Assembly: GCA_965200245.1 (NCBI GenBank)
Contig: CBDATS010000015.1
Span: 288,001 to 352,000, forward strand
Direction: 5' to 3'
Length of the DNA stretch: 64,000 nt
From: a bacterium
GTDB lineage: Bacteria > UBA8248
The notes below the pieces were generated by a model. It worked only from the letters and a program-made list of their open reading frames with translations, was not told the origin of the DNA and did not search any database. The position numbers and the translations under genes were made by a program. Of the stretch, positions 1 to 64,000 are shown one piece after another (the stretch's first letter is position 1; every line of letters begins with the position of its first letter).

Positions 1-2
1 CA

Positions 3-1007
3 GGCTTGAAAGCCTCCCGCAAAATCGAAGAATATGCTTCAGGCGCCTGTCGAGAGGATTTAGTTATTTTCCTTCTTTCCGGTGGAGGCTCAGCCCTTAT
101 GCCCTCACCTGCATCTGGAGTTTCTCTGGAAGACAAACAATGCGTCACGAATTCTCTCCTGAAAGCAGGCGCTCCTATTGATGTCCTCAATTGTGTTCGA
201 AAACACCTGTCCGATCTGAAAGGCGGGAACCTGGCACGAAAAGTCTTCCCCGCCCGCATGATCGTTCTTCTCGTTTCCGACGTGATTGGCGACCCTCTTG
301 ACGTAATCGCTTCGGGTCCCGCCACCGGTGATTCAACCACGTTCGTTCAAGCGAAAGCGTATTTGCAGCGTTACGGCGTTTTTCAAAAAATGCCTGAAAC
401 AGTCAGAAACAGGATTGAAGCCGGTTCGAGAGGTGATATCCCGGATACCCCTCTTCCCGGTAACAAGGTTTTCAGACGTGTGAGCCACCATATCGTAGCG
501 AATAACAAAATCGCTCTTAAAGCATCATATGATAAAGCAAAATCAATGGGTTACAGTGTTAATGTGCAAACCGATTCCCTGAGTGGTAAAGCCAATGAGG
601 TGGGTAAATCGCTCGCGCAAGATGCCAAGAGGGTTTTTGGAGATCCACACTCAAAAAATTCGCCCAAGTGTTTGCTCTATGGCGGCGAAACAACTGTGAG
701 AGTCCTGGGAGATGGCCTGGGAGGGAGGTGCCAGGAACTTGCTCTTTCATTCGCTATTGAAATTCAAGGCCACCCAAACGTCTGTCTATTGGCCGCAGGC
801 ACGGACGGAAGAGACGGACCCACAGATGCGGCTGGAGCAATCGTGGATGGTAGAACTGCGAAAACGTCGGAAAAACAAGGCCTTGACCCAAATGCGTATT
901 TGCGCAATAATGACAGTTACAATTTTTTCCGTCTGCGGCGCGCGTCTTTAAACAGCGGACCGACAGGAACCAATGTAATGGATTTGGTGATTATGTTGGT
1001 GAATTAA
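3..1007 (+). CDS. Glycerate 2-kinase, MOFRL/TtuD family (5' truncated by window)
   Basis: LLSGGGSAL, SDVIGD..IASGP, GGETTV, GGRCQE, GTDGRDG and TGTNVMD motifs. Confidence 0.9.
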   Translation, partial: GLKASRKIEEYASGACREDLVIFLLSGGGSALMPSPASGVSLEDKQCVTNSLLKAGAPIDVLNCVRKHLSDLKGGNLARKVFPARMIVLLVSDVIGDPLDVIASGPATGDSTTFVQAKAYLQRYGVFQKMPETVRNRIEAGSRGDIPDTPLPGNKVFRRVSHHIVANNKIALKASYDKAKSMGYSVNVQTDSLSGKANEVGKSLAQDAKRVFGDPHSKNSPKCLLYGGETTVRVLGDGLGGRCQELALSFAIEIQGHPNVCLLAAGTDGRDGPTDAAGAIVDGRTAKTSEKQGLDPNAYLRNNDSYNFFRLRRASLNSGPTGTNVMDLVIMLVN

Positions 1008-1078
1008 AGGAAGCGCACAACTTACGGCGGTTATCCGTGATTCCGCGGGTCGCCCAATCGCCGTAAAATCCACAGGAC

Positions 1079-1828
1079 ATGATAATGAGATGTATTCAAG
1101 TGGCTATTTTCGCCATTTTGGCGATCTTGTTGGCCATGCAACAGCCTTTCCCTGTGTCCGCACAGCAGGAAAAAGTAGTCGCGACGGACTTTGTCTTGGG
1201 CCCGGACGCGAAATACTCCAAGCAATTCCCGAAAGGTTGGGTGCTAAAGGTATGGAGTGGAACACCGGACGTAAAATTGATTCAGGACGAGAACCCGGGT
1301 GCGGGAGTTCTTCGAATGCGAAGCGAAAAGGCTTCTGTTTCGATTCATCGTGAATTGAAGCTGGACCTCAAGAAATTCCCGCTTCTCTCATGGAAATGGA
1401 AAGTGACGAAACTGCCGGAAGGCGCGGATGCCAGGAAGATTGAGTCAGACGACCAGGCGGCCGGCGTTTATGTTGTATTTCCCCGGTTCCCCAGTATTCT
1501 CAACAGCCAATTCATCGGTTATGTTTGGGAAACAAGCGTTCCGGAGGGCACAATCCTGAAAAGCCGCAAGAATCCAATGGTCCATTATATTGTCGTCAGA
1601 AGCGGGATGGACCATCTCGGCAAGTGGATTACAGAAAGGCGAAACGTTATGGACGATTATCGAAGCGTGTTCGGCTCAGAGGCGCCAAAAGTCGGCGGCA
1701 TTGCGTTGATGATCGATACGGACGATACGTTTTCAGATGCAGAGAGTTTTTTTGCACAGGTCGAATTCAAAAGGGATGCCACCGGCATTCCATCACATGC
1801 TGATGAATTGACCGCTTCACTGCAGTAG
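1079..1828 (+). CDS. Secreted DUF3047-family protein
   Basis: Signal peptide; LSWKWKV, DDQAAGVYVVF, WITERRNV..DY and ALMIDTDDT motifs. Confidence 0.8.
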   Translation: MIMRCIQVAIFAILAILLAMQQPFPVSAQQEKVVATDFVLGPDAKYSKQFPKGWVLKVWSGTPDVKLIQDENPGAGVLRMRSEKASVSIHRELKLDLKKFPLLSWKWKVTKLPEGADARKIESDDQAAGVYVVFPRFPSILNSQFIGYVWETSVPEGTILKSRKNPMVHYIVVRSGMDHLGKWITERRNVMDDYRSVFGSEAPKVGGIALMIDTDDTFSDAESFFAQVEFKRDATGIPSHADELTASLQ

Positions 1829-1946
1829 TCGGTCCTTAAGTTCGACCTGCATTAATGACGGCTGTATTTGCACCAAGCCTTCTCCTTGTTAAAATTCCTG
1901 TCCAGTTTCTGGCGAAAATGATTCCACTCGACCGAGGTTTTGACTC

Positions 1947-2879
1947 TTGCCCGGCTCTGAAATCTATGTTGGTTTTGATCTCGGGGGCTCTTTTCTTAAG
2001 GCGTCGTCTTTCGGTCTGGATACGCAGTTACTAGAACGCCTTTCCCTGGATACAAAACACTGTTTGAAGACGCAAGATTATCTCGATTTATTCAAAGAAG
2101 CGGCGACAATCCTTTCTTCAAATAAACGCCTCCATGGAATCGGTATAGCCGTTGCGGGTGTTCTGGATTCGGATGCCGGCGTGATTGTCGAGTCCCCAAA
2201 TCTGCCCGCTCTTAGTGGAATTCCGCTATTGGGAATGTTGGAAGATGATTTCTCTCCTGCCGTAGTCAATATGATGAACGATGCAAATGCCGCTGCTCTG
2301 GGAGAATATTTTGCCGGGGCGGGTAAGGGGCATGAGAGCATGTTTATTGTCACGTTGGGTACGGGCGTGGGCGGAAGTTTCATTCAAAATGGGGAGGTCT
2401 GGGGGGGCGCGTCTGGAATGGCGGGGGAAATCGGCCATGTAATCATTGAGAAAAACGGCAAGTCATGTACGTGCGGGTCCCGGGGATGTCTGGAAGCCTA
2501 CTTCTCGGGCTGGTCCTTGGAGCGGGAGGCGCGAGCACATGCGGAAAAATATCCGGACTCTGCCATCGCGTCAACCTCTCACATTTCTCCCCGTGTCTTG
2601 GCAGAGTTGGCCGCTACCGACGACCAAGCATCAAAATCCATATGGAAAACCGGTGGTGGTGCGCTCGGAGTTGGAATCGCCAATATCATAAATTTGCTGA
2701 ATCCGGAATGTATTGTTCTCGCAGGAGGATTGGTGAACGCCAAAGAGTATTTCCTGCCGGCTGCCCAAAAGTCCTGGGAGAAGAATTCTTTCGAACAAGC
2801 GCAAAATTCATCGAAAGTTCTTGTGGGGAAATTAGGCGTATGGGCGGGGGTACGGGGTTCCATTCAACCTTTTTTGTAA
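1947..2879 (+). CDS. ROK-family sugar kinase (glucokinase-like)
   Basis: DLGGS, NDANAAALGE, TLGTGVGG, GEIGH and CTCGSRGCLEAY motifs. Confidence 0.9.
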   Translation: MPGSEIYVGFDLGGSFLKASSFGLDTQLLERLSLDTKHCLKTQDYLDLFKEAATILSSNKRLHGIGIAVAGVLDSDAGVIVESPNLPALSGIPLLGMLEDDFSPAVVNMMNDANAAALGEYFAGAGKGHESMFIVTLGTGVGGSFIQNGEVWGGASGMAGEIGHVIIEKNGKSCTCGSRGCLEAYFSGWSLEREARAHAEKYPDSAIASTSHISPRVLAELAATDDQASKSIWKTGGGALGVGIANIINLLNPECIVLAGGLVNAKEYFLPAAQKSWEKNSFEQAQNSSKVLVGKLGVWAGVRGSIQPFL

Positions 2880-3081
2880 AAATAAGCTGTAAGAATTATA
2901 CGTTCCGGGATCAGAAAAACATGAGTAAAACTGTTTTGCATGAGCGCTCTCCATACCGATTTCATTTCAAAAGCCATTCACCAAGCGAATAATTCGCAAG
3001 ACTGATTTCCCCGCGAGCATACTCCCTCTTCTTATCACAAAGTTCGTTTTTAAATTTCCCTGAAAAAATTTCGCTGCTGCC

Positions 3082-3111
3082 TTGACATGGATATATAGTC
3101 ATCTATAAACT
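3082..3111 (+). promoter_or_regulatory. Sigma70-type promoter of the DtxR/Fe-ABC operon
   Basis: TTGACA at 3082-3087; TATAAA at 3104-3109 (or TAAACT at 3106-3111) in an AT-rich intergenic region. Confidence 0.6.
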
Positions 3112-3114
3112 TGG

Positions 3115-3133
3115 TTAAGTTGAATTAACTTAT
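3115..3133. promoter_or_regulatory. Putative DtxR/IdeR-type operator
   Basis: TTAAGTTGAATTAACTTAT contains the palindrome TAAGTT-N5-AACTTA, resembles the 19-bp DtxR box, and lies just downstream of the -10 element. Confidence 0.6.
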
Positions 3134-3180
3134 ATATACGAACCAAACAAAATGATCTGTTCTAAAAAAGGAACTCCACC

Positions 3181-3705
3181 ATGGCTCGACAGCATTCCAG
3201 TGGTTCACTCTCGCCTAGCCAGGAGCACTACCTCCGCGCCATATTCGATTTTCAGGAAAGCAAAGGTTACGCACGCGTGACGGATATCGCCGCCATGTTA
3301 GGAGTGGCGAAACCGGCCGTTTCGGCTGCTGTAAAAACACTGCGCTCGAACGGGCTCGTATCACATCGTGTCTACGAAAGCATTCTCTTGACGGAAGAAG
3401 GCGCAAAACGGGCAAAGGGCGTATCTGGCAAGTTCTCTATTTTGATGCATTTCCTCACGGACATTTTGGGGGTGGAGGAAAAGCAAGCCTTTGTCGACGC
3501 ATGCATCATGGAACACTACGTTAGCGGAAATTCCATCGACAGATTTCTCGATCTGCTGCGGTTTTTCGAGGAGGCTGGCAATCAAGAAATATTGGATAAA
3601 TTCCATCAGTTTCGACGTTCGTGTGAGAGTGTCGATACATGTCCGACATGTTCTTACCATTGCGATATCAGTGTCATTGATTTCGACGATATGACGAAAA
3701 AATGA
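3181..3705 (+). CDS. DtxR/MntR-family metal-dependent repressor with Cys-rich C-terminus
   Basis: SQEHYLRAI, ARVTDIAAMLGVAKPAVS helix-turn-helix, DACIMEH metal site; tail CESVDTCPTCSYHC. Confidence 0.9.
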   Translation: MARQHSSGSLSPSQEHYLRAIFDFQESKGYARVTDIAAMLGVAKPAVSAAVKTLRSNGLVSHRVYESILLTEEGAKRAKGVSGKFSILMHFLTDILGVEEKQAFVDACIMEHYVSGNSIDRFLDLLRFFEEAGNQEILDKFHQFRRSCESVDTCPTCSYHCDISVIDFDDMTKK

Positions 3706-3825
3706 AGCAACTGGAACGACTGAATCGATTTCCAAGTCTCGAAGGTTTTTTCCATGCGGTTCCCAATGAGTCGCATCACTCAAACAGGTCATATGGCTGA
3801 CATCCATACACGGGAGGTAGAACGT

Positions 3826-4896
3826 ATGTTTGCGGTACGAAAAATAGCAAAGTTTGCATGGTTGTACGTTGGAGTTGCCATATTAGTCCTGCTGACTTCT
3901 CTGGTTTTAGGCAGGACTACAGCAAGCGCCGAAGAAGTTGTGAACCTCTACTCTTACCGGCAGCCTTTTCTCATCAAGCCGATTCTGAAAGCGTTCACTG
4001 AAAAAACAGGCATTGTGACCAATATCGTTTTTTCGAAAAAAGGCATGCTGGAGAAGATCAAAGCGACGCCGGGAGCAGCAGATGCAGTATTAACAGTGGA
4101 TATCGGGCGTCTGCACGATATGGATGAGGCCGGATTGCTACAGCCTGTTCAGTCGAAAGTATTGGAACAGAATATCCCCTCTTCCTATCGCCACCCCAAG
4201 GGCCATTGGTTTGGTCTCACGCTGCGTGGGCGTGTTATTTATGCCAGCAAAAAGCGCGTAAAACCAGGTGCCATTACCCGCTATGAGGATTTGGCCGACC
4301 CGAAGTGGAAGGGCAAAATTTGCACGCGTTCAGGAAAACATGTCTACAATGTATCTCTGTTTGCTTCTATCGTTGTCCATTCGGGCGAAGCGAAAGCCAG
4401 GAAATGGTTGATGGGCCTCAAATCCAACCTCGCCCGCAAGCCTAGCGGCAACGACCGCGCGCAAGCGAAAGCCATTTATGCAGGAGAATGCGACCTCGCC
4501 CTGGCCAATACCTACTATATGGCGAAAATGGCGACAAACAAGAAAAAGAAAGCTCAAAGAGAATGGGCGAAAGCAGTTTACATCGTATTTCCCAACCAAA
4601 AGGATAGAGGGGCGCACGTCAACATCAGCGGTGCTGCCATAACCAAGCATGCGAAAAACCGGAAAAACGCGGTTCGTCTCATCGAGTTTTTGAGTGGCGA
4701 ATACGCACAAAAACTCTACGCCGATCAGAATTATGAATACCCGTTGAAAAAAGGCGTGAAGACTCACCCACTCGTTGGTTCATGGGGAAAATTCAAAGCC
4801 GACACCATCAATCTGGCCGAGGTGGCGAGTAAGCGATCTGTTGCCTCCAAGCTGGTAGACCAAGTTGATTACAATAATTTCAGCCCCAGCAATTAA
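3826..4896 (+). CDS. futA: Fe3+ ABC transporter substrate-binding protein (FutA/IdiA-like)
   Basis: VNLYSYRQP, RSGKHVYN, GNDRAQ, NTYY and HVNISG motifs; GGAGG RBS before ATG 3826. Confidence 0.9.
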   Translation: MFAVRKIAKFAWLYVGVAILVLLTSLVLGRTTASAEEVVNLYSYRQPFLIKPILKAFTEKTGIVTNIVFSKKGMLEKIKATPGAADAVLTVDIGRLHDMDEAGLLQPVQSKVLEQNIPSSYRHPKGHWFGLTLRGRVIYASKKRVKPGAITRYEDLADPKWKGKICTRSGKHVYNVSLFASIVVHSGEAKARKWLMGLKSNLARKPSGNDRAQAKAIYAGECDLALANTYYMAKMATNKKKKAQREWAKAVYIVFPNQKDRGAHVNISGAAITKHAKNRKNAVRLIEFLSGEYAQKLYADQNYEYPLKKGVKTHPLVGSWGKFKADTINLAEVASKRSVASKLVDQVDYNNFSPSN

Positions 4897-4910
4897 CAGG
4901 TAGTATCAGG

Positions 4911-4959
4911 GCCACAAAAGTCTTATTATCCCCATTGCGGATTTAGGGGCTTTTGTGGT
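4911..4959 (+). terminator. Intergenic stem-loop after the SBP gene (terminator or mRNA stabiliser)
   Basis: CCACAAAAG...CTTTTGTGG inverted repeat. Confidence 0.55.
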
Positions 4960-5022
4960 CTTGGTATATGGTTAGATTCTGAAGCGTGATTTCTTTCAGG
5001 TGAGTCTCTTAACAGGGATGGA

Positions 5023-6714
5023 ATGAGTGCGAGTGCTGGGTCCAAAACAGAAGCCTTCCCCAGGCGCTATCCCAAAAGGTTTCAACTGGATTTCTGGACA
5101 AGCGGAACACTTCTGCTCGCACTCTTCATAGCGGCTCCTCTTCTGGCAGTAAGTATTTTCGCCATTCAACCAAGTGACGACATCTGGCATCACCTGCTTA
5201 CGACAGTCCTGTCAAGATATGTGATTACCACTCTCGGCTTGATGATGGGAGTGGGCATGGGCACCTTGCTCATAGGAACTGGCGCCGCATGGTTGGTGAC
5301 TCTTTGCCGATTCCCGGGGAGACGTATTCTTGAGTGGGCACTGCTCTTGCCCATGGCAATGCCAACATATGTCGTGGCCTATGTGTACACCGATGTTTTT
5401 GAATTTTCGGGCCCGGTTCAGACCCTGTTGCGCAACATCTGTGGGTGGGAATCGCGTCGAGACTACTGGTTTCCGGAAATTCGCACCCTTGGCGGCGCAA
5501 TTTTCGTCATGACGCTCACACTTTATCCGTATGTTTACCTGCTCGCGCGCGTCGCTTTTGTTCAACAATCGGTTTGCATATTGGAGGTGAGTAGAACGCT
5601 AGGCAAAACCGTGTGGCAAAGCTTCTTTTCCATTGCCCTGCCTTCAGCACGCCCATCCATTATCATTGGTGTCAGTCTGGTTCTGATGGAAGCATTGAAT
5701 GACTTTGGAACGGTTGATTTTTTCTCTGTGGAAACTCTCACAGCCGGAATCTTCGACGTGTGGCTTAATATGAACAACCTCTCAGGCGCTGCTCAAATTG
5801 CCGTTGTTTCTTTATGTTTTGTCCTGCTTCTTTTGTGGGCGGAAAAAAAATCACGGACTAACCAAAGATATTTCAATACTTCCACAAAATATCAAGCTCT
5901 CCCAAGTTACCAACTGCGAGGCGTAAAGATGTTGGGCGCTTTGAGCCTGTGTCTTTTCCCCGTAGGATTCGGCTTCATTCTGCCGTCATCCGTTTTGGGC
6001 TTTTATGCCTGGAACTATTATGAGGAAAGTATTTCGCGTGATTTTTATTCCATTCTTTGCAATAGCCTGGTTTTATCGACACTCAGTGCGTTCCTGTCAG
6101 TGTCTGCAGGTATTTTTCTGGCGTATGGCGTCCGTATGAAGGACTGCAAGTTGCTCAAGTTGACCGCCAGGTTCGCGAGTGTTGGATATGCTGTCCCCGG
6201 TGCAGTTCTCGCCGTCGGCGTCCTGATTCCGATGGGCAAAATAGATGTAGCCATCCAAGGTTTTCTGAATAATATTTTTGGTATCTCCACAGGTCTGCTA
6301 TTGAGCGGCACAATCGCAGCTGTCAGTTATGGATACTTAACCCGTTTCCTGGCGCTTTCTTACGGCACGATGGAAGCAAGTCTTATGAGAATTACGCCCA
6401 ACATGGATGGTGCCGCACGAACGCTTGGCCTGGGGCCCGGCAGGACGCTCAAGCGAGTGCATTTGCCAATGATCCGGGGTGGTTTGTTGGCAGCAGCTAT
6501 ACTGGTGTTTGTTGATACGATGAAAGAACTTCCCATGACAATCATATTGCGTCCTTTTAATTTTGAAACTCTGGCCACGCATGTTCACCAATTGGCTACT
6601 GATGAACTATTGGAAGAAAGTGCTCTTGGCTCTTTGAGCATTGTTGTAGCAGGTTTATTGCCCGTTATTTATTTAAGCCGTACTATCCGGGGAGCGCGCC
6701 CCGGCGCAGGATAG
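5023..6714 (+). CDS. futB: Fe3+ ABC transporter permease (FutB/FbpB-like)
   Basis: Duplicated permease with LYPYVYL, ALNDFG and DTMKELP..LRPFNFETLA motifs. Confidence 0.9.
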   Translation: MSASAGSKTEAFPRRYPKRFQLDFWTSGTLLLALFIAAPLLAVSIFAIQPSDDIWHHLLTTVLSRYVITTLGLMMGVGMGTLLIGTGAAWLVTLCRFPGRRILEWALLLPMAMPTYVVAYVYTDVFEFSGPVQTLLRNICGWESRRDYWFPEIRTLGGAIFVMTLTLYPYVYLLARVAFVQQSVCILEVSRTLGKTVWQSFFSIALPSARPSIIIGVSLVLMEALNDFGTVDFFSVETLTAGIFDVWLNMNNLSGAAQIAVVSLCFVLLLLWAEKKSRTNQRYFNTSTKYQALPSYQLRGVKMLGALSLCLFPVGFGFILPSSVLGFYAWNYYEESISRDFYSILCNSLVLSTLSAFLSVSAGIFLAYGVRMKDCKLLKLTARFASVGYAVPGAVLAVGVLIPMGKIDVAIQGFLNNIFGISTGLLLSGTIAAVSYGYLTRFLALSYGTMEASLMRITPNMDGAARTLGLGPGRTLKRVHLPMIRGGLLAAAILVFVDTMKELPMTIILRPFNFETLATHVHQLATDELLEESALGSLSIVVAGLLPVIYLSRTIRGARPGAG

Positions 6715-6731
6715 TGAGGGTCACGCTCTAA

Positions 6732-7805
6732 ATGGCCAGGCTCGATATTGAAAACATATCGCATTCATATGGAACCAAAGAAGTCATCGAGGATTTGTCC
6801 TTGACTGTCGAAGAAGGTCAGGTTGCATGTCTGTTGGGACCTTCCGGGTGCGGCAAGACGACATTGTTGCGTTTGGTGGCCGGGCTCACTTCGCTGCAAG
6901 TTGGAAGAATTTGCCTGGATGAAATTGCTGTGGCGGATCCCGAATGTCGAATCGAGATGCCGACAGAAACAAGAAACGTGGGATTCATGTTTCAGGATTA
7001 TGCCCTGTTCCCTCACCTGGATGTTTTGCAGAACATCACTTTCGGGCTCAAGAATCCCTCATCGGAAAAATTGGCTGAAATACAAAGATCCATGATCCAG
7101 ATGGATATTGTAGAACTGACAGATGCATATCCTCATACCCTATCTGGAGGACAGCAACAGCGCGTTGCCTTGCTTCGGGCATTGGCACCTCTGCCCAGGC
7201 TTCTGCTTTTGGATGAACCATTTTCCGGACTTGACATCAACCTGCGAGTCCAAGTCCGTGAAGATACACTGAGGCTGATCAACCAAATGGGCGTCACCAC
7301 ATTAATGGTTACACACGACCCGCAGGAAGCGATGTATATGGCCGACCACATCTTGGTCATGAGAAACGGCAAAGTCGAGCAAAACGGATCACCCCGCGAG
7401 ATATATCAATTCCCCGCTACGGAATTCGCTGCTCGTTTTGTCGGACAGACAAATATATTGCGGGGCATCATTTTATCGAACAGTTATGATGAGGTGATGA
7501 CGAATATTGGGCCCGTACCATGTCTTTCCATGCGTGGACTCGAATTCGGCACAGATGCCTTTATCTCCATTAGGCCCGAGAGCTTTGAAGTTGACCCCGC
7601 CGGTCCCTTTTGGGGGAAAATCTGTGCAATCCGCTATATGGGACAATCAATTTTGCTGGAAGTCGAAATAATCGATGAAATTGGCAAGGGCCACCGGTTG
7701 AAAATGCGTGTGCATCCCAACTTGAGGGTAGATGTCGGTGAGGAAATCAAGTTTCGCATCATGCCGGATTTCGTGACCGTAATCGAAGACCCTCTCGACG
7801 GTTAA
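6732..7805 (+). CDS. futC: Fe3+ ABC transporter ATP-binding protein
   Basis: GPSGCGKT, LSGGQQQR and LLLDEPF motifs; C-terminal TOBE-like region. Confidence 0.88.
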   Translation: MARLDIENISHSYGTKEVIEDLSLTVEEGQVACLLGPSGCGKTTLLRLVAGLTSLQVGRICLDEIAVADPECRIEMPTETRNVGFMFQDYALFPHLDVLQNITFGLKNPSSEKLAEIQRSMIQMDIVELTDAYPHTLSGGQQQRVALLRALAPLPRLLLLDEPFSGLDINLRVQVREDTLRLINQMGVTTLMVTHDPQEAMYMADHILVMRNGKVEQNGSPREIYQFPATEFAARFVGQTNILRGIILSNSYDEVMTNIGPVPCLSMRGLEFGTDAFISIRPESFEVDPAGPFWGKICAIRYMGQSILLEVEIIDEIGKGHRLKMRVHPNLRVDVGEEIKFRIMPDFVTVIEDPLDG

Positions 7806-8104
7806 CCGTCTTTCCAGGCAATTCATCCATTTCATTTGCGTTCTCAAAATCTTCAAAAACAATTTCCACCGATTTCCCCTTTGCTGCTTCCCTGGACGAG
7901 ATATCCAGTCACAATGGATGTATTTCAGGGTGCAGTGAAGGACACTCTGGTTGCGAAAGTTGACAGGAGATCGAAATGGAGAAAACAAGATGCCAGCAAG
8001 GAAGCATTGAACAGGACATGGAAATTGGCAAGAAAAGGGGCTGACTGTGGTTGAAAACAGAAGTCGATCAATATTTTGCGGAATTCCGTATGGAAATCCG
8101 ACAA

Positions 8105-9121
8105 TTACTTGACCCCTTCCCGAACTATTGGGAACACCTGCTCGGCCAACATTTGCATCGTTTCCAGAACAAGCGATTGTGGCATGCCCGGCCATTGAAT
8201 GCTCATGATGATGTGATTGATCCCGAGTTCCGCCAGTTCCAGCATTTTTTCCGCCACTTCATCCGGGGAACCAAGAATAAACCTTTCCTGCAACAGATCC
8301 TCAAACTGTTGACCCAAGTCGTCGTCCCCTTCGGGCATGGCCTTGTCTTGGCCCCAGCGATGGTATTCACGATATTTTATTTCCAGATAGGGCTTGCTGA
8401 GTCGGATTGCCTCCGCACGGTCTTTTGCAACGAATACCTCGCGGCGCATCGGAAATTCTGCAGGAAAAGGTTTGCCGAGCTCTTCCAGCGTCCGGCGGTA
8501 AAGCTCGATTTGACGCTTTGTAGTGTCGAGGCGATTGTGCGGGTTTACGTAATAGCAGTCCCCCAACCTGGCTGCACGTCGAATGCCGGCATCGCTGTTC
8601 GCTCCAATCCAGATGGGAGGATGCGGTTTCTGAATCGGCTTCAAAGGACAGGATGCCTCAACTAACTCGAAGTGAGAGCCTTTCATCGATATTTTCTCTT
8701 CCGACCAAAGTCGCTTGATGGCCTCCAGATTCTCCTCAAGTCGTTTGACCCTTTCTTTTTGTGTTGTGCCAAATCCCTTGAATTCTACCTCTCGATACCC
8801 TAGCCCTGCACCGAATATGAGTTTGCCGTTCGACATTACGTCAATGGTCGCCAACTGCTCGGCCATATCCATAGGTTTATGGAGAGACAAGAGTACGATG
8901 CCAGCATTTAGACGCAATTTGGGAGCCTCTGCATTGATCCGGGCCAAAAAAGGCAGTTGCTGGAAATCCTGAAGTGGATATGCGCTATAGTGATTCCCTT
9001 TCGTAATTGAAACGAAACCCAACTCTTCCGCCTTTCTGGCCTGCTCAAGCAGTTCCTGAAAACGGAACTGCATATTGTCTTCGAGCGTGAATTGCCCCCT
9101 TAGCATAACTCCAAATTGCAT
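8105..9121 (-). CDS. LLM-class flavin-dependent oxidoreductase (luciferase-like)
   Basis: AEELGF, AEQLATIDVMSNG, PIQKPHPPIWIG and GSPDEV motifs. Confidence 0.88.
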   Translation of the reverse strand: MQFGVMLRGQFTLEDNMQFRFQELLEQARKAEELGFVSITKGNHYSAYPLQDFQQLPFLARINAEAPKLRLNAGIVLLSLHKPMDMAEQLATIDVMSNGKLIFGAGLGYREVEFKGFGTTQKERVKRLEENLEAIKRLWSEEKISMKGSHFELVEASCPLKPIQKPHPPIWIGANSDAGIRRAARLGDCYYVNPHNRLDTTKRQIELYRRTLEELGKPFPAEFPMRREVFVAKDRAEAIRLSKPYLEIKYREYHRWGQDKAMPEGDDDLGQQFEDLLQERFILGSPDEVAEKMLELAELGINHIIMSIQWPGMPQSLVLETMQMLAEQVFPIVREGVK

Positions 9122-9220
9122 TTTTATCCCTTCGATTTCAGAAAAGTCATTTTGTCCTATACAAGTAGGCAAGTAGGTGAGACTTTAGAGACGCCTTCGC
9201 GGAAACGGATTTGACGAATA

Positions 9221-12046
9221 CTATTTTCGGCCGCAGCAAAACTTGTATTTTTTGCCGCTGCCGCAAGGACACGGTTCATTTCGGCCAACCTTGGGTGTGG
9301 TACGTTTTACGGGTGTAGAGGTTTGTATAGCTTCTCCAGCAGGATCATCTCCGAACCCGGGTGTGTCCGCATGTGAAAACACCATCTCTTGCTCTTTGCG
9401 TGATTCTTCCAAGGCCACATCTTCGTCCGAGATATCAAGCCGATACATATATAGAACCGTATCGGCTTCGATTCTTTCCGTCATTGTTCCGAACATATCG
9501 AAAGCTTCTTTTTTGTATACGTTCAAGGGGTTCACCTGAGCATAACCCCTCAGGCCGATTCCCTCTTTGAGTTGTTCGATATTGGTCAGGTGGTCCTTCC
9601 ATTGTGTATCCAGGATCTGGATATAGATGAGTTTTGAAAGTTCCAGGACGGTTTCGGGATCAAAACCATTGTATTTTTCATCAAATACAGTTTCAACGAG
9701 ATTGTGAGTTCGCTCAATCAGGTCTTCTCTTGCTTCCTCTTCGACATCCAGCACCACGGGGACTGATGTAGAAAAAAAGAGTCTTGTCCCCTCTACTGTC
9801 GTCTGGATGCCATATTGGTTCTCAAGTGCACCGGCAAAAGTCTCTAAATCCCAATCTTCAAAATGCTCCGATTCCGACAAATGCAGATCAATGAAAGAAT
9901 CAAGAATAACCCTGGAGAACTCTTTGATCTGGGCGAGCACATCTGAACCTTCCAGAATTTCCCGACGCATCGAATAGATAACTTCGCGTTGTTTATTCAT
10001 CACGTCATCATATTCAAGAAGGTGCTTTCGCATCTCAAAATGATGTGCTTCTACTCGTTTTTGAGCGTTTTCGATGGAACGCGTCACCATCTTTGCCTCA
10101 ATAGGCACCCCTTCTTCCATCCCCAGCTTCTCCATCAAGCCCTTGATTCTTTCCGAACCGAAAATGCGCAACAGGTCGTCTTCCAGCGAAAGGAAGAAAC
10201 GTGAACTTCCGGGGTCACCTTGCCTGCCCGAGCGGCCGCGAAGCTGGTTGTCGATGCGGCGACTTTCATGTCGCTCTGTACCCACAACGTGGAGCCCTCC
10301 CAACTCCACCACCTCATCGTGTTCCAACTGACATGAAATCTGAAATTCCTTCAACGCCTCTTCGTATTCGGGTCCTTCATTGGTTTTCGCCTTGGATATG
10401 GCAAGAAACTCGGGATTTCCACCAAGGAGGATGTCCGTTCCCCGTCCGGCCATATTCGTTGAGATGGTAACCGCCCCTTTGCGCCCCGCCTGGGCAATGA
10501 TTTCTGCTTCCCTAGTGTGGTTTTTCGCGTTGAGTACATGATGCGGGACACGTCGTTTCTTGAGAATTGAAGCGAGCCTTTCACTCTTCTCTATATTCAC
10601 CGTACCGACCAATACCGGTCTCCCAGTTTCGTGACTGTTCGTTATTTCCTCCACAACGGCGCCAAGCTTTTCGCGCTCCGTACGATACACGACATCAGGG
10701 TATTCTGTTCGAATCAACTCGCGATTCGTAGGTACGATGGCCACATCAATATTGTAAGTAGAGTTGAATTCCGCCGCTTCTGTATCCGCCGTACCAGTCA
10801 TGCCAGCTAATTTCTTGTAAAGTCTGAAATAATTTTGAAAGGTAATGGTCGCCAAGGTCACATTCTCTTCCTGTATCTTAACGCTCTCCTTTGCCTCGAG
10901 CGCTTGGTGAAGACCATCACTGAAACGACGGCCCGGCATCAGCCGTCCGGTAAATTCATCTACGAGCACAACTTCATTGTCCTTTACGACATAATCGACA
11001 TCCTTTGTAAACATGACATGTGCCTTGAGGGCTTGCTCTACATGATGCAGGACCGTAATACTGCTCATATCGTATAAACCCTGGTTATTGGCGATAATGC
11101 CATTGCGCCGAAGAAGATTCTCGGCTTCATGTCCACCTATTTCCTTTAAATTTACGGTCCGGCTTTTTTCATCGACGATGAGATATTGATATTTTTTCTT
11201 GCTGACGATGTCCTTGCCACCCTCGATGTATCCATTGTCTTCTGCCAATTCTGCCTCATCTTCTTCAACTGTCCCTTGTTGCTCTTTGAGCAGAGGACGG
11301 ATTACACGATTGATGACGCCGTACATTCGAGTGGCTTCATCCGCCGGCCCACTAATGATGAGGGGAGTTCTGGCTTCATCGATGAGAATGCTGTCCACTT
11401 CGTCGACAATAGCGTAGTTCAATTCTCGCATCACGCAACTGCCGGACTCGAATTTCATGTTGTCTCTCAAATAATCGAATCCGAACTCGTTATTGGTGCC
11501 GTACGTGATGTCGCATGCGTAGGCTTGGCGACGCGCATCGTCATCCATGCCATGTTGTATACATCCGACTGTGAGACCAACGGATCGAAAAAGTCGCCCC
11601 ATCCATTCGGAATCGCGTTTTGCGAGATAGTCGTTCACAGTAACGATATGGACACCTTTGCCTTCCAAAGCATTTAAATATGCGGCAAGAGTTGCAACGA
11701 GGGTTTTGCCTTCCCCGGTTTTCATCTCAGCAATTTTCCCGTCGTGTAGAATCATACCCCCGATAAGTTGGACGTCGAAATGACGCATATTGAGATAGCG
11801 CCAACCTGCTTCCCGTACCACGGCAAAGGCTTCCGGCAGTATGTCATTCAAGGTTTCACCAACGGCAAGACGCTCCTTGAAACGTTGCGTTTCCTGTCGC
11901 ATTTGCTCGTTGGTCATCCCCTGAACGCGGGGTTCGTGAGAATTAATCTCCTTGATTGTCGGGCTCATTTTTTTGAGCATGCGATCATTCGCCGTCCCGA
12001 ATACAGACTTGAACATGGATATGCCTGATTCAAAAACAGATACCAT
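9221..12046 (-). CDS. secA: Preprotein translocase subunit SecA
   Basis: [34 protein letters not shown] and C-terminal [12 protein letters not shown]. Confidence 0.98.
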
Positions 12047-12163
12047 TATTCCTCGCTCCATGGGGTTAATACGTATGAATCCCACATGCAAATACAACCA
12101 TAGGTTACCATGGTGTTTCAGGTTGAAAAAGAGGAATCCTCAGGCGGGATGGCGGTGATTAGC

Positions 12164-13069
12164 TTATTCTATGATATAAAGTCTAGGGTTGACTGCAACT
12201 CCATTTAATCGGACTTCATAATGAAGATGCGGTCCGGTGGATCTCCCTGTGGAGCCGACTTTCGCAATAATATCACCTCTTTTTACACGTTGCCCAACTT
12301 TAACCAAATTCACACTGTTATGTGCAAATCTGGTAACAATTCCCTGCATGTGCTGGATTTCAAGAGTCTTTCCAAATCCCCCGATTGTCTTTGTACTAAT
12401 AACGATGCCATCTGCGGGAGCGAAAATAGGGGTTCCCTCACGGGCAACTACATCAATGCCCGCATGAAATTCTCTCCGATTCGTAAACGGGGAGCGTCGA
12501 TAGCCGAAGCTGGATGAGAGCCAACCCTTTACAGGCCAAATAGAGGGGGTATGCGCAAGCAAGACGCTTCTATCACGAAATACTCTTATCAGGTCTTTGA
12601 ACGCGCTTTCTCGTTCCGCGGCGCGTTTTTCAATATCCTGGAATTGTCGATTCAATCTCCGAATGAATCTCTGCTCGGACGGTGCAAGTTTCTCCAAATC
12701 GCCGGGTAGTACGTCTTCAGAAACACCTCCTATCCCTAAATCGTCTTTGGGTTTGCCTGGCTTGAGCGAGGCCATTATTCGCAACTGGTCTTCCAATTGT
12801 TCGAGTTGTATCAAATTGGTATCGAGGGTCTGGAGCTTGGACGTGAATTTTTCAAGAAGTTCCTTTTGTGTTTGATTTTTTTGTACCAAGGGGGAGAGTT
12901 TGTCCAAGTTTTTCGCGAATTGGATTCTCTCTTGTGCAAGGTAAAGTGTTATACCAAAAAGAAAACAAATCCCACACAGGAAGAGGCATAGCATGCCCCT
13001 CGTGACACTAAAACGACAGGTATGGCCAGAGTTGCTTGGGATCACCATAATGGTGTACTGCTTGGCCAT
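12164..13069 (-). CDS. M23-family metallopeptidase with coiled coil
   Basis: N-terminal TM helix, coiled coil, HAGID and STGPHLHYEV motifs. Confidence 0.92.
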   Translation of the reverse strand: MAKQYTIMVIPSNSGHTCRFSVTRGMLCLFLCGICFLFGITLYLAQERIQFAKNLDKLSPLVQKNQTQKELLEKFTSKLQTLDTNLIQLEQLEDQLRIMASLKPGKPKDDLGIGGVSEDVLPGDLEKLAPSEQRFIRRLNRQFQDIEKRAAERESAFKDLIRVFRDRSVLLAHTPSIWPVKGWLSSSFGYRRSPFTNRREFHAGIDVVAREGTPIFAPADGIVISTKTIGGFGKTLEIQHMQGIVTRFAHNSVNLVKVGQRVKRGDIIAKVGSTGRSTGPHLHYEVRLNGVAVNPRLYIIE

Positions 13070-13225
13070 GAGGTACACCTCCGAGCAGTTAGCAACTTCC
13101 CCAAATGTGTTTCATAAGAAGTCAAATCTTTTTGAGAATATTGTTTTATAATTTTCAGCTTACCAAAGCTCAGGGTGCGAATCAAACAAGCACTTAAACA
13201 AGGAGGGGAGCAGCCCAATCCAACT

Positions 13226-14056
13226 TCAGCGCATTACAGCTCCTGAGTCTACCAGAAGAGCTTGACCAGTTATGGTTTTCGCATCGTCGCTCGCCAGAAA
13301 CGCAACTGCCCTCCCAATATCTTCGACTGATTGTTCAACCCCCATAGGCGTTTGTTCCACAAAATGCTCAAAGATTTCTCTTGCCGCCTTGTCACTAAAG
13401 TCAACAAATTTTTTTCTGAACTGAATGGCCAGTTGCTCCCACATTGCGCTCCAAATCAGACCCGGGCAAACGGCGTTGACAGTGATGCCTTTTCGAGCCA
13501 CTTCACGCGCGAGCGCTTGTGTGAAAATGATGACCGCCGCTTTGCTCGCGCTGTAATGAGGTATGGTTTCACGACCATCACGTCCGGCTCGCGAGGAAAT
13601 ATTGATGATACGTCCCCAGCCCTTGCCTTTCATCTTTTCGAGCGATGCCTGGCAAAGCAAAAAAACACCTTTTACGTTGACATTGTAGGTGGCATCCCAA
13701 TCGTCTTCATTGATATCGGATAATGGCATCCCGAGCCTGAAATCAGCCCCGCCAATAACGCCTGCATTGTTGACCACGATATCCAAGCCACCAAATTCCT
13801 TTACAATTGCATCAACAACACTCACGCACTGATTTTTGTTGGTCACATCGAGAATATATGAGATGGAGGTGACGTCGAACTCTTCCAGATCGTTCACCGT
13901 AGATTCTGCGCCGCAATATGAAATATCGGCCAGAGCGAGATGGACACCTTCTTCGGCCAGGCAATGAGCGATGCCGCACCCAATTCTGCCTCCAGCACCT
14001 GTAACAAGTGCCACCTTGCCTTTCAGCCCCCGATCCCTAGGCAGTGGGGAAGACAT
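13226..14056 (-). CDS. SDR-family oxidoreductase
   Basis: TGAGGRIG, NNAG and YSASK motifs. Confidence 0.92.
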   Translation of the reverse strand: MSSPLPRDRGLKGKVALVTGAGGRIGCGIAHCLAEEGVHLALADISYCGAESTVNDLEEFDVTSISYILDVTNKNQCVSVVDAIVKEFGGLDIVVNNAGVIGGADFRLGMPLSDINEDDWDATYNVNVKGVFLLCQASLEKMKGKGWGRIINISSRAGRDGRETIPHYSASKAAVIIFTQALAREVARKGITVNAVCPGLIWSAMWEQLAIQFRKKFVDFSDKAAREIFEHFVEQTPMGVEQSVEDIGRAVAFLASDDAKTITGQALLVDSGAVMR

Positions 14057-14059
14057 AGC

Positions 14060-14455
14060 TTATTTCCCATATCCGGTCATGGCACCTCCCGAATCGAGCC
14101 AATCCTCAAACACCAGAAGGCTTTCCAGTACCGCAGGAACACCGCTGTACGGAGACATCTGAAAAATTACTTCCATGATTTCCCTGTCCGTCGCTCCATA
14201 ACTTCTGGCTGCAGTGAAATGAGAGCGCATTTGGTTGAACCGGCCACTAACGCACAGTGCTGCCAGCGCGCAAAGCTCTCTCGTCTTGTGCGGCAGGACA
14301 TCACGGTCGTAGAGGCCACCATGAACGAATCGCTGGAACAGCATAGAGAAGTCAGGGTCAAGCTTGTTCAAACGGCCAAACAGTTTTTCGGTGTAGCCTT
14401 CTCCATATTGCGTATCTCCACGCCGAATGGCCGGTGGATAGAAGTCCTCGCTCAT
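14060..14455 (-). CDS. Carboxymuconolactone decarboxylase (CMD/AhpD-like) family protein
   Basis: LPHKTRELCALAAL...H..AA..GAT..EI.EVIFQ...YSGVP pattern. Confidence 0.85.
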   Translation of the reverse strand: MSEDFYPPAIRRGDTQYGEGYTEKLFGRLNKLDPDFSMLFQRFVHGGLYDRDVLPHKTRELCALAALCVSGRFNQMRSHFTAARSYGATDREIMEVIFQMSPYSGVPAVLESLLVFEDWLDSGGAMTGYGK

Positions 14456-14486
14456 GCATTTTCTCCTGGGTTTGCTCGCAAATTAA

Positions 14487-15419
14487 CTAATTTGCATCGA
14501 CGATTACGTTTCGCAGACGCCCCAATCCGCCTACTTCCACTTCCACCACGTCACCGGGGACAAGGAAAGAGGGTGTTTCCCGCGCGTAGCCTACGCCCGA
14601 GGGAGTGCCCGTCAAAAAGATATCGCCAGGTTCCAGCGTAAATCCCTCGGAAAGTACCGAAATCATGGATGGAATATCATGAATCATCATGTTCGTATTC
14701 GAATTCTGGCGACCTTCGCCATTAACCCAACTCTTGATGGGTTGGTTCATCGGATCACCATAGTCTTCCCTGGGAACGATATATGGACCGAGCGGACAGG
14801 TCCCATCAAGAGTTTTGCCTTTGAATATCTGCTTGTGTCGCCGTTGGATATCTCTCGCAGAGATATCGTTTGCGCAACAGTAACCGAACACGTGGTCATA
14901 GACTTCATCTTTTGGAATGTTTTTCCCTCGCCTGCCAATTATAACGGCAATTTCGGCTTCATAGTCGAGTTTTTCCGTGACTCGATGCGCCGGAATTCCC
15001 TCATTGTGGCCGATAAGAGTGCTTTGCGCTTTTGTAAAGAAGATGGGGTGGTCGAGTTCGACCTTGGTCGTTTGCACGTCTTTTGCCTGAAGACCTTCGT
15101 TTACGTGATCCTGGTAGTTGAGCCCCATGCAAAGAACATGTTTGGATGGATGAGGAATTGGGGGCATGTGATGTACGTCTTTGGGTGCCATGAGAATGGG
15201 GACCAAATCACCTGCATTCTCTTCCGCCTGCACAATTAAATCGTGTAGCGAAGTACCATGCTCATCCCAGGCTTTGATAAGTTCAATCATTGTGCCGAAT
15301 GCAAGTTTTTTTTGACCGAAAATTCCGGCCAGACGTGCCAGGTGAGCGATTCTATCACCTACGTACACACCAACTCTTTCAAGACCTCTGTAATTATATG
15401 ACAACAGTTTCATTCGCAT
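14487..15419 (-). CDS. Fumarylacetoacetate hydrolase family protein
   Basis: GLNY..H, DYEAE, NDISARD and TGTPSGVG motifs. Confidence 0.92.
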   Translation of the reverse strand: MRMKLLSYNYRGLERVGVYVGDRIAHLARLAGIFGQKKLAFGTMIELIKAWDEHGTSLHDLIVQAEENAGDLVPILMAPKDVHHMPPIPHPSKHVLCMGLNYQDHVNEGLQAKDVQTTKVELDHPIFFTKAQSTLIGHNEGIPAHRVTEKLDYEAEIAVIIGRRGKNIPKDEVYDHVFGYCCANDISARDIQRRHKQIFKGKTLDGTCPLGPYIVPREDYGDPMNQPIKSWVNGEGRQNSNTNMMIHDIPSMISVLSEGFTLEPGDIFLTGTPSGVGYARETPSFLVPGDVVEVEVGGLGRLRNVIVDAN

Positions 15420-15447
15420 CTCCTAGCAAGAAATGACTCTTGAAAAT

Positions 15448-16536
15448 TCAGGAAACCTTGTAACGTGCAATCGCATCCGGGGTGAATTCCACGCCATGTC
15501 CGGGCACGTCAGGCACATCGATACACCCGTCACGCACCTGAAAATCCTGTGTGAAATCATCTGGGGAGAAGAATTCCATGTATTCGACCATATAGCCTCT
15601 CGGTGTTGCTCCTACCAGACTTGCCGACAATTCATGGGCCAAATGACTGCTCAGGGAAATGTTGAAGGCATCAGCCAGGTGCGCGATCTTGATGAACTCC
15701 GTCACCCCGCCGCAACGACAGACATCCGGCTGCAGAAACCCTACTGCCCGGCGCTCACATATCTCCCGGAATCCCCAGCGCATGTAGGCATTCTCGCCCG
15801 CTGCTGCGGGGACCATGCTTTTCTCGGCCACTTCCGCAAGATCATCCACACAATCGGCCAATACCGGTTCCTCGAACCAGGCGACGCCGTATTCCGCAAG
15901 CATGGATGATACTTCCACTGCCTCGCGCACGTTGTAATTCTGGTTCGCATCGCAAAACAGGATGAAACCCTCACCCATGTGTTTCCTCAGGTATTCGAGG
16001 CGTTCCCGATCCCGTGCTGTGCCGATTTTCAGCTTGTAACCGCTCATGCCGAGCGAGGCGGCTTCCTGGGCTTCTTCCAGCAACTCGGAGTCAGGAAGCG
16101 TATGCCAGCCCCCGCTACCGTAAACCGGCATTTTTTGGCGAAACCCGCCCAGCAGACGATTCAACGGCAGGCCTGCGACTTTCGCCACGACGTCCCAACA
16201 GGCAATATCGACCGCAGAGAGGGAATATAAGCCCAATCCGCCGCGCATTCTCGCCTTGTTCGGTGCCCACATGCGATTCCAAAGGGCCTCAGGTGCCAAG
16301 GCGTCTTGGCCGATCACCAATGGGGCCAATTCCTTCTTGATATATGGCAGCATGGCAACACCGCCCTCGCCCCCCAGGCCCATCGTAAAACCGGTGCCGC
16401 TCGGCCCATCTTCTGTGTGAAGATGCACCGCGACGACATCAAGGTGCTCGTACACGCCAAGTGAACTCTGAAATGTTTTCTTGAGGGGCACTTTCAGTGG
16501 AGTCACTTCGAGGGAACGTATGGTTAATTTCGACAT
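15448..16536 (-). CDS. Mandelate racemase/muconate lactonising enzyme family (enolase superfamily)
   Basis: KLK, DANQ, WFEEP, AGEN, QPD and PGHGVE motifs. Confidence 0.9.
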   Translation of the reverse strand: MSKLTIRSLEVTPLKVPLKKTFQSSLGVYEHLDVVAVHLHTEDGPSGTGFTMGLGGEGGVAMLPYIKKELAPLVIGQDALAPEALWNRMWAPNKARMRGGLGLYSLSAVDIACWDVVAKVAGLPLNRLLGGFRQKMPVYGSGGWHTLPDSELLEEAQEAASLGMSGYKLKIGTARDRERLEYLRKHMGEGFILFCDANQNYNVREAVEVSSMLAEYGVAWFEEPVLADCVDDLAEVAEKSMVPAAAGENAYMRWGFREICERRAVGFLQPDVCRCGGVTEFIKIAHLADAFNISLSSHLAHELSASLVGATPRGYMVEYMEFFSPDDFTQDFQVRDGCIDVPDVPGHGVEFTPDAIARYKVS

Positions 16537-16547
16537 TTTGGAACCGC

Positions 16548-17723
16548 CTATAAATACTCCATGGAACGAATACGCATGACCTGGTTCGTTCCATCAGAAT
16601 GTAGAAAACTGGTCACGTCTCTCAAGTATTTCTCCATCGGCGCATCCGTCATATAACCGGTACCACCCCAGACCTCCAACGCGCGCGTGGCGATCCGATA
16701 TGCAGATTCGGATACGAAGCACTTGGTCATGAAACCCAGTTTGGGATCATAGAGATCCTCTTGACCCGCCGTCCAAGCGGCATGGTGCAATAGCCGCCTG
16801 CTCGCTTCGTAATCGGCGAAACAATCCGCCAGCATGAAGCCGATCGCTTGATGCTCAATTATCGGTCTGCCTCCCTGGATGCGGTTTTTCGCATGTGCCA
16901 GTGCATCTTCATAAGCCGCCCTAGCGGTGCCGAGAACGGTGGCAGCGGCTTCTATGTTCGAACCCGGAACGAACATACGGCGCGCCTCCATGGCACGGTT
17001 TACTGCCGAGACGCGGTTTTCATCCGGTATTCTGCAATTCTCGAAAATCAGTTCCGCGTTCAGGGAGAGTCGCTGCCCCAATTTGTCATGAATCTTTCCG
17101 TATCGAAATCCTTCCATATCCGGCGTGACGACAAAGTAAGTCATTCCCTGGGATACGCCTTTTGTCAGATCCGTCCGCATGGCAACGATGCACAACTTGG
17201 CGATGCCGCCGTTGCTGATATATCGCTTCTTCCCGTTCGCAATCCAGCCATCGCCATCGCGTACGGCTGTCGTTCTTACCCCGGCGTCCGGGCTGTCATA
17301 GGGAATGATGTTGTCCGATCCGCCGGTTTCTTCCGTCATTCCGACGGCTAGATGGAAATGGTGATCTTCCAGAAAAGATTTCAGATAACGCTCTTTTTGC
17401 TCCTCGTTCGTCAGGTTCTCGAACAGATGAGATATCTTCCATGTCTGATCGAAGGTGACGGCTGTACCCAGATCGCCCCACGCGAGTTCCTCTCCCACGA
17501 GGCAAAGCGTGAGAACGTCGCAACCCCCGCCTCCCAATTCCCTGGAAAGCGCGAGAGTCCTCAAACCAAGCCTGCTTCCCTTCTCCAGCACGTCCCAGGG
17601 AAATCGCTTTATTGGGTCGGGTTCTTTGTCGAGTTCCGCCGCGACAGGGCGTATTTCCTGCGCGGCGAACGTATGTGCCGTTTTCTGGAGGTGCTCCAGC
17701 TCGGGAGTGAGTGTGAAGTCCAT
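16548..17723 (-). CDS. Acyl-CoA dehydrogenase family protein
   Basis: GMTEETGGSD, NGKKRYISNG, R.QGGRPI..HQ and WGGTGYM motifs. Confidence 0.92.
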   Translation of the reverse strand: MDFTLTPELEHLQKTAHTFAAQEIRPVAAELDKEPDPIKRFPWDVLEKGSRLGLRTLALSRELGGGGCDVLTLCLVGEELAWGDLGTAVTFDQTWKISHLFENLTNEEQKERYLKSFLEDHHFHLAVGMTEETGGSDNIIPYDSPDAGVRTTAVRDGDGWIANGKKRYISNGGIAKLCIVAMRTDLTKGVSQGMTYFVVTPDMEGFRYGKIHDKLGQRLSLNAELIFENCRIPDENRVSAVNRAMEARRMFVPGSNIEAAATVLGTARAAYEDALAHAKNRIQGGRPIIEHQAIGFMLADCFADYEASRRLLHHAAWTAGQEDLYDPKLGFMTKCFVSESAYRIATRALEVWGGTGYMTDAPMEKYLRDVTSFLHSDGTNQVMRIRSMEYL

Positions 17724-18218
17724 GTTCGTCCTCTGTATTGGAGACCGTACCACAACCGCAGATGGCTCTGATGTACGGGGTCAAAGCTGAATCATGATAA
17801 ACGTGTACCTGATAGTATCCCCTTGCACCTGCTGGCGCAATCTGGAACAAGGCCTGAGATTCACCAGGATGAGCGCTCCTGGACACGGGGAGCGGATGCC
17901 TTGAGTATTATCAAACCGGCGCATCAAGGGAATGATTTGCCAAAAACAGCAGGTCCCAATAAGGTTCTTTGAACGGGATGCGCCAGTGATTGAGTGTCCA
18001 ACAGGGGATAGGGTGGTAGCAGTTCTGGTCATCGACCCGATGCAAAGACCAAGGCCAGGCGGGTGCGGATTGTCGTCTGTACCGTTCATGCGAAACGGAA
18101 TCGAGCGTAACTGAAGAGTCTGGACAAACCATAGAGAACGCTCTCGGAGTCATGGTAATGACGTGGTGAGCACAGTGGATATTCCTGCCCGTACCACTTG
18201 AACGCAAGGAGACACAAA

Positions 18219-19178
18219 ATGAAAGCTCTGACAGCTATCAGGATCGCAGCAATCGCGATCACCGTAATCCTGGCCGCCTCGCAAGCGCCCGCCGACACGA
18301 TTACCCGCACTGTGACCTTCAAAAACGAGGGTGCGACTCTGTCCGGCACACTTTATCTACCGACGGCGGTACCCGGCAAGCCCTTGCCTGTGGTGGTCGT
18401 GACCGGTGCCTGGACCAGCGTTCAAGAGCAGATGCCGCGGGTCTATGCCCGGGAGATGGTTGAGCGGGGCTTTGCCGCCTTCACCTTCGACTTCCGCGGC
18501 TGGGGCAAGTCCGGCGATCTGACCAACCAGGTCCGTTACAAGGAGGATCCGACCGCCAAAGTCTCGGACATACGCTCGGCGATCCGGTTCGTTTCGACCC
18601 TGCCCGAAGTCGATGCCACGCAGATCAACGGGCTCGGTATCTGCGCCTCCTCGGGCTATATGGTCGATGCCGCCTCAGGCAATCCGCTGGTCAACCGGGT
18701 TGGCTTGATAGCGCCCTGGCTTCAGAATGACAAGCTGGTCAAGGCCGTCTATGGCGGTGTCAAGGGTGTCGAGGGGCTGATCTCGCTGAGCCGCGCGGCC
18801 GAAGCCAAGGGAGGCGAGATTATTCTGGCGGCAGGTCCCGCAGGCGCCAAGGATGTATTGATGCCAATCGGCGGCTACTACTACGACCCCAAACGCGGCG
18901 CCATTCCCGAATACGACAACAAGTGGAATCTGATGTCCTGGGAAGGCTGGCTGACCTATCATCCAGCCGACAATCCCCAGCGCCTGGACAAGCCGCTGGC
19001 CGTCGTCCACTCCGAGGCGGCTGCAATCCCCGAGGGCGTCAAATCCTTCATCAAAGGGTTCACCGGCGAGGCAACGATGAAATGGCTTCAAGGCGTCACA
19101 CAATTCGACTTCTATGACAATCCCGAGGATGTCCGGCGCGCCGCCGATGTCGTCGCCGAGCACTTCAGCAAGCGCTGA
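18219..19178 (+). CDS. Secreted alpha/beta hydrolase (YcjY-like)
   Basis: Signal peptide; GAWTSVQEQM, FDFRGWGKSG, GICASSG nucleophile elbow, QFDFYD. Confidence 0.82.
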   Translation: MKALTAIRIAAIAITVILAASQAPADTITRTVTFKNEGATLSGTLYLPTAVPGKPLPVVVVTGAWTSVQEQMPRVYAREMVERGFAAFTFDFRGWGKSGDLTNQVRYKEDPTAKVSDIRSAIRFVSTLPEVDATQINGLGICASSGYMVDAASGNPLVNRVGLIAPWLQNDKLVKAVYGGVKGVEGLISLSRAAEAKGGEIILAAGPAGAKDVLMPIGGYYYDPKRGAIPEYDNKWNLMSWEGWLTYHPADNPQRLDKPLAVVHSEAAAIPEGVKSFIKGFTGEATMKWLQGVTQFDFYDNPEDVRRAADVVAEHFSKR

Positions 19179-19253
19179 GACCCGACAGCAGATGCAGCAG
19201 CGGCTTATCTGACGATGCATCCGCCAGCTCCGACCCGCAAGGGGACAGATATC

Positions 19254-19772
19254 ATGAAAAACCTTCTCGCACTGATACTCGTAGGCTCTCTGACGATGAC
19301 CACCATGGCTGCCGCCGAACATACACTCCATGTCCAGATAGTCGAAACGATCACCAACATCGCCGCCGGTGCGGACCGACATGACTGGGGTCGTGTCCGA
19401 TCGGCGATGTCCAACGTAATCACCACCGACTATACGAACCTTTTCGGAGGCAAGCCTGTGACTCAGCCGGCAGATGAACTGGTCAAGAGTTGGGTCGCTT
19501 TCCTGCCTGGGTTTGACAGCACCCATCACATGGTCACGAACTACACTGTGACCAGCGACAGTGCCGACACGGCAACCGCCGAGGCGGATTTTACGGCGAC
19601 ACATCGGATCGGTGACGCTCTCTGGGTTCTCGGTGGTCGCTATAGTTATCGACTCAGTAAATCCAACGCGAGTTGGACTGTCAACTCGATGACCATGCAT
19701 GCCCTTTGGGAGACTGGCGACCGCGCCGCCCTGGTCGGTCAGGCACTCAAACGCGTCGCCGCAAAGAAATAG
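19254..19772 (+). CDS. Secreted SnoaL/NTF2-like protein
   Basis: Signal peptide; D.HDW, DYT.LFGG, LPGFDSTHHMVTN and W..GG.Y.Y.L motifs. Confidence 0.82.
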   Translation: MKNLLALILVGSLTMTTMAAAEHTLHVQIVETITNIAAGADRHDWGRVRSAMSNVITTDYTNLFGGKPVTQPADELVKSWVAFLPGFDSTHHMVTNYTVTSDSADTATAEADFTATHRIGDALWVLGGRYSYRLSKSNASWTVNSMTMHALWETGDRAALVGQALKRVAAKK

Positions 19773-19892
19773 GCCAGATACGGCCTCGCCCGGGCGTCCG
19801 TGGCGCCACTTTCCACCCTCCACGATTTTCCTGTCGCGCAAGGTCTCAGGCGAAGCTTCTCCGATGACGGTGCCGTTCATGGAAGGGAGGAG

Positions 19893-20141
19893 ATGAAGTC
19901 CTTGCCGCCACCGCCGCACCGAACTTGTCAACGGAGCATGACGCTGAATACGCCGAAGTTGCGCGGGATGGGCTGGCAGGAACGGGACGTGGCGCTCGGT
20001 GCGCTGGCCGGATTGATTCTGGAGGCCGTAGACATCCCCGCGAGGATTATGAATTTGTATTTTCCTATAAACAATGGGCAATTTCTGAACGTACATATGT
20101 GTGAGGCATATGTTCTGATCCCTGGAAACGCCCTCTTCTGA
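19893..20141 (+). mobile_element. Remnant small ORF of the type that precedes serine recombinases in mobile elements
   Basis: GGAGGAG RBS; QRSMTLNTPKLRGMGWQERDVALGALAGLILEA resembles the 'QLSM.LD..KLRGM...ER..A...LA.LLLEA' small proteins as recalled; no recombinase follows. Confidence 0.45.
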
Positions 20142-20153
20142 CGGAACAATCCG

Positions 20154-20870
20154 CTATTCGTGATAAATCGCCACGGCCCGCACGGGAGAGCCCGTTCCCC
20201 CACGTATCTTGAGCGGCAGGCACGAGAAAATGAACCTGGTGTTCACCACCTCTTTCAGGTTTCCCAGGTTCTCTACGTTCAGCACCTTGCGTTCCCGACA
20301 AACCTTGTGCGCCCAATAGCCCTTGTCCCGGAAGGCCTGGGAGGAATCAACGCTGGGTGAATCAATGCCGACGTTGATGCAGCCCCTGTCCGCGAGCCAA
20401 TTCATCGCCGCCTCACTCAATCCCGGATACGTGTGCAGCCAATTATGGAAATCCCCTCCACAGTTTGCCTCATAGTGGCCTGTCCAGATGAGCACGCTGC
20501 CCTTGTCAGGCACCTCAAGGCCCGCCTTTGCGCACGCTTCTTCCAAATCCGCCGGCTGCATCCAGTCTTCGGTGTTGCAGAATCTAGAGAGATCGAGGCA
20601 AATCGCCTCGTTGTAGAACCACTCAAGGCCGAGTTGATCGATCGTCTCCCCGTTCTTGTCGATATGGAAAAAGGCGTCCACGTGAGAAGGACCGTGGTCG
20701 CTCATCACGAGGCAGTTTGTCGTCGAGGTATGACCAGAGGGCGAATTGGCATAGGCCCTGGCTGTCTCGGCGTGCGTCTTGTTCGGAAAGATACCCGTCC
20801 GCTGGTGGCCAGGATATACGGGCATGCCGTCAAAAATCTCCTACGATAAATCCACAATGCGAAATTCCAT
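20154..20870 (-). pseudogene. Cyclase/kynurenine formamidase family gene with an in-frame TAG at codon 10
   Basis: GGAG RBS then MEFRIVDLS*EIFDGMPVYPGH; HGPSHVDAFFH, GIDSPSVD, VENL and GGTGSPVRAVA motifs; TAG at 20841-20843. Confidence 0.75.
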
Positions 20871-21107
20871 TTCTTTGTTCTCCGTTTAATGGGTCGGGTG
20901 ACAAGATAAAAGGTGCGTGCGTGATTCTACCCAAGAGCATTCGAGAAAAACATATCCAATCGAAATTCACCCTTGGCAACCATCGATAGCCATCGAAATG
21001 TTGCGTAGCCTCCGTGCCTGTCCGCTGTTTTCGGGATTGCCATACCGGCGTCAATCCCGGTTAAGCCACCGTCAGCCCAGTGGATGCCGGAATGAAGAGC
21101 AAAAAGA

Positions 21108-21890
21108 TTATTCCTGAGGGTTCTCCCCCCCTTCCCACATTCTCCACTTCAAGATGATCGTCCCGAAAACGATGATGAGCACCACGCTTGCGATATATGC
21201 GGCGCGCACCGGACCAAACCACAGGCTGTCGGCGCGGAAGCCGCTCACCGCGGCGCGTCCCAGGGAATAGAGAACGAAGTAGAGACAGAAGATGAAACCC
21301 GGCTTGTGGTTCGTGAACCTGAGGCGCCTCAGGATGAAGAACCAGACGAGGTTCAGGAGAAGCTCATATATCATCACAGGGTGAGTCGCCTGGCCGGGAA
21401 ACTCCCTGCCCGCGATGGAAGTTATCGGAAACTCGACGCCCCAAGGCATTGTTGTCGGCACGCCGTGCGCATCGCCGTTCATGAAGTTGCCGAACCGCCC
21501 GAATACCTGGCCGAGCATGATGGAGGGTGCAACCACATCGGCGAAATCCCAAGTGGAGACGGCATGGTTTCTGAGGTACAGGTAGCCAGCCAATACGCCC
21601 CCGACAAGGCCACCGTGTATGGCGAGCCCCCCGCGCCAGATGGCGAAAACTTCCCATAAGGCGTCCCGGTAGAATTCCCAGTTGAACAGGACGTAATAGA
21701 TTCTCCCGCCGAGGATGCCGGCAAACATAACGAGGAGGCCGAAGTTCATCACTCCATCGGGCGTAATGGGCATTCCCTTGCGCTCGACCTCTCTCCTCAT
21801 CAGCCATACACCACCCAGCACGGCGGCGACGTACATGAGGCCATACCAGCGCAATGCGAAAGGTCCGATTTCGAATATAACGGGGCTCAA
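21108..21890 (-). CDS. lgt: Prolipoprotein diacylglyceryl transferase
   Basis: RWYGLMY, GGRIYYV, GGLAIHGG, GRFGNFMN and HP..IYE motifs. Confidence 0.95.
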   Translation of the reverse strand: MSPVIFEIGPFALRWYGLMYVAAVLGGVWLMRREVERKGMPITPDGVMNFGLLVMFAGILGGRIYYVLFNWEFYRDALWEVFAIWRGGLAIHGGLVGGVLAGYLYLRNHAVSTWDFADVVAPSIMLGQVFGRFGNFMNGDAHGVPTTMPWGVEFPITSIAGREFPGQATHPVMIYELLLNLVWFFILRRLRFTNHKPGFIFCLYFVLYSLGRAAVSGFRADSLWFGPVRAAYIASVVLIIVFGTIILKWRMWEGGENPQE

Positions 21891-21971
21891 GGTTCTGTTT
21901 CCTCAGTGGGCGGCGACGCGCCAGCGATTCTCAACGGAGCGAACGGGGTCGTCCTCTTCTCGACAGTGCGG

Positions 21972-23057
21972 TTATTTTTCGTGACGGTATATCTGGCTAT
22001 CGGGAAAATAATCCTTCCAGCCGAACCAGAACGCGAGCGTCGTGGCAAGCTGATTCAGCCTGGCTCCTTTAAGTGGCCCTTCCACGGCGAGTCCCGTCAA
22101 ACGCTGCCAGCGCGACCCCGTCTTCCTGTCCTTCATGAACCGGCAGGCGGCGGCGCCCCTGGCGCTTTTGTTCATGAGAAGTTCAAATTCCAGCGTCTCT
22201 CCCTTGAGGACGCGGTCGAAAACGACGCCCGTACCCGCCCCTTCACAATAGGTGACTACAACGTCACGGCCTGCGAAGCGGTCGTTCACGACGCCCGCGT
22301 GATTCAAGTCGGCGAAGGGGTAAACCTTGGCGATTTGCTTGCCTTTTTCTTTCAGTGAATCGAGCGTAAGGGCCACGACCAGGGTTTTCGGGTGCATGCG
22401 GTTGTCGCGGTATTTTTCGGGAATCACACCCGTTTGCGAACTGTAGTAATAGCCTTCATACGGGTCCCGTGAAAGGTTGCCGAACATGCTCCCCCTTGCG
22501 CGTCCCGTATTTTTCTTCAGCACAAGCGTGTCGGGATAGAGTTGCTTCCATTCGGAATAACGCATCATGGCAGCGGGGTACGTATTCAAGCGCTTGCCTT
22601 TCAAGGGACCGATGACGGCCTCGCCCGTCAGATGGCTCCATAGCGAATCCGTCTGGCGATCATACATGATGAGCACGTTCTTCCAGAGCTTCCCCGAAAC
22701 GCCGAAGCTGAATTCCTTGCCGTCCAGATTACGGTCATACACGATGGCCGTATAGCAGAGCGGTCACCAAGTAACGGAGACGGCGCTCCCTCCCACCACA
22801 TCGTTTACGATTTCGTGAGAACTCAGGAGGGGGACAGAATAGGCCCGCCTGTCTCCGTTGATATTGATGCCGATAACCATCTCATCGGGCTGCATGAAGG
22901 CGTCCGCATCCCTTGCGCTCGCGAATTCCGGATCGTCGATAGCGGGGATGCCGTCTTTTGGCAACAGGCTGCGAATCTCTGTTTCAGGGCTCGCGCCTGC
23001 AAGAACCGGCAAGGCGAGAACAACCAGCGCAAAAAGAACATTTCTCATCTGCTGCAT
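21972..23057 (-). CDS. DUF3179-family secreted (seleno)protein, TGA read as Sec at 22764-22766
   Basis: Two listed ORFs are in the same frame, joined by TGA: VSVTW-U-PLCYTAIVYDR; KDGIPAID, HEIVND, FGVSGKL, MYDRQTDSLW and FWFGW motifs; AAGGAG RBS and signal peptide. Confidence 0.88.
22729..22763 (-). promoter_or_regulatory. Putative bacterial SECIS hairpin
   Basis: mRNA after UGA: CCGCUCUGC-UAUACG-GCCAU-CGUGUA, a 6-bp stem with a G-initiated loop about 16 nt after UGA; an alternative UACGG..CCGUA stem is also possible. Confidence 0.55.
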
Positions 23058-23088
23058 GAGTGCGCTCTCCTTCAAGCGGATACAATCG

Positions 23089-24510
23089 TCAACTCCCGAA
23101 TCCGTGCAACACCACAAAAACCGTTCGCTCTCCGCGGCTCGTCCCGTGCACGATTCGGCCCAGAACGTCCGTACCGGAGGGAATTTCCCCCAGCAGTGCC
23201 TCGACATCTTCGATTTTTTCGATGGCGACGCGTATGGGCGTTTTCTCGCCTCCGGGCTTGCGATAGGTCAATTCCCTGATCACCATGCCTTCCCGCAGGC
23301 CGTCATAAAATGCCCTGCTTCCTTCCTTCACGTCCCTGATGTACGCGCCGCCATCCGTCGTCAGGTTGCTTTTTTCTCTTAATTCATCCGTCAGGGTTTC
23401 GAGCGACACGCCATAGCTCTTCGCCTCGGAGGGTTCCCGGGCATTATCTTCGCGCATTTTGAATGCCACGGCTTCCTGCCCTGGCAGGCGGACCAGCTTG
23501 ATCTTGAATTTTCGTAAAGTGGCGTCACGCATCACTTCTACCGCCGCGTCTTCTCCGGGTGGTGTCCAGCCCACGAGACGCTGCAGGTGGGGCGGATCCA
23601 CGATGTTCGCACCGTTCACGCGAACGATGACGTCTCCCGTGCGGATGCCCGATCCCTCCGCTGGTCCGTCCTTGAGAAGTGAACCCACGAGTGCGCCCTT
23701 CGCCTCCGGGAGTCCCAGCAGGCGAACCATGTCCCGGGTCACCGGTTGTATGGTCACGCCCAGGTAACCACGCGGAAAGTTTCCGCTTCGTTTCAGATAC
23801 TTGATGACATCTTTCGCCATGTTGACGGGAATGGCGAAACCGATGCCGCTGCCCGGGGCCGGGATCGCTGTGTTGATGCCAATCACTTGCCCGTCGATGT
23901 TCAGCAAGGGGCCCCCGCTGTTGCCTCGGTTGATGGCCGCGTCCGTCTGGATGAAATACTCATAGCGAGCGACGCCTACACCACTGCGCCCGATTCCGCT
24001 CACGACGCCCACTGTAAACGTCCTCGTGATACCGAACGGATCGCCTACCGCTATCGACCATTGTCCCACCTTCACCTTGTCGGAATCGCCGAGCGTCGCC
24101 GCGGGCAACGGGCGTTTCGCATTGATTTTGACGAGTGCCAAGTCTGTATACGGGTCCGCGCCGACGATTTTTCCCCAGTACGCCGAATCGTCCGAGAGAC
24201 GCACGCGCAGCCTTCTCGTATTGCTGACCACATGATTGTTCGTAAGAATGTAGCCTGCCGGATCAATGATCACGCCCGAACCCGAGGAGAACAGCGGTAT
24301 GTTCGGATGGGGCGACTGGGGATTCTTCTGTGGGCTTCCCGCTTTCCTTACTGCCCGGATGCTAACCACCGTCGGCTTTACGCCTTCCGCTATCGTGGTG
24401 AACGTCTTTTCGATTTTTTTCATGAAACCGACGTCCGGGATTATCTGTGCGTACGCGGCGGATGTCATCAGCAGCGTCAGGAGCATTGGCATGACGAGGC
24501 GGTAAATCAT
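23089..24510 (-). CDS. degP: HtrA/DegP-family serine protease with two PDZ domains
   Basis: GSGVII, TNNHVV, DLAL and QTDAAINRGNSGGPL motifs; signal peptide. Confidence 0.92.
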   Translation of the reverse strand: MIYRLVMPMLLTLLMTSAAYAQIIPDVGFMKKIEKTFTTIAEGVKPTVVSIRAVRKAGSPQKNPQSPHPNIPLFSSGSGVIIDPAGYILTNNHVVSNTRRLRVRLSDDSAYWGKIVGADPYTDLALVKINAKRPLPAATLGDSDKVKVGQWSIAVGDPFGITRTFTVGVVSGIGRSGVGVARYEYFIQTDAAINRGNSGGPLLNIDGQVIGINTAIPAPGSGIGFAIPVNMAKDVIKYLKRSGNFPRGYLGVTIQPVTRDMVRLLGLPEAKGALVGSLLKDGPAEGSGIRTGDVIVRVNGANIVDPPHLQRLVGWTPPGEDAAVEVMRDATLRKFKIKLVRLPGQEAVAFKMREDNAREPSEAKSYGVSLETLTDELREKSNLTTDGGAYIRDVKEGSRAFYDGLREGMVIRELTYRKPGGEKTPIRVAIEKIEDVEALLGEIPSGTDVLGRIVHGTSRGERTVFVVLHGFGS

Positions 24511-24706
24511 GGAATCCTCATATTGTCGTTTTGAAGACGGCCCGTTTTTGCCGGGCGATTATACAGCGAAGTCAGGCAGTTGAAACCGCATACCGGAAAA
24601 AATCCCCTCCCCGTGCGTCAAAGCAACAAGACGCGTGCAGGTTCGTTCAACCGGTCGGTTTCGCGCGCTCTCCTTTCCCGAGACGCCTGCGACCACAGGA
24701 TGTGGT

Positions 24707-25165
24707 TCACTTCACTTCGAGTATCACCTCGAGTTCCACAGGTGCTCCCATGGGAAGTTCCGCCACGCCCACCGCCACTCTGGCGTGTCTGCCCGCCTCA
24801 CCGAAAATCTCGACGGCCAGGTCCGATGCCCCGTTCACGACGAGTGGTTGTGCGGTGAAATCCTCCGAAGAGGTCACATAACCGCTCATGCGGACGATTC
24901 TCTCCACGCGTTCCAGATCGCCCAGAGCCGCTTTCGCTTGCGCCACGGCGTTCAGAAAACAAAGCGCTGCACATTCCCGACCCTGTTCGATGGAGACTTC
25001 GCCCGGCACTTTCCCTTCATAAATCATCGCCCCGTCCTTGATGGGGATCTGGCCCGAGATGAACATCAACGAGCCCGAGATGACGTATGGAACATACGCC
25101 CCGACAGGGGCGGGCGCAGGTGGCAGTTCGATTCCCAGTTCACTGATTCGACCATCGACACTCAT
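24707..25165 (-). CDS. RidA/YjgF-family protein
   Basis: PAPVGAYVP, ISGQIP, VNGASDL and HARVAVGVAELP motifs. Confidence 0.9.
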   Translation of the reverse strand: MSVDGRISELGIELPPAPAPVGAYVPYVISGSLMFISGQIPIKDGAMIYEGKVPGEVSIEQGRECAALCFLNAVAQAKAALGDLERVERIVRMSGYVTSSEDFTAQPLVVNGASDLAVEIFGEAGRHARVAVGVAELPMGAPVELEVILEVK

Positions 25166-25785
25166 TTTGGCTCCCCACTCATGAAGACAGATTTGATAGT
25201 TTCGAATTCCTCCGGCGTGTTTGCGTTCAGAAAAGACGTCCCTCCGGGGTCCCACGCTCTCCAGGCCCCCTCCTCGACTCGCCTCACGCGCACGCGGTCG
25301 TGAAAACCTATCATCTTCAGGTTACCTCTTGAAATGGATTCTTCGATATAGGGCACGCAATTTTTTCCATAAAAGGCGCACAGGGGCTCGGGGTAAGCGT
25401 CCTTGACTGGGACCGCAACGTCCCAGCCTTCCGCAAGGGAGGCGAGGCCGCAGATGAGCGCGGGCCGAAGCAGCGGCATGTCGCACCCCGCCACGAAAAC
25501 GAGCGAGCACTCCGCCTTCGCCACGGCAGTGTGGAGACCACCCAGTGAGTCGTTACCGGGGTGAATATCCCCTACGACGGCGAGGCCCATCTGCTCGAAT
25601 CGTTCCCGCTCATTTGCCACTACGAACACTTGCGCGAAGATCTCCTCAAAAATATCCGCGATGCGTCGGATGATGGGAACCCCGCCCATCTCCAGCATGG
25701 ATTTGTCGCTCCCCATGCGGCGGCTCCTGCCCCCTGCCAGGATGGCAGCGGAATACGGCAATTTGCGCACCTGTTCAGTGCTCAT
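25162..25785 (-). CDS. mobA: Molybdenum cofactor guanylyltransferase
   Basis: ILAGGRSRRMGSDK, CDMP, EPLCAFY and NANTPEE motifs; start approximate. Confidence 0.92.
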   Translation of the reverse strand: MSTEQVRKLPYSAAILAGGRSRRMGSDKSMLEMGGVPIIRRIADIFEEIFAQVFVVANERERFEQMGLAVVGDIHPGNDSLGGLHTAVAKAECSLVFVAGCDMPLLRPALICGLASLAEGWDVAVPVKDAYPEPLCAFYGKNCVPYIEESISRGNLKMIGFHDRVRVRRVEEGAWRAWDPGGTSFLNANTPEEFETIKSVFMSGEPK

Positions 25786-25828
25786 GCGCAACGCTCCGGC
25801 AGAATTCGGTATGCTATGGGCGATTTGC

Positions 25829-27097
25829 TCAGGAGTGCACGCCTTCGAGGGCGGCCGCTTCGGAATGTTCGGGTTTTTCGGCGGGCATCTCTCCCAGGAG
25901 GATGACCTGTGCACGGCTTCCGGCGGCGAGTTCTGTTTCGTATTCCGGAAATACAACCAAGGCGTTCGCCCGCACCATGGAGTGCAGGATGTTCGATCCC
26001 TGGGCCTCAATCGCCCGGACGGCCCACCCCTCCCCGTCGCGGTAGGCGATGGAGCGAACGTAGTGGCGGCGCTCGGGCGATTTCCTGAGCGGGTGCAAAA
26101 GGCGCGCCTCAATACTCGGGCGGAAGAGATTCCCGTGGCCCTGCATCTTGAGCAGTGACGGCCGCACGAACAATTCGAAACTCACCATCGTGGAAACGGG
26201 GTTTCCCGGCAGGCCGAACACGGGCTTTCCGTTCAGCACGCCGAATGCCATCGGCTTGCCCGGCTTCATGCGAACGCGCCAGAAACGCATGTCGTTTCCC
26301 AGGCCGCTGAGCGTGGACTTCACGAGATCGAAATCGCCGACGGAGACGCCTCCACTCGTGATGAGCAGATCAGCGGCCAGCCCGTCATGAATGTGACGGC
26401 TCAAACTCTCCGCGTCGTCGCGGGCGATACCCAGAAGAATCGGCTCACCACCGGCTTCCATCGTCTGTGCCGCCAGGGCGTAGGAATTCGAGTTGAATAT
26501 CTGCCCGACACCGGGAGAGTCGCCCAGGTCGACCAGTTCCTCTCCTGTCGCCAGAATGGCCACCCTGGGTTTCTGGTACACGCTCACCCACGCCCGGCCG
26601 ATGTTTGCCAGCATCCCAGCGGAAGCCGCGCCTAGCAGTGTTCCGCGCGAGAGAACCGTCTCGCCCGGCTTCACGTCCTCCCCGGCGAGCCGGACGGACT
26701 CTCCCTCGCACGCAGCGAGGAATATCTGCACTTCATCGTCTGAAATTCTCTCGGTTTCTTCCACCAGCACGACAGCATTTGCGCCTTCGGGGATGGGTGC
26801 GCCGGTCATGATCTTGATGGCCTCGCCCGGGCCGAGCGCGCGGCTCGCCACGACGCCGGCCTGAATCTCTTCGATTACCCGCAATTTCCTGGGCGTCTCC
26901 CGGCTTGCGCCACGAACGTCTTCTGCGCGCAGGGCGTAGCCGTCCATTGCCGAATTGTTCCATGGCGGAACCGGTCGCGGAGACTGGACATCCTCGGCGA
27001 GCACCCTGCCCGGAGAATCGAGCAGGCCCACCCGCTCACGCCCCATCGGGCGTATCATCTCCAATATTGAGTTCTGGGCTTCTTCCACGCTGATCAT
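25829..27097 (-). CDS. moeA: Molybdopterin molybdotransferase
   Basis: SAMDGYA, IMTGAPIP, TSGGVSVGDFD, KPGKP and LPGNPVS motifs. Confidence 0.95.
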   Translation of the reverse strand: MISVEEAQNSILEMIRPMGRERVGLLDSPGRVLAEDVQSPRPVPPWNNSAMDGYALRAEDVRGASRETPRKLRVIEEIQAGVVASRALGPGEAIKIMTGAPIPEGANAVVLVEETERISDDEVQIFLAACEGESVRLAGEDVKPGETVLSRGTLLGAASAGMLANIGRAWVSVYQKPRVAILATGEELVDLGDSPGVGQIFNSNSYALAAQTMEAGGEPILLGIARDDAESLSRHIHDGLAADLLITSGGVSVGDFDLVKSTLSGLGNDMRFWRVRMKPGKPMAFGVLNGKPVFGLPGNPVSTMVSFELFVRPSLLKMQGHGNLFRPSIEARLLHPLRKSPERRHYVRSIAYRDGEGWAVRAIEAQGSNILHSMVRANALVVFPEYETELAAGSRAQVILLGEMPAEKPEHSEAAALEGVHS

Positions 27098-27245
27098 CAA
27101 TAACTCCTGATACCCCGAAACAGACATTTCTCATCCTCGCCGCCATTATATTATAGCCGACACCCGTGAGGGTACAAGCCGAGAGCCGCTCAAACAGGTA
27201 CGAGCGTATTTGCGAATTGCGGACGTTTCCGTAAGATGAGATCCT

Positions 27246-27689
27246 ATGCCAAAGGACCAGTACAGCTACAAGAGTGAAATACGTGTGCGTTTCGGGGAAA
27301 CTGATCTCCAGGGCGTGGTGTTCAACGCCAACTATCTCCTCTATGTCGACACCGCGCAGATGGATTATCTGCGAGACATCGGTGTCCCATACTTTGACAT
27401 GCTGGATAGGGGCTACGACATCGTCATCGTCGACGCCTCTGTCCAGTTTCTGGCGCCCGCCCATTTCGATGAGGTTCTTGAGGTATACGCGCGTATTTAC
27501 GAAATCGGAAACTCAAGCATCAAGATGGACTATGAAATCTACGAGACCGAAACGGAACGCTTCGTCGCCAAGGTGCAGGCGGCCTACGTCATCGTGGACA
27601 AAGACTCGAAAACGTCTGTCCGCGTACCTTCCTACATCCGCCGCGCCGCCCGGTCGTTCGAATCGAGAGAAGATATCGAGGAATTCTAG
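27246..27689 (+). CDS. Acyl-CoA thioesterase, YbgC/FadM (4HBT) family
   Basis: VRFGETDLQGVVFNANYL motif. Confidence 0.9.
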   Translation: MPKDQYSYKSEIRVRFGETDLQGVVFNANYLLYVDTAQMDYLRDIGVPYFDMLDRGYDIVIVDASVQFLAPAHFDEVLEVYARIYEIGNSSIKMDYEIYETETERFVAKVQAAYVIVDKDSKTSVRVPSYIRRAARSFESREDIEEF

Positions 27690-28188
27690 CGGGCCATTGT
27701 TTCGGGTGAATCATATGTTTATCTGACAAAACGGTTGGCAGTATATTGTCAATAACATATTGTAAATGTACCACTTATGCTTGATGGACAAACCTTGAAA
27801 AAACATGATGAATCATCTCTGATGAGCCAATTGAATTGACGGAAGGACCTGGTCTTGTCATCAGCGCAATCCAGGCGTTTCAAATCTTCCACGACAACCA
27901 AATCACGGACAGAAATTTCAGGATCCGGGCGAAAGATTCAGAATGCAGGCATGAAGAAACCACGGCTGGGATCAGGGAATTAGTCAAAAAAAGGGGAATT
28001 ATCTACTTAATCCGCAGGTCTGAGTATCCTGATTTTGCGTTTTCCGGGTGTATTGTTTTGCGTCACAGGCGGAATTACTGTCAGAACCAGTATATGCGCC
28101 GCCTTCTTCCATTCAGCCCATACACCGGAACTGACAGTAACCCGAAAGTGGGCAGTTTCGCATATAAATTCCCTTATTGATATCAACC

Positions 28189-28353
28189 GTGATCGTCAGG
28201 GGACGCAGCCGCGATACGGCCTGGTTTTCCCTCACCCGGGAGGAATGATCTGCTGTCCGCCAGGCACACGACCACTGGCTCGCGCCGGACAGTTTCGACG
28301 CCACGGGCCGCCAGAAACGCCCGCCAGGCACCCTCACCCGCGCGTTTTGGTAA
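28189..28353 (+). pseudogene. Decayed 3' fragment of a GNAT acetyltransferase, paralog of 52180-52911
   Basis: Aligns to 52747-52911 (IVRGRSRDTAWFSLT...HDHWLAPDSFDATGRQK) with a 1-nt deletion and TGG>TGA. Confidence 0.85.
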
Positions 28354-28365
28354 AAGGCCTGTTTC

Positions 28366-28392
28366 CCCTGGACGATCAGTTGCCGTCCGGGG
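28366..28392. terminator. GC-rich hairpin between convergent GNAT and NHLP genes (copy 1)
   Basis: CCCTGGACG-ATCAGTTGC-CGTCCGGGG. Confidence 0.55.
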
Positions 28393-28409
28393 CAGGAAAT
28401 CGTGACACC

Positions 28410-28469
28410 CCAATCTCCCTGATACCTGCGAGCATCGTCCCAATAATCGCCGTCACTGGCGTCTTTCAA
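28410..28469 (-). pseudogene. Leaderless remnant of a second NHLP precursor (LKDASDG-DYWDDARRYQGD)
   Basis: 60 nt collinear with 52974-53033 (LKDASGG-SYWDDVDTIHMG*), stop TAG replaced by TGG. Confidence 0.8.
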
Positions 28470-28483
28470 CTTGTGTCTCCAGG

Positions 28484-28750
28484 TCATTCTGGCCAACCAT
28501 CATTGTACCATGGAGCCCCGCCGCTGACGCTCTCGAGGTCGCTGTCGGGGATCAGCGACGAGGGCGGGATCACCAGATGCGCATGATCCGCACTGTCCTC
28601 GAGCACCGAAACCGAAAAACCGGCCGGCAGGGCGACATCGAACTCGCTTTCGATCGTGCCGCGCGGGTCGTCGAGCAGTTTCTGCCGGAACGCCTCGTCC
28701 GTGCCTGCCTTCTCACTCAGCTGCTGCCGCATCTCGGCCGCTGTCTTCAT
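28484..28750 (-). CDS. NHLP (nitrile-hydratase-like leader) RiPP precursor, core APWYNDGWPE
   Basis: KA.TDEAFRQKLLDDPR, V.VLED....HLVIPP and L.DSDLESVSGG double-Gly cleavage motif; AAAGGAG RBS. Confidence 0.92.
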   Translation of the reverse strand: MKTAAEMRQQLSEKAGTDEAFRQKLLDDPRGTIESEFDVALPAGFSVSVLEDSADHAHLVIPPSSLIPDSDLESVSGGAPWYNDGWPE

Positions 28751-28821
28751 GTTCCTGTCTCCTTTCCCGAGAAAATGTGGGGAGGATACCCCAATGCTTC
28801 CGTTTTTTTTGCATCATGAAC

Positions 28822-28890
28822 AGGATATGGGATATTCCGATGGGAACGCAAGAATTTTTGGGGTTTTTCCGGTGAGGAACAGGCTTCCTC
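28822..28890 (-). promoter_or_regulatory. Putative promoter and upstream palindrome of NHLP copy 1
   Basis: TTGCGT-N18-TATCCT on the minus strand; GAGGAA-N5-TTCCTC at 28874-28890, also present at 53374-53390. Confidence 0.5.
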
Positions 28891-29276
28891 CCGGAACCCC
28901 GTCCGTGTGTCCCCGCTCTCCCGGGAAACCGGCGGCCGTAGAGTCCGTCTTTCCAAAATTCAGGTATTCAGACTTGTGGATTCAAGTATGTAGTTCCCCC
29001 CAAACGAGGACAAATAACACCCGTTTTTTTGTCAAATACGGCGCGAATAATGCAATTAACGCCATTTTAAACTCTATTTGAAAAAATCGTGCCGTTGAGA
29101 AGCACTAATCTTCATGCTAGCATGAAGATTAGTAAAAACATTTCAGAAAGATTGCTTTTTTGACACTTTTCACCCTGTAACGAGCGTGGTGGATTTTGCG
29201 GGTTTTTCGTCTATTGTTGTTCGAAGCTTTTCGCTGTAACGGGCACATCATTCTGCAACACGATAAAGGAGGGAAT

Positions 29277-30281
29277 ATGATGAAACCACTGAAAGCATCG
29301 AAACGCACTATTCCGTTCCTCACCCTTGCGCTGAGTCTGTTTGTCGTCGTTGCGCTGGGGACCACACAGGCTCTTGCTGCATGGAAGCCGACGCGGCCGA
29401 TCGAGTTCGTCATCATGGCGGGTAAGGGAGGCGGCGCGGACCGTATCGCCCGTCTCATGCAGAAAATTGTCACACAGAACAAATGGTCGCCACAGCCCTT
29501 GGTACCAATCAACAAAAAAGGCGGATCCGGCGCCGAGGCGATGCTCCATTTGCTCTCGAAAAAAGACAATCCTCACGTCATTCTGGTGACGCTGAACAGC
29601 TTCTTCACCACCCCTGCCCTGCGCAAACTGCCAGTGAACTACACCAAGCTCACGCCGGTATACCGCCTGGCCATGGACACGTTCCTGCTGTGGGTCAACA
29701 CGAAATCGGGAATCAAGAACATGGATGATTTCGTGAAGGCCGTGAAAGCCAAGAAAGGGAAATGGACCATGGGCGGCACGGGCAAAATGCAGGAGGATCA
29801 ACTCGTCACCAACATGCTCATGCAGTCTTACGGCCTGAAAGGCATGATTACCTACGTGCCCTTCCGAGGTGGCGGCACCGTGGCGAAAAACCTTGCGGGC
29901 GGACACGTCGACTCGACGGTGAACAACCCATCCGAAGGTCTGCCGCACTATCCCGGCAAGATGAAGCCGATCGCCGCGTTGACGCCCGAACGCATTCCTG
30001 CGTTCAAGGATGTCCCCACGTTCAAGGAACTGGGCAAGCCGGAACTCGTGTACTTCATGCAACGCAGCATCAACGCAGCTGGCGGCATCTCCAAGGACGC
30101 CTTGAAGTGGTACACCGATTTGTTCAATAAATTGTGCAATTCCAAAGAATGGAAAGACTATACGTCGAAGAAAGCGCTGAACCGCGCTTGCCTGAGTGGC
30201 GCTCCTCTGGGTAAGTTCTTCGCCGATGAGGACAAGAAACACAAGAAGCTGCTCATGGGTATGGGATTGCTGAAAAATTAG
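29277..30281 (+). CDS. tctC: Tripartite tricarboxylate transporter substrate-binding protein
   Basis: Signal peptide; W.PTRPIEFVI..G.GGGAD..AR, GGSGA, YVPFRGGG and VPTFKELG motifs. Confidence 0.9.
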   Translation: MMKPLKASKRTIPFLTLALSLFVVVALGTTQALAAWKPTRPIEFVIMAGKGGGADRIARLMQKIVTQNKWSPQPLVPINKKGGSGAEAMLHLLSKKDNPHVILVTLNSFFTTPALRKLPVNYTKLTPVYRLAMDTFLLWVNTKSGIKNMDDFVKAVKAKKGKWTMGGTGKMQEDQLVTNMLMQSYGLKGMITYVPFRGGGTVAKNLAGGHVDSTVNNPSEGLPHYPGKMKPIAALTPERIPAFKDVPTFKELGKPELVYFMQRSINAAGGISKDALKWYTDLFNKLCNSKEWKDYTSKKALNRACLSGAPLGKFFADEDKKHKKLLMGMGLLKN

Positions 30282-30297
30282 TCTGGAGAAGATGTAG

Positions 30298-30789
30298 ATG
30301 CAACGGGCGGATAGAATCGTCGCCATCGGGTTGATTTTCGTCAGCCTCGGCGTCGCCTGGAAAGCTACAGAACTACCCATTGGCATACTTCCCAAAGAAG
30401 GGCCAGGAGGGGGTTTCCTCCCCTTCTGGCTCTCGTTGGGGATAGCCGTCGTATCCTTGCTGGTATTGCTGCAGTCGCTGTTTCGCTCTCGGCGAAACGA
30501 AACCTCCATGGTTGATTCAGGAGTGTTCGTACGCAGGGAGGGATTGGGTGACCTGATGCGCGTCGGCTTGCCCGGGATGATCATGATTCTCTTGACCGGC
30601 GTTATTTCGGTGTACATTTCTGCCGCTCTTTTCATCTTTTATTGCCTGTTCATTATTGGGGGGCACAACATGAGGACAAGTCTCAGTGTATCGGTGGGTG
30701 TCCCTGTCGTGGTGTATTACATTTTCGAAAAGTTTTTGATTATCCCCTTGCCGAAAGGGTATGTGGAATTCCTGTTTTACTGGAACTGA
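30298..30789 (+). CDS. tctB: TTT small membrane subunit
   Basis: GPGGGFLPFW, four TM helices, FL.IPLP.G. Confidence 0.88.
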   Translation: MQRADRIVAIGLIFVSLGVAWKATELPIGILPKEGPGGGFLPFWLSLGIAVVSLLVLLQSLFRSRRNETSMVDSGVFVRREGLGDLMRVGLPGMIMILLTGVISVYISAALFIFYCLFIIGGHNMRTSLSVSVGVPVVVYYIFEKFLIIPLPKGYVEFLFYWN

Positions 30790-30869
30790 TTATTACATCT
30801 TGTCCTTTGCCCATTGTGCAGTAAGTCTCTGTAATCTCGGGGTAAGGTTTGTCCTAAGGACCGAAAAAA

Positions 30870-32399
30870 TTGGAAATTCTCGGTAATCTGTTCTACGGGC
30901 TGGGCATTGCGCTCTCACCGGAAAATCTCTTGATGGCATTGTTTGGCGTCGTTCTGGGCGTCGCCATCGGCGCAATGCCCGGGCTGGGTTCGGTGAACGG
31001 GGTCGCCATCCTCCTGCCCATCACGTTTGCGGTTCCGCCGACCAGCGCCATCATCTTCCTGGCTGCCATCTACTACGGCGCGATGTACGGCGGTGCCATC
31101 AGTTCGATCACGCTGAACATCCCTGGAGCTTCCACGGCCGTCGCGACCACTTTCGACGGCTATCCGCTGGCGAGAAAGGGGAAAGCCGCGGATGCCCTTG
31201 TGACGGCTGCGGTGGCCAGTTTCATCGGCGGGACTTTATCCATCGTCCTCTTTACATTCTTCGCCCCGCCCTTGGCCGAATTCGCCTTGCGCTTCGGCCC
31301 GCCCGAAGAATTCGCCGTCGTTCTGCTGGCCTACGCCACCTTCGCGGGTCTGGGCGGGGAAAGCCCCCTCAAAACACTCGTCGCCACCATGCTGGGCCTG
31401 CTCATGTCCACCGTTGGAACCGACATAGTGAGTGGCTCGCCACGTCTGATATTCGGGGGTATCACGGGCTTCTACCACGGCATCAATTTTATCGTGCTCG
31501 CCATTGGCATCTACGGCGTCGGGGAAATTTTCTACACCCTCGAAGAAGGATTGAAGACGAAAGAGAGATACCAGGCGAAACTCGGCGTCCACGAGATTGT
31601 CTCGACTCTCAAGAGCCTCAGGAAATGCACCGCCACCATCATGAGAGGCTCTCTGCTCGGGTTTTTCGTCGGCATGCTGCCCGCCGCAGGCGCCACGCCT
31701 GCGAGTTTCATGAGTTACAGCATCGCGAAGCGGTTTTCGAAAAAACCGGAAGAATTCGGCAAGGGAACCATCGAGGGAGTCGCCGCACCCGAGTGTGCCA
31801 ACAATGCGGCGAGTACGGGCTCCATGCTACCCATGCTGACGCTGGGAATTCCCGGTTCCCCGACCACGGCGGTAATGCTCGGTGCCCTTTTCGTGTGGGG
31901 ACTCGTGCCGGGGCCCCGACTGTTCGTCGAAAACGCGGAATTCGTCTGGGGTCTTACGGGGAGCCTCTACATCGCGAACACCCTATCGGTCATCGTCGCT
32001 ATATTCGCCGTACCCATCTTCATCTGGATGCTAAGGATGCCCATGACGATTCTGGCCCCGATCATCTTGGTCATCTGTGCGGTGGGCGGATTCTCGCCGA
32101 CACAGGACATGTTCGATGTCTATCTCATGTTCATATTCGGCGTTATCGGCTACGTGTTCCGCAAACTCGACTATCCCCTCGCCCCGATGGTACTGGCACT
32201 GGTTCTGGGAGGGTTGACAGAGCGCACTTTCCGCCAGAGTATGATCATGAACCACGGGAGCCCCAGCATCTTTTTCGACTTCGCAGGTCATCCCATCGCG
32301 GCGGTGTTGATGATGCTTTCCGTCGTCTTGTTCGTCCTGCCGCTCGTGCCTATGATCTTCAAATTCAGGGCCTCGCGGGCGGACACTTCGACCGGATAA
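30870..32399 (+). CDS. tctA: TTT large permease
   Basis: GAMPGLG, YYGAMYGG, AAPECANNA and LTLGIPGS motifs. Confidence 0.93.
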   Translation: MEILGNLFYGLGIALSPENLLMALFGVVLGVAIGAMPGLGSVNGVAILLPITFAVPPTSAIIFLAAIYYGAMYGGAISSITLNIPGASTAVATTFDGYPLARKGKAADALVTAAVASFIGGTLSIVLFTFFAPPLAEFALRFGPPEEFAVVLLAYATFAGLGGESPLKTLVATMLGLLMSTVGTDIVSGSPRLIFGGITGFYHGINFIVLAIGIYGVGEIFYTLEEGLKTKERYQAKLGVHEIVSTLKSLRKCTATIMRGSLLGFFVGMLPAAGATPASFMSYSIAKRFSKKPEEFGKGTIEGVAAPECANNAASTGSMLPMLTLGIPGSPTTAVMLGALFVWGLVPGPRLFVENAEFVWGLTGSLYIANTLSVIVAIFAVPIFIWMLRMPMTILAPIILVICAVGGFSPTQDMFDVYLMFIFGVIGYVFRKLDYPLAPMVLALVLGGLTERTFRQSMIMNHGSPSIFFDFAGHPIAAVLMMLSVVLFVLPLVPMIFKFRASRADTSTG

Positions 32400-32455
32400 G
32401 CGGAGATTTCGCAGCCGTAACTGTCTGAATCAGGTAGATTTTTCGGCGAACGGTT

Positions 32456-33352
32456 TCATACGTCCATCGCACAGCGAAAGCCGATATTGAAATTCTTGTA
32501 CCAAGGCTCAAAGCCCTCTCTCGCCGAGCACCGCAGACTGTCTTCGATGTAATCCCAGCCGCAGCCCCGTGCAACCTTGGCCGTCCATGCGTAGCCGGCC
32601 CTGCGGGGGAGCCAACCCTCGGTGTTCCCGAAGCGTATCTTGTAACTGTCCTCGTCGCGGTGAAGGATTTCGTAGCGTTCTCCGCGCCTGACCTCGCCCA
32701 GGTTCAGACTCCCCCCGCCCGGAACGGCGAACACCGGCACCCGCGCCATCGCCACCTCGAAGGTCGGCTTGTCCAGCCCCTGCGGATTCACCGCCGGGCC
32801 CGTCTGGTAATAGAACCCGTCGAACCAGTCGGCCACCCACTCGAAAACGTTGCCCGCCATCTGCACGCAATGATAGGGAGAGGCACTTTCAGCGAACTCC
32901 TTCACGTTGCTCGGGCAATGAACGTCGGTTTCCGTGCTCGCATAGACGGCCCTCCCGGGAGAGGGTTCGTCCTCCCCCCAGGGATACTTGCGGCCGTCCG
33001 TTCCGCGCGCCGCCTTTTCCCATTCCGCCTCGCTCGGCAGGCGCTTGCCTACCCAGCGGGCATAGGCGTTCGCCTCATCCCAGCTTATGCTGACAATGGG
33101 CTGATCCGGTCCCACGAAATCGTCTCTCGCGAACGAGGGCGGAGCAGGAAACGCTTCGGTTTCCTCGAGGAAGGCGCGGTACTGCGCATTCGTCACGCAG
33201 TATTTGTCGATCCAGAAAGCGTCGAGGGTAACCTCGCGCTGCGGACGCTCATCCGCGTTCCCGATGTCCGAACCCATCAGAAACTTCCCCTCCGGTACGT
33301 ACACCATTGCGGCTTCGTCTTTTCCTTTTCTCATTTCCTGAACTTTGTTCAT
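32456..33352 (-). CDS. Formylglycine-generating enzyme (SUMF1/EgtB/PvdO) family protein with SH3b-like insertion
   Basis: F.MGS, ERPQREV, VTNAQY, RLPSEAEWEKAARG, MAGNVFEW and IGFRC motifs; ~60-aa insert before ARGCGW. Confidence 0.88.
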   Translation of the reverse strand: MNKVQEMRKGKDEAAMVYVPEGKFLMGSDIGNADERPQREVTLDAFWIDKYCVTNAQYRAFLEETEAFPAPPSFARDDFVGPDQPIVSISWDEANAYARWVGKRLPSEAEWEKAARGTDGRKYPWGEDEPSPGRAVYASTETDVHCPSNVKEFAESASPYHCVQMAGNVFEWVADWFDGFYYQTGPAVNPQGLDKPTFEVAMARVPVFAVPGGGSLNLGEVRRGERYEILHRDEDSYKIRFGNTEGWLPRRAGYAWTAKVARGCGWDYIEDSLRCSAREGFEPWYKNFNIGFRCAMDV

Positions 33353-33389
33353 CTTCTACTCTTTCGCTTTACGGTTTTCCGGGATAAGC

Positions 33390-33420
33390 AAAAAAGAGCG
33401 GGGCCCCGAAAGGCCCCGCC
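33390..33420 (-). terminator. Rho-independent terminator after the oxidoreductase beta gene
   Basis: GCGGGGCC-N6-GGCCCCGC followed by TCTTTTTT on the minus strand. Confidence 0.75.
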
Positions 33421-33452
33421 GTAAAACCATCGACACTTGTTTCCTGGAACCG

Positions 33453-34481
33453 TTACTTCTTGCTCGGATCGTTCACCTTGAAAGGAATCACGCCAGGAAC
33501 CATCCAGTCGTCCCACATCTTGTCCACTTCGCTCTGGAAGTATTCGTAGTCTTCCTCTTCAAAGTGGTGGAAACGCCCCTGTGTCTCCAGGTACTCGCGC
33601 ACGGGCTTGCGAGAACGCTTGCCGTATACCTGACGTGCGGAAATGCCCGTGTAGGTGAGTGCTCCGTCCGTCATCTCCCAAAGCGGGAAGAGGCCCGTTT
33701 CCACGGCCAGTTCGCCGAGCTTGTGGGAGTAGAACGGATCATAGTCCCAGCCCTTCGGGCACGGGTCGAGTGTGTGCACGAAGGCGGGGCCCTTCACGGC
33801 CAGCGCCTTGCGTACCTTGTCGATCAAGTCGGCGGGATAGGAAGCGTCGGCCGTTGCTACGTAATTACAGCGCGTGTGACCGACCGCGTACATGGCGGCA
33901 ATATTCTTTTTCCAGCAATCGTGCATGATGCGGAACTTCTTGCCCGGAGGCGTGAACGTCGTGTTGGCACCCCAGGGAGACGCGCCGGAAATCTGGATGT
34001 CCGTGTTCGCATACGATTCGTTGTCGTAGCAAATGATCGCCAGATTGTACTTCGCGTGCATGAGTGCCGCCGATATGGAGGAAACGCCCATGTCGATGCC
34101 GCCGCCGTCGCCGCAGAAGGCGATGACGTTGATGGGTTCTTCTTTCATCTTACCCTTGCGCATCAGCGCGCGCAGGGCCGCCGCCGTTCCCGTCGCCGCA
34201 GAACCCGAAGAGCCCAGCTGCGTGTGCATCCATGGCACGACCCACGGGGTGCTGTAATAGGTGGTGTTCGCCACGTACATGCATCCCGTGCTGCCCAGAA
34301 TGATGGAACGAGGGCCTGCCGCCTTGGCCATGAGACGCATGATGAGCGCACTCTCACAACCCTGGCATGTCCTGTGCCCGCTGGTGAAATATTCTTCCAC
34401 CGCTTTCTGGGGAATGGCGTTCACCTTCCCCATCAAGGGAAGTTCCTGGGTTCCGATGTTGTATTCAGAGGTTTCAGCCAT
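33453..34481 (-). CDS. 2-oxoacid:ferredoxin oxidoreductase beta subunit (TPP-binding; oxalate oxidoreductase-like)
   Basis: GHRTCQGC, TGCM, GDGG, YDNESYANT and PCPKGW motifs. Confidence 0.9.
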   Translation of the reverse strand: MAETSEYNIGTQELPLMGKVNAIPQKAVEEYFTSGHRTCQGCESALIMRLMAKAAGPRSIILGSTGCMYVANTTYYSTPWVVPWMHTQLGSSGSAATGTAAALRALMRKGKMKEEPINVIAFCGDGGGIDMGVSSISAALMHAKYNLAIICYDNESYANTDIQISGASPWGANTTFTPPGKKFRIMHDCWKKNIAAMYAVGHTRCNYVATADASYPADLIDKVRKALAVKGPAFVHTLDPCPKGWDYDPFYSHKLGELAVETGLFPLWEMTDGALTYTGISARQVYGKRSRKPVREYLETQGRFHHFEEEDYEYFQSEVDKMWDDWMVPGVIPFKVNDPSKK

Positions 34482-34484
34482 GAT

Positions 34485-35702
34485 TTAGTCCCTCACTCCG
34501 ATCCAGTCGACATTGTTGTCGGCAGTATCGTTCTGGCCCATGGAAATGACCTTGTCAGTCATCAGTTTGACATCTTCGAGCAGTACCTCTCGGCCACCGA
34601 GGCCGCAGACGAACCCTTTCATATGAGGCACTTTGTCCGCTCCGTACATGGCGGCTTTCACTTCATTGAACACTATACCACCATGATAGGGTGAACCAAA
34701 CGAGTAGTCGCGGTCGATGACGCCCACTGCCTTGAAACGCGAGAGTGACGTGCGCAACTCTTCCGTCGGGAAGGGGCGGAACCACTTGAGGCGAACGAGG
34801 CCCACCTTCTTCCCTTCCTTGCGCATTTCGCGGATGGCGACCTTCACCGGCAGGCTGAGTGTCCCCATGCCGCAGAGCACGACATCAGCGTCCTCGGTCA
34901 TGTACTCATCAAGGAAGGGGTCCGTGTCAACGTCAAATATCCTGCAGAAATCGGCATGGGCCTCCTTGAGTACGTCGTATGAATTTTTCGCCGCCTCACT
35001 GCTCTGGCGCCGCACTTCCATGAGCCAGTCTTCGTTTGCCTGAGGGGCGATGGTGATCGGGTTGTCCGGGTGAAGCAGCAGGTCACCCCTGTCGTAGGGC
35101 GGGAGGAACGCGTCGACCTGCTCCTGGCCCGCCAGCCGAACCGTCGCCTGGCTGTGCGTGAGGAACGCGCCGTCCATGGCGATGGCGCAAGGCAAGTACA
35201 CCCTCGGATCCTCCGCCACGCGGTACGCCATGAGGCCGAGCTCGACGACTTCCTGCGCCGTGTCGGGAAAGTTGATCATCCAGCCCAGATCCCGTACGAG
35301 CATTGCGTCGTTATGCTCGGTGCCGAACGCGCCGGGGTCATCAAGCGCGCGGCAGCCGACCAGTGCCACCATGGGTAGGCGCAGGCCCGCCGTAACGGCC
35401 AGTGGCTCCATCGCATAGAGCCAGCCCACACCGCTTGATCCGGTGAACACGCGCGCGCCGCAGGCCGAAGCGTGCTTGACGATCTCGAACTGCCCGTGCT
35501 CACTCTCCGCCGGAATGTAGTCGGCGTCGAATTCACCTTCGGCGATGAATTTCGAGACGTACTGCATCACGGTGTCATACGGCCGGATCGGGTACGCCGT
35601 GATAACATCCACGTCGGCGAGGCGGCACACGTGGGCCATCACCTCGCTTCCGGTGAGGAGATGAACTCCCGCACCTTGCTGTTGTTCGGTAGCTGTCGTC
35701 AT
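34485..35702 (-). CDS. 2-oxoacid:ferredoxin oxidoreductase alpha subunit (oxalate oxidoreductase-like)
   Basis: YPIRPY (Arg in place of PFOR Thr), ESEH, TGSSGVG and FRPFP motifs. Confidence 0.9.
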   Translation of the reverse strand: MTTATEQQQGAGVHLLTGSEVMAHVCRLADVDVITAYPIRPYDTVMQYVSKFIAEGEFDADYIPAESEHGQFEIVKHASACGARVFTGSSGVGWLYAMEPLAVTAGLRLPMVALVGCRALDDPGAFGTEHNDAMLVRDLGWMINFPDTAQEVVELGLMAYRVAEDPRVYLPCAIAMDGAFLTHSQATVRLAGQEQVDAFLPPYDRGDLLLHPDNPITIAPQANEDWLMEVRRQSSEAAKNSYDVLKEAHADFCRIFDVDTDPFLDEYMTEDADVVLCGMGTLSLPVKVAIREMRKEGKKVGLVRLKWFRPFPTEELRTSLSRFKAVGVIDRDYSFGSPYHGGIVFNEVKAAMYGADKVPHMKGFVCGLGGREVLLEDVKLMTDKVISMGQNDTADNNVDWIGVRD

Positions 35703-35715
35703 CAGTTCGCTCCTA

Positions 35716-36903
35716 TTAAAGCTCTTTGAGAGTTTTGATCCTAGCCGTATCGGGGTTGTGACCCGTCTCGAGACCGATGCCGGAGAATGCCTGGCCCAAA
35801 CCTGTGATCGGGTGGCGACCCTCTATTTTGCCGCTGTCGATCTTCTCGTCCATGTATTTGTCATAATCTTCCTTGTTCTCGTTCCACATCTGCCACTGGC
35901 TGTCGCGTTCCTCAAAGACTACTTCGTTCACCATGGTAATGCAGTCCTTGACCGGACAGATGGCCTCGCATACACCGCATCCGCAACACGCTTCCATGTT
36001 GGCGTCGAAGTAGCCATCCGGCGTGACGTCGAAGCATGTATCCGGGCACGCGATCCAGCACAGCGTGCACTTCGTGCATTTATCGAACGAGACGACCGGG
36101 CGCATGGTGCGCGTCGACCACTTCTTGAAGTAGGGATTCCGCCCCGGCTCGTAGCCGCCCTCCCCGCCTCTGAAGCCCTCGTGACCACCCACGCCGTCGA
36201 TGACAACGCCCTGACGCATCTCGTGCCACTTGAGCAGCTCGAACGTGAAAGGCACTTCGTCGTTCCCCTGACCCGGCTCGATTTCAACCGGGCTCAGGTC
36301 TTCGTACACCTCCCGTGCGGCTTCCACGTGTGTTTCCGAGCCGATATTCTCGCGGATGGCCGACTCGAGGGAAGCGATGGAGCACATGCTCGGTTCGGCC
36401 TTGAGCGCCGCTGCCAGACAGCGTGCATCAGTGCCGTCGTCCTTGTACACCCAAAGACCTGCGAAGCTCGCCTCGCCCGGAATGACCGCAAGTTTGTAGG
36501 GCGTCTCCCTTCGGTGGATGTGTTTGACGAGTTCGTCTTCTTTCTGGTTGGAGGTGACGATCAGCGTGCCACCGGGCTTTGTGACGGCGTTGATGGGCTG
36601 AAGACCGTACCACGCCCAGGATTCCACGCCCTTGCAAAGCGTGTCGTCCACGCAGATGGAGATGTCCACCTGCTTGGGTTCGTACTGCGCCGCCACGGTC
36701 TCGAGTTCTTCCTCGTTGTCCGCGATATATCCGAACTGCTTGGCGGGAATCCCGTTGCGCTCGGGAGAATCGCTGTAGCGACCGAAGGAGATGCCAGGCT
36801 TTCCTTCCTTCACGGCCGCAAGAATCAATGTCCGCGAAATCTTGACCGCAAGGCTTTTCTGAAAAATTCCTCTGTAAATGACTTCAAACGATATCACACT
36901 CAC
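35716..36903 (-). CDS. 2-oxoacid:ferredoxin oxidoreductase fused gamma/delta subunit with 2x[4Fe-4S]
   Basis: Y.DSPER.G.P gamma motif; CTKCTLCWIACP and CCGCGVCEAICP; GTG start inferred. Confidence 0.87.
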   Translation of the reverse strand: MSVISFEVIYRGIFQKSLAVKISRTLILAAVKEGKPGISFGRYSDSPERNGIPAKQFGYIADNEEELETVAAQYEPKQVDISICVDDTLCKGVESWAWYGLQPINAVTKPGGTLIVTSNQKEDELVKHIHRRETPYKLAVIPGEASFAGLWVYKDDGTDARCLAAALKAEPSMCSIASLESAIRENIGSETHVEAAREVYEDLSPVEIEPGQGNDEVPFTFELLKWHEMRQGVVIDGVGGHEGFRGGEGGYEPGRNPYFKKWSTRTMRPVVSFDKCTKCTLCWIACPDTCFDVTPDGYFDANMEACCGCGVCEAICPVKDCITMVNEVVFEERDSQWQMWNENKEDYDKYMDEKIDSGKIEGRHPITGLGQAFSGIGLETGHNPDTARIKTLKEL

Positions 36904-37010
36904 ATTCGATACCCCCCACTTTGGAGTTGAAGAAGTTGGCGTTGTAACCGAAAGACGGGATTTCCTCAAATTCGGTTTACACGATTATTGTTTTCCAAAA
37001 TGCTCCTGAT

Positions 37011-37709
37011 TCATCCGGTTTCCACCTCGACGTTTTTTATATGGCTGATCATTTCCGCCACGGCCTTGTTCTGCTCCCTGTTCCTGACGGCATCCAGTAT
37101 TTCCCGGTGGGCCTCCCAGGAGCGGAAGCGCCCCCTTTCGTCACGGCTCAGTGTGCGTTCACGCATTTCGCGCAGAGAGTTGAGCAGCGTGCTGAGCAGA
37201 TGGTGCAAGAACTGATTTCTGGCGGCCTCTGCAAGCCCAAGGTGAAACTGGGTATCTTCTTCGAGACCCAAACCGCCGCCTTCTATCTCATCATACTGTC
37301 GGCGGAGTGTATCATTCAGTTTTTCCAGTTCTGTCTCCGTCGCGCGCTCGGCAGCCAAGGCGGCGATTTGAGGCTCCAGAACCATGCGCGCCTCAAAGAG
37401 GTGGTGGATTCCATTTTCCGCATCGGAGGAGACTTTTTCGGAGATCACATGAACCATGGATACCGGGTTCGCCGTGACGAACGTGCCCTCCCCCTGTCTC
37501 GTCTCCACCAGCCTGGCGGACTCCAGTGCGCGCGCGGCCTCTCGAACCGAATTTCGACCGACGCCGAATTGTTCACAAAGCTCGCGCTCCGAGGGCAGCC
37601 TCTCACCCGGCTGGATTTCGCCCTCCAGGATGAGAGACGTGAATTGAGCGACTATGGCCTCATAGACACGCGTTTTCTTCACCGCCTGTAATTTGACGCT
37701 GCCAACCAC
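37011..37709 (-). CDS. GntR/FadR-family transcriptional regulator
   Basis: PGERLPSERELCEQFGVGRNSVREA helix-turn-helix; FCD domain (D.QFH..LA.AA.N). Confidence 0.93.
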   Translation of the reverse strand: MVGSVKLQAVKKTRVYEAIVAQFTSLILEGEIQPGERLPSERELCEQFGVGRNSVREAARALESARLVETRQGEGTFVTANPVSMVHVISEKVSSDAENGIHHLFEARMVLEPQIAALAAERATETELEKLNDTLRRQYDEIEGGGLGLEEDTQFHLGLAEAARNQFLHHLLSTLLNSLREMRERTLSRDERGRFRSWEAHREILDAVRNREQNKAVAEMISHIKNVEVETG

Positions 37710-37760
37710 CTATCAAGCTCCCGCATATGCGCCTCACAGGGAGGCCCATCATCTTATGGG

Positions 37761-37774
37761 ATTGTCCTACCAGT
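37761..37774. promoter_or_regulatory. Putative FadR-subfamily (PdhR/LldR-like) operator
   Basis: ATTGTCCTACCAGT approximates TGGT-N3-ACCA, downstream of a minus-strand TTGACA at 37799-37804. Confidence 0.45.
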
Positions 37775-38040
37775 AAACTTGCATCTTTTTCCATGAGGTG
37801 TCAACCACAAATGCGCCAAATGAAAGACTGTGGACCGAAAATGTGGAAACCAACAAGATTATTTTCCCTTAATATGTATCATCTGACCCTGATGAAATGT
37901 CCGGCATCAGAAACGAGGTTGCCAACCCCGATGAAACCGCTGCGAGACCCCCACTCCTCGCCTATGCCTGTTCCTGTCAAAATGCTAGGATTTTGTATCT
38001 TCTGTTCCGTGCCACCCGTTCCGATGAAAGAAACAAAACC

Positions 38041-39222
38041 TTGAAGAAATGGCAACTTCTCGCCCTGCTCACCACCGGCCACGCTTGTGAACACTGGTTT
38101 CAGGGCGTCCTGGGACCCGTCATCCCCTACCTGACGGAAGACCTGGGCCTCACGCTCACACAGGTGGGGCTTCTCTTCACGGGCAGAGCCGTAATGAGCG
38201 GCTTGAGCAGCGCGGGAACGGGCTACCTTACCGACGCGTACGGTGGCGGGAAATGGCTGCTCGTCGGGTGCATGGTTTCCGTGGGACTTTTCTACGGCGG
38301 AGCGGGTCTGGCGACGGGGTTTCTTGCACTGGCGCCCATCATTTGGCTAAGCGGCCTGGCGACGCACATCTGGCACCCACCATCAATGGGCTTGCTGGGC
38401 ATGCGCTTCGAGAACCGCAAGGGTTTTGCGCTGGGCGTACATGGCACGGGCGCGAACGTGGGGCAGACGTTGGCTCCCATCATCGCAGGCTATCTGCTTC
38501 TCATCATGAACTGGCGGGGCGTACTGCTGGTGAACACGATTCCGCTTTTCGTCACGGCGATACTGTTGTTGATCTTTCTGGAGCCTTTCCAGATCAGCGG
38601 CAAACAAAAACCCGGTGCTGCCCTCACTCCGCGCAAATTTGCGGATGCTCTCATCAGGAACCCAGGGATGATGGGAGCCTGCGTTTTCTCGGGCGTGCGG
38701 ACGCTGGCGCACAACGTCATCTCTATTTTCCTGCCCATTCTTCTGGTGAGAAAATACGGCGTGGGGCCGAGCACCCTGGGTCTCGCGCTTGGCGTATACT
38801 CGGCGGCATCCATATTTCCCGAAACGATCGTCGGTTATCTCTCCGACAGGATTTCGCGCAAACTGATCCTTTTCGTCGGAATCGCTGCGGGCGGAGTTGC
38901 GCTCTTCCTGATTCCCTACACGGGCACGGGAATTTTACTCTACCTTTGCATCGCATCGGTCGGCATTTTTCTCATCTCCATGCGCTCGGCCGTTTTCGCA
39001 TACGGCTTCGAGGTCAGTCCACCCGAACTGGCAGGCAGTGTTGTCGGCGTTATTTTCACGGCAAATCAGATTTTTGTTAGCCTGGGATTGTTCTTTCTGG
39101 GTATACTGGCTGATGAATATAACCTGGAGTTCGTTTTCGGAGCAATCGGCATCGCATGTCTGGGAAGTCTCGTCGCCTTCTCCTGGTTGCCCAGAACGGT
39201 GGGGAATCCGGCTCCTCACTAG
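38041..39222 (+). CDS. MFS transporter
   Basis: About 12 TM helices; GYLTDAYG, WHPP and GYLSDRISRK motifs; TTG start inferred. Confidence 0.88.
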   Translation: MKKWQLLALLTTGHACEHWFQGVLGPVIPYLTEDLGLTLTQVGLLFTGRAVMSGLSSAGTGYLTDAYGGGKWLLVGCMVSVGLFYGGAGLATGFLALAPIIWLSGLATHIWHPPSMGLLGMRFENRKGFALGVHGTGANVGQTLAPIIAGYLLLIMNWRGVLLVNTIPLFVTAILLLIFLEPFQISGKQKPGAALTPRKFADALIRNPGMMGACVFSGVRTLAHNVISIFLPILLVRKYGVGPSTLGLALGVYSAASIFPETIVGYLSDRISRKLILFVGIAAGGVALFLIPYTGTGILLYLCIASVGIFLISMRSAVFAYGFEVSPPELAGSVVGVIFTANQIFVSLGLFFLGILADEYNLEFVFGAIGIACLGSLVAFSWLPRTVGNPAPH

Positions 39223-39286
39223 GCGACAGCGAATCCCGGGATATCCGATGCGGTAGTTTTTCATCGTTTGTGCGGGGGGATTTGCT

Positions 39287-42200
39287 ATGAGTGTCCGGAT
39301 TGAAGAGCATCCGGGATTTTCCCATATCGAAAAACTCTTGCCCGGTGGTGCCCCTACTCCCGTGGCGACAGACCTCTTGTCACTGATAGGGGTGACCGAC
39401 TCAGTCGGCGTAATCAGAAATCTGCAGTCGCTGGCCCTTCACCCGGCGTTCCCGCGAAACAATTCAGGGTTTCTCCTCCAGTTACTGTCTTCCCTGCGCG
39501 ACACGTTCGACCCCGAGCGCGCCCTGAGCAACTTCGAGCGCATTTTGGGCACTCGCGAGAATCCGGATGCGCTCCTGAGAACCCTCACCCGCTCAGACGA
39601 TCGCCGGACGGAATTCTTCGCACTTGCAGGCGGAAGCCAGTTCCTGATCGAAACGATCTTGCGGCATCCCCGTTTTCTCGACTGGCTTTTGCGGCCCGCC
39701 ACGCTGAGATCCGTCCGTACCAAAGAAAAAATGGTTTCCGAACTTTGGAAGTGGGTGCGTGAGAATCAGGGTGCGCCCAAAGGGCCGGAAAACGCGATGC
39801 GCCGGTTCCGTCAGCGCGAATATCTGAGAATCGCCGTGCTGGATTTAACACGGCGAGCGTCCCTCATGGAGATCACGACGAACCTCTCATACCTGGCAGA
39901 TGCCTGCCTGGAAGTGGCGATCCGGATCGCCAGGGAGGAAATGGAGCAAAAATACGGCAGGCCCCAACATAAAGGCGCGGACGGGAGGTGGCGAAACACC
40001 GAATTCAGTGTGATAGGTATGGGCAAGCTCGGTGGGCTCGAACTCAACTTCAGTTCGGATATCGACTTGTTGTTCGTATATACATCGGACGAGGGACAAA
40101 CGACCGGGGTCACTGACGCGATTACGGGCCGGACGAAAAGGAGCATCTCCAACCACGAGTTTTTCGCACATCTGTCCAGACGCCTCATCTCCCTGATGGC
40201 GACGAACACCGAAGAGGGCCATGTCTTCCGCATCGATACGCGGCTGCGGCCCGAGGGTTCACAAGGCGCTCTGGCGTACTCGATCAGAAGCTGTGAGGTC
40301 TACTATGAATCCTGGGGTGAGACGTGGGAGCGGCAGGCATTCATCAAGGCCAGGCATTGCGGAGGTTCCGCCGCCTTGAGCGATGACTTCATGACGATGA
40401 TTCGTCCTTTCGTGTACCGGCGGACGATGGACATCAGCGTAATCGAGGAGATCGGCCGCATCAAGGGCCGCATCAACGAAAACCTCAAGGGCGAGGACGC
40501 CGCGACGAGAAACGTGAAACTCGGCGAAGGGGGCATCCGTGAGATCGAGTTCATCACCCAGGCGCTGCAAATCATCTACGGCGGCCGCGAGACACTTCTC
40601 CAGAATCCGGGCACTCTGGAAGGCCTGTCCATCATCGAGGCGCTCGGCCTTCTGCCCGCTCACGAGTGCGACCAGCTTTCGAACGCCTACGTCTTTCTGA
40701 GAGACGTGGAACATCGCGTACAGGTCACCCACGGGCTCCAGACACATGAGGTTCCGACGGACGAGAAAAGCCTGAACGTGCTGGCACGCAAGATGGACTG
40801 CGCTGACAGCAATGAATTGAAGACCCGGCTGGCGTACCACCAGAACAATGTTTCCAGGATTTTCGAGAACATGTTCCGAAATGAAAACGGGGACGAGGAA
40901 ACGAAATCGGCGAGCGGTCCGCCAACACCGGCGCTTACGCTGGAAGATTCGCTCTCCGCCGAGGATCTGGCCTCCTACAATTTCGTGGACCCCGAAGGAG
41001 TGAGCACCCATCTCAAGCTTCTGAGAAACGGCGCGTCGCTCGAACACGTCAGCGCCAAGGCAAAACGCATTTTCGACGAACTCCTTCCCCGTATGCTCTA
41101 TCAAACGCTCGACCTTCCCGAGCCGGACCGGGCCATCGCACACCTGAACAGATTTGTGGAAAAAGGAGGTGGCCGCGAGTCCATTCTGGGTTTCATGGCC
41201 GAGGAGGAAGAATCCCTTGAAATCATTCTCAAGCTCTTCGCTTCGAGCAATTACCTGGCCGAGGTCTTGATTGAACAGCCCGGGCTCTTCGAGACCCTCT
41301 TTCAGAGGGAAACCCTCTCGGGATTACGCTCGGGAAAGGCACTTGCCGAAAATCTGAAAAAAATAACAGATTCGCAAATCTCGACGGAAGAAAAATTCAA
41401 TCGTTTGCACCTGCTCAAAAAAAGCGAGGAACTCGCCATTGGCATCCGAAGCATACTCGGAGAGGCGGACATTCTCGAAACCCTCTCCGCCCTGTCTGCT
41501 CTTGCAGAAACCGTACTCAGGACCGGCTACGAGATCGCCCATCAGAGAATGCTCAAACTTTACGGCGTATCGATGGAGGCCAATAGGGAGACCGAGGCCC
41601 GGTTCGCCATCATCGGTCTCGGCAAGATGGGTAGCGGGGAGATGAACTACGGATCGGACCTCGATCTGATTTTCGTATACAGCGCCGCCGGGAGCACGAA
41701 CGGTCAATTTAACGGAAAGCCCGCCGAATACAGGGCCATCTCGAATCATGAGTTCTACATCAAGCTCGTCACCTGTTTGCGTGATGGCCTCGCCGCCTCC
41801 GCCACGCGGGACCGGACTTATGAAATGGACCTGCGGCTTCGGCCCGAAGGAGAAAAAGGTGCCTTGACGGCCCCGATCGATATATTCAAGGAATACTTCA
41901 AGAACCGGGCTAAAATATGGGAAAAACAATCGCTTACAAGATCAAGATCCGTTGCGGGATCGCAGGAATTCGGTGCGGAATTCATGGCGGTCGTGCATGA
42001 GTTCGTATATGAGCGCGAAGTGCCCACAGATCTCGTCGAACAGGTTCGCCACATGCGGGGACGCATCGAAAACGAACTCTCCCGCGAGGATGAGGCAATC
42101 GCCGACGTCAAGCTCGGTCGCGGAGGAATCATCGACATCGAGTTTTTGACACAGTACCTATTGATTCAAAACGGGGGCGGGTGCCCTGAACTCCGGGTTC

Positions 42201-42502
42201 CGAACACCTACTTTGCCTTGAAGTCGCTGCATGAGGCGGGTCTGCTTTCGTATGAGGATATCGGCGCGCTGCTCGACGGGTACCGCTTCTTGCGCCTCGT
42301 CGAAAACCGCCTTCGCATCGGCAATGCGCAGTCGATCAACATATTCCTCAAAACGAAACAGGCCATGGACATGCTGGCACGACGGATGAATTTCGTGGAT
42401 GACATGGACGGCAGTGCCCAGGCCAAGTTTCTGGCCCAGTACGAGAGAAATACGGACCGTGTCAGAGCAGTGTACGAGAAAATTGTAGCCACGAACGAGT
42501 GA
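39287..42502 (+). CDS. glnE: Glutamine synthetase adenylyltransferase/adenylyl-removing enzyme
   Basis: Two nucleotidyltransferase repeats: GMGKLGG.ELNFSSDIDL, DTRLRPEG, K.G.GGIREIEF. Confidence 0.95.
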   Translation: MSVRIEEHPGFSHIEKLLPGGAPTPVATDLLSLIGVTDSVGVIRNLQSLALHPAFPRNNSGFLLQLLSSLRDTFDPERALSNFERILGTRENPDALLRTLTRSDDRRTEFFALAGGSQFLIETILRHPRFLDWLLRPATLRSVRTKEKMVSELWKWVRENQGAPKGPENAMRRFRQREYLRIAVLDLTRRASLMEITTNLSYLADACLEVAIRIAREEMEQKYGRPQHKGADGRWRNTEFSVIGMGKLGGLELNFSSDIDLLFVYTSDEGQTTGVTDAITGRTKRSISNHEFFAHLSRRLISLMATNTEEGHVFRIDTRLRPEGSQGALAYSIRSCEVYYESWGETWERQAFIKARHCGGSAALSDDFMTMIRPFVYRRTMDISVIEEIGRIKGRINENLKGEDAATRNVKLGEGGIREIEFITQALQIIYGGRETLLQNPGTLEGLSIIEALGLLPAHECDQLSNAYVFLRDVEHRVQVTHGLQTHEVPTDEKSLNVLARKMDCADSNELKTRLAYHQNNVSRIFENMFRNENGDEETKSASGPPTPALTLEDSLSAEDLASYNFVDPEGVSTHLKLLRNGASLEHVSAKAKRIFDELLPRMLYQTLDLPEPDRAIAHLNRFVEKGGGRESILGFMAEEEESLEIILKLFASSNYLAEVLIEQPGLFETLFQRETLSGLRSGKALAENLKKITDSQISTEEKFNRLHLLKKSEELAIGIRSILGEADILETLSALSALAETVLRTGYEIAHQRMLKLYGVSMEANRETEARFAIIGLGKMGSGEMNYGSDLDLIFVYSAAGSTNGQFNGKPAEYRAISNHEFYIKLVTCLRDGLAASATRDRTYEMDLRLRPEGEKGALTAPIDIFKEYFKNRAKIWEKQSLTRSRSVAGSQEFGAEFMAVVHEFVYEREVPTDLVEQVRHMRGRIENELSREDEAIADVKLGRGGIIDIEFLTQYLLIQNGGGCPELRVPNTYFALKSLHEAGLLSYEDIGALLDGYRFLRLVENRLRIGNAQSINIFLKTKQAMDMLARRMNFVDDMDGSAQAKFLAQYERNTDRVRAVYEKIVATNE

Positions 42503-42577
42503 TTGGCCGGGCGGGAACCGCCTGACGAGCATCTTCGTGAATTCTTTTGGCTCGATATATATACCAGAGGATTCGAG

Positions 42578-43801
42578 TTGATAATCAATCCCGAACGTTT
42601 TCGCCGTTCCATGGAGGAAATGGCCCGGATTGGAGCGACCGCAGGAGGTGGTGTAAACCGTCTTACACTCACCGATGCAGACAAGGAAGCCAGGGATTTG
42701 TTCGCTGCCTGGGCGAGAGACGCCAGCCTCGAATTGCAAATCGACGAGGTGGGGAACATGTTTGCGAGGCGCGCGGGCCGGGAAGACGACGCCCCTCCTA
42801 CCATGGCTGGCAGTCACCTCGACAGCGTTCCCAACGGAGGTCGCTTCGATGGGTCGCTGGGTGTGTTGGCAGCACTGGAAGCCGTCCGAACGCTGAACGA
42901 CGGGAAAATCTCGACGAGACGTCCGTTGGAAATCGTGAACTGGACGAACGAGGAAGGGCCTCGCTTCCCGCCTTCCATGCTCGGAAGCGGCGTTTTTGCA
43001 GGCGCAATTGCGCTCGAGTCCGCCTATGAGACGCAAGACTCGCAAGGTGCCAGATTCGTGGACGAACTTGAGCGCATCGGCTACCGGGGCGATGTGCCCT
43101 GTGCACCCCGGCCCCTGGGGTCTTATCTCGAACTCCATATCGAACAAGGTCCCGCCCTCGTAAGCGAGGGTGTGCAGGTCGGTGTCGTAGAAGGAATCTT
43201 CGGCCTCACATGGCTTCGGATCACGATGAGAGGCGAACGCGACCACGCTGGCCCAACGCCGATGCACATGCGACGGGACGCTCTGGCAGGTGCTTCGCGA
43301 ACGATTGCGGCCATACGTGAAATTCCCGCAAAACTGCATCCTGAATTCGTCGCCACTGTCGGAGAACTCTCCCTCTCGCCAAACGCCATCAACGTCATTC
43401 CCGAACGGGTGACCTTCTCTGTAGATTTTCGCCACAGCGAAGCCGAACTGCTTCGTGAGGCGCGAAAACTCATTGAGGAGGCCGCACGCCGCGAGGCGGA
43501 ACAGGAAAGTCTCCAAATCGAGATACAGGAGGTCGGCGGTTCTACCCCCACCCGTTTCGACGACGGGGTAGCGGAGGCCATTGAAGCCGCTTGCGGAGAA
43601 TCGGACTACAGCCGTCGGCGCATGTGGAGTGCCGCCGGGCACGACGCCCGCTATGCGGCCGATCTGGGCCCCACGGCCATGATCTTCGTGCCATGCATCG
43701 CCGGGAAAAGCCACTCTGAAGAAGAAGACATGGACTGGGAGGACGCCTACAGGGGTTGCGACGTTCTGGCTCGCACATTGCTGAAAATGGCGGATTCCTG
43801 A
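42578..43801 (+). CDS. Zn-dependent amidohydrolase (allantoate/N-carbamoyl-amino-acid amidohydrolase, M20)
   Basis: GSHLDSVPNGGRFDG, NEEG.RF, ELHIEQG, HAGPTPM and SAAGHDA motifs. Confidence 0.92.
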   Translation: MIINPERFRRSMEEMARIGATAGGGVNRLTLTDADKEARDLFAAWARDASLELQIDEVGNMFARRAGREDDAPPTMAGSHLDSVPNGGRFDGSLGVLAALEAVRTLNDGKISTRRPLEIVNWTNEEGPRFPPSMLGSGVFAGAIALESAYETQDSQGARFVDELERIGYRGDVPCAPRPLGSYLELHIEQGPALVSEGVQVGVVEGIFGLTWLRITMRGERDHAGPTPMHMRRDALAGASRTIAAIREIPAKLHPEFVATVGELSLSPNAINVIPERVTFSVDFRHSEAELLREARKLIEEAARREAEQESLQIEIQEVGGSTPTRFDDGVAEAIEAACGESDYSRRRMWSAAGHDARYAADLGPTAMIFVPCIAGKSHSEEEDMDWEDAYRGCDVLARTLLKMADS

Positions 43802-43840
43802 GCACAAAACTTCCAACTTTACTAGGATGAGGAAAAACGA

Positions 43841-44671
43841 ATGCCTAGAGTGAAATGGAAAAACGGAGCGCGCTGTGCCGTATGTCTGACTTTCGACGTG
43901 GACGGCGAGACGGTCTGGATGGGCCGGGATCCCTCACTGGGTGGACGCCCCATCCACAACTCCATGGGCGCCTACGGCCCGAAGGTCGGGATTCCCCGGA
44001 TACTCAAGCTCTTGAAGAAATACGATCTTCCCGGCGCTTTCTACATCCCGAGCTGGACGGTCGAGAAATGGCCGAAAATGACTGATTCCATCGTGAAGGC
44101 GGGGCATGAAATCGGCCACCATGGCCACATTCACGAAAAACCCTATCAGATGTGCGATGTCGAACGCGAAGAGGAATTGCTCGTACGTGCCCTGGAGATA
44201 CTGAAACGGAATACGGGTCAGGAAATCCTGGGTTCGCGCACTCCCTCGGCGGACCCGAGCGTCCACACCATGGGACTCCTCAAAAAACACGGACTTCTGT
44301 ACCACTCGAACATGATGGACGACGACTGGCCTTACTATCACGGTTGCGGCCTTGTCGAATTGCCCACCAAGTGGAGTCTCGACGATTTCATCTTCTTCGC
44401 CCACAGCACGAATCCGCCGCTGGGCCACGGTATCCGCGACCCCGAATCGGTCTACTCGATATGGGTGGAGGAATTCGAAGGTACGTACGAGGAAGGTGGA
44501 TACATCAACATCATGTGCCATCCCCAGATTATCGGCCAGCATCACCGCATGCGGATGCTGGAGAAACTGATTCAGCACATCCTCGCGAAAGGTGACGCCT
44601 GGGTCGCCGCACCTGTAGACGTGGCAAAATGCTGGGCCTCACAAAGGAAAGCTCCCAAGGCGAAAAGATAA
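43841..44671 (+). CDS. Polysaccharide deacetylase family (PuuE/HP0310-like)
   Basis: LTFDVD, YGPKVGIPR, HEIGHHGHIHE and HPQIIG motifs. Confidence 0.88.
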   Translation: MPRVKWKNGARCAVCLTFDVDGETVWMGRDPSLGGRPIHNSMGAYGPKVGIPRILKLLKKYDLPGAFYIPSWTVEKWPKMTDSIVKAGHEIGHHGHIHEKPYQMCDVEREEELLVRALEILKRNTGQEILGSRTPSADPSVHTMGLLKKHGLLYHSNMMDDDWPYYHGCGLVELPTKWSLDDFIFFAHSTNPPLGHGIRDPESVYSIWVEEFEGTYEEGGYINIMCHPQIIGQHHRMRMLEKLIQHILAKGDAWVAAPVDVAKCWASQRKAPKAKR

Positions 44672-44685
44672 GGCGCAGCCAGTCT

Positions 44686-45123
44686 TCAGAGTACCGGGGA
44701 GAGAAAGCCCAGCAGGCCGGCGTAGACTGCGTGGGCGATCAAGGCAGTCTGCCATGCCCTGGGGTGGTATTTTCGGCTGAAAAAACCATGACCCGTGATA
44801 AGCGGGTTGAAGATGCACTGCGAGAAAATCAAAAGTGCTGCACCCCAAATCAAGCCGCGTACAACGTTCGGTCCGGGAAGACATCCTGCCGCCCAAGTGG
44901 CGTACAGCAGAACGAAGATAATGCCGTTCAGGTGAACGGCGATAAAGCCGAGTACATAAGGCGGATTCCCCTCATACGCCTCACCAAAGAGAAGCATCGA
45001 CACGCCCTTGCCGTAATCAAGCTTCACCATGCCAATTTTATCGGCGACCAGGGCGAAGACGAGATGAGCGTAGGTGGCCAGAAACGAAACTGCGCAGGCC
45101 ACGAAAAAATCACCCGGATCCAT
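44686..45123 (-). CDS. Hypothetical 4-TM membrane protein with His in TM helices
   Basis: Hydrophobic helices containing TYAH, VHLNG and AHAVY; GGAGG RBS. Confidence 0.7.
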   Translation of the reverse strand: MDPGDFFVACAVSFLATYAHLVFALVADKIGMVKLDYGKGVSMLLFGEAYEGNPPYVLGFIAVHLNGIIFVLLYATWAAGCLPGPNVVRGLIWGAALLIFSQCIFNPLITGHGFFSRKYHPRAWQTALIAHAVYAGLLGFLSPVL

Positions 45124-45185
45124 GAAATCCCTCCAAGTTCAGCGAATCCGTCCTGCCGGTAGCGGAACTCCAGCGAGCACTCCGT

Positions 45186-46367
45186 CTAACCGGTGTATTC
45201 CAATATATGCATTCCCGCCCCGTTTCGATCGATCAGGTACAACAAACCGTTTTCATCCACGCCGATGTCGTTCGACTGGACGTAGTCCTTCCCGAAGTTG
45301 AGTTCCGGGATATAATGCCCTGCTTCCCTGGGCTTGAAGGGGTCCGAGAGATCAATGGCACGAAGCCCCGAATTGAAATACGTGAGGAAAACGATATCCT
45401 TCCAGGGTCCGTCAGCGGGCGTGTATTCCAGAATGTTGTGCGCGCCGAAACGACCACCCCGGTTCATGTTCTCTTCCCTTTCCGGTATGTACGTCGAAAC
45501 GGGGATCGGGTTCGTCTCGTCCCGAATGTCCACCACCCACATGAACTGGCTGCTCTCGTAGTTTTCCTGAGCGCGCGCCTCGTCTGTCACCACCACATAG
45601 GGTCTGTCGCCGAGCGGCCACACGGTATGCGTGGAGCCGACGAAGGGTGGCGACCAGCAGAGGTGTCCCACGCACTTGATGTCGCGCAAGTCGCTGCAAT
45701 CGAAAATACCCATTCCGCCCCCCCAGAAGCCGCAGTACATGCGATCTCCCCGGATAGTCGCCGGTCCGTGGCAAGTCCAGGAACGTTCGAAATCTTCGGG
45801 TTCCTCGTATTCATGATCGAGGCTCATATCCTGTTGCGGAAGACCGACGATATTCAGCACTTCGGGTTTCAGGGGGTTCGTGATGTCGAGTGTCCACATG
45901 ACACGGTTTCGCCACCCCTCTGCATGATTCGGCAAGAAAGCGAGCCCACGCTCGTTGTCGACACCGAATCGATGCGGTCCGGTGCCGGGCAGATCGAAAA
46001 AGCCGACTTCCCTGGGTTCCGCCGGATTGGAGATATCGAAAATACACACGCCCGCCCTCGCCTTCTCGCCTTCCGGCGTCTTGAGGCGTTCGTGATTCAC
46101 GTACAGCAGGTCGTCTCCCACGATACGCACCTTGTGGTTATGAAGACCGGGTGGTGCGAACACCTCGGCGATGCGCTTGGGATTACCAGGGTCGGATACG
46201 TCATGGACGGTCCAGCCCTCAGGACCGTCGTAGCTCGCCGTTCCCACCGCGCCCACATAGGCATATCCGTCCTTCACCTCTACCAGGCTGCCCCCTCCCC
46301 ACGCCGCGTCCGGGTCGTGCCCGATAAGTTTGAAATTCCTCGCTTCCGCCGGTGCGCCCCTCGCCAT
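45186..46367 (-). CDS. LVIVD-repeat beta-propeller protein
   Basis: Repeated IFDIS.PA.P.EVG units; VVTDE, RFGAHN and YFNSGLR motifs. Confidence 0.85.
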   Translation of the reverse strand: MARGAPAEARNFKLIGHDPDAAWGGGSLVEVKDGYAYVGAVGTASYDGPEGWTVHDVSDPGNPKRIAEVFAPPGLHNHKVRIVGDDLLYVNHERLKTPEGEKARAGVCIFDISNPAEPREVGFFDLPGTGPHRFGVDNERGLAFLPNHAEGWRNRVMWTLDITNPLKPEVLNIVGLPQQDMSLDHEYEEPEDFERSWTCHGPATIRGDRMYCGFWGGGMGIFDCSDLRDIKCVGHLCWSPPFVGSTHTVWPLGDRPYVVVTDEARAQENYESSQFMWVVDIRDETNPIPVSTYIPEREENMNRGGRFGAHNILEYTPADGPWKDIVFLTYFNSGLRAIDLSDPFKPREAGHYIPELNFGKDYVQSNDIGVDENGLLYLIDRNGAGMHILEYTG

Positions 46368-46405
46368 TGTCCGCCTCCTGTGAGTCGCCAGAAAATCAAC
46401 GGTGA

Positions 46406-47284
46406 TTACGAGCGGTCTTTCCCCTCGTACACCTCCACCACACGCGCGCAATCATCTTCCGTCCAGCCCGCGTCATGCGCGTGCCGGAACATATCAAGCG
46501 CGGATTCCGTCATACAGGCATCAAATCCTTTTTCTCTTGCCAAGTCAACGCAGAGACCAAGATCTTTCACGTATATTCCCACCGAAGCGTGGGGTGTGAA
46601 ATCGCGTTCGAGAATCTTCTCTCCTTTCAGGTCCAGAAGAACGCTCGCCGCCGCTCCCGAGCGCAGGCAGGACAGAATGGTATCGGTCGATAAGCCCGAA
46701 CGCTCGCCCAGAAGTAAACCTTCCGCCAGCAGGGCAACGCCCGCGTTCACGATGAGGTTTGTCACCAGTTTCATGGAACAGCCGGTTCCGTTGGCTCCGG
46801 TATGGAGGACGCTTTTGGCCAGGGGCCCGATGATGGGCTTTATTCGTTCGAAAATTTCTTTTTTCCCGCCCACCATGTAGGCCAGTGTTCTCGACTCCAC
46901 GTGCGGCACGGTTCCCGATACGGGGGCATCGACCATCTCCACGCCCCTGGCTACGAGCTTTCTTGCCAAATCAGCCGACCAGGTCGGGTTCATCGTGCTC
47001 ATTTCGACCAGGATAAGACCTTTCTTTCCTGCAGTGGCGATCCCTTCCGCCCCGATGGTATTCATCTCGATGTGTTCGGGCCTGAGCAGCATGGTGAAAA
47101 CCACGTCCGAACGCTCGGCCACCTCTTTCGCATTCATGCAAGGGGTTCCCCCCGCCTCTTTTAACTGCTCCATGCGAACAGGGTCGACGTCGAAACCCGC
47201 CACCTCATGGCCGTCCGCAAGCAGGTTTCGGGTCAGGGGCGTTCCCATCTTGCCAAGACCAACAAATCCCAATTTCTCACGCAT
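46406..47284 (-). CDS. NAD(P)-dependent beta-hydroxyacid dehydrogenase (3-hydroxyisobutyrate dehydrogenase family)
   Basis: GFVGLGKMG, DAPVSG, K...N and KDL motifs. Confidence 0.92.
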   Translation of the reverse strand: MREKLGFVGLGKMGTPLTRNLLADGHEVAGFDVDPVRMEQLKEAGGTPCMNAKEVAERSDVVFTMLLRPEHIEMNTIGAEGIATAGKKGLILVEMSTMNPTWSADLARKLVARGVEMVDAPVSGTVPHVESRTLAYMVGGKKEIFERIKPIIGPLAKSVLHTGANGTGCSMKLVTNLIVNAGVALLAEGLLLGERSGLSTDTILSCLRSGAAASVLLDLKGEKILERDFTPHASVGIYVKDLGLCVDLAREKGFDACMTESALDMFRHAHDAGWTEDDCARVVEVYEGKDRS

Positions 47285-47432
47285 GCTTCATCTCGCCTCC
47301 CGATATGACAATGAACCATGTTTCGTTCGATCGTTTCACTTCACCCTCGATGAGAGCGTAGAATACACAGGTTTTTCAAAGATAGCCGGATATTTCGCTT
47401 TGTGAACTGATAATGCGATGGAGAGGAGACCC

Positions 47433-48509
47433 ATGCCAGCCACTCCCCTGCTCGACTTGCACCAGGCCGCCAATGCCCGACTCATGAAAGAAGACGGTTG
47501 GATGATCCCCGCCTCGTTCGAAGACGCGGTCTCGGAGCATCTTGCATGCAGGGAAAGCGCCATCCTGGTCGATCTCTCCCACAGGGGGCTTCTTCGCTTC
47601 AGCGGCCCGGACACCGGAGAGTTTCTCCACCGCATGCTTTCCAACCGCGCACAGGAACTCAGACCCGGAGAGGGCGTGTACAACACTTTCCTGACGCGTC
47701 AGGGCAAGTTTATATCCGATATGTACATGTACCAGAGCGAAAATTCCATTCTCGCTTCCGTGGCTTCCGGAATAGCGCCGGTGCTTGCCGAGGAAATCGA
47801 CAGATTCATCATCATGGATCAGGTGGAAGTGACAGATGAGACGGAATCCTGTTTCTGTCTCGCTCTCTTCGGCCCCTATTCAAGAGAAATAATCGCGCAA
47901 GCAGGAATGGGCGATCCCTCTCCCGAAGAACACGGCCACACGGCGTCAGGAAACGTAGTAATGGCCCGCGAACTGTGGACCGGAGAAGACGGCTATCTGT
48001 TCCTGGGCCTTCGCGAGGAAGCGGAGCATCTCTGGCGGACGCTATTGGAGGCAGGCGCGAAGCCTGCGGGCATCGCCGCATTCGAATCGCTCACGCTGGA
48101 AGCAGGCGTGCCGCTTTTCGGCAAGGACATGACCTCGGCCGTCAACCCCATGCAGGCGGGACTTGAAGAAAAGGCCATCGATTTCCAGAAAGGTTGCTAC
48201 ATCGGTCAGGAGGTCATCGCCAAGATCAAGTATCTCGGCCAGGTGAACCGGGGCCTCGTGGGGCTAAGGCTCGATGGAGAAACCGTCCCCGAGCCGGGAG
48301 CCGCCGTTTTCGCAGGCGATCAGAACATCGGTTCCATCACCCGGTCCGCGTATTGCCCGACGCTCGACACCATACTCGCTTTTTCGTATCTGCCTCGCGC
48401 GCAGATGGAGCAGGGATATGTGGTAAGCGTAGATTGCCAGGGAGCAAATGCGCGCGCAACGGTCAGGAACCTGCCCTTCTATCGCAGGGAAAGCGAAGCC
48501 ATCAGCTAG
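47433..48509 (+). CDS. ygfZ: YgfZ/GcvT-family folate-binding protein
   Basis: DLSHRG and KGCYIGQEV motifs. Confidence 0.85.
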   Translation: MPATPLLDLHQAANARLMKEDGWMIPASFEDAVSEHLACRESAILVDLSHRGLLRFSGPDTGEFLHRMLSNRAQELRPGEGVYNTFLTRQGKFISDMYMYQSENSILASVASGIAPVLAEEIDRFIIMDQVEVTDETESCFCLALFGPYSREIIAQAGMGDPSPEEHGHTASGNVVMARELWTGEDGYLFLGLREEAEHLWRTLLEAGAKPAGIAAFESLTLEAGVPLFGKDMTSAVNPMQAGLEEKAIDFQKGCYIGQEVIAKIKYLGQVNRGLVGLRLDGETVPEPGAAVFAGDQNIGSITRSAYCPTLDTILAFSYLPRAQMEQGYVVSVDCQGANARATVRNLPFYRRESEAIS

Positions 48510-48719
48510 GACGGGAGAGTTCGATACAATCCAGAAATTCGGGTGACGGACGAATCGAAAACTACCCCGAAGCGCTTTTGACTTCTTTTATCCTGCGAGG
48601 CATATTGCGGCCTTCTTTGGGCGGGTTTCGGTGGAATTCGCGATTCATTCCGGAGAATTTTTTCCGCACGACAGACCCTCTCTTTTCAAGGAATTCCGCT
48701 CCCCTGGAGGAAGAAACAG

Positions 48720-50369
48720 ATGGCGTCAACCAAGGAAGGGGGAAAGTCACCTTCCTCACCTGTAAAAATTGGAACGGAAAAAACGTTCGGCCTCCATGAA
48801 GTTGGCCTCAAGAACGTAGGCAAGGTATACCGGAATCTCCCCATCCCCACACTCAACGAAATGGCGGTCGCGCGAGGCGAAGGTTACCTCGCTCCCAACG
48901 GGGCGCTCGTGGTTCATACCGGCAAATTCTCGGGCCGCTCGCCCAAAGACAAGTTCACGGTCGATCAGAACCCGTCCAACAAGAAGATATGGTGGGGTCC
49001 CATCAACCAGAAGATATCGACTGAAAACTGGGACAACATTTTCCAGAAAATAGCCAGCTATGCCCAAAAGCGCGACCTCTTTATCTTCGACGGTTTCGTG
49101 GGCAATGACGCGAGATACAAACTGCCCGTGCGCGTCATTTCAGAACTCGCCTGGCATTCGATGTTCTGCCAGACGCTGCTCGTGCGTCCCGAGCCCGGTG
49201 AACTCGACACTCACAAAAACCCCTTTACAGTAATCGACATGGGCAGGTTTCTGGGTGCGGGACCGACGGAAGGACTCCGGCAAGAGAACTTTACACTGGT
49301 GAATTTCGAGAAAAACATGGCGCTCATCGGCGGATCGGAGTATGCCGGCGAGATGAAGAAATCGGCCTTTTTCATCATGAACTACCTCCTTCCCCAAAAG
49401 GGCGTCTTCCCGATGCACTGTTCGGCGAACATGGGTCACGGCGGAGACACGGCTCTTTTCTTCGGCCTCTCCGGCACGGGAAAGACCACGTTGTCCGCAG
49501 ATCCGAACCGAAAGCTCATCGGCGACGACGAACACGGCTGGTCGGATACCGGCATCTTCAATTTCGAAGGCGGATGCTACGCGAAAACCATCAATCTCAC
49601 GCGGGAAGATGAGCCCCAGATTTGGGATGCCATCCGCTTCGGTTCCGTTCTCGAGAATGTTATCGTCGATCCGCTTACGCGGGAAATCGATTATGACGAC
49701 ATGTCGATAACCGAAAACACACGCGCCACCTATCCCAACCACTTCATTGACAACTGCGTGCTCTCGGGCATGGGAGGGCATCCGAAAAACATTTTCTTTC
49801 TCACCTGTGACGCGTTCGGCGTACTGCCCCCTATCAGCAAGCTCACTCCCGAACAGGCCGCCTACCATTTCCTCTCCGGCTATACGGCGAAAGTGGCGGG
49901 TACCGAAGCTGGTGTCGATGATCCGATGGCTACGTTCAGCAGTTGTTTCGGGGCGCCATTCCTCGCCCTGCATCCCGCCGAATACGGCGAAATGCTCATG
50001 GACAGGCTCAGGAAACACAACGCGCAGGTATGGCTCGTCAACACCGGCTGGATCGGGGGAGCCGCTGGCGAGGTTGACAGGATGCCGCTGCATCATACGC
50101 GCGCGCTTCTGACAGCCGCACTTACGGGCGAACTTGCCAAGGTTCCCACCCAGGACGTGCCGATTTTCGATTTGCACGTCCCGACAAGCTGCCCCGGAGT
50201 GCCGCAGAAATATATGATTCCCAGAAATCTCTGGAGAAGCAAGAAAAAATACGACGAGAAAATACACGAGCTCGCAGTAGAGTTCCAGAAGAATTTCGAC
50301 CAGTTCAGAGGCCGTGTGACACCGGACGTCGCAGCGGCAGGCCCGAAAAACCAGATGGTTGCTACATAG
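48720..50369 (+). CDS. pckA: Phosphoenolpyruvate carboxykinase (ATP)
   Basis: GRSPKDK, YAGEMKK, GLSGTGKTT, LIGDDEH and EGGCYAK motifs. Confidence 0.97.
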   Translation: MASTKEGGKSPSSPVKIGTEKTFGLHEVGLKNVGKVYRNLPIPTLNEMAVARGEGYLAPNGALVVHTGKFSGRSPKDKFTVDQNPSNKKIWWGPINQKISTENWDNIFQKIASYAQKRDLFIFDGFVGNDARYKLPVRVISELAWHSMFCQTLLVRPEPGELDTHKNPFTVIDMGRFLGAGPTEGLRQENFTLVNFEKNMALIGGSEYAGEMKKSAFFIMNYLLPQKGVFPMHCSANMGHGGDTALFFGLSGTGKTTLSADPNRKLIGDDEHGWSDTGIFNFEGGCYAKTINLTREDEPQIWDAIRFGSVLENVIVDPLTREIDYDDMSITENTRATYPNHFIDNCVLSGMGGHPKNIFFLTCDAFGVLPPISKLTPEQAAYHFLSGYTAKVAGTEAGVDDPMATFSSCFGAPFLALHPAEYGEMLMDRLRKHNAQVWLVNTGWIGGAAGEVDRMPLHHTRALLTAALTGELAKVPTQDVPIFDLHVPTSCPGVPQKYMIPRNLWRSKKKYDEKIHELAVEFQKNFDQFRGRVTPDVAAAGPKNQMVAT

Positions 50370-50401
50370 AGACCAACTCCCCTTGCGAAGGAGGTATTCC
50401 G

Positions 50402-50587
50402 ATGCCCGTTGTTCAGGTAAGCTTGTTGTCAGGAAGAACCAAGGAGCAAAAAGGCGCGATGGCGGATGAGATTACGGAGACGGTCCACAAGCACTCGGGC
50501 GCCCCGAAAGAAGTCATCACGGTCATATTCCAGGACATCGAAAGGGATTCCTGGGCCGCGAACGGAACGCTCTACGCGGACAGGTAG
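50402..50587 (+). CDS. 4-oxalocrotonate tautomerase family
   Basis: N-terminal Pro, GRTKEQK, 61 aa. Confidence 0.92.
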   Translation: MPVVQVSLLSGRTKEQKGAMADEITETVHKHSGAPKEVITVIFQDIERDSWAANGTLYADR

Positions 50588-50620
50588 TGACGATAATTCT
50601 TTCACGTGAGGAGGGTCGAA

Positions 50621-51478
50621 ATGAACGTCGACAATTTCCGGCTCGCACTCGTGCAGCCGATGGGATATCCCCCACCCGATGATGAAAAAAACGTGGCCGA
50701 CGCCGTTCGATACGTCGAAGACGCCGCTGCCCAGGGGGCCGATTTCGTCGCCTTTCCAGAATCGTATCCCGGCCCCTGGCGCATGCCGGCCACGTTCGAC
50801 CCCACCGAGGCGATGGAAGAAGTAGCCAAGCGATGCGGCGTTTACGTTCAGTACGGAACCCTGGAGCCGCTGGACGTCGAGAAAAAAACGGCCCATAACC
50901 TGTTGAACCTCGCTCGACCTGCCGGCGGCCCCTCCGGACGCTATCGCAGGACTCATCCTCCCGGACCATGGATATACACTGGTGGCGGTATCTGGGAGTT
51001 CCAGTACGTCGCGGGAAACGAATACCCCGTTTTCGAGACCCGCTACGGCCAGGTAGGAATGGCGATGTGCAGCGAGGTCTATATGCCTGAAGTTACCCGC
51101 GCGCTCTCCCTGCGGGGAGCGGAGATCATCTTCCTGCCTGCGGGCGTGGACAAGAAAAAGCTGTGGGGCACCTGGCGAAACCTCATCTGGTCACGCGCGA
51201 TTGAGAATCTCGCCATCGTCATCACCACACAGAACCTTTTTGACAAGAGCCAACGCGGACTGGCGATGGTGGCGACGCCTGAAGAAGTCATATTCGAGAG
51301 TACGAAGGCCGGCATGTTCATGGTCGATGTGGATCTGGAGCGAATCCGCGAGCTTCGCAAGCAAAACGACGAAGTGACATCCTCGGGGCAAAACGCGGCC
51401 AAGGCCGGCGTGCTGACGCAGTGGCAACGGCCCGAACTATACGACAAGTTTTTCCCCAGAGAAGGCGCTGCCAGCTAA
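50621..51478 (+). CDS. Carbon-nitrogen hydrolase (nitrilase superfamily)
   Basis: FPE, YRRTH, MCSE and RAIEN motifs. Confidence 0.88.
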   Translation: MNVDNFRLALVQPMGYPPPDDEKNVADAVRYVEDAAAQGADFVAFPESYPGPWRMPATFDPTEAMEEVAKRCGVYVQYGTLEPLDVEKKTAHNLLNLARPAGGPSGRYRRTHPPGPWIYTGGGIWEFQYVAGNEYPVFETRYGQVGMAMCSEVYMPEVTRALSLRGAEIIFLPAGVDKKKLWGTWRNLIWSRAIENLAIVITTQNLFDKSQRGLAMVATPEEVIFESTKAGMFMVDVDLERIRELRKQNDEVTSSGQNAAKAGVLTQWQRPELYDKFFPREGAAS

Positions 51479-51489
51479 AGGAACATACA

Positions 51490-51512
51490 CCCCCGGGGCG
51501 CTGGTCCCGGGG
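51490..51512 (+). terminator. Hairpin after the nitrilase gene
   Basis: CCCCGGG-N8-CCCGGGG. Confidence 0.4.
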
Positions 51513-51540
51513 CGATTTCCCATAAATTTTCTCCTAGAAG

Positions 51541-52056
51541 ATGCGAATGTCAAACACCAGTTTCTGGCTTCTCTACGTTCACATCCTGGCGGCCTGCCTG
51601 TATGAAGGGGCACTTGTCTTCTTCTGTTTTCTGACGCGACATCTGCGGCGCAGGCTCTCGCCGGAGGAATATGCAGACGAGATCATTTCCATCCTGCAGT
51701 TTTATCACCCCTTCGTGCTCATCTGCATGGGCGTGTTGATCATGACGGGCGCGTGGTATCTGACGGGCTTGAAGATGACCATGGGCCCCGCATTCGGGAA
51801 GATATTTGTGCCGTTGGGCCTGAAATTGCTGACGGTATTTCTGATGATGATGGGAATCAGCTTTCAGTTCTTCGCGGTGGGTCTCAGGCTAACGCGGGGG
51901 TTGGGACTGGGACCCGCTGGAAACGGACGTTCCATAGGCGATATGACGGAAGAGCGCACCAAATTGCTGAGGACGCTCGAGCGTGTGAATCTCGCCAATG
52001 CAGTCCTCGCACTGTTTGCCATATTTTTCGGACTCGCGCTGAATAAGGGTTTTTAG
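51541..52056 (+). CDS. Hypothetical 4-TM membrane protein (CopD/DUF2269-like)
   Basis: HILAA helix, TG in TM2, LGLKL in TM3. Confidence 0.65.
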   Translation: MRMSNTSFWLLYVHILAACLYEGALVFFCFLTRHLRRRLSPEEYADEIISILQFYHPFVLICMGVLIMTGAWYLTGLKMTMGPAFGKIFVPLGLKLLTVFLMMMGISFQFFAVGLRLTRGLGLGPAGNGRSIGDMTEERTKLLRTLERVNLANAVLALFAIFFGLALNKGF

Positions 52057-52179
52057 TCAAATGTTTGCGAGTCAGAATTAATGCAAAACTTGATATTATT
52101 TTAGCCGACGAAATTTATCTGGAACCGCTCGAATCTATCGATATTTGCCTGATTTTCCCAAAGACTTTGAGGGTTCTTC

Positions 52180-52911
52180 ATGGCTACGGGCCCGGAACTC
52201 GCCAGTGCTGCGAACAGACGCCCCGTCAGCGGTGCCAAAGTCGTCCCGCGCCGCTGGGAAGGGTTCTCGGGCGTCAATCTATCAGGTCCCAGAACCTCGA
52301 CTGAACCGCTTGATGCGGAGCGCGACACGGCTGGCATCTACCGTGCTGCGACAGAAGGTGAAGAACCCGAGCGGATATTCGATTACATGAGCGTGGGTCC
52401 CTTCTCAAATGAAGAGGAGGTGCACGCCCTGCTCCTTGAGCGTCAGGCTTCCCGCGACCCGCTGTACGTCATCTACCGCGACTCCGCCACGGGTCGCCTC
52501 GGCGGCATGGGCAGTTTCATGGAGATCAGGCCTGCCGCCGGAGTCGTCGAAATCGGCCATATCTGGTTCGGACGCGCCTGGCAGCGCAGCGTGCTGGCCA
52601 CGGAAGTCATCTCGCTCAAAATGCGCCACGCCCTGGAAACCCTGGGCTACCGTCGCCTGGAATGGAAATGCGACGCCCTGAACACGGCCTCGCGCTCCGC
52701 AGCCCTGCGTCTAGGCTTTCGTTATGAAGGCATTTTCCTGAATCACATGATCGTCAAGGGACGCAGTCGCGACACCGCCTGGTTCTCCCTCACCCAGGAG
52801 GAATGGCCTGCCGTCCGCGAAGCACACGATCACTGGCTCGCGCCGGACAATTTCGACGCCACAGGCCGCCAGAAATGCCCGCTAAGCGCCCTCACCCGCG
52901 CGCTTTGGTGA
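52180..52911 (+). CDS. GNAT N-acetyltransferase, RimJ/RimL type
   Basis: VEIGHIWF, LGYRRLEWKCDALN, A.RLGF.YEG and KGRSRDTAWFS motifs. Confidence 0.92.
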   Translation: MATGPELASAANRRPVSGAKVVPRRWEGFSGVNLSGPRTSTEPLDAERDTAGIYRAATEGEEPERIFDYMSVGPFSNEEEVHALLLERQASRDPLYVIYRDSATGRLGGMGSFMEIRPAAGVVEIGHIWFGRAWQRSVLATEVISLKMRHALETLGYRRLEWKCDALNTASRSAALRLGFRYEGIFLNHMIVKGRSRDTAWFSLTQEEWPAVREAHDHWLAPDNFDATGRQKCPLSALTRALW

Positions 52912-52924
52912 AAAGGCCTGGGGT

Positions 52925-52952
52925 CCCCGGTCGACCAAGCAGTCGTCCGGGG
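52925..52952. terminator. GC-rich hairpin between convergent GNAT and NHLP genes (copy 2)
   Basis: CCCCGG-T-CGAC-CAAGCA-GTCG-T-CCGGGG. Confidence 0.55.
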
Positions 52953-52973
52953 AAGGAAATCGTGACACCCATT

Positions 52974-53246
52974 CTAACCCATATGAATGGTATCCACATC
53001 ATCCCAATAGCTGCCGCCACTGGCGTCTTTCAACTGTTCATCGGTGAGCCGGGACGGAGGCGGAAGGACGAGATAGCTGTTCTCGGCGTCGTCTTCCATC
53101 ACATGCAGGTTGAAATTCTCCGGCATCGTTACCCCGAACTCCTCCGATATCACGGCCTTCGGTTCAGAAATCAGACGGGCGCGGAACTCCTCGCTGTCGC
53201 CTGCCTTCTCGATCAGGTGCTCGCGCATCTCGGTGACGGATTTCAT
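52974..53246 (-). CDS. NHLP RiPP precursor, core SYWDDVDTIHMG (90 aa)
   Basis: AAAGGAG RBS, ATG at 53246; KAGDSEEFRARLISEPK, LHVMED...YLVLPP and LTDEQLKDASGG motifs. Confidence 0.92.
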   Translation of the reverse strand: MKSVTEMREHLIEKAGDSEEFRARLISEPKAVISEEFGVTMPENFNLHVMEDDAENSYLVLPPPSRLTDEQLKDASGGSYWDDVDTIHMG

Positions 53247-53812
53247 TCTGGTCTCCTTTCCTGAGGAAATGAGTATGGGTGGATACCTCCGATGCCTTGT
53301 TTGCATCGTTGCCATGAACAGGGTATGGGACATTCCGGTGGGAAGGCGAGAAATTTCCTGACGTTTTTCTCGTGAGGAACAGGCTTCCTCCCGGAATCCC
53401 GTCCGTGTGTCCCCCGTTTTCCCGGAAACCGGCGGCGGCAGAATCCCCAGGCAAAGGATAATCAAACCAAGTATGTCAAAGAGAGGTTCAAATTGAAGAT
53501 ATTGAATGGATGAGTGAGTCCACTTTGTGATGAACACGAGAAAAAGCCTTGAGACGAAACCCTAGAAAGAGTCAGGCCGTATCCGGGGCATGAAACCAGA
53601 GATGTGTCGAATTACTACCCGCCGGGGTATCCAGTAAAATATCAGGAAGGGATTATGGAAGAGAAAAATTTCAGAGAAGACAGTTTTTCAGAAAGGCGCA
53701 TTCTTGCTGGTTAGGAGTTACGAAAAATACAGAAAAAGATGTATTAAATTGGGGTTTATATCCTTAACTTCCTGTCATTGTTAAATTCCTTTCACATCTG
53801 CTTGATTTTTCT

Positions 53813-54058
53813 TCACCTGGTTTTTCTGTAATTTTTCCATGACTTGGCACGACGGGATGTTTGCTCTTCCAGAACCCAAGAACTAAGGCTTGCCAAACCC
53901 CTTTTGCCTCTTATCTTAATACGGTACTTTCCATCCTTGCATGCGCACACCTGACGCCTTTCGTTTATCATGCTGGGATCAGAACGAATAAACCTCATTT
54001 CCTTCCGAGCCTCCAAAATTGTCTGGCACTTTATATAAGTTGCAGTTGATTTTCCCAT
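53813..54058 (-). CDS. Possible small basic hypothetical protein
   Basis: 81-aa ORF directly after the methylase remnant; no recognised motif. Confidence 0.25.
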   Translation of the reverse strand: MGKSTATYIKCQTILEARKEMRFIRSDPSMINERRQVCACKDGKYRIKIRGKRGLASLSSWVLEEQTSRRAKSWKNYRKTR

Positions 54059-54073
54059 GGTTGCATTTAAATC

Positions 54074-54287
54074 TCACGTTTCTTGTGCCGCAACCGCATA
54101 CGGAAGGTTCGGGAATCTTCCGTTCAGGACTGCCTGAAGTATCAATATCTACATCTTGGGGAAAGGTTTTGTATCAAACATCCCCCCCCCCTTGCTTGTC
54201 CAATTGCCAAATTCCCGATTCCCTGGCGAACTGGAGCATGGATTTCGTTGGCTTATTCTTCGTGATGAAAACTCCTGCTATTTCCCG
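54074..54287 (-). pseudogene. C-terminal remnant of a DNA methyltransferase/Mrr-like fusion
   Basis: GVFITKNKPTKSMLQFARESG...FPKM*ILILQAVLNGRFPNLP; frameshift in a G10 tract and an in-frame TAG. Confidence 0.6.
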
Positions 54288-54358
54288 TTAAACTCTGTTT
54301 CGAAGAACTCTCAGTGAGGAATTTGAGAAAATGTTCTTTTCGTCCTTTTCTGTGAATT

Positions 54359-55099
54359 TCAAAGATGGACATCAATCCCCTGCCCGTCTTGAGGCGGCCA
54401 GATGCGGCTTGCCGCCAGGGGTGAACCGATAGGATGGACCAGATATCCGTGTACACGCTTCGTCCATTCGGTTTCCTCGAGCGCAATGTAGTTCTCCTCA
54501 CGCGCCTCAAGTGATGTGAATTCATACAGAACGGAGTGCTTGGGCGAACCCGTCGCCACAAGGTATTTCCTGGCACCGATGCAGCCGGGTGTGAATGCGA
54601 CTCTCGCCATCCGTTCCTGGGCGTACCATGCTTCAAGGTTCTCATCATTACCCTGCGCCTCGTAGCGGCCTATCTGGATGGCGGGCGCCATGATGTGCGG
54701 GGCTTCCCGACTGCCCGCGTCCGGGCCTTCCACACGCCATTCCTCGCAGAGCATGAATCCCCTTGCCTGAATCCGCATACCCACCATCTTGCGAGTCTCT
54801 TCGTCCTGGCGCTCTTTTAGCTGCGCCGGGCTGGGGTCGTAGAAAACCCGGGTGGTTTCCCCGCCGAAAAGCGCAATGAATCCTGTGCCCGACGCGAGCG
54901 CAAGGTCATCGTCGCGGTTCAGTCGTGCCGCAATTTTCTCGAAACGCTCTCCAGGGTGCTTCACCTCGTAGTGGGCCGCCCAGGTGTAGCCCGGACGCGA
55001 GAGTTTCTCGGGGACATGAATTTCATGGAACCACCCCATATATTGTTCCTGCCCATCCTCGGGCAGATCGTAGATGATCGCCCATACCGCTCTGTCCAT
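54359..55099 (-). CDS. Hypothetical protein with two dimeric alpha/beta-barrel (EthD/DUF4286-like) repeats
   Basis: WFHEIHVPE..RPG and WYAQERM...PG..GARKY repeats. Confidence 0.7.
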   Translation of the reverse strand: MDRAVWAIIYDLPEDGQEQYMGWFHEIHVPEKLSRPGYTWAAHYEVKHPGERFEKIAARLNRDDDLALASGTGFIALFGGETTRVFYDPSPAQLKERQDEETRKMVGMRIQARGFMLCEEWRVEGPDAGSREAPHIMAPAIQIGRYEAQGNDENLEAWYAQERMARVAFTPGCIGARKYLVATGSPKHSVLYEFTSLEAREENYIALEETEWTKRVHGYLVHPIGSPLAASRIWPPQDGQGIDVHL

Positions 55100-55245
55100 G
55101 CTCTGTCTCCGTATCGCAGAAATGAATTATGGATGAAGGATAGCCGTTGTTCATTCATTGTAATATAAAGATTTGGTCAGGCGCATTATCTTCACTTGCC
55201 GATCTGTTGTTGGCGTTGGAATCAATTTCAAGGAGCCTATCCACG

Positions 55246-55875
55246 ATGCTATACGAAGTTCGGGCCTACACGTTCACGGCAGGATTTGCCCCCGAAGGCG
55301 CGGAGGATTTTGGCAGGATCATCGAAAAAAGAGTCGCCATATCTCCACTCATCGGGTTTTTCATCTCCGCCATCGGGGGACTCAACCGAATCCTCCACAT
55401 CTGGGAATACGAGAATTCCGCCCATAGGGAAACTGCACGCGCAGAAGCACTCGCCCAGCCGTGGTGGCCTCCGCTTCAGGTGGAGAAAATCCTCTATCAG
55501 CAGACGAGGCTCATGCGGGCTGCTTCGTTTTGTCGCAAGCCGCGGACAGGAAAGATGGGCGGTGTCTACGAAATCAGGAGCGATGTGATGGCTACGGGCA
55601 AGATGCGTGCCATCAGTGAGGCGTGGGAGAAGAACCTGCCCGAGAGGGAGCGTCTTTCGCCCTTGGCGGCGGCGTTTGCCAATCCGGCGGGAGAGTTCGA
55701 GTCCGGCATTCTGAACGAGTTCCTGCACATCTGGCCTTACCGGGACATGAACCACTGGGCCGAAGTGCAGAGAGAAGTCACGAACCTCCCGAATTGGGAA
55801 AGCGGTTACAAGTCTTGTCTTCGGAGCGAGAATTCCGAAATCTGGTATCCGGTTGCGTATTCGCCCATGAAATAA
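55246..55875 (+). CDS. NIPSNAP-family protein
   Basis: YEVRAY, G.LNRILHIWEY, VYEIR and HIWPY motifs; AAGGAG RBS. Confidence 0.88.
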   Translation: MLYEVRAYTFTAGFAPEGAEDFGRIIEKRVAISPLIGFFISAIGGLNRILHIWEYENSAHRETARAEALAQPWWPPLQVEKILYQQTRLMRAASFCRKPRTGKMGGVYEIRSDVMATGKMRAISEAWEKNLPERERLSPLAAAFANPAGEFESGILNEFLHIWPYRDMNHWAEVQREVTNLPNWESGYKSCLRSENSEIWYPVAYSPMK

Positions 55876-55901
55876 CGGGGAATGCCAACTTCGTTCCCCG
55901 T
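55876..55901. terminator. Hairpin between convergent NIPSNAP and tRNA genes
   Basis: ACGGGGAA...TTCCCCGT. Confidence 0.6.
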
Positions 55902-55915
55902 CGAGTGAAGGCTAT

Positions 55916-55990
55916 TGGAGCGGGAAACGGGATTTGAACCCGCGACCCCAACGTTGGCAACGTTGTGCTCTACCTCTGAGCTATTCCCGC
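55916..55990 (-). tRNA. tRNA-Gly (GCC)
   Basis: GCGGGAATAGCTCAGAGGTAGAGCACAACGTTGCCAACGTTGGGGTCGCGGGTTCAAATCCCGTTTCCCGCTCCA folds as a cloverleaf with encoded CCA. Confidence 0.97.
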
Positions 55991-56005
55991 ATACAACAAT
56001 CAAAA

Positions 56006-56033
56006 AGTGTACCCGACTGGCGTCAGGAGTCAA
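56006..56033 (-). promoter_or_regulatory. tRNA promoter
   Basis: TTGACT-N16-TACACT on the minus strand. Confidence 0.6.
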
Positions 56034-56055
56034 GAGGCGTGCGGAGGATACTGTC

Positions 56056-57171
56056 TCACCTTTGCCGGCCACTCGCTTCCAGTTTGTCCGCAAGCCAGTC
56101 CGCCGCGAGGGGACGCCACAGGAAAGGAATGTTGTTGCACACGTGGACTCCTTCCGGGTACACCACGAGTTCGCATGCATCGCCCGCCTCCGCCACTATC
56201 TTGTGGGCCTGTGTGAGGGGGCACAGCCTGTCCCTGGCACCATGAATGATCAACAGGGGTCTATCCAGCCCTCTCAGGTGCCCACGCAGGGATATTTTCC
56301 GGGACGTGAGAGCTCCTTCTTGTTCATCGTTTTCTGTCTGGAAGGAAACGCATATCCCCTGGCGGGTCAACGTGGGCAGATCCTTCCATATCTCCGCCAG
56401 GTCGTAGGGGCCGCAAACGCCGACTCCCGCCTTGAGGCGAGGCTCGAAGGCCAGGCTGCGGGGCGCATAGTATCCACCCAGGCTTACTCCCAGGACACCT
56501 ATACGGGATGAGTCCAGCCGCGAATCTTCCACCAGACGATTCATGACAGCGGAGACCACGTGTTCGAAATCGGCACGCAGTTGCATGTCTGCGTTTTCCC
56601 CCTGAGCGGGACCGTCGAAGGTGAAAGTAGCCATCCCCCTGGCGTGGAAAACTTCTTCCAGCGTATGGAACTCCTCTTTGGTGGAATCAAGACCCGCTAC
56701 CAAGACAACGCACGGTGCGCCACTCTCGCCCTTTGCTCCCTCGGGAATGCGCAGGATACCCGGCAGGAATCTTTCGTCCCCCCATGGAATTTCCACCCGT
56801 TCGGCAGGCGGTTTCAGATGTGGTGCACCGCGAAGGTAGGTCTCGACCTTGCGTTTCTGTGCCTCGAGCTTAAGTTCCGAGTCTTCATGATAGACGAATT
56901 GGGCGAAATGATAGGCAAGAGAGGCGCGCACATACGCTTCAGCGGCACTTCTTTTTCTGCCGGCCTTTTCCATCTCGTGGGCCTCGCGCTCGCGAACTTC
57001 AGCGCGCTCCATCCAGAGGCGGCACCACTCGTGCCAGGAGCGCACCCGGGGGATGACTTCCGAGGCGTCGATATAGGAGATACCGTTCGCCAACAGGCGG
57101 ACGTACCAGTGCGAGAGAGCCTCTTGCGTAAGGGTATCGGCGGAGGATTCACTCAATTCTCTTCTCCTCAA
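56056..57171 (-). CDS. Alpha/beta hydrolase, FrsA/2,6-dihydroxypseudooxynicotine hydrolase-like
   Basis: GLDSTKEE, DGPAQGE, GVSLGGY and EG.HVCNN motifs. Confidence 0.88.
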   Translation of the reverse strand: MRRRELSESSADTLTQEALSHWYVRLLANGISYIDASEVIPRVRSWHEWCRLWMERAEVREREAHEMEKAGRKRSAAEAYVRASLAYHFAQFVYHEDSELKLEAQKRKVETYLRGAPHLKPPAERVEIPWGDERFLPGILRIPEGAKGESGAPCVVLVAGLDSTKEEFHTLEEVFHARGMATFTFDGPAQGENADMQLRADFEHVVSAVMNRLVEDSRLDSSRIGVLGVSLGGYYAPRSLAFEPRLKAGVGVCGPYDLAEIWKDLPTLTRQGICVSFQTENDEQEGALTSRKISLRGHLRGLDRPLLIIHGARDRLCPLTQAHKIVAEAGDACELVVYPEGVHVCNNIPFLWRPLAADWLADKLEASGRQR

Positions 57172-57917
57172 GCGGTCTTTCGCGCATGAACACGAACCGA
57201 AACCACCGGACGAAACGGAGCATGACCGGAAATATCAATTTCACAAAACCCGGTGCTTGCCAAGAGGTATTCCCATTCGGTCTGTTCGCAAACACCACCG
57301 AGCGAAGCGTTCCACGCTTGGGGGTCCTGTGCAATCTCGGCGGGCAATTCGCCCTCGCGTATCAGTTCGCGGGCGATGAGACGGCCGCCCGGCTTTAATA
57401 TGCGGCACGCCTCGGCGAGCGCCTTTCGCTTGTCCACCGTGAGGTTGAACGAGGCATTGGCTAGCACCACGTCGGCGACGCCGTCCGTGAAGGGGAGGTT
57501 CTCCATGTCCCCGGCCAGCAGGTGCAGGCGCGCACTTTCACGAACTCCTCCGAACGCCTCACGCGCACGGTGAAGCATCTGGGGCGCGAAATCCAACGCG
57601 AATAGCCTGGCGCCGATACCGAGTCTCTCACTCACCAGGCGCGCGTCGAGCCCTGCGCCGCATCCCAGTTCAACGGCCGTGTGCACGCCCCTCAGATCGA
57701 CTTCTTCAAGCAGATAACCGCAACCACAATAAGAGGCCGAAACGCGCTCTGCAAGATCCGCGATAAACTCCGGCGGATAGCCTGCTTCCAGTGCCCTGCC
57801 TGCACCTCCTTCGGGAAACGCATGCGCCTCGGCCAGATGGGCGTAACGCTTTCTGACGAAAAGCTTGACCTGATCCTGCCATGCCCGCGGTTTCGCGCCG
57901 TGAATGTTTACAGGCAT
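57168..57917 (-). CDS. SAM-dependent methyltransferase, ArsM-like
   Basis: SYCGCG, ELGCGAGLD, GDMENLP and RILKPGGRL motifs. Confidence 0.85.
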   Translation of the reverse strand: MPVNIHGAKPRAWQDQVKLFVRKRYAHLAEAHAFPEGGAGRALEAGYPPEFIADLAERVSASYCGCGYLLEEVDLRGVHTAVELGCGAGLDARLVSERLGIGARLFALDFAPQMLHRAREAFGGVRESARLHLLAGDMENLPFTDGVADVVLANASFNLTVDKRKALAEACRILKPGGRLIARELIREGELPAEIAQDPQAWNASLGGVCEQTEWEYLLASTGFCEIDISGHAPFRPVVSVRVHARKTA

Positions 57918-57924
57918 GGCACGT

Positions 57925-58677
57925 CTAGTGGGGCATGTGGGCGGGATTCCAGAATTCCCCGCTTCGTACCATCCTGGCAATTCGCTCCCCGTGAGGCAGC
58001 CAGCCGTTCTCGTTTTTCTTCGCCTGTGTTTCGCAATCATATGCCACGCGCTTGATCTCGACGCGCCACCCGCCCCCTCCTTCGTATTCCACGACAGAAT
58101 AGGCGGGCCGGCAGTCGCCGTCCCAGTTCATGCCCACCGCGGCAGTGCACACCAGGGTCTGGCCATCGACTTCTCGGACATAGGGGCAGTGCACGTGGCC
58201 GAAAGCCATGATCTCCGCATCCGTTCCCCTGATCTTCTCCTTCACTTCTTCATCCGTGAACCTCAGGGGAATTGCGTCTTCGATATCGCCCGGCGTGGCA
58301 TGGAAGATGTGAAAATCATGTCCCTTCTCGGGCGTGATCGTCATCGACCACATGAGATTGTCCAGATAGTCGATCTGCTCGACGGAGAGGCGCTCTCGCG
58401 TCAGCCTCACCATTTCGTAGAGCCATATATGATGTTCGTTCTTGGGCGGGTCGGTCTCGTCCTTTCGCTTCGATACCCACCAGTCGAGATTCCCGGCAAG
58501 AACGTCCACATCCTTCCGCCCCACAAAACGTTCCACCACTTCGGCGGGTTCGGGTCCGAGCATCACCAGATCGCCGATGACGATCTCACGGTCTGCGTTT
58601 TCCTTTGCCACGGCTTCCTGAACGGCATCCAGAGGCGCAAGCTGAGCGTGGATGTCGGAATACAAAGCAATTTTCAC
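57925..58677 (-). CDS. Metallophosphoesterase (calcineurin-like, YfcE type)
   Basis: SDIH, GDLV, GNLD, FHATP and FGHVH motifs. Confidence 0.9.
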   Translation of the reverse strand: MKIALYSDIHAQLAPLDAVQEAVAKENADREIVIGDLVMLGPEPAEVVERFVGRKDVDVLAGNLDWWVSKRKDETDPPKNEHHIWLYEMVRLTRERLSVEQIDYLDNLMWSMTITPEKGHDFHIFHATPGDIEDAIPLRFTDEEVKEKIRGTDAEIMAFGHVHCPYVREVDGQTLVCTAAVGMNWDGDCRPAYSVVEYEGGGGWRVEIKRVAYDCETQAKKNENGWLPHGERIARMVRSGEFWNPAHMPH

Positions 58678-58709
58678 CTCACCATTCCTTTTCTGTCATG
58701 CAAAGAACA

Positions 58710-58740
58710 GGGCCGCCGCACCGTTAAAGCGCGGCGGCCC
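58710..58740 (-). terminator. Hairpin after the ABC SBP gene
   Basis: GGGCCGCCGC-N11-GCGGCGGCCC. Confidence 0.65.
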
Positions 58741-58763
58741 CGTATTCATGCAATAGCGAATAT

Positions 58764-59783
58764 CTAGATTTTGCCCGCCTTGGCGAGTGCGGCCTTCGTC
58801 ACGCTGGTGTCGACGATATCTTCATACGAGGGGGCCTTGCCCTTGATTTTGCCGAGGCGCTTCATGTAGTCCGCGGTGAAGGAAACCGAGGCTTTCGGAA
58901 TGCCGTTGTTCACGCCCCATATTTTCTCTGCCACGAAAACATCATAGGTTTTTGACATGATCGCAGGGTTTTTCTTATAGACGGGACGCACCCACTTCGT
59001 CGCCGACTTGAGGTACCCTTCCTTGTCCTTGTAGATCGATCGGGTGGACTGCATCATCGCCATGGCGAAGCGCACATAGGCGTCCTTGTTCGCCTTGATC
59101 TTCGACGACGGTGCAATGAACGCCCCGTAGAAGAAATTCGGCATGGCTTTCCAAAGGTCCATCAACTTGTTGAAATTGGGCTTTCTCTTCTTGACGACGA
59201 GAACCTGCTCAACGTGAATGACCACGGCATCGGCCTTTCCCTTGAGCAGGAACGGAACACGCGCCGGCGGTGGAGTCTTGATATATTTCACGTCCTTGTC
59301 ATCCAGACCGACGGTCGCCAGTACGGACAGCGCACCCAAGTGACTGTATCCGCCACGACCCTCGATACCAATGGTCTTGCCTTTGAGGTCGGCAGGCTTT
59401 TCCACCTTATCGTTCGCGGCCATCTGCGCCTCGTTCAGAAAGGCCATGGAGTGGAAGAACTTCATCCCGCTGCCCTTGGAGATACCCACCATCGCTATCG
59501 GGGCCGGCACCCAGGCGGCGTCCAGACCGCTCTTCTTGCTTGTTATCGCCCGGTGCGTGGCGACGCCGCCGCGGAAGAATTTAATCTCCACATCCAAGCC
59601 ATGCTTCTTGAAGATATCGTTGTCCAGCGCATAGAACACGGGCAGGTGCACCATCACCGGCGGACGCACTGGCATGCCAAGTATGATCTTGTCATTGGCG
59701 GCAGACTGCACAGGCGCAGTCCACGTCGCAGCGACGAGGGCAACAAAGAGTGCTGCTACCAACACCGTCCACTTCTTTTTCAT
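58764..59783 (-). CDS. NitT/TauT-family ABC substrate-binding protein
   Basis: Signal peptide; F.KHGLDVE and DLKGKTIG motifs. Confidence 0.88.
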   Translation of the reverse strand: MKKKWTVLVAALFVALVAATWTAPVQSAANDKIILGMPVRPPVMVHLPVFYALDNDIFKKHGLDVEIKFFRGGVATHRAITSKKSGLDAAWVPAPIAMVGISKGSGMKFFHSMAFLNEAQMAANDKVEKPADLKGKTIGIEGRGGYSHLGALSVLATVGLDDKDVKYIKTPPPARVPFLLKGKADAVVIHVEQVLVVKKRKPNFNKLMDLWKAMPNFFYGAFIAPSSKIKANKDAYVRFAMAMMQSTRSIYKDKEGYLKSATKWVRPVYKKNPAIMSKTYDVFVAEKIWGVNNGIPKASVSFTADYMKRLGKIKGKAPSYEDIVDTSVTKAALAKAGKI

Positions 59784-59838
59784 TTGAGACTCCTTAAAAA
59801 GAAAAGAAAATTCATGTTTCGACAAGACATCCGCACGA

Positions 59839-60663
59839 TCAGGATTCTTGCCGGACCCTCCAGGATGAAAACTTCGTTTCACACATGTTTACCACTTTCG
59901 TTAAAGCTATACCGACAATCATCAACAAGACAACAGGCGCGAGGCCCTTGTCCAGTTCGAGGTCCGCAATGTAGTCCTGGCTCAGCGCGCCGAGCCCGGA
60001 AATGCTCATCAGAAACTCCGCGACGACCATGCCCACCAAGGCGCGTCCGCAAGCGAGCCCGAGTCCCGCGACAAGATACGGGACCACGCTCGGGAAGATC
60101 AGATCCCGCCAGCGCTGGCTCTCCGTGGAGCAGAAAGAACGCGTCACCTCGAGAAGCGAGAGGTCCACGTTCCGCACACCGTGATATACGTTCACGATAA
60201 TCGGCATGATGGCGAAGAAAACGACGATCGTCGTCTTGCCGACGAAATCGACCCCCAGGACCATCGCTATCGGAAACGCCAGTGCGACCACGGGCGTGGC
60301 GTAGAGAGCGAACACGTAGGTGTCCACTGCATACTCGAATATCTGGAAACGCCCCATGAGAATCCCCAGCACAATCCCGGCCGGGATCGCGATCAAGAGA
60401 CCCGCCACCAAGATTTGGGAACTTTCATACCCGGCGGCCACCATCTTACCGCTGACGATCAGGTCCCAGAAGGCAATGGATATGGCGCTTGGGTAGCTGA
60501 AGGTAACGGGATCGATTTGTCCGAACTGGCCCATCAATTCCCACCCGCCGATGACCACAATGAGCGATATGAGGCGCACGTAGAAGGCGGGTTCCTTGAT
60601 TTGTTCCCAAAACGCCCTCTCATCCGTCGATACGCCGACTGCTGCCGGAGCGTCGGTAGCCAA
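59839..60663 (-). CDS. NitT/TauT-family ABC permease
   Basis: YATP..AL, N...GVRNVD and GMVVAEF motifs; AGGAGG RBS before TTG 60663. Confidence 0.88.
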   Translation of the reverse strand: MATDAPAAVGVSTDERAFWEQIKEPAFYVRLISLIVVIGGWELMGQFGQIDPVTFSYPSAISIAFWDLIVSGKMVAAGYESSQILVAGLLIAIPAGIVLGILMGRFQIFEYAVDTYVFALYATPVVALAFPIAMVLGVDFVGKTTIVVFFAIMPIIVNVYHGVRNVDLSLLEVTRSFCSTESQRWRDLIFPSVVPYLVAGLGLACGRALVGMVVAEFLMSISGLGALSQDYIADLELDKGLAPVVLLMIVGIALTKVVNMCETKFSSWRVRQES

Positions 60664-60682
60664 AGGTTGATACCTCCTGTTT

Positions 60683-61492
60683 TTATTCCAGGACGAGTTC
60701 GGGAATCGGATCGGGTTCTTCTTCGGGGTTGCGCATCGCCTCCCAGAGATAATGGCGCAACGCCTGAAAGCGTTTGCTCCCCCGGAGTTCCTCCAAATCC
60801 CTGCCGCGTCCGAAGCCTGTTTCAAACTTAAATCGTATTCTGCCCGGCCTGGGCGTCATTACCAGAACGCGGTCGCCCAGAAGCAGGGCCTCGTCGATGC
60901 TGTGGGTGATAAAAATCATCGCCTTGGGTTCCGCCTCGTTGATGCGCAGCAACTCCTCTTGCAGGGTTTCGCGGGTGAGAGCATCGAGAGCGCCGAAGGG
61001 CTCGTCCATGAGCAAGACGTCGGGCTGTGCGGCGAGCGCCCTCGCCAGGCCCGCCCTTTGCTGCATTCCACCCGATAACTGCGAGGGATAATTCGCCTCG
61101 AAACCACCCAGTCCCACCAGTTCCGTATAATGGCTCACGAGGCGGTCGATTTCGCTTTTCTCCTTGCCCTGTATCCTCAGCGCATACCCGATGTTCTGAT
61201 CCAGGCGCTTCCAGGGGAAGAGACCGAAATTCTGGAACACCATGGCCATCTCGGGCCTTGGACCTGTTACCGCCTCTCCCTTGAAGGAAACCTCTCCCCG
61301 CTCGCAAAGTATGAGTCCGTTCACGATGCGAAGAAGCGTCGTTTTCCCACACCCGCTGGGACCGAGGATCGTTAGAATCTCCTGCGTCTTCACGTCGATG
61401 TCGATACCGTCAAGCACCTTCAGGGAGCCGAACCACTTCCCGACTCCCTGAAGACGCAGCGTCGGGTCCGTGCCGTTGCCGGATGAGGGCAT
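60683..61492 (-). CDS. NitT/TauT-family ABC ATP-binding protein
   Basis: GPSGCGKT, LSGGMQQR, MDEPFGALD and THSIDEA motifs. Confidence 0.93.
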   Translation of the reverse strand: MPSSGNGTDPTLRLQGVGKWFGSLKVLDGIDIDVKTQEILTILGPSGCGKTTLLRIVNGLILCERGEVSFKGEAVTGPRPEMAMVFQNFGLFPWKRLDQNIGYALRIQGKEKSEIDRLVSHYTELVGLGGFEANYPSQLSGGMQQRAGLARALAAQPDVLLMDEPFGALDALTRETLQEELLRINEAEPKAMIFITHSIDEALLLGDRVLVMTPRPGRIRFKFETGFGRGRDLEELRGSKRFQALRHYLWEAMRNPEEEPDPIPELVLE

Positions 61493-61685
61493 GAACGCAA
61501 AATTCCTTTACCAAAGTGGGTGCATACGCAACGCTCGGATAGAGAAACGATTCACCGCATGAATGAGTGCCACATGACGGAAATATTATGATAGACGCGA
61601 TGCCCGCTCGCCATCCCGAAACGTCGAATAATTTTACGAGGTTAGCATCCTTTGGATAGGGCGGCAAATATACAGTTTTTCTCCC

Positions 61686-62078
61686 CTACTCCTCACCCAC
61701 AACGGCGATGGCTTGTATCTCGACCATCATCTCGGGTTTTGCAAAACCCGCCACCGTGATCAGTGCACTGCCCGGAAAACCATCCGGAAAATACTGTTTT
61801 CTCAGTTCGACGAACCTGTCTCCGTGCCGAACGTCGAGAGTGAACACCGTCATCGTCACGATGTCCTGCAACTTTCCTCCCACTCGCTCAAGCGTGCGTT
61901 CTATGTGCCGAAACGTGGCGTGCACCTGCGCATCGAAGTCTCCCGCCAGCACGTTACCCTCCTCGTCACGCCACATCCCTACGCCGGCCAGCCATACATG
62001 CTCGCCGCCTTTCGTCTTCACCGCAGGAGAAAAGGAACGCTCCTCCTGCCAGGTCCCCTTGAAATACTCGCGCGCCAT
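61686..62078 (-). CDS. RidA/YjgF-family protein
   Basis: FSPAV, P.SALI.V..FA and VEIQAIA motifs. Confidence 0.88.
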   Translation of the reverse strand: MAREYFKGTWQEERSFSPAVKTKGGEHVWLAGVGMWRDEEGNVLAGDFDAQVHATFRHIERTLERVGGKLQDIVTMTVFTLDVRHGDRFVELRKQYFPDGFPGSALITVAGFAKPEMMVEIQAIAVVGEE

Positions 62079-62099
62079 TTCATTTTCCTCCTCGGGTTA

Positions 62100-63296
62100 C
62101 TAGATTTCCTGTTTTCCCATCAAACGGGTCGACGCCGAAACACCCACCCAACTCATGATTGCGAAAAATATGTAGCTTGCATCCAGATTCATCGCCTCGG
62201 CGAGCCATCCTCCAATCAAGGGGGCGAGAAAATCGAGGCCGTGGCAGGCATAAATGAAACCGACCGATGAAGTCAAAATGTCTTTTTCCGAAAAATCCGC
62301 CGCCGCGGTCAGGATGATCGGGCTCACGAATCCCACGACGCCGGTCAGGGCCGCGAGGATGAAAAAGCCCGTCTGCCATTCCATGAAAGGCAGAACCATA
62401 ACGAAGCCCCCGAGCAACAGAAGAGGCCAGAACAAGGCCGCCCGCGCGCCCCATCGGTCGTAAAGGATACCCATCAGCGGCTTGGCCAACATGCCGAAAC
62501 CGAAATGAAGTGATACGGCCACACCGATCTGCTCCGTACTGAATCCCAGCTTGGAGGTTGCCAGCAGGGGGAGGAAGCCCACCGCTCCTTTCGTGCACAT
62601 ACTCCTGAAGGTGTAGATGATCGCCAGCCATACCGTGTTCCTGTTCTCGACGACACGTCGGATGATGCCGAAGAAGCTCAAATCTCCGGGGGCACCCGCT
62701 TTCCGTTCATGCCTTTCTTCGCGGAATCGGGCGCTCACCAAGGGCAGTAGCAGTGCCGCAGGAGCCGCACAAGCACCGATAGCTGCGCGCCAGCCGGCCA
62801 CCGCCGCTATGGCTCCCTGGGCCAGCGGGAAAACGCTCGTCCCGATATTTCCGCCCAAGCTGTGCCATGAAATGGCGAACGAGCGGTCACTCTCGAAACG
62901 GCGTGCCGTCAGGGCCGTTCCGCACGGGTGATAGACGGAATTTCCCACGCCCGCGAGAAACGACAGGACGCACATTTGCCAAAAATCGTACAACCAGAAA
63001 AGGAGGATGAAAGACATGGCAGAGAGACTCATGCCCATCACCAGAATCTGTTTTCTCCTGCCCGTATTGTCCGCCAGTATTGAAAGCGGGTATTGGAAAA
63101 TCATCGAGCCGAAGCTGAAGACGCTCAGGAGTGCGCCTGCTTCGAGGGGAGATAGGCCAATATCCAGGACGATCAGGGCAAGGACGGGTACGAGCATGTT
63201 CGAGAACCCGTCGCTCAACCCGTGCGTCAAGCCGATAATGCTCAGGTCGAAATAATCGCCGATTCTCCAGGCTGGTTTTTGCGCGCGCGAAGTCAT
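62100..63296 (-). CDS. MFS transporter
   Basis: TH..SD, LADNTGRR and GNSVYHP motifs; about 12 TM helices. Confidence 0.88.
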   Translation of the reverse strand: MTSRAQKPAWRIGDYFDLSIIGLTHGLSDGFSNMLVPVLALIVLDIGLSPLEAGALLSVFSFGSMIFQYPLSILADNTGRRKQILVMGMSLSAMSFILLFWLYDFWQMCVLSFLAGVGNSVYHPCGTALTARRFESDRSFAISWHSLGGNIGTSVFPLAQGAIAAVAGWRAAIGACAAPAALLLPLVSARFREERHERKAGAPGDLSFFGIIRRVVENRNTVWLAIIYTFRSMCTKGAVGFLPLLATSKLGFSTEQIGVAVSLHFGFGMLAKPLMGILYDRWGARAALFWPLLLLGGFVMVLPFMEWQTGFFILAALTGVVGFVSPIILTAAADFSEKDILTSSVGFIYACHGLDFLAPLIGGWLAEAMNLDASYIFFAIMSWVGVSASTRLMGKQEI

Positions 63297-64000
63297 GATG
63301 CGTGAGGCATGTCGCGCCAAGCGGAAATGAGCCCCCCACCGTCCGCCTCTACCACCGCGCGACAAATCGCATGACCGGCAACCAGGATCGCCGCCGCCCC
63401 GACTACATCGATCGCCACCTCCCGCTCCCCGCAGGAGAGAGCGAAAACCATGTCTCCATCCACCGATGAATAGGCGGGCCGTACCGTACGGATGAGTCCG
63501 TTTGCTGCCAACTGTGCGAGTTTGTGTGTTTCGGGTTTCGTGAGGCGAACATTCGTTGCCACGGCCACGAGCGTCGTGTTCTCGGAAGCGTCGGAAAATC
63601 CCTCGAAAGGTCTTCCGTGAATTCTCAGGTGCTCTTCCGTATCCACAATTCCCTGCCCGGGGAACATCGCCCTGGGTCCCGCAACGGGTTTCCCCGTCCC
63701 CGGTTCATATACGCCGCCAAAGGCGTTCACCGCAGCTACCGCTCCAACTATGCCGCCCCCCGGCAACTTCACACTTGCGGTTCCGAGGCCGCCCTTCATA
63801 GCGCGTTCCTGGCCGAACAATTTCCCCACCGTAGCGCCCGCGCCCGCACCCACGCTACCCTGTGGGCCTTCCTCGTTCGAGGCGGATTCACATGCGGTGC
63901 GCCCCATCGCGGCGTCGGGACGAATGCGCCCGTCACCGAAATGGAGATCGAACAAAACGCCGGCGGCGACCGTGGGTACGTTGAAGCGCCCGGTTGGGAA
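63293..64000 (-). CDS. P1/S58 (DmpA-like) peptidase, 5' truncated by window
   Basis: GSVGAGAGATVGK, KGGLG, NAFG, NTTL and DGD.VF motifs. Confidence 0.88.
   Translation of the reverse strand, partial: FPTGRFNVPTVAAGVLFDLHFGDGRIRPDAAMGRTACESASNEEGPQGSVGAGAGATVGKLFGQERAMKGGLGTASVKLPGGGIVGAVAAVNAFGGVYEPGTGKPVAGPRAMFPGQGIVDTEEHLRIHGRPFEGFSDASENTTLVAVATNVRLTKPETHKLAQLAANGLIRTVRPAYSSVDGDMVFALSCGEREVAIDVVGAAAILVAGHAICRAVVEADGGGLISAWRDMPHAS

Follow-up and report, generated by a model that had tools for sequence, protein, structure and literature searches.

How two RiPP precursor genes with different cores come to share their surroundings is the question raised by the window, the whole stretch of 64,000 nucleotides analysed here. 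Both precursors exceeded the TIGR03793 cut-off of 50.9 bits in a profile search (62.4 bits for precursor A, 68.6 bits for precursor B). The gene of NHLP precursor A is located at 28,484-28,750 (minus strand, stop codon included) and encodes 88 aa, with an A-type leader ending in VSGG and the core APWYNDGWPE. The gene of NHLP precursor B is located at 52,974-53,246 (minus strand, stop codon included) and encodes 90 aa, with a B-type leader ending in ASGG (then SYWD) and the core SYWDDVDTIHMG. The two stretches align collinearly, and ORFs, profile scores and alignment agree with the initial annotation, which had described two opposite-strand NHLP precursors collinear with a GNAT 3' end and a hairpin. 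Its by-eye estimate that the flanks are closer than the leaders was equally borne out. Specifically, A and B share 77.2% identity (142/184) in the proximal upstream segment, 73.7% (87/118) in the remnant and hairpin and 87.8% (144/164) in the GNAT 3' piece, against 57.7% (120/208) in the leader coding segment. The flanks agree better than the leaders because A is a unit in which a second leader subtype precedes a B-type gene reduced to its tail. Our explanation as a whole, which we regard as probable, is that A and B are members of one cassette family whose precursors are processed in trans. The family would consist of non-autonomous transposable cassettes of ~0.6-1.0 kb (mobile insertion cassettes or cargo-carrying MITEs), and in a complete cassette TIRs of ~45 nt would enclose a promoter/leader region of ~200 bp and one NHLP-type RiPP precursor gene.

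Copy A is such a complete mobile cassette of 1,005 bp (27,994-28,998, minus strand), composed of TIR, promoter region, precursor gene, captured DNA and TIR. The collinear stretch noticed at first is real, but the true repeat unit is larger and is bounded by the inverted repeats. The promoter-side repeat, TIR-R, is located at 28,954-28,998 (minus strand; nhmmer E-value = 1.5e-14) and the far-side repeat, TIR-L, at 27,994-28,038 (plus strand; E-value = 2e-11). Aligned directly to each other, the arms are identical in 37 of 47 columns, a score equalled by 0/5000 shuffles; an automated repeat finder missed them because they are split by a 1-nt indel. Next to TIR-R lies the upstream region (28,751-28,953, minus strand), a presumed promoter and 5' UTR with the RBS AAGGAG, conserved in ~25 copies. 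A structured regulatory RNA in this upstream region was considered and dropped, since the RNAalifold consensus of 17 distinct regions was weak (-2.9) and showed hardly any covariation; the one Rfam match in the window at gathering threshold was a tRNA. After the stop codon of precursor A sits what is left, out of frame, of the C-terminus of a B-type precursor (KLKDASDGDYWDD...; 28,405-28,472, minus strand), seen in the ORF listing and in columns 557-620 of the A/B alignment. A G+C-rich inverted repeat, the hairpin of the initial annotation, follows between precursor and GNAT piece (approximate bounds 28,355-28,400, no strand assigned) and is conserved with copy B. The captured GNAT 3' fragment of 164 bp (28,189-28,352, plus strand) shares 87.8% identity with the final part of the intact GNAT gene at 52,180-52,911 and 96% with its counterpart in elements on contigs C4 and C8; it is captured flanking DNA common to one sub-lineage. 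Finally, a nested short inverted repeat (28,075-28,140, no strand assigned) has 25-nt arms that are 80% complementary. It resembles an IS256-like end and matches the end of a 1,244-bp IS-like repeat at C4:705182-706424.

The insertion site of copy A has a thioesterase gene on one side and tctC on the other. The two flanking genes are 1,545 bp apart here versus 216-235 bp in congeners (27 bp in G006), and the DNA of copy A is missing at the syntenic congener site, the junction not being base-precise. Its flanking 8-mers match at 4/8 positions, with no clear target duplication. A second copy at C2:243328-244332 is again 1,005 bp long and 100% identical, with the same boundaries; synteny of its two flanks is not kept in congeners, and its junctions are present in DNA contigs from two studies. 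DNA of the organism is also present in runs labelled sponge metagenome.

Copy B is a TIR-less derivative of the cassette family, located beside an intact GNAT acetyltransferase gene (52,180-52,911, plus strand; Acetyltransf_3 PF13302, 52.1 bits) that is syntenic with congeners. GNAT is full-length at B only, and A retains just its last 164 bp. An intergenic inverted repeat (52,912-52,973, no strand assigned) separates the GNAT gene from precursor B, and the upstream region of this copy (53,247-53,446, minus strand) is truncated and has no inverted repeat; the TIR profile search near copy B gave no match. Congener matches run to the GNAT stop codon, the precursor DNA beyond it is unmatched, and the region downstream of GNAT, where copy B is located, is variable among congeners.

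Only two copies, no NHLP-associated maturase in the genome and no expression would have spoken against the reading of the initial annotation. We found instead 28 A/B-type loci in this genome, together with an NHLP-type exporter and candidate maturases. Places above the TIGR03793 cut-off number 34 here (32 distinct) versus 0-5 in each of 22 congeners, and element DNA, with 33 matches in this genome, was found in 0/22 congeners. Judged from these sequence matches, the family appears to be a lineage-specific burst, confined to this genome among the 22 congeners compared. The assembly consists of 15 contigs and is 95.8% complete with 8.1% estimated contamination, so some "copies" may stem from several strains within a population; one overlap at contig ends was assembled twice. 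Both TIR arms (~45 nt each) are present in 11 elements, as located by BLAST and an nhmmer profile. Copy B and six other loci are without inverted repeats. The elements measure 599-1,005 bp, and the precursor is the sole ORF with a family match, with no transposase gene inside. Among the 11 complete elements the flanking 8-mers match at 8/8 positions in three, 7/8 in three and 6/8 in two (null P for at least 6, 0.007), which gives matching 8-bp flanking duplications in 8/11. For one 705-bp element (C4:1426664-1427368) a precise empty site exists in five congeners (G004, G006, G008, G010 and G030). Specifically, G004 has a single AAAAATTC, whereas this genome has AAAAATTC, the 705-bp element and AAAAATTC again, and the insertion interrupts an open reading frame. 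The family has spread by transposition, according to the target-site duplications and the precise empty site. This replaces the plain duplication proposed at first, and the conserved flanks, initially taken for a separately selected regulatory element, are instead the transposable cassette itself, body and ends, namely TIRs, promoter region and captured GNAT fragment. The transposase would act in trans. An autonomous partner with matching ends was sought in this assembly by BLAST and nhmmer, which returned only precursor loci and a few solitary ends, and an exact-pattern scan of metagenome contigs with the 30-nt inverted-repeat consensus returned 0 stretches. The 8-bp duplication is consistent with IS256-type elements; the ends of the resident IS256-like repeat differ from the cassette TIRs.

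Concerning the precursors, conserved leaders are combined with hypervariable cores and the upstream region is common across loci, so that the distributed precursor library first proposed from two copies is now seen at 28 loci and 34 TIGR03793 places. The leader ends in a GG, GA or GS cleavage motif in 21 of the 24 distinct precursors listed. Cores are 3-15 residues long and W/Y-rich (W 9.4% and Y 12.6%, versus 1.1% and 2.2% in the background), with few Ser/Thr and with Cys in one of 21 distinct cores (DMDWCTSSGAV). All 21 distinct cores carry W or Y within their first four residues, against a background expectation of 12.5%. Mosaic structures, for instance an A-type gene ahead of a B-type remnant, show recombination between copies, and new cores may arise at the 3' end by deletions, fusions and recombination. 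Transcription of the precursor would be driven by the cassette's own promoter; a sigma-70 consensus scan of the precursor strand returned no promoter. RNA-library contigs from two runs of one study cover 27,993-28,657, including part of precursor A (28,517-28,657), and give no strand, ends or level. Some of them continue into the core of another copy, and they leave 28,778-29,179 uncovered, a gap that is not readable as a transcription start.

The initial annotation recognised no RiPP maturase, transporter or protease in the window, and our searches concur. Among the 49 ORFs scanned of the 57 listed for the window, none was recognised as a maturase, C39 transporter or prenyltransferase-like gene, and a custom profile found none either. 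The sole C39 gene in the genome belongs to an exporter on contig C8 (TIGR03796, 902.2 bits versus a cut-off of 853.3), whose C39 domain has the Cys and His motifs. A weak squalene-cyclase-like ORF adjoins this exporter. The NHLM ABC2 and HlyD matches are both below their cut-offs (683.9 versus 709.4 and 81.9 versus 156.2, respectively). YcaO (PF02624) and SPASM (TIGR04085) gave no match in the 95.8%-complete genome, a Trp-halogenase gene was not found in it, and a search with PF05147 (LanC) gave no match with its control likewise silent. Additionally, the genome encodes an unannotated prenyltransferase-like protein family with four intact genes and three broken ones (two TAG nonsense codons and one frameshift). 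Its AF2 model (pLDDT 91.1, pTM 0.90) was compared with known structures by VIA-align, in which all 50 entries listed are aromatic prenyltransferases and 133 chains have Z of at least 8. The top matches reach Z 14-16 with ~290 of 340 residues aligned, the best being 4yl7 (Z 15.8, rmsd 4.3, 290 residues), and Foldseek gave a probability of 1.00 with PagF among the matches. Pfam and NCBIfam prenyltransferase models matched none of five paralogues at E <= 1, and a sequence match in the PDB was not found. The predicted structure points to the five-fold alpha-beta-beta-alpha fold (ABBA, PT-barrel) and makes the family members candidate maturases. A complex prediction for the paralogue at C15:99063-100316 with precursor B scored 0.31 (mark 0.32), from which nothing is concluded. 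From the exporter and the prenyltransferase-like family we infer that the cassette precursors are processed in trans. The Trp/Tyr beside the cleavage site would be modified by the four intact ABBA-fold paralogues encoded elsewhere, cleavage would follow GG, GA or GS, and the single NHLM C39 ABC exporter on C8 would export the product.

It could also be that the peptides are real and stay unmodified, the NHLP leader being an export and cleavage signal only, as in class II bacteriocins or pheromones, with the prenyltransferase-like enzymes serving their own neighbouring precursors. That A and B have no adjoining maturase, that the paralogues have a mutual identity of only 24-32% and lie each by its own precursor type, and that YcaO, SPASM and Trp-halogenase genes were not found is in line with this. 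However, B-type cassettes adjoin three of the paralogues, one intact (C15:99063-100316) and two broken, and an enzyme modifying aromatic rings would need just such an aromatic residue as the cores invariably have at positions 1-4. Elsewhere, the enzyme family stands beside NHLP precursors in 12/12 loci examined (4/4 loci of other MAGs and 8/8 sampled loci of six congeners). We consider unmodified peptides unlikely, though they retain an appreciable share of the probability.

The cassettes might instead be selfish MITEs with a decaying small-ORF cargo, their peptides no longer made or relevant. In favour of this, three of the seven prenyltransferase-like genes are broken, several precursors are broken, frameshifted, GG-less or read through (C2:3299-3564, C2:26427-26668, C4:571201, C8:198923 and C4:1517709), one insertion disrupts a host ORF, and the burst is limited to one genome. 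Against this stand a leader dN/dS of 0.32 (62 codons, 14 B-type copies), by which leader codons are under purifying selection, the W or Y kept near the cleavage site in every distinct core, an exporter that looks intact and the precursor part present in RNA-library contigs, so that purely selfish elements seem improbable. A chromosomal precursor gene could also have multiplied by segmental duplication and gene conversion without any transposition, selection preserving the flanks as a common regulatory element. This would account for the seven loci without inverted repeats, the mosaics and the lack of a clear target duplication at copy A, but it is very improbable given TIRs exactly at the ends of a 100% duplicate, the 8-bp duplications, one element that interrupts an ORF and whose precise empty site in congeners holds one target copy, and element DNA in 0/22 congeners.

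Prochlorosins of marine cyanobacteria are families of procA precursors with a Nif11 leader, served by one ProcM lanthionine synthetase. The cassette family resembles them in its dozens of dispersed precursors with conserved leaders and hypervariable cores, and in processing enzymes that would be encoded elsewhere. It differs from them in its NHLP leader (TIGR03793), in showing no LanC-like match (in a search whose control was silent), in its short, W/Y-rich cores in which Cys, Ser and Thr are nearly absent, and in that the copies lie on TIR-bounded transposable cassettes with target duplications. NHLP/NHLM systems, reportedly described by Haft et al. in 2010, are said to combine a TIGR03793 precursor with a TIGR03796, TIGR03797 and TIGR03794 exporter. 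Precursor and C39 ABC1 exporter above cut-offs and a leader ending in GG agree with this; in contrast, the exporter here lies on a separate contig, the ABC2 and HlyD scores fall short of their cut-offs and YcaO/SPASM partners were not found. Mobile insertion cassettes and cargo-carrying MITEs (papers on such elements include PMC4337579 and PMC5444012) have TIRs, a target-site duplication and a passenger gene but no internal transposase. Our elements are similar in these features, in their many copies and in having empty sites in relatives, and differ in that the passenger is a promoter with a RiPP precursor gene and in that a matching autonomous IS was not found in this assembly. In a literature search, no paper was found that connects RiPP precursors with MITEs or describes them as cargo of such elements. 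Concerning the putative modification, the NHLP-type precursor PalX of Paenibacillus alvei has a short core in which PalQ prenylates the tryptophan, the leader aiding the enzyme (PMC10853753). PalQ is a member of the isoprene-synthase (ComQ-like) superfamily and PalX occurs once, in a cluster of three genes, whereas the candidate enzymes here have a predicted ABBA barrel fold and the precursors are many and dispersed. In the MppE/MppC system a barrel-type peptide prenyltransferase acts on Trp/Tyr, and MppC requires the long leader (PMC12715784). The leader of MppE is Nif11-like and its core that of a lanthipeptide, unlike the NHLP leader here. Cyanobactin prenyltransferases such as PagF are barrel-type as well, whereas the candidate family modelled here has no Pfam/NCBIfam prenyltransferase match at E <= 1.

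A further step, to which we give somewhat less than an even chance, is that the cassette acts as a generator of peptide diversity. Promoter, leader and core would jump together, insertion, capture or imprecise 3' deletion would write a new Trp/Tyr-rich core, and the leader would be recognised in trans by an undescribed ABBA-fold prenyltransferase family and one exporter. RiPP precursor families with constant leader and variable core are a natural model for peptide library engineering, and duplication and recombination are the usual explanation of how they expand. In this genome the driver of the expansion can be seen, namely a TIR cassette with a presumed promoter of its own, 8-bp duplications, an empty site in relatives and 28 loci in one lineage. 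If the cassette does generate diversity in this way, these would be the first RiPP precursors carried as MITE or mobile-insertion-cassette cargo, and a library of prenylated peptides would have come about through a mobile element. Should the peptides be produced and prenylated, mobile-element biology would be tied to natural-product diversification, an unannotated family of prenyltransferase-fold enzymes (3,832 cluster representatives) would gain ~20 natural substrates, and there would be reason to seek small passenger ORFs in other MITE families.

Both small ORFs reported in the initial annotation are present in the ORF listing of the window, on the minus strand. Precursor A (28484-28750) encodes 88 aa with the C-terminus ...SVSGG/APWYNDGWPE, while precursor B (52974-53246) encodes 90 aa with the C-terminus ...DASGG/SYWDDVDTIHMG. 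They score 62.4 and 68.6 bits, respectively, on the NHLP leader model TIGR03793 (curated cut-off 50.9 bits). Alignment bore out the collinearity of the two loci (copies A and B), as well as the impression that their flanks are closer than their leaders: identity is 77.2% over 186 bp 5' of the start codon, 73.7% in the stretch from the stop codon to the GNAT gene and 87.8% in the GNAT 3' piece, vs 57.7% in the leader coding part. A complete GNAT gene (52180-52911, Acetyltransf_3) is found only at copy B, copy A having the last 164 bp only. The repeat unit described at copy A exists but extends further than proposed, and an out-of-frame B-type C-terminus remnant (KLKDASDGDYWDD) 3' of the precursor A stop codon had been missed. 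No processing genes were found in the 64 kb, with only housekeeping genes among the ORFs scanned (49 of 57).

Whole-genome BLAST revealed dozens of copies across the genome. A 1005-bp twin of copy A (window about 27993-28997), 100% identical, is located elsewhere in the genome at C2:243328-244332. Its C2-side junctions recur in contigs from the DNA sequencing runs of two studies, so this second context is genuine rather than an assembly artefact. The ends of the 1005-bp block are imperfect inverted repeats of ~45 nt (GGGAATTA(C/T)(A/C)TACTTGAATCC(G/A)CAAGTCTG...); the arms of copy A are identical in 37 of 47 aligned columns, a score reached by none of 5000 shuffles. With a profile built from 16 arms, 11 elements (599-1005 bp) proved to have the inverted repeat at either end. 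With the ends fixed by this profile, the 8 bases outside each end were compared and agreed at 8/8 positions in three elements, 7/8 in three, 6/8 in two, 4/8 in two and 2/8 in one; agreement of at least 6/8 has P = 0.007 for random 8-mers at equal spacing. Copy A is among the three elements lacking a clear target duplication, and its identical C2 twin shows 7/8.

Comparison with congeners led to empty sites. Concerning the 705-bp element at C4:1426664-1427368 (L028:1050-1754), its flanks abut in five congeners (G004, G006, G008, G010, G030); the empty site in G004 reads ...GGCCGAAAAATTCAGATATTTCG... and the filled one here ...GACCGAAAAATTC + element + AAAAATTCAGATATTTTG.... The insertion site lies inside an ORF that is uninterrupted in all five, and the cassette has probably broken a host gene there. 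At the site of copy A, the thioesterase-tctC spacing is 1545 bp here vs 216-235 bp in G002, G003, G011 and G012 and 27 bp in G006. Copy A is therefore an insertion as well, with a junction that is not base-precise. A syntenic empty site was also sought in congeners for the C2 twin and copy B, and none could be defined. On every point tested, the DNA of the cassette conforms to a transposable element of the non-autonomous kind that carries a passenger gene, and we consider the mobile-cassette reading quite probable.

The shortest element (599 bp) comprises an inverted repeat, ~205 bp of upstream DNA terminating in AAGGAG and ATG, the precursor gene, ~25 bp and the second inverted repeat. Most elements bear an extra ~125-bp module 3' of the gene, with a short inverted repeat resembling the ends of a resident IS256-like element (window 28075-28140). 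The enzyme of this resident element would be the first candidate for a transposase that mobilises the cassettes. The IS256-like repeat itself is 1244 bp long and is located at C4:705182-706424 and C5:732589-733832, and 32-50-nt pieces of it are numerous in congeners and occur also in one genome of another family. Additionally, a sub-lineage (copy A, its C2 twin, C4:570771 and C8:198493) harbors two further parts, the hairpin of the intergenic region and the last 164 bp of GNAT. This GNAT piece is 96% identical between elements, 88% to the GNAT of its own genome and 76-83% to those of congeners, a pattern indicating captured flanking DNA. Copy B, established beside the intact syntenic GNAT, would represent the arrangement where capture could have begun.

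Two leader subtypes with 41% protein identity were distinguished. The A-type is represented by seven nearly identical leaders with differing cores. C2:304598-305596 holds an A-type gene with, behind it, a B-type gene without its first ~12 codons, and copy A an A-type gene trailed by only the last ~25 B-type codons. The A-type gene has thus entered B-type cassettes by recombination, and the flanks consist of B-type cassette DNA, which explains why leaders diverge more than flanks. Some core ends are homologous to GNAT-junction DNA (CCTTGACGATCA), so that new C-termini would arise via deletion and fusion and not by point change alone.

A purpose-built leader profile combined with the inverted-repeat profile led to 28 loci in the genome whose leaders are of the A- or B-type, of which 11 have both repeats, nine the promoter-side one only, one the far-side one only and seven none, copy B belonging to the last group. 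The genome-wide leader count that had been proposed as a check gave 34 places above the TIGR03793 cut-off (32 distinct after allowing for a doubly assembled contig end) vs 0-5 in each of 22 other genus members, seven of which have none. Promoter-plus-repeat DNA has 33 matches here and none in the 22 congeners, save one 23-nt match at chance level. These counts amount to a burst restricted to one lineage. The assembly consists of 15 contigs and is 95.8% complete with 8.1% estimated contamination, and therefore some copies may belong to different strains of one population. At the contig ends, C2:1023-5838 equals C15:1-4816 (4816 bp, opposite orientation) and C2:1-1032 duplicates C2:5831-6862; this cluster thus occurs twice in the assembly, a duplication to be taken into account when copies are tallied. 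Three solitary sites (C15:52463-52582, C4:729593-729702 and C4:1248769) have the first ~20 terminal-repeat bases in common and then diverge, and a stretch of ~120 bp is common to two of them. Possibly these sites mark the ends of a larger, related element.

The initial annotation attributed co-regulation to a shared upstream element. Since this upstream DNA belongs to the cassette, shared regulation would be a consequence of shared ancestry. No Rfam family matched it, no convincing conserved RNA structure was detected in it, and a consensus sigma-70 promoter was sought on the precursor strand and not found. A terminator-like hairpin with a T-rich run is located just 5' of the precursor A ribosome-binding site (28778-28793, minus strand), within the presumed 5' untranslated region, and is weaker in other copies.

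Several lines of evidence bear on whether the cargo is functional. The B-type leaders (14 copies, 62 gap-free codons) present a mean dN of 0.090 and a mean dS of 0.284 (ratio 0.32), with dS above 0.05 in 85 of 91 pairs, the pairs being non-independent. The 21 distinct cores span 3-15 residues and are rich in W (9.4%) and Y (12.6%), vs 1.1% and 2.2% in the genome's long ORFs. Every one of the 21 has W or Y within its first four residues, vs 12.5% expected, some cores being kin by descent. The region 27993-28657, leader coding part included, is covered by contigs of two RNA-library runs of one study, some of which extend to the core of a different copy (IDRWGSRDYG); these contigs carry no strand, end or level information, and such libraries can contain DNA. 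Several copies argue against function, being frameshifted or without the GG site. Public runs containing the stretch 27600-29400 are labelled sponge metagenome or with one organism label, and ~0.44 of its sampled words are present in two metatranscriptome runs of one study.

The search for NHLP-associated genes elsewhere in the genome led to a single C39 peptidase gene, with QxxxxECG and HFVV motifs, in an HlyD-ABC1-ABC2 operon on C8, and to no match for SPASM, YcaO or Trp-halogenase. On TIGR03796 (cut-off 853 bits) ABC1 reaches 902 bits, while ABC2 and HlyD are below their cut-offs. The C39 domain is predicted to cleave the precursors behind GG, GA or GS. Clustering of the neighbours of all precursor loci revealed one recurrent family of ~350 aa, which has no Pfam or NCBIfam match. 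AlphaFold predicts an alpha-beta-beta-alpha barrel for it (pLDDT 91.1), and the structural matches listed are all aromatic prenyltransferases (MpnD, CymD, DMATS1, FunA, NphB and others; Z 14-16 over ~290 of 340 residues); its Foldseek matches include PagF. Four paralogues are intact (C2:5567-6745, C2:7332-8687, C8:325398-326591 and C15:99063-100316) and three broken (two TAG nonsense, one frameshift), with 24-32% identity except for one pair at 60%. The family has 3832 cluster representatives (E <= 0.001) and no established name, and none of 71 close clusters contains a Pfam domain. In all four loci from other MAGs, one of these MAGs being a congener, the gene immediately upstream encodes a precursor with a YY end, the order being precursor, prenyltransferase-like gene (PT), HlyD, ABC1, ABC2, PT. 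In six congeners the enzyme gene adjoins the precursor in all eight precursor loci sampled, where the inverted repeats are absent. This co-occurrence supports well the link between the enzyme family and NHLP precursors. The enzymes would modify A or B in trans, and prenylation of the A/B-family peptides is a tentative proposal, somewhat short of an even chance.

Some further genes were observed around these loci. On C8, a 318-aa ORF (L002:9755-10711, plus strand) separates the NHLM exporter from a broken prenyltransferase-like gene. It weakly matches the C-terminal domain of squalene-hopene cyclases, below threshold (E 2e-4, 21 bits vs a cut-off of 26.1), and could be a terpene-cyclase-like partner. 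On C2, a cytochrome P450 gene (L004:3836-5128, minus strand) adjoins two prenyltransferase-like genes and a YY-type precursor; a P450 gene with 66% identity to it belongs to the homologous cluster that another MAG carries (L013), and the exporter genes of the C2 cluster are reduced to a 209-aa ABC2 fragment. Several congeners have ORFs of 435-533 aa whose N-terminal domain is NHLP-like but scores under the TIGR03793 cut-off (e.g., L056:14168-15472, minus strand; L058:5825-7129, plus strand), ~6-7 kb from the precursor/prenyltransferase-like pair; none was seen in the present genome. Congener precursors with a convergent prenyltransferase-like gene (L056-L060) end in ...AGLCCCW or ...AGLSCCW, Cys-rich cores with a C-terminal Trp, very unlike those found here.

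Prochlorosins have many dispersed precursors with a constant leader and a variable core, processed by enzymes in trans. The likeness to procA genes suggested previously holds for this arrangement, the trans enzymes being here putative, but leader, chemistry and enzyme differ, so the cassette system is not a prochlorosin-type member. Mobile insertion cassettes are an already described kind (e.g., PMC4337579, PMC5444012). PalX/PalQ combines an NHLP precursor with prenylated Trp (PMC10853753), and the PalQ fold differs from the ABBA-type fold of our candidate enzymes. MppC is described as a leader-dependent barrel prenyltransferase acting on a Nif11 lanthipeptide (PMC12715784). Among the results of searches combining NHLP with prenyltransferases, only the PalX/PalQ and MppC papers were relevant, and a search for RiPP precursors with MITEs returned nothing relevant by title or abstract opening. 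The duplicated loci were thus correctly observed in the initial annotation and only partly explained: the new point is that a transposable cassette carries and spreads the precursor library.
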